DNA of 44,840 bases from Chiloscyllium plagiosum (GCF_004010195.1 NC_057717.1:105372770-105417609); one strand, 5' to 3'; shown: positions 1-44,840, counted from the first letter of the stretch. The notes: generated by a model from the letters alone, not told the origin. Program-made: numbers and translations.

Positions 1-1365
1 AGAAGGCAGGGGGGTGGCGCGGGTGGGGGAGGAAGTGGTGGTGACCACGGCAGTAGGGGTGGCGGAAGTAACTGAGCATATGGCATCAGCGATGATGTGA
101 GGGGTGGAAGTGATGTCACATGTGATGCATGAGGAATTGTGAGGGGTGGAAGTGGTTGGGGCAGTGGCCATAATGGGGGCGGAAGTGACATCATCAATCA
201 GCGTGGGGGTGGCAGCTGCATCAGCCACATGGCAATTGGCGTCTGCGTAGTTTCCGAGGCCGGGGGAATCTTCTGGAATGTTTGAGGAGTGCTGGTTATG
301 GAGGTGGGTAGATAAAAGTTTGTTGTACTTACAGTTTTTGATGTTTGAATGGAATTGAAATACTGTTTGTTGAGAGTATGAATTCTCCTGAGGATGTAGT
401 ACCAAGTGGGTCCTTTGCAATTCTGAGAGAATGTGGCCCGCAGCTGAGGCAGGGCTGACTGTAGAGAGGTTAGGTGCCGGCGCATTGCTGCGAGCGTGGA
501 GCAGAGGATCTTGAAGGAGAACCGTTGCTGGTGTTTTTGAATCTGTAGTCTGTACTAGTGCTCACCTTCCACCCTACTAACCTTCGCATAAACCAAATCA
601 TCCACCGACATTTACGCCACCTCCAAAAAGACCACACCACCAGGGATATATTTCCCTCCCCACCCCTTTCCGCCTTCCGCAAAGACCGTTTTACCTGCAC
701 ATCCACTAATATCATTTATTGTATCCGTTGCTCCCGATGCAGTCTCCTCTACATTGGGGAGACTGGGCGCCTCCTAGCAGATTGCTTTAGGGAACATCTC
801 CGGGACACCCGCACCAATCAACAACACCGCCCCGTGGCCCAACATTTCAACTCCCCCTCCCACTCTGCCGAGGACATGGAGGTCCGAGGCCTCCTTTACC
901 GCCGCTCGCTCACCACCAGACGCCTGGAGGAAGAACGCTTCATCTTCCGCCTCGGAACTCTTCAACCCCAGGGCATCAATGTGGACTTCAACAGTTTCCT
1001 CATTTCCCCTTCCCCCACCTCACCCTAGTTCCAAACTTCCAGCTCAGCACTGTCCCCATGACTTGTCCGGACTTGTCCTACCTGCCTATCTCCTTTTCCA
1101 CCTATCCACTCCACCTTCTCCTCCCTGACCTATCACCTTCATCTCCTCCCCCCCCCTATTGTACTCTATGCTACTTTCTCCCTACCCCCACCCTCCTCTA
1201 GCTTATCTCTCCACGCTTCAGGCTCTCTGCCTTTATTCCTGATGAAGGGCTTTTGCCCGAAATGTCGATTTTGCTGCTCCTTGGATGCTGCCTGAACTGC
1301 TGTGCTCTTCCAGCACCACTAATCCAGAATCTGGTTTCCAGCACCTGCAGTCATTGTTTTTACCT
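1..1365 (+). mobile_element. Penelope-like element, family A (Neptune-like): GIY-YIG endonuclease and 3' end on + (558-1365), preceded by a probably inverted 5' ORF segment on - (1-557)
   Basis: ORF 558-1028 contains NIIYCIRCSRCSLLYIGETG...FREH...VAQHF (GIY-YIG); hammerhead motif at 1239; closely similar copy at 39131-40250. Assignment of 1-557 to the same element is inferred. Confidence 0.85.
1236..1270 (+). ncRNA. Minimal type I hammerhead ribozyme motif, family A
   Basis: CTGATGA (1239-1245), A, stem II GGGC/TTTT/GCCC, GAAA, TGTC; predicted cleavage after 1266; very short stem I. Confidence 0.7.
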
Positions 1366-1817
1366 CGGAGGTTAAGGAAGGTGAACGACCAGTGAAATTT
1401 ATTGTGGACTGGTTGCCAAAATTCCTCAACTTGGAGGCTGGAATGAGAGGCTTGAAGATTGAGAGGGCTCACTTGGTCACAGAGCAGAGGTCAGGTCTGG
1501 ACCAATGTCCTTGTCCTGTATGGGTGAAGTTTCATCACTATAGAGATAAGGAGAGAATCGTGGAAGTTTCCAGAATCGAGGGGAAGGATCTGAAGGCCCT
1601 AGTTTATGTGGGCTCTAAGATCATGTTCTTCCAGGATTTTTCAGTGGCAGTGATCCGGAAAAGAAAATCCTGTGACGGCATCAAGAAAAGACTGAGGGAG
1701 CTTGGGATCCAGTATTCTCTGAGGTATCTGACGGTCCTTCAGATCACCTTAGATGGATCTGTACATCTCTTGTACACATCAGAGAAGTCAAGGCTCTTTG
1801 TGGATAAATTAACTTGA
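1366..1817 (+). mobile_element. L1-clade LINE ORF1p (Transposase_22-like RRM/CTD) fragment
   Basis: Motifs IERAH, VKFHHYRDKERI, KIMFFQDFS...RKRK and LRELGIQYSLRY; 5'-truncated. Confidence 0.85.
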
Positions 1818-2176
1818 TCTGAACAATTTAGTATGTATAAATAATAGTGTTGGTTGGGTATATCTCTACCTCTCTTTAAAAAAAAAGTCCAGTCAGGTCT
1901 TTCTTTTCCTTTTTTTTATTGATAACAATCTGGTCTAAAATATGATGTCTTTTTATCAGTTAGCGCAGAAATACGAACTATCTAGCAGGGACCTCTTTCG
2001 TTTTTTTCAAGTTAGGGATTTTATTCAAAAATGACTACACTTTTGACTGATCCCTACAAATCTACATAGAAAAGAGGGTGCTCAGTGCTATGAGTACACT
2101 TTCTGTCAGCACTTTATATCAATAAAAATGTACTTTAAAAAAATGAACATTATGTCTTTGTTATTGTCAACCATAG

Positions 2177-2314
2177 AAGTTGAAACTAGAGGACGCAACT
2201 CACTCCATTCTTACCTGGTCATAACACTAAGTTGGACCACAACTAGACTCCTGCTCAATTTCAGTCTGTTCACGATGGACCGAGTTGACATCCTGGAGGA
2301 AAATCGATGGAAAG
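2177..2314 (+). CDS. Candidate penultimate coding exon of an unidentified upstream gene (EVETRGRNSLHSYLVITLSWTTTRLLLNFSLFTMDRVDILEENRWK)
   Basis: Acceptor ttattgtcaaccatag, donor AAG|GTGAGA, 138 nt, phase 1-1; only one frame is open; non-repetitive sequence. Confidence 0.55.
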
Positions 2315-4070
2315 GTGAGATTCTTTTGTTTTAATTTTCTAATCAACCTGTTCAGAGATGTTATCACACATCTCCGGAACAGGTGGGACTTGAACTCGGT
2401 CCAGAAGCAGGGACATAGCATACCAGTGTGTCACAAAACCCCATATGGGATGACTTGAATCTTACCTTAAGTGAATTAGTTTATAAGAATTTGCTTTAAA
2501 TACTAGCCTATTTAACCTTTTATTTTGTCCAAATGGATGATTTATTTGGGTTAGATTAACAGTCTAAATTTCAAAAGCATCCGTACAAGTTACAGAAGTA
2601 TATGGTTAGCTGAGATACCAGGCAATACTACTTATTGCAGAATATCAGTGACCTTCCAAATATGCTTTGAATATTTGGTCTTTTTTATTTGCTGACTTCC
2701 AGAATTCCATAGCAAACTACTTGCTGATATCTTGTCCCTCTGCCTTTACGCTAACTACACAATCCTTATTCACTTCAACATCCTCCTATATTTTCTTGGA
2801 TCACTACCTTCTGCTATCCCATTTCTACTTCTCCTCCTTCAAAACATAAAGAGTGCATTTTTTTTGTCACGATCAAAATAACTGCTCCAACTTTCCTTGC
2901 CACCACCCCACTTACCAGTCTGTTTGCCCACTGGATCTGCATTATTCCCTTTCAGAATGAGCTCCCAGCAAAAACAGAAGCCCTCTGCCCTTTACCCAAT
3001 CCTTAAGCCACCTGTTCAAAACATATTCTGTCTTTCACCAAGCCTTGAGTTACTTATACTGAATTCTGTCATTTCTTATTCATTATCTTTTGGGAGCAAA
3101 GAACAACAATTTGAGATCATCATATTTTTGCAACCCATCATTGGTAATCCCAGACATTTTAATTATTGCAAATAAACACATTCTGGAGTAGATTGGAGGT
3201 TATTTAGTGTTTGTTGGTTGACGGACATTTGTAAATTTTTCGAACCATAAGATCATAAGATAAAGGAGCAGAAGTAAGCCATTTGGCCTATCAAGTCTTT
3301 GACTTCTGGTCAGAAGAAACCAGCATGAAGCCAATAGCTTTTATTAATTTTTTTTGACAGTTGACAGTTTGAAGTGAGCTTGATGCGTGCTAGATACAGA
3401 TTTTACCATACGTGGGTAAATGGGCTGTGCAGTAGTCAGAACAGAGGGTAATCAGTAAATAGTGATAGTGAGCAGGAATCAGAGAATCCCTACACGCAGG
3501 AAGAGGCCATTCTAGGGACCCAGGTTCGATTCCAGCCTTGAGTGACTGTCTATGTTATGGACTAGGCCTGACACTCAAAACATTCTTAAGCAGGCAACCC
3601 AGATCATAACTTTGCAATTTGTTTTGGTAAGTGTACAGTGAAAATTACCCAAAGTAAGTTAGCTAGGTTGACTATCAGATTTTTAAACAGACAAAAATTT
3701 ATTCACAAAATTACAGAATGAAACAAAAAGAACAGATTAAAGAATATCTACAGAACTCAGCTCGACTTAACTATGCTGTTCTGAATATGCACAACAGTCC
3801 CAATAAACAAACACATTAACACAGAGCAAAAAAAATCAGAGAATCCCTACATGCAGAAAAAGGTCATTCAGCCATTCTGCACTGACCGTCCAAACTGCAT
3901 CCTACCCTATCCCTGTAACCCATAACTAATTCACCCCAGCCTGCATAACCCTAACACCAAAGGGCAATTTAGCAATGCCAATCCACCTAACCTGCAATCT
4001 TTGGATTGTGGGAGGAAACTGGAGTACCCAGAGGAAACCCATGCATACATAGAATTTGCAGACTTCACAC

Positions 4071-5245
4071 TGTCACAAAGCTGGTCCTTTTTCTAAAAGC
4101 TATTCTCAAGGATACTGTGTCCTTTATTTTGTTCAGAGGGGTCATAAAACACTCTGGGCTCCAAAACAGCTGGGTTTGGTACAGAGATAAAAGGGTATTG
4201 AGAAGCCTTTTTGTTTATATGTAACAGATGAGACTTTAGGCCAAAGCTTTTATGTTTATAAGTGACCTGTATAATGAAAGGTGAGTGGCCAGTCCTGGAA
4301 ACTGAAGTTAATTTAGAGCAGTGGGCTGTGTGGAAACAGGCTGCTAAATTCTCTCTCCTTCTGCCATTCTAAGTTCAACCTGTAGGCATTTGTTTCATTT
4401 TTTGCTCTGTGTTTAAGGGGTTTATTTATTGGGATTGTTGTGCATATTCAGAACAGCATAATTAAGTCTAGCTTGGATAGACTGAGTTATAGAGTCATAG
4501 AGATGTACAGCATGGAAACAGACCCTTCGGTCCAACCTGTCCATGCCAACCAGATATCCCAACCCAATCTAGTCCCACCTACCAGCACCCGGCCCATATC
4601 CATCCAAACCCTTCCTATTCATATGCCCATCCAATTGTACCAGCCTCCACCCCTTCTTCTGGCAGCGCATTCCATACATGTACCACCCTCTGCGTGAAAA
4701 AGTTGCCCCTTAGGTCTCTTTCATATCTTTCCCCTCTCACCCTAAACCTATGACCTCTAATTCTGGACTCCCCAACCGATAGGAAGGAGACCAGAATTGC
4801 ACACAATATTCCAACAGTAGCCTAACCAATGTCCTGTACAGCCGCAACATGACCTCCCCACTCCTGTACTCAATACTCTGATCAATAAAGGAAAGCATAC
4901 CAAATGCCTTCTTCACTATCCTATCTACGTGCAACTCCACTTTCAAGGAGCTATGAACCTGCACTCCAAGATATCTTTGTTCAGCAACACTCCCTAGGAC
5001 CTTACCATTAAGTGTATAAGTCCTGCTAAGATTTGCTTCAGTTCTCTAGGTACTCTTTATTCCGTTCTATGTGTTTCATTCTGTAATTTTGTGAATAAAT
5101 TTTTGTCTGTTTTAAAATCTGGTAGTCAACCTAGCTAATTTACTTCGGGTAATTTTCACTGTACACTTACCAAACCAAATTGCAAAGTTACGATCTGGGC
5201 TGCCTGCTTAAGAATGTTTCAAGTGGTCTGGTCTCGTCCATAACA
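4071..5245 (+). mobile_element. Putative solo LTR (TGTCAC...TAACA) interrupted by a CR1 fragment
   Basis: TG...CA ends; AATAAA near 5094; inserted in a SINE; no clear TSD found. Confidence 0.6.
4487..5038 (-). mobile_element. CR1/HER1-type LINE 3' fragment
   Basis: The - strand ORFs give MLRLYRTLVR..LEYCVQFWSPSY and RGHRFRVRGERY..DLRGNFFTQRVV; tail-like ctctatgactctat. Confidence 0.9.
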
Positions 5246-5852
5246 CAGACAGTCACTCAAGACTAGAATCGAACCTGGGTCCCTAGTGCTCTGTGGCTAA
5301 CAACTGAGCCACTGTGCCACCCCATAATGAGTGGAGAAATAATTCCAGAACTATACCACGTGTGTCAAACATGATGTATCTGGGCTGGCAGCATCTGTGG
5401 AAAAAAGCAGAGTTAATGTTTCTGGGGAAGGGCCTTTGGATTGAAATGTTAACTCTGATTTATCTCCACAAATGCTGCCAGACCTGCTGAACTTTTCCAG
5501 CAATTTTTGTCTTTGTTTCTAATTTACAGCATGCCCAGATCTTTTGGTTTTTATGAAGTATCTGAGAGTTCATTACACGAATTCTCTGTAGTCACATATG
5601 CCTGATGGAATACTGCATTCAACAAGTATAAGTCCCTCATAGCCATCTACTGGTCACAGGGTGCAAAGCAAATGATTGAAGGTGAATAAATTGACTTGTG
5701 ACATTTTGCATTATGCCATTTTTAAAAATTCTGTTCTTTCCCCCCATTCGATCTCTTGCTGGTTCATTGCTATTAAATTGTGGTGCATTAGGTGGATTAC
5801 ATACTCCTCTATGAGCTGCTGTAAGTAAATGATGTCAGTTTGTATCCTACAG

Positions 5853-5947
5853 ATGTTTTACCTGATGCAGCGATAGTTACAGTATATTATCTTCCATATA
5901 GGCATGGACGTATTGGAATTGAAGAATCAAAAAGTTATTTAATATAG
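5853..5947 (+). CDS. Candidate terminal coding exon of the same gene (DVLPDAAIVTVYYLPYRHGRIGIEESKSYLI*)
   Basis: Acceptor tttgtatcctacag; phase 1 joins 2314 in frame (G|AT = Asp); TAG at 5945-5947; AATAAA at 6641 and 6846 downstream. Confidence 0.5.
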
Positions 5948-7660
5948 CTAATTATCATGTCCAAACATTGCATTCTTTGGGCATTTAAGTGTCTGAGCTA
6001 ATATTAGCGTACAACAAAGGAGCATGTTTCCAGTACCACATGATATTTCAAGTGATCCAAGGTAAGGTGGAGTATGAGTACTTTATACTCTTGGGTCACA
6101 TGCTGTGATGCAATGGCGATATCATGAGCATGTCTCTTAATGACATATTAACTGTGAGCAACAGTAGTCCGCAACAGATTTCAGTCAAGTAGATATAAAA
6201 ACAATGCTGGTTTCTTTGTTTTCTCTTCTCTATCTCATCATCTCTATTTCTCCAAAGATTGTCTCTCTTTTTCTGTTTTGAATGCCACCTTGTGCCATGA
6301 TCATTGATACTGATGGAAGAGGTGCCGTGCCATACCATTGGTTCCTAATATAGTCTTCAATCTCCCCAAAACCTGATAATCTTCACATAACTGAAGTAGG
6401 CATTTGTGAAAGATTAGCAGCCTTTAGTAACCCTTCATTCCAGAGTAAACACTAGTAATCTTAAAAACATAAACTGAAACTCCATCATAGCAGTTTGGAA
6501 ATAGAAAGCAACAATGCAGCTGTTAGACTGTCGTAAACCAATTAGTCACTGAAGGAAAGCTGTTGTCCTTAACCTAGTGTGAACACTAAAAATGTTCACT
6601 CTATCAGACCTACCCCATTTCAGAGCAGACAGAGATTGGTAATAAATGCCACCTTTAAAAAGGGCAGGGTGTCAGCATTCGGGGAATCAAAAACAAAACC
6701 AGCCTTGAACAAGAGAACCCATTCTTGTTTCTTAAGACATCATGTACACACTCTGGAAATAGCTGCAGAATGCGATATTTGCTAAAAGGTCATTTGAAGT
6801 ACAAGATCTATAATTTTCATTGAAGTTTATTAATGCAGTTAGCTAAATAAATATCACACACAAATTAAAAGGATTCTTCATAGCTGCATCTTGAAAAAGC
6901 TGACTGTCCTGAGGGCAGAGATGCTTCATAGTGTCAAACAACATTGAAAAATTAATTATTCCTCGAACTCATCTATTTGAATCATTCCAGTTAATGAGTA
7001 TAACTCTATGTAGAACAAAATAAGAAAAGATCAGTTTAAACCTCAATAACCAATCTTTCAATTGTGATAAAATTTATGAAAACTATCAAAATGAAAAGCT
7101 ATAATATTTTTATCTGAACTGCCTACTAATTTATTGCCAGTCTAGCTTCAAAGTAAGCCAGTTTACTTGTGAATCTTCCAGTTTCATAACCCAGATATAT
7201 GGTGCATTTATCCAATGAGTGATCAAGAATAATTAGATAACTTACTGTTTCATCAGTACTATTCAACTGAAGTTTAGCAGAGACACCTTTACTTTTTATT
7301 TTACCATTTTTCCATTGGAAAGATCCTTGCCATTTCTCTTGTAGTATGGTTGAGACTACTAGCAATATCCAGCATCCTAGATTCTAACTTATTTTGGAGC
7401 ACAGTACTTCTAGTAACTGGATTAAATCCCAAAGCTAAAAATATTTGTTTTGTTTATTGAGTGATTCTGTGCATGTTTCCAGTTCCATTTTATTCTCCCA
7501 CTAAAGACAGACTGTCAATTTTAAATGTCTACATTTCAAAAAGATAAGAAAGGAAATTCAGTTCAAATGAATTGCAATATTAAAAATTATTTTTATTGCA
7601 CATATTTCAGAGGGCACTTAAAGAAAAATTCTAGACTGACATGTGAAATATAACAAAATA

Positions 7661-8262
7661 TGGATGTAAGTTTGCTTGCTAAGCTGGAAGGTTCATTTTC
7701 AGATGTTTCATCACCATACTAGGTAACATCATCAGTAAGCCTCCGGTGAAGCACTGGTGATATGACCTGCTTTCTTTATATTCTGGATCAGTGGTGCTGG
7801 AAGAGCACAGCAATTCAGGTTCAGATGTTTCATCACCATACTAGGTAACATCATCAGTAAGCCTCCGGTGAAGCACTGGTGATATGACCTGCTTTCTTTA
7901 TATGTTTACCTAAACACAAAAATAGAAAGCGGATCATAACACTGCTTCACCAGAGGCCCACTGATTATGTTCCCTAATATGGTGATGAAAACGTGATGCT
8001 GCCTGAATTGCTGTGCTCTTCCAGCACCACTGATCCAGAATCTGGTTTCCAGCATCTGCAGTCATTGTTTTTACCTGCTTTCTTTATATGTTTACCTAAA
8101 CACAAAAATAGAAAGCGGATCATAACATTGCTTCACCGGAGGCCCACTGATTATGTTCCCTAATATGGTGATGAAAACGTCTGAAAACGAACCTTACAGC
8201 TCAGCGAGCAAACTTACATCCAGAACCTCAATCTGATCTACAAATCTTGCAAAACTCACTAA
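7661..8262. mobile_element. Inverted pair of PLE family B terminal repeats with a nested composite insertion (7781-8072)
   Basis: Hammerhead-like motifs on - (7698-7739, 7820-7861) and + (about 7961 and 8147); 16-bp TSD ACCTGCTTTCTTTATA at 7765-7780 and 8073-8088. Confidence 0.85.
7698..7739 (-). ncRNA. Minimal type I hammerhead ribozyme motif, family B (duplicated at 7820-7861)
   Basis: The - strand reads CTTA-CTGATGA-T-GTTACC-TAGTAT-GGTGAT-GAAA-CATC-TGAA. Confidence 0.65.
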
Positions 8263-8914
8263 TAACTAAATATGTGGAGAATAAACATCATGGTGGATTA
8301 CTACACTGCCCTTTCAATTCTGGTATCTTACTGAAGCCCAGATGTGTCCCATGTAAAATAGCCTTTGTTTTTAATGTCACCTGAAGATATACCTCCATGT
8401 TAAAATGACAATCTTTTATGCAAACAACTGGCTAATTGTGATGCATCTGCAATGGTGTCACATCAAAATGATCCTTGCTCACCAAATGTCCCAAAGAAAG
8501 ATTTTCTCATCCTTAGATAGTTATCAGGAACATGAGAGCAGACTGAATTAAAGATCAAGAAAGATTACAGGGAGTTATTTCTAGAGCAGCGGATTTCTCC
8601 CTGGTGTTTTGACCAGTATGTATTCGACAAACAACATTTAAAAAACTGACTGGACAGCATCACTTTCTTGTTTGTGAGAGCTTGCTGTGCACACATTTTG
8701 CATATTGTACAGGACTACATTGAAAATACAGTGAATTAAGCAGTTTCAAAGTTAAGTGCTCTGGGAACTCCAGTGGCTGTGAAAGTCCTATGAAAATGCA
8801 AGCTGTTTAATTAATCAAATCGCTTTTTCGCCTCCCAAATCATAAAGGCACTTTCTTTCTCTTGCTCAACCACCTGTTTGGTTTCTACTTGTTGCAGTGT
8901 CTCAAGACTTTATA

Positions 8915-10820
8915 AAATATAGAAACTAAGAGCAGTCAAAGGTCATTTGGCCCTCGAAGCTTGGTCCACAGTTCGACATGAACATGGCTGATTATCTATC
9001 TCAATACTACATCCCTGTTTTCACCCCATAATCTTTGATGCTTTGAAAAGCTAAAAACAAATCCATCATCTGCTTGAAAAAATTCAGTGACTTGACCACC
9101 ACAGCCTTCTGACAGAGAATTCAGTCAGATCCTCTCTCAACATTCTAAATTCTAATGAATACAGATCCAGTCAAACCAATCTCCTTCATGGGATATTCCT
9201 GCTATCCCTGGTCTTCCTGAAGAAGAGTTATACCCAAAACGACGACTTCTCCACCTCCTGGTGCTGCCTAGCTTGTTGTGTTCTTCCAGTCTCCTACTTG
9301 TCTATTTTGGATTCCAGCATCTGCAGTTTTTTTTTAAATTGCTGGTATCAGCCTAGTGTACCACTGCCACACCTTCCCACTGCAAGTATATTCTTTCTTA
9401 GGTAGAGACTAAAACTCCAGGTATGGTCTCACCAAGGCCCTGTACAACTGCAGTAAGACATCCCTACATCTGAACTCAAACCCCCTTGCAATGAAAATTA
9501 ATATACCATTTGCCTGTCTAATTGTTTGCTTCACCTGCCAGTCTACTTCCATTGACTTGTGTAGAAAGACACCCTACTCCAGATGTCTTTAGAATTTTGG
9601 AAGGTGGCCACCAATGCATCCAATATTTCCTTTAGTATACTTGGATGTGAATCATCAGGCCCTGATGACTTGTCAAACTTGTGGGATATAAATGAATTAA
9701 TGTTGTTTCTGCAAGTATAAATTCTGATACAGAACAGGAATGAGAAAATACATATTCAGCAAAAAGAAAGGATATGTTAGCATGAGACGTGAATACAGAA
9801 CAATGGTGGATATATGGGCAAACAGGAAAACATCTGTTCTCCTCGCTTGCACAGAGATACAGGAACAAACCCTAATTAAAGAGGTCAAAGTGGCCTCTGG
9901 ATGGAAATAGATGCTGATAGAAGAAAAGATATGCCTAATCAATAACCTACGGTAGACTGACGTCAAACACCCTTATGGGAGTCAGAGATAAGAGTTTGTC
10001 ACGGACAAGACAGGATAAACAGAAGTTGTGGGATCAGTCTTAAGGAAATGAGTGACGTAAGCGAAGCAGGGAACAAACAATGGAATAAGGAAAACATATG
10101 GGAAAAGAAACTGTATAAATTGTAAGGGTTTTTTGGGATATAGTGTGCATTTTGTCATTACCTTACCTGGTAATTAGACAAAGCACCTACCTATAGGTGT
10201 ACAAATAAATGGCTGACTCAGATATTCGTCTCGGACTGAAATTATTAAAGTGAGTGAGCTTTTGTTTCTCACAAACTTTAACCTCATTAATTTCCTCAGC
10301 ACCATTTTCTTATTAATATGGTTTCCTTCAATTCCTCCCTCTCACTGCCTCCTGGTTTTGCAACATTTCAAGAGCTGTTATTTGCGCCCTCTTTTGTGAA
10401 GACAGGACCTAAGTAGCATGTTCAATTCTTCTTCCATCTCTTTGTTCCCCATTTTAAATTCCTCAGCCTCTGGTTGTAACTGACCTACATTTGTCTTGTA
10501 CTCTTTTTGTCTTCACATATTTTCTAAGTTTTTAATGCCCAATTTCTATCTTGATTGCATTTTTACTCTCGTATTTTCCCCTCGTCCTCTTTGCTGAATT
10601 TCTAAACTGTTATAGTCCTCAGGTTTGCTGACTTTTTTCTGGCAATTTTATCGTTTCCACTTTGGATCTAATGCCACGTCTAATTTAACTTTTGAGAGTC
10701 ACGGTTCCTCTTTTATATTTGCGCCAGACAGGAATTAGTAATTCTATTTCATGCACACGTTCTTTAAACATGAACCATTGCCTATGCCCTCTGAACTCTT
10801 CGTAAGGCTACCCAATCCAT
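8915..10820 (-). mobile_element. Decayed CR1-like LINE interrupted by a PLE remnant (about 9213-9340) and a solo LTR
   Basis: CR1-type 3' UTR and RT remnants, e.g. ccaggtatggtctcaccaaggccctgtacaactgcag. Confidence 0.6.
9680..10273 (+). mobile_element. Solo LTR, 594 bp
   Basis: Ends TGTGGGA...TCTCACA; 4-bp TSD AACT at 9676-9679 and 10274-10277; TATAAA at 10114, AATAAA at 10204. Confidence 0.85.
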
Positions 10821-11032
10821 CTCTGCGAATTCGCATTTCAAAACTTATACAACCTCCAATTCCCTACTGGTTCCTCACTGGCCAGTCCTTGTGTTGGCGG
10901 TGTGTGTAAACCTGCAGTTCCCACCTACGTGTTGCTTTCCCAATGGTCCCTGAGATCTTGCGCAGGTCCCGACCCACTCTCTTCCTATCGCGTCCGCTTC
11001 CCTTCCTCTGCTCCTCTCCCCCCTCCCTATCA

Positions 11033-11117
11033 CTTTCGCGTCCGCTTTCCCCGCGAGGGCGGCTGCTCCTTTCGCGTCCGCTTTCCCCGCGAGGGCGGCT
11101 GCTCCTTTCGCGTCCGC
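11033..11117 (+). repeat. 36-bp tandem repeat, 2 perfect copies plus a partial (CTTTCGCGTCCGCTTTCCCCGCGAGGGCGGCTGCTC)
   Basis: Units at 11033-11068 and 11069-11104, partial at 11105-11117. Confidence 0.95.
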
Positions 11118-11176
11118 CTTTCCTTCTATATTTATTGCCCGCTTCCTCAAGCTCTTTCACGTCCGCTTCAGTCCCC

Positions 11177-11200
11177 CCTCCGCCTCCGCCTCCGCCTCCG
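11177..11200 (+). repeat. (CCTCCG)4 hexamer repeat upstream of the start codon
   Basis: Read directly from the sequence. Confidence 0.9.
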
Positions 11201-11337
11201 GCTCTTACGTGCCGCCGACCGGGCTCGTACCCGTTGCCTGGCGCGCTGAGACGTGGCAATCGGGCACGCGGCGCAGTCTCGCCTTCGCCCATCCCCCTTT
11301 TCTTCCCCCGCCCCGCGCCCGGAGTAGATACACCGAG

Positions 11338-11388
11338 ATGTCGGTGCAGTCTGATGTGATGGGGACCGCCGAGGACCTCGCTGACCAG
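11338..11388 (+). CDS. SURF4: SURF4-family ER cargo receptor, coding exon 1 (MSVQSDVMGTAEDLADQ)
   Basis: ATG at 11338 inside a CpG island; donor CAG|GTTAGC at 11388/11389, phase 0; resembles the SURF4 N-terminus MGQNDLMGTAEDFADQ. Confidence 0.93.
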
Positions 11389-12099
11389 GTTAGCCTCCGC
11401 CCGGCCTCAGCCAGGGTCACCGGCCGCCGCTCAGGGACCCTCCGCCCGGGGATCGTGTTACTAGGAGAGGGGGGTGGGGGGGAATCTCGGGCCTAGTGTA
11501 GGAGGGCAGCAGCCGCAGCCGCAGCCTGGGCACGAGGGTTGACCCCTCAACATACTCTGTGCTGAGCTGGGATCCCTCACCTTGTGGCTGTGCGATAAAA
11601 CACTACAATGAAGTACTGCTTATTGTAAAAAAAAAGTTAATGCTAGATCAAACAGGACTAAATGTCTTAATTCATAAAGTTAAAAACCCTTCATAATGCA
11701 CAACACCTTGTTCATGTTTTAAAAGAGTGTGTTAACACATGAATCGGTGTACTAAACTTTACCGAAATCTTTCAAATGCTTACATTTTTTAAAGTTAAAT
11801 TCAGCAAATTTCTTGTGTATGATTGTTTCATAAACCCTTACTCTAAGGGAGAGCGAAAACGGTTCTGTTTAGTCACAAAAACAAGTGATTCAGTAGTTTG
11901 TGACATTGACGTGGATTGAAACAGATTGTGTGCCATCTTGCAGTTTTGGGCAAACTTTATTCTGTATTTATTTATAGGGCACTAAAGCCATATTTGCCAA
12001 GTGTAGATCAGTTTTCCCATTTGTTGTTTTGGGTAGATCAAGTTCTTTGATTTATTAGGTGAATGCAGTATATAGTATAACTAGATTATGCAATTTTTA

Positions 12100-12826
12100 T
12101 TCACTATTGGGATATGGACATCGCTGGCTGACCAGTGTTTTCTGCCCATATCTAGTTGCCCCTTGAGAAGGTGGTGGTGAGCTGCCTCCTTTAACTGTTG
12201 CCGTCCCTATGCTGTAAGTTGGCCCACAATGATATTAGGGTCGGAATTCCAGGATTTTTACCTAGTGACATTGAAGAAAAGGCAATATATTTCCAAGTCA
12301 GAATGATGAATGGCTTTGAGGGGAACTTGCAGGGGTGTATTCCTGCCCTTGTCCTTCTAGATGGAAGTGATCATGGGTTTAAAAAGCGCTGTCAAATGAT
12401 TTTTGGTGAATTTTTGCCGTGCATCTTGTAGATACTAACAGTCGTGTGTATTGAGTGTTAGTGGTGGAAGAAGTAGGTTTTTGTGGACATGGTTCCAATT
12501 AAGTGTGCAACTTTGAGCTGGATGGTGTAAAGCATCTTGAGTGTTGTTGGAACTGCGCTCATCCAGGTAAGTGGGGAGTATTTTCCCATCAACTCCTGAT
12601 TGGGCCATATGGATGATGGATAGGCTTTGGGAAGTCAGGTGGTGAGTTAATCGCTGCAGTGTTCCTAGGTTCTGACCTGTTCTTGTAGCCATTGTGTTTA
12701 TGTGGTGAGTCCAATTGAATTTCTGGTCAATGGTAACCTCCAGGATATTGATCTTGGGGGAATTCAATGATGGTAACATTATTGAACATCAAGGGGCGAT
12801 GGTTAGGTTGACTCTTATTGGAGATG
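12100..12826 (-). mobile_element. CR1/L2-group LINE 3' fragment
   Basis: The - strand ORF reads INILEVTIDQKFNWTHHINTMA..GQNLGTLQRL; the same 3' end occurs on + at about 15440-15655. Confidence 0.7.
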
Positions 12827-13510
12827 AGAGCTGAAAATGTGTTGCTGGAAAAGCACAGCAGGTCAGGCAGCATCCAAGGAACAGGAGAATCGATGTTTCG
12901 GGCATAAGCCCTTCAGGAATGAGGAAAGTGTGTCCAGCAGGCTAAGATAAAAGGTAGGGAGGAGGGACTTGGGGGAGAGGCGTTGGAATTGCGATAGGTG
13001 GAGGGAGGTCAAGGTGAGGGTGATAGGCCGGAGTGGGGTGGGGGCAGAGAGGTCAGGAAGAAGATTGCAGGTTAGGAAGGCGGTGCTGAGTTCGAGGGAT
13101 TTGACTGAGACAAGGTGGGGGGAGGGGAAATGAGGAAACTGGAGAAATCTGAGTTCATCCCTTGTGGTTGGAGGGTTTCCAGGCAGAAGATGAGGCCTCA
13201 ACACATCTATCCTAGGACAAGCCAAACAGAGACATGCACGAGAATTCCTAGAAGCGCGGCACTCCGGAACTCGATCAACAAACACGTTGACTTGGATCCC
13301 ATTTACCACCCCCTGAGAAAAAGAACATCACCAGGAAATGACATCACCAACCCAAGGAAACCTATACACACAAATAAAAAGTGGGCCATACCACCAGTGC
13401 TTCACCAGAGTCTCACTGATGATGTTACCTAGTATGATGATGAAACAGCTCAGCGAGCAAACCAAATCCAGAACCTCAACTTGAGCTACAAATCCTCTCA
13501 AAACTTGCTG
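12827..13510. mobile_element. PLE family A fragment (-, 12827-13198) joined to a PLE family B 3' end (+, 13199-13510)
   Basis: Similar to other copies in the window; defective hammerhead motifs near 12890-12918 (-) and at 13416 (+). Confidence 0.75.
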
Positions 13511-14409
13511 AAATAAATTATCACCAAATGACACTGTTTACATGTAAGGTCATCAGCAAAGCAGTAGAGAACAGTTCATACCAGAAATTTGATTCCTAAC
13601 CTTGTTTATTAGAAAAGTGGATAAGTAGTTTGCAAATTAAAGTTAAATGGTTTGATGAATGTTAGTAAATGGTCACCTGATTTAAAAGCTAAATAGTACA
13701 TTTTGTACAATATGTTGAAATAGTGATACTGTCGATGTAAAACTTAGTTAAAACATTGATTTTTGGCATGGACATATAGTGAGAGTTCTATTTTATAGGT
13801 ACAATTTGTACCAATTTCCAGTGGATTAGTTGATTCAACGGATGTACTTTTAAACAAGAGCAAGCATGCATTATTTTTAATACAGTGACTCTTGACAAGA
13901 GAGTTTAGAATTTTGATTAATTGACGTGTAAAAATATTCAGTTCAGCTTCCAAATTCCTTGCCTCCAATTGTGTACAGAATCTTTGTGTAAGACAAAGCC
14001 CTGGATGAGATGTAAACTTATTACTGCTTACAAAAGAAAATATATTTATTTCCTTACTGCAGAAAACCACACTGTTTCTGTTCTACATTCCTTTGTTATT
14101 ACGTTTAAGACTGAAATGTGAATCTGTAATCTGTGGGGCTTCTCTTTGTCTTAAACTCTGGTTGATTGGTCCATGAAACCTGAATAACTCCACTCTAACT
14201 CTGTGTGATTATCACCTTTTAACTCTGAACTTTGTAGTCACTTCATCAAAAGTAGTGTGCAACATTTTCTGTCTCTCAATCAGAGATTAATCTGAATAAG
14301 CAGTATTAATACAGTTGAAATAAAGTAATCCAGAAAAGCAGGAAAGAGCCAGTCACAACACATTGACATTTGTCATTTACGTGCTCATTTTAACTTTAGA
14401 ATGACATAA

Positions 14410-14619
<210 letters not shown>

Positions 14620-15875
14620 TGATTGGATAGTATATTGAGTTTCATAAAATTTGTGTAGTTTCATTCAGAAAAAAGAAGTGATGGCTTTGGTGTCCAACAC
14701 TGCCTCTGAAATCTTCAGGACGTTAAGCATTTCTTAAGAGGCTTTGTTTAACATTGTAATACATTGCAGTGCTGGGTATTGCAGATAGGAGTAGGTCTTT
14801 CAACCTTTACAACTCATTTAGTCGTTATATTAAATAATAGTGGACCTGTAACTCCATTCCACTTCCCTGCCTTTAATCAACATCATTGATAGGAGTGCGA
14901 CAATTTCCATTCAATTAACATCGACATCTTTTGAGGATGCAAGTTCAGCATTCTATTATCCTTTGTGTGAAAAGGTGTTTCCCTGATTACACACTTAAAT
15001 AGCCAAACTCTATTTTTAAGATTGTGCTCCCTAGATATGTATCTACTCACTGGATAAAATAGATTTTCTCAAACTGCATATTGAATCCAACATCATTTCA
15101 ACCACTTCAATTAGGTCACTCATCAACCTTCTAAATTCAAGGCAGTGCAAGGTATACTTGCACAACCTTTGCTATAATTCAACCCTATTATGCTTGGTAT
15201 GCTGGCGAATCTGCACTATACACACCCTAAGACTAATTTGTTTACTACTTGGTGTAGGAGCCAAAACTAAAGACAGGCCAATTTTGCTGTATGACTGAGG
15301 TGTAACTTCCTCTATTTTGTAGTCCACACTGACAAACAACCTTCGATGGCCTTTGCACTAGCTTTTAATAATTTATGTTCCTGAAGATGGTTTTGATCCT
15401 CCACAGCTCCTTGTCTTCCAGGAAGAAATTGTTCAGATACATAGAAATACCACCACCCGCAAATTCCCCTTCAGCCATTCACTATCCTGACTTGGAAGTA
15501 TATCGCTATGTCACTGGGACAATCTCCTGCCCCCTCCCTAACAGCACTATGGGTCTGCCTACACCAAATGGATATTTCAAGAAGACAGTTCATCATCTTC
15601 TGGAGGGCATTTGGGAATAGGTAATAAATACTGACCTGGCCAATTACATCCCCATAGGAACTGGTGTAGGCCAATCAGCCCCTTGAACGTGTTTCACCAT
15701 TCAATTAGATCATGGCTGATCTACGGCCTAACTCATGTACCTGCCTTTGGCCATATCCCTTAATACCTTTGCCTAACAAAAATGTATCTATCTCAGATTT
15801 AAAATTAACAACTGATCCAACATCCACTACCAAACATCTACCATCCTTTGTTTGCTTCCTCATAGAGCTGTACAG

Positions 15876-16462
15876 TATATTTCCCTCCCCTCCCCTATCA
15901 GCATTCCGTATATATTTCCCTCCCCTCCCCTATCAGCATTCCGTAAAGACCACTCCCTCCGTGACTCTCTCGTCAGATCCACACCACCCACCAACCCAAC
16001 CTCCACTCCCAGCACCTTCCCCTGCAACCGCAGGATGTGCAAGACTTGCGCCCACACCTCCTGTGAGAAACAAAGCTCACTCACTTCAATAATTTCAGTC
16101 CGAGACAAAAATCTGAAGCAGTAGTGTCATTTATTTGTACACTTGCAAGTCACAAGGAAGGGACAAAACACACACCGAATTCGACAAACGCTCGATATTT
16201 ATATAATTTGGCTTCTTTTGTTCTTCAGGAATGAGGAAAGTTTGTCTAGCAGGCTAAGATAAAAGGTAGGGAGGATGGACTTGGAGGGGCTTTGGAAATG
16301 CGATAAAAGTCCCTCCCCCAAGTCCCTCCTCCCTATCTTTTATCTTAGCCTGCTGGACAAACTTTCCTCATTCCTGAAGAAGGGCTTATGCCCGAAACGT
16401 CGATTCTCCTGTTCCCTGGATGCTGCCTGACTTGCTGCGCTTTTCCAGCAACACATTTTCAG
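15876..16462 (+). mobile_element. PLE family A pieces with an inverted terminal repeat (about 16223-16462) and an embedded LTR 3' fragment (-, 16062 to about 16222)
   Basis: SAFRKDHSLRDSLVRS...TFPCNRRMCKTCAH Cys linker; intact hammerhead at 16374; 16062-16140 is the reverse complement of sequence similar to the 3' end of the LTR at 9680-10273. Confidence 0.75.
16370..16405 (+). ncRNA. Minimal type I hammerhead ribozyme motif, family A (sense strand of intron 2)
   Basis: CTGAAGA (16374-16380), A, GGGC/TTAT/GCCC, GAAA, CGTC with palindromic ACGT. Confidence 0.75.
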
Positions 16463-16463
16463 C

Positions 16464-16775
16464 ATGGAAACAGACCTTTTGGTCCAACTCATCCATGCTG
16501 ACCAGATAATCTAAGTTAATCTAGTCCCATTTGCCAGCATTTGGCTCATATCCCTTCCTATTCATATATCTATCCAAATGCCTTTTAAATGTTGTAATTG
16601 TACCAGCCTCCACCGCTTCCTCTGGCAGCTCATTCCATACACTCACCACCCTCTGCATGGAAAAGGTTGCTCATTAGGTCCCTTTTAAATCTTTCCCCTC
16701 TCACCTATGCCCTCTAGTTATGTACTCCCCTACCCTGGGGGAAAAACCTTGACCATTCACCCTAACTATGTCCCT
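16464..16775 (-). mobile_element. CR1/HER1-type LINE 3' fragment
   Basis: Same family as 4487-5038. Confidence 0.8.
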
Positions 16776-17889
16776 ATCATCTCCTCTGAATGGTCTAGGC
16801 CTAATTATCAGACTATGCCCTGATTCTAGAATCCCCAATCAGTGGAAATAGTTTACCTGCATATAGCCTGTCTTTTCCTGTAAATTGTCTTTTCCTGTTA
16901 ATATCTTAAAATCTTAATCAGGTCACCCTTTAGCCTTCTAAGTTCTAGAGAAAATAGGTCTAATTTATATAATCTCTCCTCCAAGTTTAACCCCAGAAGT
17001 ACAGGTCTCATTCCATAATTGAATAAGAAAAAGTATTTCTTCAATTTAAGGTGAACAACAGTTTGTTTTTGTTCTGTATTTGAATAGGCTTGGTGAGCTG
17101 TGCTGGTTTTCTGATATGCATTTTTCTCTAGAACAAAGATCTCAGAAATACCTTTAATAGGATCTTATAAGCTTTACAGGAAAGCTTTCTTTGGTTTCAA
17201 TTTAATTTTGTGGGCAGGAGATAACTCTTGCTCATCTTCAACTTAAGCAGTTTCTAGTGAAGTCATATATAACTCATTGCATGTCTGAACAGGATCAGTA
17301 AACACAGATCAGGGACTGAACCTCAGATATTTCAGATCTGCATGGCTCATCACTGGACATCAAACGGTGAATTTACCTAAGAAATATCTTCATTTGTTAT
17401 GGAAATGTTGACTCTTGTTCATAATCTGATAGGGAAATGTCTAGAAATGGGCAGCTGTTAGGTAGAAGTGTGTTCCAGGAGAAAAATATCTTGTAACAGG
17501 AGAGAAGAGAATGAAATATTTGGATGAGTAACATCATAAGATTCAAATGTTTTCCTAACATGAAATATCTGAAAGTTTGGCAAATAGGATAATAATATGC
17601 ATTAAACAAAAATATCAGAAGGAATTGACTCAGGAAAAGATAAGTCAGACATGGTGATGAGGTAAATTTTAGAAGGAAAAAAGGCCAAATGATGGAAAGA
17701 ATAACTGTTTGTCAAAGGAACATCAGTCAAAGTGATTGTGGGGAAGTGGTTTGGAGGGCATTTTTTAGTTTATTTTAGGTTTCCCCTTTTACCTCAGGGA
17801 CTACCTTTTCATTCTCCCATGCTACTTTTATTAACTGACGCAAAGTAACATAAGCTTCTGTAATTATGTATTGTTTTAAAAAAGACAGT

Positions 17890-18845
17890 TGGGTCTGCAG
17901 ACTGAAAAGTCCCTGGCTTCTAATGGACTTCATCCTCGGATCTTAAAAGAAGTGCCCTGTTAGATCGTGGCAATATTAATTCTTCTTTTCCAAAATTCCA
18001 AAGATTTGGGGAAAGTTCCATAATTGGAAAATAGCACATTAACTCTTTTATTCAAAATAAAACAGGAGGGAAGCAGAAAATGTATTATTATCTATTTGGC
18101 AGGAAGAATGAAAATGAAACATATTATTCAAATGGTGAGATATTACAGATATCTGAGGTGCAGAAGAACCTGAGTATCCTCATGCATGAGTAGCAAAACA
18201 GTTTGCAGGTATAACCAGTAAATAGGAAAGCTAGCACAATGTTATAACTTATTGCAAGGGGATTTGAGTACAAAAGTATGGAAGCTATGCTTCAGGTATA
18301 CAGGGCATTGATGAGACCGTATCTGGAATATTGTGTACAGCATTAATCACCATTTTTAAGAAAGGAAATCAATGCATTGAAAGCGGTTCAGAGAAGGTTT
18401 CAGACTAATGCCTAGAGCAAGTAAGTTTTCTTATGTAGAAAGTTTGGACAGGTTAGGTTTGTATCTACTGGACTTTAAGGGGTGACTTGATTAAAACATA
18501 CAAGATCTTGAGGGTCTTAATAGAGCATAATGTGGAAAGGATATTATTCTTTCTTGAGAGAATTCAGAACTAGGGGGTTACGATTTGAAAATGTGGCATC
18601 ACCCACTTGAGAGATGAGGCATTTTCTTTTTCTTTCACAGTTTTGAAGGCTCTTTGGAATTCTGTTCCTTGAAAGATGGTGAAAGCAGAATTGTTGAATA
18701 TTTTTAAGGCCGTGGTGGATAGCTTCTTCGTAACCAAGGTTATAGGGAGGAAGCTGGAGTTAAATTGTGGTGGTACTTGGATTAACCATGTCATTATTAA
18801 ATGGCAGAACATACTTTAGGTACCGTGGCATACTTCTGTTCCCAA
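17890..18845 (+). mobile_element. Decayed CR1 LINE RT/3' fragment
   Basis: Remnant of the LYRALMRPYLEYCVQ motif near 18290-18340 and a CR1-type 3' UTR. Confidence 0.75.
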
Positions 18846-19730
18846 CTCTTTAATATTTAAGTTTTGTGCTAACAAAAGATCTCTCTATTTGTGTGGACTC
18901 TATCTCAAGAAGAATTAGAAATTATCAACATTCTCAATTATTGTTAAATCTGTTAAACTTTAAACCACAACACACAGAGACAGCATTAATTTCATAGATA
19001 CCACAGTATTTACATTGACACAACAAGACATAAGTTAGCAACAAAAGGTTTTTTTTTCATGATAATGTTTAATTCTTTTGTGCATGTGACCAGAAAGGGG
19101 TGGAACTTCAAACGTGTCTTTTGCTAGAACTTGCCAGTTTTCATCATGCCTCGAATGTTTGGCAGAAGATGAAGTATTTGTCATAATGAGTAGAGAATGA
19201 GTGATCAACATCTAGAGCCCTCTAGAAATAGCTTTCTTTATATTTCTGATGGTTGAGAAATCTGGAGATCAAGAGAGAGAGAACTTGGATGACGAATCTT
19301 TAATTTGCTGTATTATGTACACTTTTAAGAACCACCTCATTCAAAATGGTATTGTGAGATTCCAGTTAATCTTGCAGGTGTCAGTGAAGGGTTTTCCAGA
19401 TGTACAACAAAAATATCCATTTTCTACAAGAATTTGAAGTTTTTTTCAGTCATCTGAGTGGTTCACCTGTAGAATGCATCACATGTAAACAACACCATTC
19501 AAGAGGAGTTTCTGTTTGCTCAGTATGGTGCACATCTCCCCAAGAGAGCACACTGCACTAATGTTAGAAAGCTGGGTGCAAATTGACAACACTCAAAGTG
19601 AGATGTCACCTATAATTTTGCACTAGCTAAAGCAGTTCATTTGCATGGAGTATTCGTTAGCTTCCTGCTTTTTATCCAGCTGGGATCACCATTCCCTATT
19701 GAAGATGGGCTGACAGGAAGATTTTTTTTG

Positions 19731-20039
19731 AGAGATTATCTATAGTGTGGACACAGGCCATTTGGCCCAACAAGTCCACACCGATCCTCCAAAGAGTAAT
19801 CCAGACCCATTTTCCTGTGACTAATGCACCTAACACTATGGGCTATTTAGTATGGCCAGTTCATCTGACCTGCACATCTTTGGGTTGAGGGAGAAAACTG
19901 GAGCACCCAGAGGAAACCCACGCAGACACGGAGAATGTGCAAACTCCAAACAGACAGTCAGTCATCTGAGGCGGGAATTGAACCAGGGTCCCTTGTGCTG
20001 TGAGGCAGCATTGCTAACCACTGAGCCACCATGCCGCCC
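19731..20039 (-). mobile_element. tRNA-derived SINE (HE1-like)
   Basis: The - strand carries A box TGGCTCAGTGG and B box GGTTCAATTCC; body shared with the other SINE copies. Confidence 0.85.
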
Positions 20040-20878
20040 TAGATTTGAAGCTAATATCAAGAAGACTAGCTCCAATAACAGGTCCAGCATTCCATGTTCT
20101 TTTAATAAACCAGGTAGCTTGGTCAATCGCTTGCAGTTATCTGAAATACTTGACTAGCTCAGAATTCTGCCACAGGTTGATCTCCTGTTGCCAAGCATGT
20201 TAAAGCTGGTGAGCCAGAAGAGATTGTGATAATTACCATGAAGGGGAATTCTGATATAATTTCCTACATATCTATTTGCTTTCATGCACTGTGGCTGTGA
20301 TTGTGGGCAGTAAAGTCCAGTCATGTCCAGGATTTTAAATTTTTTCAGTATTTTTTAGCTTTAGCCCAAAGACGTGATGCTGAGAAACTTGACACATCAG
20401 CAGTGCTCTCTGAGAAGTGTGAAACAGATTTGTAAGGAAATTCAATGTAACTTGGGTTTCACCTTTTTGACTGAATGAACACAAATAGATCAGTGGGTAT
20501 ATCAGCTTGGTCCTGAGAGAGATGATACATCCATGAAATGAACATAGCACAATCCCATGTTTGTGTGAGCATACCACTCTGCTGATGTCTGCAGTTTAGT
20601 TAGCACTCGTACTTAGCAATCACTACTCTGTGCTGTTCTGTGTTTGCTGAACCTGCAAGTCAGACTCTGGTCTATGCTCTGTGCCTACAGGACGAAATGA
20701 GAGAGATCTGAAATCAAATCAATCTGCACAGATAGATGTAAGTGTGAAATTAGTGTTACGGTATCAGTCAAGCATCTGACAGGCAGAGGATGGAGTTTGC
20801 TATGGGAGTGTTCTGATAAAATATAGTTACATGAGTTTAAATTGCAGCAACTTCAAGGAAATGGTCATGTGAAAGCAT

Positions 20879-21108
20879 GATTCGGAGATGCCGGTGTTGA
20901 CCTGGGGTGTACAAAGTTAAAAATCACACAACACCAGGTTATAGTCCAACAGGTTTAATTAGAAGCACACTCGCTTTCGGAGCAACGCTCCTTCATCAGG
21001 TGATTGTGTCAGGTGACAATCACCTGATGAAGGAGCGTCGCTCCGAAAGCGAGTGTGCTTCTAATTAAACCTGTTGGACTATAACCTGGTGTTGTGTGAT
21101 TTTTAACT
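20879..21108. mobile_element. 230-bp palindromic PLE-derived element (family C): 93-bp inverted arms, each with a hammerhead-like core
   Basis: 12-bp TSD ATGTGAAAGCAT at 20867-20878 and 21109-21120; arms at 20915-21007 and 21016-21108 differ at one position. Confidence 0.9.
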
Positions 21109-21339
21109 ATGTGAAAGCATAGTAGCCTCTGTTGTAACCCCAACCAATTCTCATAAGCACAGTTTGCAATCACTGATTGCAAACTAGATATGTCTAGTTC
21201 ATAACGGAAGCTGAGTGTTGAGTGATTTAAGATTGGCGATGATTAATTATGTACTTTTTGGTGTGTTCTCTCCATTTTGTCTTTACAGAGATAGTTTATG
21301 GAGATAAGTGGGCCACAGGTTAGGTGGTCTACCATTACA

Positions 21340-22265
21340 AGTTAGTACGTTTGCCAATGACATAAAAGTTGGTGGAGTGGTGGATAGTGTAGAGGGCTGT
21401 TGTAGGCTACAACAGGACATTGACATGATGCAGAACTGGCCTGATAAGTGGCAGATGGAATTCAAGCAGAACTGGCCTGATAAGTGGCAGATGGAATTCA
21501 ACCTGGAAAAGTATGAAGTGATTCACTTTGGAAGGTCGAATTTGAATGCAGAATACAGGGTTAAAGGGAGGATTCTTGGCAGTGTTGAGGAACAGTGGGA
21601 TCTTGGGGTCCATGTCTATAGATCCCTCAAAGTTGCCACCCAGATTGATAGGGTTGTCACGCAGGTGTATGGTGTGTTGCCTTTCATTTGCAGGGTGATT
21701 GAGTTTAAGAACTGCAAGGTTATGCTGCAGCTGGAAAGAGCCCTGGTTAGAACACACTTGGAATATTGTGTTCAGGTCTGGTCACCTCTGGAAGCTTTAG
21801 AGAGAGTGTAGAGGAGATTTACCAGAATGCTGCCTGGACTGGAAGGTATTTCTTATGAAGAAAGATTGAGGGAGCTAGGGCTTTTCGCATTGGAGCAAAG
21901 AAGGATAAGAGGTGACTTGATAGAGGTGTACAAGATGATAAGAGCCATAGATAGAGTGGATGGCCAGAGACTTTTTCCCATGGTGGTAATGTCTATCACG
22001 AAGGGACATAATTTTAAGGTGATTGGAGGAAGGTTTAAGGGAGATGTCAGAGGTAGATTCTTTACACAGAGTATGGATGCGTGGAATGCACTACCGGCAG
22101 TGGGTGGAGAGTCAGATACATAAGGAACATTTAAGCAACTCTTGGGTAGGCACATGGAAGATGGTACAATGAAGGGTATATAGGTTAGTTTGAGCTTAGA
22201 GCAGGATGAAATGTTGGGACAACATCGAGGGCCAAAGGGCCTGTACTGTACTGATCTATGTTCTA
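21340..22265 (+). mobile_element. CR1 LINE RT C-terminus and 3' UTR with an internal 36-bp tandem duplication (21430-21501)
   Basis: FANDIKVGG...LQQDID...WQMEFN..K..VIHFG, LEYCVQVWSP and LEQRRIRGDLIEVYK motifs. Confidence 0.92.
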
Positions 22266-22439
22266 CAAAAATACCGTATGGTTAAAAGAATTTGAGCTTC
22301 AAAATCAAGTATTGTCCTTTTCTTAACATTTGCTATATCTTTTGGTATTTAGTGCAAGTTGAAAATTATCCTGAAAGTGTCAGCTTTTGGATAATTTTAA
22401 CACTGACTTTCTTTTTAACATCAGTTTTTTTGTTTACAG

Positions 22440-22516
22440 GTGGTTGCATCCTGGTGCTGAGTCGGAAGTTTGTGCCTTATGCTTGCTGTGGTTTATTTGT
22501 ACTCATTGCTATGCAG
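22440..22516 (+). CDS. SURF4: SURF4-family coding exon 3 (GGCILVLSRKFVPYACCGLFVLIAMQ)
   Basis: Acceptor ttttttgtttacag, donor CAG|GTAAGT, 77 nt; in frame with exon 2. Confidence 0.96.
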
Positions 22517-23601
22517 GTAAGTTCCAGGCATACAAAGAAACTGTTCTTTTACTCCTGAATTGCATAAACGCCAATTTGCAATTTTCCATCATCCCTGTTC
22601 TTTCTTCCCTGCTGGGAAGGCTAATGTTTGTGCTGGATCTATCTCACTGTGAATAGTCTGCAATTAGTAACTCGATATATGGGTACTGTGGTATTAACTC
22701 ATGATCCATTCCTATAGACAAGATAGTAATTGTACTCAGAGGCCTTTATTAATCTTCTGTTACCACCCCTATCATATCCACCTTGAAATAACTTGAATCT
22801 TCACATTTAATCTGCTTACATTGACTTTCTTTATGTGTGCTGCCTGTAGTAGTGCATTGCTGCCCTCTGGGGAGGGTGCAATGAATGCAATTTGGGTCAA
22901 TAGCTCTCTATTCCACCTCTTAATACTGCACACCCTTTCCATTCACCAAACAGGCTGTAGCACACTGTTACTTGTCCACCGTTTTGAATTCTTATCTCCC
23001 TGCTGAGTTTCTTCTTGCTTGGTGTATAGTTGATGCTGCTTTTCCCATCTCCAAAGCAATGGCAAGAGATTGACAAATACCCAAAACCTAAATAAAGGCT
23101 GGAACCATGGTAACTTTCAAATGCTGGTACTTAGCTTAAAATGCACTTACTCCAAAGCAGTATAACTGAGCTGAGCAGCATACTGTGAGAATAACCTCTG
23201 TTCCACACTCTGAAGTCAGGATGAATCAGAGGAATGGGTTTTTATTTCTGTTTGGTTAACCATCAACTGGCGTATATAAATTTAAGATCATTGGAAGAAC
23301 AGTGTGGGAGTGTAAGAGAGAATTTTTAAAATATTTGACAAATTATGAAAACATAAAACCAGAACCCTGCCAGAAATGGTGTTGGAAGCACAATCTCCAG
23401 TCTTCTAAAAGAGAACTGGATAATAATTGATGAGAAAAGGTATATGCTTTTCAGAAAAGGAAAGGAGAATGGGTTGAAGGCACTCTCACAGTCTCATGAG
23501 TCAGAGGACTACTTCCTGTGCTGTCATAATCCGATTCAGTCATCTAGACTGTTGTGGTTTCAGGAAAATAATGACTTGTTTGTTATGATTTTTCTTTTCA
23601 G

Positions 23602-23645
23602 ACTGTTGCATACAGTATTCTCTGGGACCTTAAATTCCTTATGAG
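23602..23645 (+). CDS. SURF4: SURF4-family coding exon 4 (TVAYSILWDLKFLMR)
   Basis: Acceptor tttttcttttcag, donor AG|GTATGT, 44 nt; AYSILWDLKFLMR motif. Confidence 0.96.
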
Positions 23646-24244
23646 GTATGTCAATCTGAGTTATTGCTGTACTGAAAATTAACGTACAGGAGTGAAAAGA
23701 ATTTCTGATCATTTCTTGGGCTGCTAAAATGAAAACTTTAGCTTTGAGGCTTTAACATAGTTCATTCACCCTTTGCTCAAAACTGTAAGCATGGGTTAGA
23801 GTGACTTTTATGTGTGAACAAGAATGTGTAGACATAAAAATCCTTTTAAATCTCTCCTTTCTTTCGAGAGAATTTGTGAAAAAAGAAATTTTGATTAGAT
23901 ATCTTTGAATTTATTCTAGTTTGTCCTGTATACAGTACATATACAGAAAGTCCTCACAGAGTTGTGATTGCATAATTGAAAATCATAACTGAAACTACTT
24001 CAATCAAACGTTCACATAGAAATTGATGTTAATGTCAAAGTTGGGTCTCTTTGGACATTTGTGCCCAGGGGAATAACACAGCAAATTGAAATACTGTACC
24101 ACATATGTACAGCACTGCATTTCTAGATGAAGTAAAACAAAATTCTCCACCATAAAAGAAATACAGTATACTATATCCCTCTGTAAAATACAGTATTTTT
24201 AAATATATTTTTAAGAAGGGCCTGTTTTGGTTTGTGCAGTATGA

Positions 24245-24372
24245 CTGATGAAGGGCTTATGCCCGAAACATCGATTCTCCTGCTCCTCAGAGCTGCCTGA
24301 CCTGCTCTGCTTTTCCAGTGCCACACTTTTCAACTCTGATTTCCACCATCTGCAGTCCTTGCTTTCTCCTAA
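24245..24372 (+). mobile_element. Short PLE family A terminal fragment starting at the hammerhead core
   Basis: CTGATGA-A-GGGC-TTAT-GCCC-GAAA-CATC followed by the family A 3' tail. Confidence 0.85.
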
Positions 24373-24444
24373 CTAAAGAAACTTAGCTGCATTTTTAGAT
24401 TGGACTCTACCTAGTGCCAGATGTGTCAATGTAAGGAAATGCAG

Positions 24445-24846
24445 CACCCCTGCACTTTACCTGAATGCTCGTAACATTCATAACAAAGCAGACGAACTAA
24501 TGGCACAGATCATCGTGAATGATTATGATGTGGTAGGCATCACAGAGACGTGGTTACAGGGGGGTCAGGACTGGCAGTTAAACATACAAGGGTTTTCAAT
24601 TTATCGAAAAGACAGGGAGGTGGGCAGAGGGGGCGGGGTTGCCTTGTTAGTTAAGAACAAAATTAAATCTATGGTGCTGAATGACATAGCGTCGGATGAT
24701 GTGGAGTCTGTGTGGGTGGAATTGAGGAACCACAAAGGCAAAAAAACCATAATGGGAGTTATGTACAGACCTCCTAACAGTGGTCAGGACCAGGGACGCA
24801 ACATGTACCGGGAAATAGAGAAGGCATGACAGAAAGGCAAGGTCAC
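24445..24846 (+). mobile_element. CR1 LINE ORF2 apurinic-endonuclease N-terminus, running into the gap
   Basis: LNARNIHNKADEL...DVVGITETWL...RKDR..GRGGGVALLV...GVMYRPP. Confidence 0.9.
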
Positions 24847-25419
24847 NNNNNNNNNNNNNNNNNNNNNNNNNNNNNNNNNNNNNNNNNNNNNNNNNNNNNN
24901 NNNNNNNNNNNNNNNNNNNNNNNNNNNNNNNNNNNNNNNNNNNNNNNNNNNNNNNNNNNNNNNNNNNNNNNNNNNNNNNNNNNNNNNNNNNNNNNNNNNN
25001 NNNNNNNNNNNNNNNNNNNNNNNNNNNNNNNNNNNNNNNNNNNNNNNNNNNNNNNNNNNNNNNNNNNNNNNNNNNNNNNNNNNNNNNNNNNNNNNNNNNN
25101 NNNNNNNNNNNNNNNNNNNNNNNNNNNNNNNNNNNNNNNNNNNNNNNNNNNNNNNNNNNNNNNNNNNNNNNNNNNNNNNNNNNNNNNNNNNNNNNNNNNN
25201 NNNNNNNNNNNNNNNNNNNNNNNNNNNNNNNNNNNNNNNNNNNNNNNNNNNNNNNNNNNNNNNNNNNNNNNNNNNNNNNNNNNNNNNNNNNNNNNNNNNN
25301 NNNNNNNNNNNNNNNNNNNNNNNNNNNNNNNNNNNNNNNNNNNNNNNNNNNNNNNNNNNNNNNNNNNNNNNNNNNNNNNNNNNNNNNNNNNNNNNNNNNN
25401 NNNNNNNNNNNNNNNNNNN
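24847..25419. other. Assembly gap (573 N) in intron 4
   Basis: Run of N. Confidence 1.
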
Positions 25420-26869
25420 ATTAAGATTGAGCCTAGGACACTAACAGGAAAAGCACCCGCTGCCACAAAACTATTCGCTGATCCCACCTTCACTGCCTTT
25501 TCAGGCAGGGAATTCCAAAGTTACACATGCCTCTTGAGGAAAAAAAAGTTCTCTCCTCTCTGACTTAACTTTTTGTCAGTGATCCCATATTCTGAACTGT
25601 CCCAGAAGAGAGAACATCCTTTCAACACCTACTTTGTCAGGATCTTATACACTTCAATCAAATCAACCTGCACTCTGCTAAAACCAGTTTCATCCTATCT
25701 AACCCTTCCTCATGAAACAACCCACTCGTTCCAGGTGTCAATCTGGTACATCTCTTCTAGGCCATTTACGTCACTCCTTAAATCGGGATACAGAACCTGC
25801 AATTTTATGTTGCGTTTTACAACCTTTTTTTTCAAATGCTATCTGAAGCATTAGTTATAGAAGTTTTCATAGAAAATTGAACCCCGAGCCGTATGCCTAC
25901 ACACTATTGTGGAGCTCTTCTAGCTTCGGGAATGGGAATTATGTATCAGGCTTCAGGTTTTCTCACACCTACGTAAAGCACCATCGATATGCTTCTACAT
26001 AAGGGACACTACCTCAGTAAAGTAAAGCAACGAGCTGTGAATGCTGATAAGTTGTTTCTGTCTTTGCATCCGTGAATCCACAGTAGTGTTTTGATTGGAG
26101 TGTACCGAGCTAATCCCCTGAAATATTTTATAAATTAGATCATCCTGCCCAGATGGTTTGATCACTGTTGCTATTGTTCCACTTGCTAGTCTTTTGGACA
26201 AATACGATATTGGATGGAGTATAAAAATGATAGCATTGACTTCTCCTGTCTCAATTTTTGGCAAAAGAAGTTGGTCATGGTAGTTGCTACTGTCTTCACA
26301 CACAGTTACCATCCATCAACATTTCATGTTGCCAAGAGTTGGTACAAGATGGGCCTCGGAAATCCAACATTTTGTTTGCATGCAAAAGTCAAAGCTCAAT
26401 GGATGCATATAACGTATTGTTGTTGATGTATGTACAGTTGCTGTGGATTTAAATAGCAGGAATATTGGAAGAATCAGGAGTTCATAAGTTGGTCCCTTGG
26501 TTTTATGACTCTGGGGAAAAAAAATCACTTTGTACTTTGCCCTAGGCATATGAGAAACAAGCAAGTGATTGGAAATAAATAGAATATGAAAGCTCTCCTC
26601 TTTCAATCTTACCCAATCATGATACATTTTATGTATTTTACCAGCACATACCCCAGACAAATGGGTTTTAGTCCAAAAGTAGTTAAGGGGAAGCAGTCAA
26701 TTTAATGCTTGGTCAGAAGTGCACTTTAATTTATTTTTTTTCATTCTTTCATGAGATGAGGGTATTGCTGAGTAGACCAGTACTTATTGGCCATCTTTAA
26801 TTACAGTTGAGAACCTGCTTTGGACCATTTCAGTCCTCTGGGTGCAGGTGCGTTGACAGTGCAATTTGT

Positions 26870-27495
26870 TTTGTCATTTATCTCAAGAGGGTTGGAATAT
26901 AAAAGCACTGTTGTGCTACTGAGACTTTATAAAGCTCTGGTTAGGCCGTATTTGGAGTACTGTGTCCAGTTTTGGTCCCCACATCTCAGGAAGGACATAC
27001 TGGCACTGGAGTGTGTTCAGCGGAGATTCACACGGATGATCCCTGAAATGGGTGGTCTAACATATGAGGAACGGCTGAGGATCCTGGGATTGTATTCATT
27101 GGAGTTTAGACGATTAAGGGGAGATCTAATAGAAACTTACAAGATAGTACATGGCTTGGCGAGGGTGGACGCTAGGAAATTGTTTCTGTTAGGCGAGGAG
27201 ATAGGACCCGTGGACACAGCCTTAGAATTAGAGGGGGTAAATTCAGAACAGAAATGCGGAGACATTTCTTCAGCCAGAGAGTGGTGGGCCTGTGGAATTC
27301 ATTGCCCCAGAGTGCAGTGGAGGCGGGACGCGGAATGTCTTCAAGGCAGAAATTGATAAATTCTTGATGTCACAAGGAATTAAGGGCTACGGGGAGAATG
27401 CGGGTAAGTGGAGTTGAAATGCTCATCAGCCACGATTGAATGGCGGAGTGGACTCGATGGGCCGAATGGCCTTACTTCCGCTCCTATGTCTTATG
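26870..27495 (+). mobile_element. CR1 LINE 3' fragment
   Basis: LRLYKALVRPYLEYCVQFWSPHLRKDILALECVQRRFTRMIP; CR1-type 3' UTR ending ctcctatgtcttatg. Confidence 0.92.
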
Positions 27496-28190
27496 GACCA
27501 ATCTCTGCTACTTGGTGGAGTCAGTCAGTGCAAGTTCAAAATGACAGTAAGGAAAAGAGAATGCCTAAAGTGGGAGGAGAGGCCAGGCAGGAGGTTGGGT
27601 AGGAAAAACCAGAGGAATGGAGGGGGCAGGGGAAGAAACAAAGTCAGGGGAGGTAACTCCAGGGAATTGGGAGGGGGGGGGGGGCAGGAATATGGTGCAC
27701 TGGCTACATTATTAGAGATAGCAAGCCTTAAAAATAAAACAACATTAAAGCGAAATGTTGTTAAGCGAGCCTCAGCCAAGGATTCCTGGCCTTGAGAACC
27801 TGGAGGTGAGGGCCAATACAAACTAAAGGCAAAGCCCAGCCAGGTCTGGAGTTGAGGCACCGGTTTGGACTGGGTTGAAAGGACTGTTATTTTAAACTTA
27901 TTATTTCTTTATTTTTCTGATTTATTCCTATGATTTTGTACTTTTGGAACTAAGATAGTCCCAAGGTCTGTAATACTGGACGACTTATTATTTTTCTAAT
28001 TTTTTTTCTAAGAATTTGTACTTAAGAATCTGTATCTTAGTACCATTGTACTTAAGGTGGTGCTGTAAGTGGTGACTTATAAACCTTTCACTGTACTCAT
28101 GTGAGTACATGTTAACTCTAATTAGAGAGAGCTTACTTTTTGTATATGTTACATTGCCTAAAGGGTAATTAATTCTGGCAGAGTAGAGTA

Positions 28191-28667
<477 letters not shown>

Positions 28668-28789
28668 TAGAAAGAAAATCCTCTACTTTAAATGCCATCT
28701 GATACATTAGTTCAGTATGTGACCTTGCTGTGCGAAGATAATTTTGATCCAGAAGTTTGCTCTGTTGTGGTCAGTCCTCCCTCGTTGTA

Positions 28790-29092
28790 CAGATAGACAA
28801 TCCTTTATCCGAAATCCAAAGTTTTTAACATGAAGTTTTTTTCTCCATAAACAGTTAACCCAACTCCATACCCACTTGACCCATGTCACTCATATGTGAC
28901 ATGTTAGCGTAGCCCAGCACTGGCAAGCATCAATTCTGTCTCAGTGCTCATAGTACTCACAAGTGCATCTACTATTCTGTAATTTATTTTTAATTTCACT
29001 ATGAAACTGTCACTTTATTCCAAAATTTGAAAAATTCCGAAATCCGAAAACCAGCTGGCCCTGAAGATTTCGGATAAAGGATTGTGTACTTG
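28790..29092. mobile_element. Tc1/mariner-superfamily (pogo/Tigger-like) MITE, 303 bp
   Basis: TA on both flanks; 27-bp TIRs with the perfect core ACAATCCTTTATCCGAAATC. Confidence 0.8.
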
Positions 29093-30205
29093 TACAATGA
29101 TGCAACAATGTTGGTTCAGTTAACTTGCAACCTTCAGTGTCTTTCATGCTGTTTGTTTTAAGTGGATTTAAACTCTGGCCCAAGGCCTGAAGAGGAACGT
29201 CGTCCAACTGTGCTATTCTTGTCTCTGTCTGTCCCTTAGCTTGCCTTTTCTATCTCCTATCGGCAGTGTACTCTGCTATACACTATTTTCGGGTTAGGGT
29301 TTCGATTAGAGTACACCATCATGATTGAAGGCAGGGGGTAGTGCTTCACAAATGTTTTCCCCAGTTCAAAGCTTGAAAATTGTTGCACTTTGAGAGAGCT
29401 GAGTTAGGTAGAGTCTGAGAGAGCATGGTGGTAGGTGGGGGGGCCTGTGAGAACATAGACCTGTTAGAGCATGGCTGCTGTCACTTGGTTGGAGCTCCAA
29501 ACCATCCATTACTGCCTCAGTGTTCATGACCTAAAATATTAGCTTGTGACCCTTGTCTCTGTCCTCTAGTTTATCCAGTGAACATTAGCAACTGCAGAGA
29601 CGGTGATACAAGACAAGGACAGGATCCAGCTCGGATATGAGTCTTTCACAGTGAAACAATCCATTGGAATGTTATGATAGTTATGTTAAAAGTTCAGTTA
29701 GATTTTATTCAGAATATTGTGTTTAATTCTGAGCACTGCTCATCATAAATCTTTAAGTAATAGGAGCACGCAAAAGCCATTTTGATCCCTTAACGGTTGA
29801 TCTGATTGTTGTCTCCATTCCACATCCTTGCTTCCAGTACCATAAGCCTTGACAGCCTTGTGGATTTGGAATAATATATTGCCCTTCAATGCCATGTAGT
29901 TTAACCAGGAGTGAAAAGGATTAAGTTGATGGCAGTTTGCTTAAACTAGATCTGTATTCACTTGTGTAAAGAATATTACAAAGTGACAGAATTGAAGATG
30001 AATTTAACAAGTTGATAGTAATTATATGTGCTGTTTCTTCTGGGGATCCAAATCAAGCAGTGTAGGGGCTCCCTGATTTACAAACATCCAGCTGGCAAAT
30101 GCAATTTGGTACAAGGGCTGAATGTAAAGATCTAACCTACAAACTTGCATTGCATTCAGACTTGTGAACTGACGTGAGAACAGAACTCATTCGCATTACA
30201 GGGAC

Positions 30206-30502
30206 TGATTAGATTAGATTACTTATAGTGTGCAAACAGGCCCTTCGGCCCAAGAAATCCATACCGACCCTCTGAAGAGCAACCCACCCAGACCCATTCC
30301 CCTACATTTACCCCTTCACGTAACACTATGGCCAATTCACCTAATCTGCACATTTTTTGGACTGTGGGAGAAAACCAGAGTACCCGGAGGAAACCCACGC
30401 AGTCACTGGGAGAATGTGCAAACTCTACACAGACAGTCGCCTGAGGTGGGAATTGAACCCGGGTTTCTGGCGCTGTGAGGCAGCAGCGATAACCACTGTG
30501 CC
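30206..30502 (-). mobile_element. tRNA-derived SINE (HE1-like)
   Basis: B box GGTTCAATTCC and (AATCT)n tail on the - strand. Confidence 0.85.
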
Positions 30503-30976
30503 TGTGATCTTAAAATTGTAGCTAGGCTATTCAAGATAATGGCAGAACACACTTCTTCATACAAAGGGCAAGAGAAATCTTGACCTCCTCTTAGCTAGGA
30601 CAGCTTTTTTGTAGGTGAGGATTAATTAAATGTGTTAAAACTGAGGTTGATTAATAGTTTTTGTTAGACAGCAGTATTAGACAAGAGACTTTGTGAAGGA
30701 ATCAAGTTACAGATACTTAAACTATGAATCAGTCATGATCTATTTGAATAGTGATATGGAGTTGAGGGACTGAATGGTCTCCTGATGCAGTGTTCCTAAC
30801 ACTTGCTTTTGAGTTGTGTGTGTATTAACTTAAAGTTTAGAAAGGATGCTGGTATCCATGGAAGTTACTGCAGTGAGTTGATAACTTTGTGAGACCTGAG
30901 TGGAGAGTAGAATACTTTTTTTAAAAAAATCAAATAATATAATGCCTAAATATATGTTAAAACTTTTGTTTCATAG

Positions 30977-31243
<267 letters not shown>

Positions 31244-32840
31244 AGAGGTTCTTCTGAAGAGAAATATATATATATATATATTTGTGTAATTTTTTAATTA
31301 TTTTTACTACAGTATCAGTTCTTTCTGTCTGAATCTGAATTATTTTACTATTGAATCTCCTTCATGTGATGCATAAATTAAAAACAACACACATCAGTCT
31401 TACTGTTGCTTTTCCTCCAAGTATTTAATATTAGGTGATGTTAAAATTGGTGCCAAAATTTACCAGGCAGTTATTTCAGGTACAGTATTTCTTTACAGTA
31501 CCTTCGGTACTGCTTCAAAGATGGGGAATGTTTCTTCTGTTTTCTGGGCTTTGATGTTTCAGACAATCTATTTAACGAATTTCTGTGTGCAGGCTTACTT
31601 AACAGGAGGTTGGAATATTCTGAGGTTTGATGGTGAAATGAATGTTGAGAGTGCCATATTTTGATTCAGATGTATAATAGCATGTGGCTATTAAACATTC
31701 CTTAACCTTGGACCATTCCAACTTGTATCATGAATAAAACAAAATACCTTTGAAAAATTGGTCAAGCTCATTTTGAAATGGTGTAATGAGTGGAACTTTC
31801 AGATTTTGTAATCCTTCAGGTGTCATGCTACAACTGCCTTGCTACAAACTGAAGTGCCTTGCACAGCAATATTTTAATGTGTTGAGTTTCGAGCTTAATT
31901 GTTCCTGTACAGACAGCAACTTTGAAACTATACCTGTGTCCCATTCCTCACCTAACCTGAAACAACTATTTGAAAAAAAAAATTTTAATCATTATTTTAA
32001 AATAACTTGTCTTAGGCAAAGCAGCATCTGCATGACTGAAACAAAGGTACACCCAATACTTATACACTGTCCGTCTCAACAAGCAATCAAGAGCTCAATT
32101 AAAGTTAGTACAGTTTGTAATATATAATCTTTTGACAGATATAATCCTAGTCCCTTAAATGCTCAAGTTGTTGACAATGTTTCACTTGTTGTTATTAGTT
32201 CTTTAACATTTGCGGGTCTCAGTTGTCCATGTGTTTAGTGTCACTTTTTTTATTAATTACATTTTTGAAGCCAAAGTTTTAGATTTTATTTTTGCCAGGA
32301 ATTACCCCAAACTGTTACACAGCAATTGCTCTTGAATAGCCTGATTAGATTTTTAAGGGTAATTCCCCCCTGTTTGGGCCCCTCCCTAGATGAAACAGGT
32401 TGAGTAGTTTCCCTGTTCCTAAAGTTAGTGTGAATTTCCCCCTTTCTGTGTTAATATATTTGTAATTAACCAATTTGGGGAAAAATTCACGTGTGGCCCA
32501 CTTTTCTTTTAAAGAGGCTACGCTCCATTGACTGTGAGGATGGTTTAGAAAAAGCAATTTGCAGCCAGATCTTCTCTGGTAACCATTGGGCTTGTCATAT
32601 TGGCCTTCTTATTGGAGTTGAATCGATTCAAGATCTTGGAGGGAATGAAAGAAGGCTCCAGATCACGTGTAAAATCAAAGTTCCAACCTTCCAAAAATTC
32701 GACAGTTTACTTTTTAAAGTCACTTTCAACCCTGTAGTAACTTTTTCACTGATACCTCAGATACATAAATTGCCAAAATATAATCTGTTACAGACACACA
32801 ACCATTTTATAAATAAATTTGTGTTTAGTACAAAAATGTC
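31244..32840 (+). other. Probable 3' UTR of the SURF4-family gene, with candidate poly(A) signals at 31733-31738 and 32812-32817
   Basis: AT-rich stretch after the stop with no recognisable TE; two AATAAA hexamers; short (TA)n run at about 31264-31281. Confidence 0.55.
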
Positions 32841-33749
32841 TTAAATCTGTGGCGGTAAGTGCAGCCAATGATGATTTTTGAATGTCTTGACATTGTGGTT
32901 GTATTTGCAGTTCTGCTGAAGACTCATTAAATGCATTCAAAAATTACTATTTGTTATATATTATATCAGACTAACTGAAGCCACAGTTCTTTATCAATAC
33001 ATAATGAGCTACAAAGGGAGTTGACATTATTGAATCTATGTAGAAGGTTTTAATTAATTTCCATTAAACGTCTGTGTTTTGTGACCTATGTGCTTGAAGA
33101 AAAAGAGAGCAGTCAAGAAAATAAGGTGCTTTTTTGTCCTCCTCACTCATCAAATTAAATTGATGCATGAAAAGAAATCCAAAATTTTGAGGTTCCACAT
33201 CTGTCTTGCTCCCAATCAACATAAGGAATAGGCCTTCTGGCCTGTTAACCCTGCTCTGCTATTCCATAAGATTATGGCTGATCTTTTCAAGGACTGTGCT
33301 CCACTTAGTTGCCTGCTCACCATAACCCTTAATTCTTTTACTGTTCACAAAATGCATCTATTTTTGTCTTAAAAACATTCAACGAAGTAGCCTCAACTGC
33401 TTCACTGGACAATTCCAGAGATTCACAGTGAAAAGTTTGAAATGCAGTTATTGCTAAGGCCAATTATTGGTATTCCAGGAGTTCACTAAACAACAGCCAC
33501 CAGTACACTTGATAGTGCAGGCATACCTAGTTGGAAGAGGCAAAATGTATTTATGTGTACATGTGTATATTTTTGACATGAAAGCTCCGGAAGTGTCAGC
33601 TCTGTTACAAGCACATTTGGCTGTGGGTCAAGATTGTGGACTCAAGGCCCTCTCCAAGACTTTCATGGGAGATATTACTGTCTGTATATTCTGTTGGACA
33701 TTACATTTATTTAGTGAAGATCAGGATATTTTCCTGGTGTTCTGGCTAA

Positions 33750-34690
33750 CCCCGCATAGCCCGGTTCTACCTCCTACCCAAGATCCACAAGTCTAATTAC
33801 CCCGGCAGACCCCATTGTCTCGGCCTGCTCCTGGCCCACCGAACTCACCTCCACATCCCCCTCCCCCCCGATCCAGGAACTCCCCACATATGTTCAGGAC
33901 ACCACTCATGCCTTCCACCTCCTCCAAGACTTGCGTTTCCCTGGTCCCCAACGCATCTTCACCGAGTACATCCAGTCCCTATACATCTCCATCCACCATG
34001 ACGAGGGCCTCCAAGCCCTGTTTCTTCCTCTCCCGACGTTCCCATCAGTACCCTTCCACTGACACACACACTAGTCCTCGCCCTCAATAATTTCTACTTT
34101 GAATTCTCCCACTTCCTCCGGACAAAAGGGGTAGCCATGGGCACCTACTCGCAGAGCGATTCAAAGAACATCTCCGGGATACCCGCATCAACCAACCCCA
34201 TCACTCTTTGGCCGAACACTTCAACTCCTCCTCCCAGGACATGCAGGTCCTGGGCATTCCTCACTAACCACCCGATGCCTCGAGGAAGAATGCCTTATTT
34301 TCCGCCTTGGGACCCTCCAACCCCAGGGCATCCATGTGGATTTCACCAGTTTCCTCATTTCCCCTCTTTCCCCCCCCACCCCACCTTTTCCCAGTTCCAA
34401 ACTTCCAACACAGCACCACCCTCATGACCTGTCCTACCTGTCCATCTTCCTTCCCACCCATCACCATTACCCCCCACCTCCAAATACCAATCGTACTTTC
34501 AGCTACCTTCCCCCCAGCCCTCTTCCATTTATCCCACCACCCCCTTGGCTCACAGCTTCATTTCTGATGAAGGATTTTGCCTGGAATGTCGATTCTCCTG
34601 CTTCTCTGATTCTGCCTGACCTGCTGTGCTTTTCCAGCACCACAGTCTCGACTCTAGTCTTCAGCATCTGCAGTCCTTACTTTCACCTAA
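33750..34690 (+). mobile_element. Internally deleted PLE family A copy
   Basis: RT and GIY-YIG remnants, pyrimidine-rich 3' UTR, degenerate hammerhead at 34564. Confidence 0.75.
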
Positions 34691-34779
34691 CATTTATCTC
34701 TTGCCTATCCAAAACATAATCTGATTATTAATTTGAATACAATTTCTGTGTCTTTGCTGCACTCAGCTTGACTGACACA

Positions 34780-36895
34780 TAAGTTAGAGTTAGCGAGTTG
34801 TGAGAAGATTTGTAGCTCAGGTTGAGGTTCTGGATGTAAGTTTACTTGCTGAGCTGGAAGGTTTGTTTTCAGACATTTCACCACCCTACTAGGTAACATC
34901 AGTGAGCCTCTAGTGAAGTACTGGTACTACATCCCACTTTCTATTTGTGTGTTTCGGTTTCCTTGGGTTGGTGATGTCATTTCCTGTGGTGATGTTTCCT
35001 CTTCTTTTTCTCAGGGAGTGGTAGATGGGATCCAAATCGATGTGTTTGTTGATAGAGTTCCAGTTGGAATGCCATGTTTCTAGGAATTCTCATGAATGTC
35101 TCTGTTTGGCTTGTCCTAAGATGGATGTGTTGTCCCAGTTAAAGTCATTTTCAACCAAACAGACTACATTGAGAAAGCGAATGCACTGCTTGCAGATACC
35201 AACACTTCCCAACAGGTGGCGATACATCTGACCCCCACAACTAGAGAACTGAATCACAGCCTTACTCAAAAAACTTCAGAAATCTGGAGAATTAAACAAG
35301 ACAGACTTGCCAAAAATGAAACCAGACAGCTCCAACACACCACGCCACAATGGATTACCCAACATTCACAAACCAGGGGCCCTCCTCAGACCTACAGTCT
35401 CGCTATCTGGAACACCAATGTACAGATTAGCTAAGGAACTACACCAAAGACTAAAACATTTAGTAGAAGACTCACGCCACTCCATTCACTCCACCCAAGA
35501 ATTCCTGAACACTATCAAAGATACCAAGATAGGAGAGGATGAAATAATGGTCTCCTTTGATGTAACAGCTGTGTCCACATACATCAAGTAATACTGACTA
35601 CACAATTAGAAGACTCAAAGACACACACACCAAATACCACCAACTTCATCAGCAAGGACATCATCATCAAGCTGGTGGCCCTATGCCATACCACCCATTT
35701 CACTTTCAATAACAAAACCTACAGACAAACCAACGGAACACCCATAGGATCTCCGATATCAGGGTTCTTAGCAGAGATGCAAACAAACAACTGCCAACCA
35801 TCCAACCCTAACTTTGGGTCCGCTATGTAGATGACACCTTTGTCATCACTAAAAGAAACAAATTAGAGGAAATTTTCAAGATCATCACTAATACCCTTAC
35901 TGGCATAAAGTTCACAAAAGAGGAGGAAAACCACAACAAACTGCCATTCCTAGATGTCACAGTAGAACGAACAGTCAGTGGGGATCTTCAAACCAACGCC
36001 TACAGGAAAACAACACATACGGACCAAATACTGAACTACAGAAGCAATCATCCCAAACTCCACAAACAAAACTGCATTAGAACATTATTTCAATGAGCTG
36101 CCACACACACCAGCACCAAGGAACTAAGAAGAGCAGAAGAAAACCACCTATCCAGTGTACAGAGGAATTTTGATTGTCTGAACGAGATGGGCGGGGCATT
36201 ATTTCATTCAGATAATTGATTATTCAGTTAATTGATTCAATGCCTCTGCTCTGGGGCTCCGCGTTTCTAAAGTTTCCTTTGTCCTTGCTCTGCCTGCCTT
36301 GCTCCCTCTCTCTGTCTCTCTTTGTTTCTGAGCAGACACACACATGTGTGCAAGGGACCTGCAGCATTGCTGAAGCCGACCCCTGCCCCCCAATCAGTTG
36401 CACTTGCTAGGTCCACTCCCCGTTCAGGAGACTAGGCAGCAGCACACTGCGCGTGAGCCTCCACCCCCTGCAAATCTGACCCCAACCGGCCCTCCATTCC
36501 ACCCCCACCCCTTCCTGCCCCAACAACCCCATCTAACCCCGCCACCCATCTACCCACCAACACACGACAACAGCAGCTCATGAACTTAAAAGACCCGACA
36601 CAGACAAACAAAACTAATGTCATTTACAAAATACCATGCAAGAACTGTAACAAACACTACATTGGACAAACAGGCAGAAAACTAGCCACCAGGATACACG
36701 ACCATCAACTAGCCACAAAAAGACATGACCCACTATCACTAGTATACTTACAGACTAGGAAGGACACCACTTTGACTGGGACAACACATCCACCCTAGGA
36801 TAAACCAAACAGAAACATGCATGAGAATTCCTAGAAGCATGGCATTCCAACCGGAAAACTATCAACACATCAGTTTGGATCCCATCTGATGACCC
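34780..36895 (+). mobile_element. PLE family B (Poseidon-like): inverted terminal repeat (-, 34780-35145), RT (about 35150-36159) and GIY-YIG (about 36575-36895), all decayed
   Basis: GLPNIHKPGALLRPTVS..GTPMY.LAK, MVSFDVT, GTPIGSPISG, WVRYVDDTFVI, KLPFLDV, YRKTTHTDQILNY, NVIYKIPCKNCNKHYIGQTGR. Confidence 0.9.
36160..36570. mobile_element. Unrelated insert interrupting the PLE, beginning with a pogo/Tigger-like TIR
   Basis: TA followed by CAGAGGAATTTTGATTGTCTGAAC; no second TIR found. Confidence 0.4.
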
Positions 36896-37128
36896 GCTGA
36901 GTTTCTTCTGTAAGTCTGTTGTCTTTCAGGGAGGATACCAGTGTTGCTAGGAAGACTTTTATATCCGGATCCCTGCGGTTGAAGTTCATCCCTTGTACTA
37001 GGACGGCATTTTACGTGTTTGAGGTTCTTTATCCAAGTCTCTGATTTGTCCATGTCATTGCTGTGAGAGAGCTTGTCCAGTTTTTCTTGTAGGGCTAGTT
37101 TTTGCTTTGTCTTGGTCTGCTGTTGTTT

Positions 37129-37160
37129 CTGAAGAAGGGCTTATGCCCGAAACGTCGATT
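37129..37160 (+). ncRNA. Minimal hammerhead ribozyme core, family A
   Basis: CTGAAGA-A-GGGC-TTAT-GCCC-GAAA-CGTC; the 5' strand of stem I would have to come from the flank. Confidence 0.65.
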
Positions 37161-37990
37161 CTCCTGCTCCTTGGATGCTGCCTGACCTGCTGCGCTTTTC
37201 TAGCAACACATTTTTAAGCTCTGATCTCCAGTATCTGCAGTCCTCACTTTCTCCTCCCTGCTGTTGTTTAGTGTTAATGGCTTGTTCTAGCATACTTGTC
37301 CATTCATGGTCAGCCGCGTTAGTGTACAGAGTTTTTTGGCGCAAAATTTCTCATTTGTATTTGTGGGCATCACGTCATTTTTTTTGTCGCATTCTGTGAC
37401 TGTTCTGTTTTCCTGGCTCGTGGGGTGTTGAAACATGGTTTGTATTTGTAGGAAGTACAGTTGTTGCCATGTGGCACTCAGTCATATGGTGTTGGTTTCC
37501 TATCTTCAGGCTAATTTGAGCGTATTGCGCCCACAGGTGTTTGAGATTTTGGAGAAGATTTGTAGCTCAGGTTGTAAGTTGGTGGATTTGATCTCAGACA
37601 TTCCATCACCATGCTAAGTAACATTATCAGTGAGCCTCTGGTGAAGTACTGGAGTTCTGTCCCACTTGCAATGTATCTCTCTTGGTTTGTTGTGGTAGGT
37701 GATATCATTTCTGGTTCTGTTTCTGAGAGGTTGGTAAATGGGGTCCAAATCTATATGTTCGTTAATGGAGTTCCGGTTTGATTAAGCGAAAGTGAGGACT
37801 GCAGATGCTGGAGATCAGAGTCAAGATTAGAATGGTGCTTTAAAAGCACAGCAGGTCAGGTAGCATCCGAGGACCAGGAAAATTCCAGTTTGATTGCCAG
37901 GCATCTAGGAATTCCCACACATGCTCTTTGTATGAAGAAATGTGTTCTGCCATTATCTTGAATAGCCTAGCTACAATTTTAAGATCACAG

Positions 37991-38290
37991 GCACGGTGGT
38001 TAGCACTGCTGCCTCGCAGCGCCAGAGACCTGGGTTCAATTCCCGCCTCAGGTGACTGTGTGGAGTTTGCACATTCTGTCCGTGTCTGCGTGGGTTTCCT
38101 CCGGGTGCTCCGGCTTCCTCCCACAATCTAAAAATGTGCAGGCCAGGTGAATTCGCCATGCTAAATTGCCCCTAGTGTTAGGTGAAGGGGTAAATGTAGG
38201 GAAATGGGTCTGGGTGGGTTACGCCTCAGCAGGTCGGTGTGGACTTGTTGGGCCGAAGGGCCTGTTTCCACACTGTAAGTAATCTAAAAA
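37991..38290 (+). mobile_element. tRNA-derived SINE (HE1-like)
   Basis: GGTGGTTAGCACTGCTGCCTC head, B box GGTTCAATTCC, TAATCT tail. Confidence 0.88.
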
Positions 38291-39130
38291 AAGTCTTTGT
38301 TTAGCCTGTCCCAGAATGGATGTATTGTCCCAGTCGAACTGGTGTCCCTCTTCGTCTGTGCGTGTGGATGCCAGGGATAGTTGGTCATGTCTTTTGGTGG
38401 CTAGTTGGTGCTCAGCTAGCTTCCTGCGATTTGTCCAGTGTAATGTGTGTTGCCGTCCTTGCAGGGTATTTTGTGTATGACGTTCGTTCTGCTCGTTGTT
38501 GGTACTTTAAATTCATCAGAAGCTGTTTCAGTGTGGCGGTAGCTTGTGGGCTACCATGACGTCTAGGGGCTGGAGTAGTCTGGTCGTCATCTCTGAGATG
38601 TCTTTGATGTGTGGTAGGCTGGCTAGAGTCTCTGGGTGTGTTGGGTCATCTTGTTTAAATCTGTTGTGCAGGAATCAGCAGACTGCGCTTATCGGGTACC
38701 CTTTGTTCCTGAATACATTGTATAGGTGTTTTTTCCTTGACTTCTCTTAGTTCCTTAGTTTACTGTCGCTTGATTAAATAATGTCCTGATGCAGCTCCGT
38801 TTATGGGTGGTTGCTGCTGTAGTTGAGTATCTGGTTGAGTAAACAGGAAGACACAACATGCCCAGAGACTCTCTCCACCCTACAGTATATCAAAGAAATT
38901 GCAGAGGTGACAATTGACTACTCCAGCCCCTAAGCGTCATGGTAGCCCATAAACCTACCACCACACTGAAAAACCCCTGATGAATTTAAAGGACCCTATA
39001 CCAACAACGAGCAGAATAAATGTCATATACAAAAAAATCTGCAAGGACTGCAACAAATAGTGCGTTGGACAAACGGGCAGGAAGCTAGCCACCAGGACAC
39101 ATAAGCACCAACTAGTCACCAGACGACATG

Positions 39131-40250
39131 GTAAAAACAATGACTGCAGATGCTGGAAACCAGATTCCAGATTCTGCTGGAAGAGCTCAGCAGGTCAGGC
39201 AGCATCCGAGGAGCAGTAAAATTGTTGTTTCGGGCAAAAGCCCTTCATCAGGAATAAAGGCAGAGAGCCTGAAGCGTGGAGAGATAAGCTAGAGGAAGGT
39301 GGGGGTGGGGAGAAAGTAGCATAGAGTACAATAGGTGAGTGGGGGAGGGGATGAAGGTGATAGGTCAGGAAGGAGAGGGTGGAGTGGATAGGTGGAAAAG
39401 GAGCTGGCCAGGTCGGACAAGTCCAGACAAGGCATGGGGACAGTGCTGAGCTGGAAGTTTGGAACTAGGGTGAGGTGGGGGAAGGGGAAATGAGGAAACT
39501 GTTGAAGTCCACATTGATGCCCTGGGGTTGAAGTGTTCCGAGGCGGAAGATGAGGCGTTCTTCCTCCAGGCGTCTGGTGGTGAGCGAGCGGCGGTGAAGG
39601 AGGCCCAGGACCTCCATGTCCTCGGCAGAGTGGGAGGGGGAGTTGAAATGTTGGGCCACGGGGTGGTGTGGTTGATTGGTGCGGGTGTCCCAGAGATGTT
39701 CCCTAAAGCGCTTTGCTAGGAGGTGTCCAGTCTCCCCAATGTAGAGGAGACTGCATCGGGAGCAACGGATACAATAAATGATATTGGTGGATGTGCAGGT
39801 GAAACTTTGATGGATGTGGAAGGCTCCTTTAGGGCCTTGGATAGAGGTGAGGGAGGAGGTTTTGCAATTCCTGTGGTGGCAGGGGAAGGTGCCAGGATGG
39901 GAAGGTGGGTTGTAGGGGGGCGTGGACCTGACCAGGCGGAAAGAGGTGGGGAGGGACATATATCCCTGGTGGTGGGGTCTTTTTGGAGGTGACGGAAATG
40001 TCGGTGGATGATTTGGTTTATGCGAAGGTAGGGTGGAAGGTGAGCACCAGGGGCGTTCTGTCCTTGTTACGGTTAGAGGGGTGGGGTCTGAGGGCGGAGG
40101 TGCGGGATGTGGACGAGATGCGTTGGGGGGCATATTTAACCACATGGGAAGGGAAATTGCGGTCTCTAAAGAAGGAGGCCATCTGGTGTGTTCTGTGGTG
40201 GAACTAGTCGTCCTGGGAGCAGATACGGCGGATGCGGGGGAATTGGGAAT
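39131..40250 (-). mobile_element. PLE family A (Neptune-like) 3' half nested in a family B copy (+, about 38830-39130 and 40255-40585)
   Basis: ORF 39465-40283 has a TFPCHHRNCKT linker and the GIY-YIG NIIYCIRCSRCSLLYIGETG; the flanks continue the family B GIY-YIG and 3' end. Confidence 0.9.
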
Positions 40251-40505
40251 ACGGGACCAACTATCACTGGTATCCACACACAAAGAAGTTCAACTGGGAC
40301 ATCCATCCATCCAGGGACAGGCTAGTCAAAGACATGAGTGGAAATGCCTGGAGGCTTGGCATTCAAACCGAAACTTCATTAACAAACCCCATTTTGGGCC
40401 TATTTACCAATCTCTCAGAAACAGAACCAGAAATGATATCACCTCACACAATGAACCGAGGAGGTAAATAGCGAACAGGACAGAACACCAACGCATCACC
40501 GAAGG

Positions 40506-40547
40506 CTTACTGATGATGTTACTCAGCATGGTGACGAAACATCTGAG
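40506..40547 (+). ncRNA. Minimal type I hammerhead ribozyme motif, family B
   Basis: Stem I CTTA/TGAG; CTGATGA (40510-40516); T; stem II GTTACT/CAGCAT/GGTGAC; GAAA; CATC. Confidence 0.7.
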
Positions 40548-42499
40548 AATAAATCCACCAGCTCAGGAAGCGAACCTACAACCTAAAATTAATAAATTTG
40601 ACAGATTGTGTGTCAGTGTTAAACTCATATCTAAAACATTCTGAACTGACTAAAGTTTACAAATTGTGGGTGAGTTTTCTTGTTATGATGTATGCCATGT
40701 GGTTTACTACACATTCATATGGATTAGAAGAGTGATTTTCTGTTTTCTTCTGACCTGACCACACGCATAAAGAAGTCAGGAAATTACAATTAGTTTCAGT
40801 TCGCTAGACTAATTGGAGAATTAACTGAATTTCTCACATATTTACTATAATCTGCTACTAGCAAGTACAAGGATGTGAAAATTGGAAAAGCAGAGAATCA
40901 TGTCCTATTCCGAACACAGAATTTGCTGATGCCATTGTACTGGTAATGGAGGGGGAACCTCATACTGATACATATATAGGGTATGTCCTGTGAGTTTTCT
41001 CCACTGTTGAGTCTAATGCTTTTGGAAATGGCCTGAAATTTTCTGTAAAATGAGAAATCATTATTACTGTCAGCACAGCTGGGCTAGTACTAACTGCTGA
41101 ATCTAGTTCTCAGCATTGCGTTTGTAGGTCACTGAAGCATTACATTTATGGAAAACACTGCCAACCTTGAGCACTAAGTACAGACTTGAATCAGCAAACA
41201 CAAGAACAGGGTGACACCATTTAGTCCTTTGAGGATGTTCTATTTGATGTGTTCATGGCTACTCTATGACCTAATTTAATTAGTGCATTTTCTTTTAGGA
41301 TCTTTGTCGATTTTATATCTGTAAGTCACATGGGAAGCCATTGAATCTTGCATCATGACGTAATTCCATAATCATTGTCAAAAGTCCACACTTTGACCAC
41401 CAACTTTGACTTAAATTGAGGGATGTCATTACAATTAAAGGGCTTGTCGTGTAACAGGTAATGAATGCCCCATCTCTGAGCAAGAAACTCCAGTTTGAGT
41501 CCCATTCAAGTACTTAATCGCCAAAGAAAATCCATCCATAACATGGCTAAGTACCTGCCAATCCTTCCAACATATGTAAATATTATGATCACAGGTGATG
41601 ATAATAATACTGTACAAAATATATTCAAAAATGAAATTTTGCTTGATAGATATGTATGTTTGTTTAATTAATGTGGTGGTTAATCATTGAGACATAATCA
41701 CGAGGCTGTAATTTTCTTTAACAGAACAAAATGCAAAAAACTTTTAAAGAATATATATATATGGGATGAACTTAAAATACACCAAACAAAATTTCAACCA
41801 GTTTCCAAATATACTTTGTTACAGAGACAAGTTCACAGAAATTATACCCCTATCTCAACTTATTAGGGTTCTACTGAATTGACTCCTGACAGTTTAACTA
41901 CTGTAGACTGGGAAGCTAATTCAATTATTCCTGTCCAAATCTGCAGATGTGAACTTTTCACAAACCAGAGAGCTTAAACTTTCTTAGTTCTAATAAGCTG
42001 TTAACCAAATTTTGCCAGTTTAAAAACTTTAATCCTTCTGCTGTGATGACTTATTCTCTGAATCCTCACCTGGGAGAGGAACAAAACTTATTTATAAACT
42101 CAACACTAGTGTTTTCTCAACTGAACTGTAAACAAATGACCTATGTTTATCGAACAGTATAAACATCAGCATTTTATTGGACAAAAGGAGTCTGGCTTTG
42201 TTTCATTTTTTTTTTAAAGAAACACCTTCAGAGAAGTAACCAATACCTACCCATCTCTATTTTGAAATATAAATTGTAAAAGTTATACAAATTATACATT
42301 CAGTTCTGTGATACAAAATACGTTCTGGAACAACATCTCATGTTCAGCTTAGATGCTTTCCAGCCTCCATTTGTCTTACAACTCCCATCATACCTGTTTT
42401 GTTTACATTGCTCTCAGTGGAGGGGACGCATTCCTCCCTCTGCCCCTTAATTTACACCCATTTTACATCTCTATTTTTCTTTCAACACAACCAACAACC

Positions 42500-42745
42500 C
42501 TTTTTACACTGGGCCTTGCTTTCCATTTATATGTTTGGGTTTCTTTGGGTTGGTTACATCACCAACCCAAAAAAACCCAAACACATATATAGAAATCAGG
42601 AATCATCAGCAGTGCTTCATCTGGAGGCTCACTGATTATGTTAGCCAGTATGGTGACGAAACATCTGAAAATGAACCTTCTAGCTCAGCAAGTAAACTTA
42701 CATCCAGAACCTCAACCTGAGCTACAAATCTTCTCAAACTTCGCT
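42500..42745 (+). mobile_element. PLE family B terminal repeat with a short 5' inversion
   Basis: Hammerhead variant at 42632 (CTGATTA); family B 3' tail. Confidence 0.75.
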
Positions 42746-43136
42746 TCACATCATGTATTTTTCTCACTCTTCCTCTGTTCTTTCAAAGGTAAAATACTGT
42801 AGAAATATTTTCCAACCCTTTCTCTTTCCACAGATGCTGCCAGACTCAATGAGTTTCTCCAGCAATTTTTGTTTATGCCTTACAGTACACACTGACTTTT
42901 AGCTGTCACCTCTGCCCTTATTTTTCTATCACATATTTGTTTTTAAAACATTCGTCCACCTCCCTTTGGAAAGCTATCATGGATTCTGCTTCCACCACCA
43001 TTTCAGTTTATGCATACCACTTGCTGACAACTCTGGAACAGCAAGTGCACCGAACCTCTGGTTACTTTAGTGAAACATAACATGTTCTGCGTTCAAAGAC
43101 TTCACTCCTTGACCGCTGTCAAATTAAAGACGCTTT

Positions 43137-43346
43137 TGGGTGGTACGTGTATGGAATGAGTTGCCAGAGGATGTGGTGGAGGCTGGTACAATTGCAACAT
43201 TTAAGAGGCATTTGTATGGGTATATGAATAGGAAGGGTTTGGAGGGATATGGGTCGGGTGCTGGCAGTTGGGACTAGATTGGGTTGGGACATCTGGTTGG
43301 CATGGACGGGTTGGACTGAAGGGTCTGTTTCCGTGCTGTACATATC
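43137..43346 (+). mobile_element. CR1/HER1-type LINE 3' fragment
   Basis: Reverse complement of the family at 4487-4700. Confidence 0.85.
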
Positions 43347-43347
43347 A

Positions 43348-43680
43348 CGGCAGTTTTGGAGTGGCTCAGTGGTTAGCACTGCTGCCTCACAGCACCAGGG
43401 TCCCAGGTTTGATTCCAGCCTCGGGCAACTATCTGTGTTGAGTCTGCTCATTCTCCACATGTCTGCGTGGGTTTCCTCCGGGTACTCTGGTTTCCTCCCA
43501 CAGTCCACAGATGTGCAGGTTAGGTGAACTGGCCATGCTAAATTGCCCGTAGTGTTAGGTGCATTAGTCAGGGGTAAATGTAGGGGAATGAATCTGGGTG
43601 GGTTGCTCTTCGGAGGGTCGGTGTGGACTTGTTGGGCCGAAGGGCCTGTTTCCACACTGTAAGGGAATCTAATCTAATCA
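43348..43680 (+). mobile_element. tRNA-derived SINE (HE1-like)
   Basis: A box TGGCTCAGTGG, B box GGTTTGATTCC, (AATCT)n tail. Confidence 0.88.
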
Positions 43681-44489
43681 CGATAGGAAAGGAAGCAGTC
43701 AAAAATAAGAGCTAACAATGCAACGAAAATACATTTGAAGAATAAACCGAGGTGAGGGGAAGTGTGACCTTTGCTATAAATTATAGGAAGCAAGTTCCAG
43801 TGAATGGGGGCTACATCAGTGAGCATTAAAGAACGTGGGCTTATTCAATCACGGCTGAGGAAGTTACTGAAATGATTGTCTCAAATTTAAAACAATAGTC
43901 GAACCGATATTGCTTTATTCTTGCTGAAACTATGTCTCGTGGTGCTGTTAATGGAGTAAGGCACAGGGTTGCACAGTGTGGAGTATTTCAGCCCAGTTAC
44001 TACAACGAGCAGTAGTCACGCCCCCTCCCTCCCATTCATCTTTTCAGGAGTACAGCCTCGGAGGATTCCATTTCGGGAAGAGGGGGGGACTACTTCCAGA
44101 AAAGCAACCTCCTGCAAATATCCACTTTTATCAGAATCACTGTGATTACTCATAATCAGATAGTTACTTTAATGTAAAGAAATCACAAGTAATGAAATAT
44201 TTTGCTCACAGCATGAGTGCTGGATGGAATAAAAACATAAACAAATAATTACAACAACCCCCCGTTGTTATTTTTCTGGGATTCTGATGATGAATGACTT
44301 GGACCGTGAGCATGAACCATAACGTGCAGGAGGAGGGGGGTGGCCATCGTGTGTTTTAGAAAGAAACCTCCCGCTAAGTTCATTGTTGAAACATAGAAGG
44401 CAACCAGCTGAATTGGCCAAATTAATTATTAATGGATGGCGGTTGAATATTGATGTTCTGATTCTGACCTGGGTGTTCAAAATGATGAT

Positions 44490-44840
44490 TTATGACTCGT
44501 CCCCCCCTCCCACTTGGCAGCGGGTCGACCAGTCCTGATCGCGCGCGAAACTCCCCGCCCGCTCGCGCCGCTGTTTTCCGCCCGGAGCCGGGAACCGCCG
44601 CCCCCTTTCCCCCCAACTCCACCCGCCGGCCGGCCGGCCCGCTCCATCCGCCCGCCCGCCCGCGATGCCAGCCCGGACCAGCGGCAGTGCCGCCGCATCC
44701 TCCCTGCCCGAGGACATCAGGAAGCGGTGAGTGAATGAATTACCCTCAGGCGAAGCCGGGGCCTGTGGCCTCTCCATCCCCGGGGTGGGGGTGTGTGTGC
44801 GGGGGGGGGGGATTATGGCCGGCCGGTACCGCCAGCGTCA
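44490..44840 (+). promoter_or_regulatory. CpG island / DNMT1 promoter with an E2F consensus site
   Basis: GC/CpG-rich; GCGCGCGAAA at 44541-44550 (TTTCGCGC on the - strand); GC boxes such as CCCCGCCC near 44553. Confidence 0.8.
44665..44726 (+). CDS. DNMT1: DNA (cytosine-5)-methyltransferase 1, first coding exon (MPARTSGSAAASSLPEDIRKR)
   Basis: ATG in a CpG island (cccgcgATGc); 62 nt ending in a phase-2 donor CG|GTGAGT; matches the vertebrate DNMT1 N-terminus pattern MPART...SLPDDVRRR. Too short for the ORF track; the rest of the gene lies outside the window. Confidence 0.85.

Follow-up and report, generated by a model that had tools for sequence, protein, structure and literature searches.

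What are the numerous hammerhead-like motifs that lie in and around SURF4 in Chiloscyllium plagiosum, and to which elements do they belong? The window analysed here, a whole stretch of 44,840 nucleotides (GCF_004010195.1 NC_057717.1:105372770-105417609), was described previously from its sequence as holding three families (A, B and C) of minimal hammerhead ribozymes (min-HHRs) of Penelope-like elements (PLEs). We consider it very probable that the motifs are indeed min-HHRs in the pLTR region of Penelope-like retrotransposons of three lineages, surviving as 5'-truncated, fold-back and nested insertions around SURF4. The window copies are passive relics, mostly decayed fragments in or around that gene (Table 1). 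The kind of element, the PLE min-HHR, has been known since 2014; its three families here each have sequences of their own.

Table 1. Hammerhead motifs, insertions and ORF remnants in the window (positions counted from its first nucleotide).
Feature	Position	Strand	Details
Family A, Neptune-like C-terminal GIY-YIG endonuclease ORF remnant	549-1028	+	Stop codon ~210 nt upstream of the hammerhead at 1239
Family A min-HHR	1239-1266	+	Core, stem II and GUC site intact; helix III AUGU (CpG to TpG), self-pairing still possible through G-U
Family A motif, old and decayed	5422-5450	+	Core CTGGGGA; stem II gone
Family B, fold-back of a compound unit	7661-8262		[B 5' part + hammerhead + A-type tail][B 5' part + hammerhead + B tail]
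Family B hammerheads, minus arm of 7661-8262	7824-7857 and 7702-7735	-	122 nt apart; cores intact; helix III ACAU
Family B hammerheads, plus arm of 7661-8262	7961-7994 and 8147-8180	+	G8 to U in both
Family A motif, old and decayed	9217-9243	+	G12 is A; stem II broken; recognised by alignment only
Family A motif	12892-12917	-	3-nt deletion in CUGANGA box; endonuclease remnant upstream (~13113-13196, -)
Family B motif	13416-13446	+	Cleavage site deleted; one stem II mismatch; head to head with the family A copy at 12917 (-)
Family A fold-back insertion, young subfamily	16221-16466	+	Inverted arm 16221 to ~16300; direct arm ~16300 to ~16466; ends ~65 nt past cut site
Family A min-HHR, complete	16374-16401	+	CUGAAGA, extra A, GGGC/GCCC, GAAA, ACGU palindrome, GUC site; SURF4 intron, sense orientation; predicted cut after 16401
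Family C fold-back insertion, 229 bp	20880-21108		12-bp duplication ATGTGAAAGCAT at 20868-20879 and 21109-21120
Family C hammerhead motifs	20971-20999 and 21024-21052	- and +	Core and 5-bp stem II intact
Family A min-HHR	24245-24272	+	Core, stem II and AUC site intact; helix III ACAU, non-palindromic; copy 5'-truncated at core
Family A motif, decayed	34564-34590	+	C11.1 to U, A13 to G; follows a C-terminal endonuclease remnant within ORF 34135-34719
Family B 3' end	34790-35136	-	Hammerhead 34872-34904 with 3-nt core deletion; inverted 5'-truncated copy abutting Poseidon-like remnant 35120-36887 (+)
Family B, Poseidon-like GIY-YIG ORF remnant and start of 3' region	36457-36887	+	ORF 36457-36798, motif ...KIPCKNCNKHYIGQTG...; 86% identity to genome copy L043; own hammerhead missing
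Family A min-HHR, complete	37129-37156	+	Identical to 16374; within short 5'-truncated copy 37116-37255
Family B motif, decayed	37597-37630	-	G8 to A, A13 to G
Family A motif	39224-39251	-	Core and stem II intact; U16.1 to A, so without NUH site
Family A, Neptune-like 274-aa ORF remnant with GIY-YIG	39468-40289	-	Linker missing 4 aa of CX4CX2C
Family B min-HHR	40510-40543	+	Core intact, extra U; stem II GUUACU/GGUGAC (6 bp, 2 G-U); AUC site; helix III ACAU; predicted cut after 40543
Family B motif	42632-42665	+	G8 to U; copy begins in small fold-back 42520-42595

Census and architecture of the motifs

All 20 sites listed in the preliminary description, which had counted more than 15 hammerhead copies, were located: nine belong to family A, nine to family B and two to family C. 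The three stem II sequences on which the families had been distinguished were likewise recovered, GGGC/GCCC in family A, GTTACC/GGTGAC in family B (pattern used here CTGATGA-T-GTTACC-loop-GGTGAY-GAAA) and GGAGC/GCTCC in family C. The exact family A pattern, CTGANGA-A-GGGC-loop-GCCC-GAAA, occurs five times where 100 shuffles averaged 0.00, and the generic pattern CTGANGA-N8-30-GAAAC nine times against 0.72 expected (largest shuffle 4), with eight of its nine matches falling in family A or B. The regular expression CTGA.GA...GAAA gave 16 matches, 11 of them within the three families and five without a stem II on reading. Although the motifs go unscored by Rfam models, as would be expected if they were chance matches to a short consensus within ordinary repeats, the probability of that explanation is negligible: the counts contradict it outright, three unrelated stem II sequences are every one fully complementary, and published PLE hammerheads have the same additional nucleotide, the same pairing of G10.1 with C11.1 and the same palindrome. 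The motif observation is confirmed.

Preservation varies among the copies. The CUGANGA and GAAA core and stem II are exact at 10 of the 20 sites, the other 10 being recognisable decayed copies; the earlier statement that all stems keep their base pairing is true of the intact copies but not of the 10 with a broken core or stem. Seven of the core-intact sites also keep an NUH cleavage site, which the other three have lost. Helix III pairing is lost in four of those seven, namely the family A copy at 24245 and three family B copies, all with ACAU. Only two sites, 16374 and 37129, combine the ACGU palindromic helix III with both NUH and core, and neither has a matching same-strand partner nearby. 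The window is CpG-depleted (CpG observed/expected 0.34). The cleavage points predicted earlier, after 16401 and 40543, are correctly placed.

The PLE reading of the motifs is supported by their architecture. Cervera and de la Pena (2014; PMC4209133) described four emergent features of such ribozymes, namely one nucleotide left unpaired between A9 and G10.1, G10.1 paired with C11.1, a palindrome at 15.2-16.2 and several families differing in stem II, and all four are found here. The unpaired nucleotide after A9 is A in families A and C and U in 41 of 43 family B rows, G10.1-C11.1 closes stem II in each family, and stem II is wholly different between the families yet complementary within each. 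There is no helix III hairpin, and H17 follows the palindrome: family C has AGCU-A in 27 of 30 genome loci, and family A has ACGU-C in 28 of 30, a count biased by the choice of these loci as best matches to an intact copy. The min-HHRs of PMC4209133 share with ours the type I layout, the missing helix III hairpin, the palindromic tetranucleotide at 15.1-16.1, the unpaired nucleotide and G10.1-C11.1 pair, a short helix I with a longer helix II (4–6 bp here), the presence of more than one sequence family in a genome, and a predominance of solitary copies from truncated elements with some close opposite-strand pairs. Among fishes, they were reported from Neptune and Poseidon elements; unlike the present case, no cartilaginous host is named, and helix I here lies near the lower limit of length (2–4 bp). 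The available part of PMC6765202 was also drawn on for this explanation.

Several observations count against the min-HHR reading. Besides the brevity of helix I, the commonest helix III form in family B is the non-palindromic ACAU (CA in 24 of 43 genome rows, against CG in 12 and TG in 7). Covariation in family B is weak, 96.9% of cells pairing against 96.0% in shuffles, with two-sided changes in only 2 pairs, a figure reached in 112 of 500 shuffles, and in only 3 cells, no excess over shuffles. In folding predictions, the minimum-energy dimer of family A pairs through a 13-nt imperfect palindrome, which would tie up GAAA, rather than through the 4-bp ACGU helix, and predicted folding energy lends no specific support to dimer cleavage. 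One raw poly(A) single-cell RNA run covering the repeats, a library type poorly suited to detecting cleavage ends, showed neither read starts nor read ends accumulating at the predicted cut sites. A search with the Rfam hammerhead models gave no match to any copy in the window, either at the gathering threshold or at E <= 10. The same search over 16340-16440, the 101 nt around the best copy, also returned nothing at E <= 10, and this null is counted against the reading as well.

Newt satellite 2 and Schistosoma Sm-alpha carry canonical type I hammerheads of the sort represented in the Rfam hammerhead models. They have in common with the window motifs the conserved core, the type I topology and a weak helix III, which in the available text of PMC6155905 accounts for the activity of canonical type I hammerheads as dimers. 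The satellite hammerheads, however, keep a helix III of 1–2 bp with a loop, together with loop-loop tertiary contacts; the window motifs have neither, and no Rfam model scores them.

Neptune-like and Poseidon-like remnants

The earlier assignment of family A to a Neptune-like element is supported by its coding remnants. Four of the nine window copies stand downstream of GIY-YIG ORF remnants, and in six of six long-ORF genome copies a CX4CX2C motif, FPCHRRNCKTCAHT, lies directly upstream of GIY-YIG; the window copy has a 4-aa gap at this linker position. According to the part of PMC8557442 that treats the linker, an extra Zn-finger-like CX2-5CxxC motif before the endonuclease marks Neptune and Nematis. 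The GIY-YIG profile PF01541 matches seven of seven aligned family A-type copies (best E 2.2e-05), with the aligned window fragment scoring 23.8 bits against a cut-off of 22.6; weaker matches occur at 549-1028 and 36457-36798 in the window and at the family B loci L043 and L046. The RVT_1 profile found nothing significant in the window (E 0.1), which is counted against the PLE reading; the one long-ORF copy examined for it reads N over 2651 of 3501 bases, the RT stretch included. These remnants support family A as a very abundant, putatively Neptune-like element, the linker motif being common to Nematis too. Its hammerhead stands ~210 nt after the endonuclease stop, its insertions end ~65–95 nt past the cut site, and its copies have variable 5' ends and head-to-head arms.

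Family B is organised differently. No Cys cluster precedes GIY-YIG in ORF 36457-36798, L043 or L046, and in the genome loci L040, L043, L046 and L050 the endonuclease frame continues into the hammerhead. The preceding ORF terminates at the UGA of the CUGA box and the next begins at A9-U-G10.1. In 17 of 24 copies this AUG frame stays open for 36 codons or more, to the end of the element, whereas each other frame does so in 0 of 24 (a further 6 loci, of 30 in all, were excluded for want of the start string), and insertions end ~108–112 nt into the second ORF. RVT_1 matches near L040 and L050, which by their motifs we take to be LINE-like, were for that reason left uncounted.

The layout of family B resembles that which Frangieh et al. 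(2024) described for the Anolis carolinensis Poseidon element PAc, in the portion of PMC11167929 available to us. There too the ORF starts at the start of stem II, C3 and G8 lie upstream of this start, and the cut site falls ~25–28 nt past the AUG; the PAc RT start and cleavage sites, 111–118 bp into its ORF, are close to where family B insertions end. PAc extends both DNA strands, which fits the inverted arms of family B, and the tail is optional in both. The termination of the preceding ORF within the CUGA box has no counterpart in the same portion of that paper. The endonuclease without a Neptune-type linker, together with this layout, supports the earlier proposal that family B is a Poseidon-type element.

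Fold-back insertions and family C

The hallmarks of PLE insertion seen here are truncation at the 5' end, a neighbouring 5'-truncated copy in inverted orientation and, in some cases, a 30–40 bp tail at one end. Adjacent same-strand hammerheads occur at 7661-8262, where the members of two family B pairs are spaced 122 and 186 nt apart. Such pairs might instead be taken for non-LTR retrozymes, tandem hammerhead repeats that are excised and circularised to small circRNAs and are not PLE ends, the more so as retrozymes are reported, and argued to be pLTR-derived, in one cartilaginous fish in the accessible part of bioRxiv 10.64898/2026.07.22.740005. We regard this explanation as very improbable. 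The pairs at 7661-8262 are arms of a fold-back whose tails are chimeras of A and B; G8 has become U in the plus-arm cores, and helix III reads ACAU. This is the only place with adjacent same-strand units, no array exceeds two units, and copies elsewhere are single. The copies are moreover dispersed, 5'-truncated and adjoin endonuclease ORF remnants, and the RNA run contained no back-splice-type joints over the stretch examined, which lies outside 7661-8262.

These hallmarks are also seen in family C, for which the preliminary description had listed two motifs: both are present, but they are the arms of one insertion rather than independent copies. Its left arm bears a ~40-nt tail and its right arm terminates in ...TTTTTAACT; the genome copies likewise have a long arm with a ~40-nt tail and a short arm without one. 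As stated earlier for the window, family C is without a coding partner there, and we found none in the 33 genome loci inspected. A first look gave more than 1,800 candidates, 40 full-length scored matches are 95–99% identical, and the ends are discrete. Family C has an AUUAAA signal of its own, and one RNA run showed polyadenylated RNA. It is a short, young and apparently non-autonomous element; that it is a still-active non-autonomous hammerhead retroposon borrowing Penelope machinery we put forward only tentatively. As far as the available parts of PMC7229834 and bioRxiv 10.64898/2026.07.22.740005 describe them, animal non-LTR retrozymes are also hammerhead-bearing and non-coding and are thought to be PLE-mobilised, and family C resembles a non-autonomous derivative; retrozymes form tandem arrays giving circRNAs, however, whereas family C consists of dispersed single fold-back insertions with target duplications.

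Both family C motifs in the window have G at 16.1 and hence no NUH site. At least three insertions were made by a subfamily with G at this position, and so with no site to cleave; therefore its amplification did not require an intact site. If family C is indeed still active on borrowed Penelope machinery, it and the ACAU-dominated family B would together be natural in vivo evidence that cleavage is dispensable for Penelope-type retrotransposition. Amplification of the G16.1 subfamily is counted against the min-HHR reading.

Cleavage and the mode of insertion

A mechanism drawn from the literature would begin with tandem source transcripts, in which two hammerheads would form helix III by pairing their 4-nt palindromes (ACGU or AGCU). 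The paired hammerheads would cleave after H17, probably aided by the element's protein. Reverse transcription would then be initiated internally, 3' to the hammerhead, and extension of both DNA strands would yield the inverted arms and the optional 30–40 nt tail.

Alternatively, the hammerhead shape may have been kept for another role, such as a protein-binding or RT-positioning fold, cleavage in vivo being incidental or absent. The at least three independent insertions of the G16.1 subfamily, the dominance of ACAU in family B and the stop and start codons within the family B core are in keeping with such a role, as are the results that, in the portion of PMC11167929 available, insertion in vitro is normal for hammerhead-dead mutants and RNA-seq has no ends at the Anolis cut site. 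Naiads, moreover, thrive without hammerheads, and the accessible text of PMC8557442 suggests that 'HHRs may simply parasitize PLEs'. The same part of PMC11167929, however, reports C3/G8-dependent cleavage of PAc RNA with its protein present, and the core and palindrome are near-uniform in the young family A subfamily (28 of 30 loci, a selection-biased set). We judge a non-cleavage role rather unlikely, though more probable than the other two alternatives. For family B this alternative has a variant, in which the motif would simply be sequence shared with an ORF stop (the UGA of CUGA) and with the start that follows (A9-U-G10.1). Against this, families A and C have the same core and helix II architecture without any overlapping ORF.

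Hammerhead motifs and their state

All 20 sites of the preliminary description, which had proposed more than 15 hammerhead motifs in three families, are present in the window, and that observation is confirmed. The family A pattern has five exact matches against 0.00 expected, and a generic CTGANGA-N8-30-GAAAC pattern has nine against 0.72. A looser regular expression gave 16 matches. Eleven of these belong to the three families and, on reading, the remaining five have no stem II, so a fourth family with a preserved core is absent. In order, family A reads CUGA(A/U)GA, A, GGGC, a 4-nt loop, GCCC, GAAA, CG and UC; family B reads CUGA(A/U)GA, U, GUUACC, a 6-nt loop, GGUGAC, GAAA, CG, CA or UG, and UC; and the genome majority of family C (27 of 30 loci) reads CUGAUGA, A, GGAGC, a 3-nt loop, GCUCC, GAAA, GC and UA. 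All three have a G10.1-C11.1 pair and, following A9, one extra nucleotide, and all lack a helix III hairpin, carrying a 4-nt palindrome (ACGU or AGCU) followed by H17; helix I is just 2–4 bp. Cervera and de la Pena list these features for the minimal hammerheads of Penelope-like elements (PLEs), among them the Neptune and Poseidon elements of fishes (PMC4209133). The motifs are of a known class, and their interpretation as PLE minimal hammerheads is supported. The Rfam hammerhead models gave no match at the gathering threshold or at E <= 10, nor at E <= 10 in a 101-nt segment containing the best copy, and the minimum-energy dimers obtained by folding were not in the hammerhead register. Sub-threshold Rfam precursor matches were rejected as miRNA genes, as they are the long hairpins of fold-back insertions.

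Stem II pairing had been described as kept throughout. Core and stem II are indeed intact in ten of the 20 copies, but are lost or decayed in the rest, and a usable NUH site, the cleavable triplet, is left in seven of the 20. Copy 39251 has A at position 16.1, and both family C arms have G there, leaving no NUH site. The palindrome of helix III, also part of that description, is perfect in 16374 and 37129, but in these two alone among window copies; 1239 has AUGU in its place, and ACAU occurs in 24245 and all three intact family B copies. Changes of CG to CA or TG in helix III are consistent with CpG decay. Between families, the stem II sequences are wholly different and always complementary. 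Within family B (38 genome rows plus five window rows), compensatory change does not rise above shuffles: 96.9% of stem II cells are paired versus 96.0% in shuffles, and only two pairs changed on both sides, a number reached by 112 of 500 shuffles. Within-family support for covariation is weak, as expected for recent copies.

Features of the window
Feature	Position	Strand	Remark
Family A copies	1239, 16374, 24245, 37129, 39251	+ (39251, -)	core and stem II intact
Family B copies	7735, 7857, 40510	- (40510, +)	core and stem II intact
Family C copies	21024, 20999	+, -	core and stem II intact in both arms of the insertion
Copies	12917, 34904	-	core deletions
Copies	7961, 8147, 42632, 37630	+ (37630, -)	G8 to U or A
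Copy	13416	+	cleavage site lost
Copies	34564, 5422, 9217	+	general decay
Endonuclease ORF remnant	549-1028	+	precedes family A copy
Endonuclease ORF remnant	39468-40289	-	precedes family A copy
Endonuclease ORF remnant	34135-34719	+	precedes family A copy
Endonuclease ORF remnant	~13113-13196	-	precedes family A copy
Remnant of family B-type element	35120-36887	+	
Inverted 5'-truncated copy of same element	35136-34790	-	adjoins remnant
SURF4 exon	~14410-14619	+	Pfam PF02077
SURF4 exon, weak	22286-22555	+	Pfam PF02077
SURF4 exon	28398-28667	+	Pfam PF02077
SURF4 exon	30977-31240	+	Pfam PF02077
MIR845_1, mir-4679, mir-641, MIR6425	20955-21068, 42520-42595, 16260-16342, 7844-7974	both	sub-threshold Rfam miRNA-precursor rows
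Further retroelement debris	1323-1817, 21308-21811, 24377-24829, 26811-27356	+	
~300-bp repeat	19718-20029, 30206-30570, 37922-38297, 43361-43680		

Elements carrying families A and B

The assignment of family A to a Neptune-like element is supported by remnants of a single endonuclease ORF before four of its nine copies and by a CX4CX2C linker immediately before GIY-YIG in six of six long-ORF genome copies (four residues are lost there in the window copy). A linker of this type is a stated hallmark of Neptune and Nematis in the available text of PMC8557442. All seven aligned copies of the family A-type endonuclease ORF match PF01541. A first look at the genome gave 152,753 candidates for this ORF; the 150 that were scored are 88–95% identical to the copy in the window, and their open frames reach up to 1084 aa. 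In one long-ORF copy (L100, C86271:2200-5700) the body, positions 294–2944, including the reverse transcriptase (RT) stretch, reads N, and N runs also occur in several other genome loci of these elements. A protein atlas search matched GIY-YIG clusters with no informative taxon. The 16374 subfamily is young: 40 full-length matches scored are 95–100% identical, and nine more are partial inverted arms. Its members vary in their 5' ends and often have arms lying head to head; the 3' end is ~65 nt past the cut site, at times with a further tail. The endonuclease at 36457–36798, considered as a partner of copy 37129, belongs to a family B-type element; 37129 is a separate short insertion.

A Poseidon-like element is supported for family B, as had been suggested, by a GIY-YIG domain without a Cys-rich linker and, like in the Poseidon element of Anolis carolinensis (PAc), an ORF start inside the hammerhead. 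The 40 scored among 4299 first-look genome candidates have 88–92% identity, and genome copies end uniformly ~105 nt past the hammerhead. At four genome loci (L040, L043, L046, L050) an open frame extends as far as the UGA in the CUGA box, and at L043 and L046 this frame holds the GIY-YIG (...KIPCKNCNKHYIGQTG...). At these four loci and at window 40510–40543, the next ORF begins two bases after the UGA stop, in another frame, such that stop and start both lie inside the hammerhead core. This new frame, from A9-U-G10.1, is open to the element end in 17 of 24 copies versus none of the 24 for either alternative frame, leaving out six of 30 loci without the start string. RVT_1 matches near L040 and L050 were dropped as candidates for the PLE RT, as their motifs presumably resemble those of LINE RTs.

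Family B insertions end ~108–112 nt into their own ORF, and RT on PAc starts internally at two adjacent sites, mapped in vitro 111–118 bp into the ORF (available text of PMC11167929). The layout known from the biochemistry of one lizard Poseidon element, with an ORF start in the hammerhead, an element end or RT start ~110 nt into that ORF, and an optional tail, is thus found again in a vertebrate only distantly related. The ORF start inside the hammerhead is known for PAc, whereas the stop at UGA seen in family B has no mention for PAc in the accessible parts of PMC11167929.

There are four inverted pairs of a family A with a family B copy (12917-/13416+, 39251-/40510+, 34564+/34904- and 37129+/37630-). 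PLEs are reported, in the text available of PMC6765202, to insert into or beside earlier PLE copies. In chimeric units at 7661–8262 and 37547–37883, a tail of family A type comes after a family B hammerhead, with the joint near a CTGAA common to both. Such tails also stand immediately before a family B copy, in three instances.

Family C and the role of the hammerhead

A single 229-bp insertion (20880–21108) with a 12-bp target duplication accounts for both family C motifs, which are its two arms. A first look at the genome gave 1854 candidates; 40 full-length matches scored are 95–99% identical. Most copies are fold-backs in which one arm ends in a ~40-nt tail and the other does not, the PLE 'tail' signature according to the portions available of PMC8557442 and PMC11167929. 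Longer copies have ~105–270 nt of extra AT-rich sequence upstream. No coding partner had been visible for this family, and three extended genome loci likewise hold no PLE-like ORF by eye; the best reading of family C is that of a non-autonomous element.

Four sequencing runs were mapped on 14400–21200, and families A and C had coverage in one raw RNA run (X13; poly(A)-primed single-cell, same species label). Family C reads are strand-specific (depth 106 versus 6) and agree with the majority letters at both 21051 and 21062; they thus derive from other copies, not the window copy. Poly(A) follows 21081 or 21084 in 234 reads, 12–15 nt past ATTAAA at 21064–21069, and 291 reads extend upstream into a longer variant of the type found at loci L065 and L097. 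Family C reads (21016–21084) run across the predicted cut site. In run X13, neither starts nor ends of molecules pile up at predicted cut sites, a poly(A) library being blind to unpolyadenylated cleavage products.

In three of 30 family C loci, the window copy (20971–21052), L064 and L067, both arms have G instead of U at 16.1. Their flanks differ, and thus a variant without an NUH site retrotransposed at least three times. Such variants, propagated although their site is dead, are relevant to what role the hammerhead has in PLEs. We consider it unlikely that the motif is kept for a non-catalytic reason, with cleavage incidental or absent in vivo; HHR-dead mutants do insert normally in vitro, as described in the accessible text of PMC11167929, and the G16.1 and ACAU subfamilies are in line with this. 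The motif anatomy, the element context and the insertion signatures are plain to see. In the catalytic mechanism suggested by the literature, hammerheads would pair as dimers through the palindrome, cleavage would be assisted by protein, and RT would start internally, with both strands extended. Through this window, a class of ribozymes known since 2014 gains examples from cartilaginous fish; no publication on PLE hammerheads in sharks came up in our literature search, which had most subscription journals outside its coverage.

Host gene and other repeats

The window is animal DNA with long introns (observed/expected CpG, 0.34; N run, 24847–25419), on contig C8 of a 3.56 Gb assembly. SURF4 exons were found by Pfam in four of 110 short ORFs. 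A 2342-nt contig from run X1 matches the first of these exons only, the pattern of a spliced mRNA. SURF4 introns contain copies 16374, 21024/20999 and 24245, and for annotation of the window the meaning is limited to SURF4 introns and flanks full of inert retroelement debris. The further debris includes, by eye, one LINE-1 ORF1-like ORF and two LINE RT C-terminal-like ORFs, together with an AP-endonuclease fragment (PF03372, E 2e-09). The four copies of the ~300-bp repeat are ~80–85% alike, are unrelated to the hammerhead families, and were covered very deeply by the DNA run.
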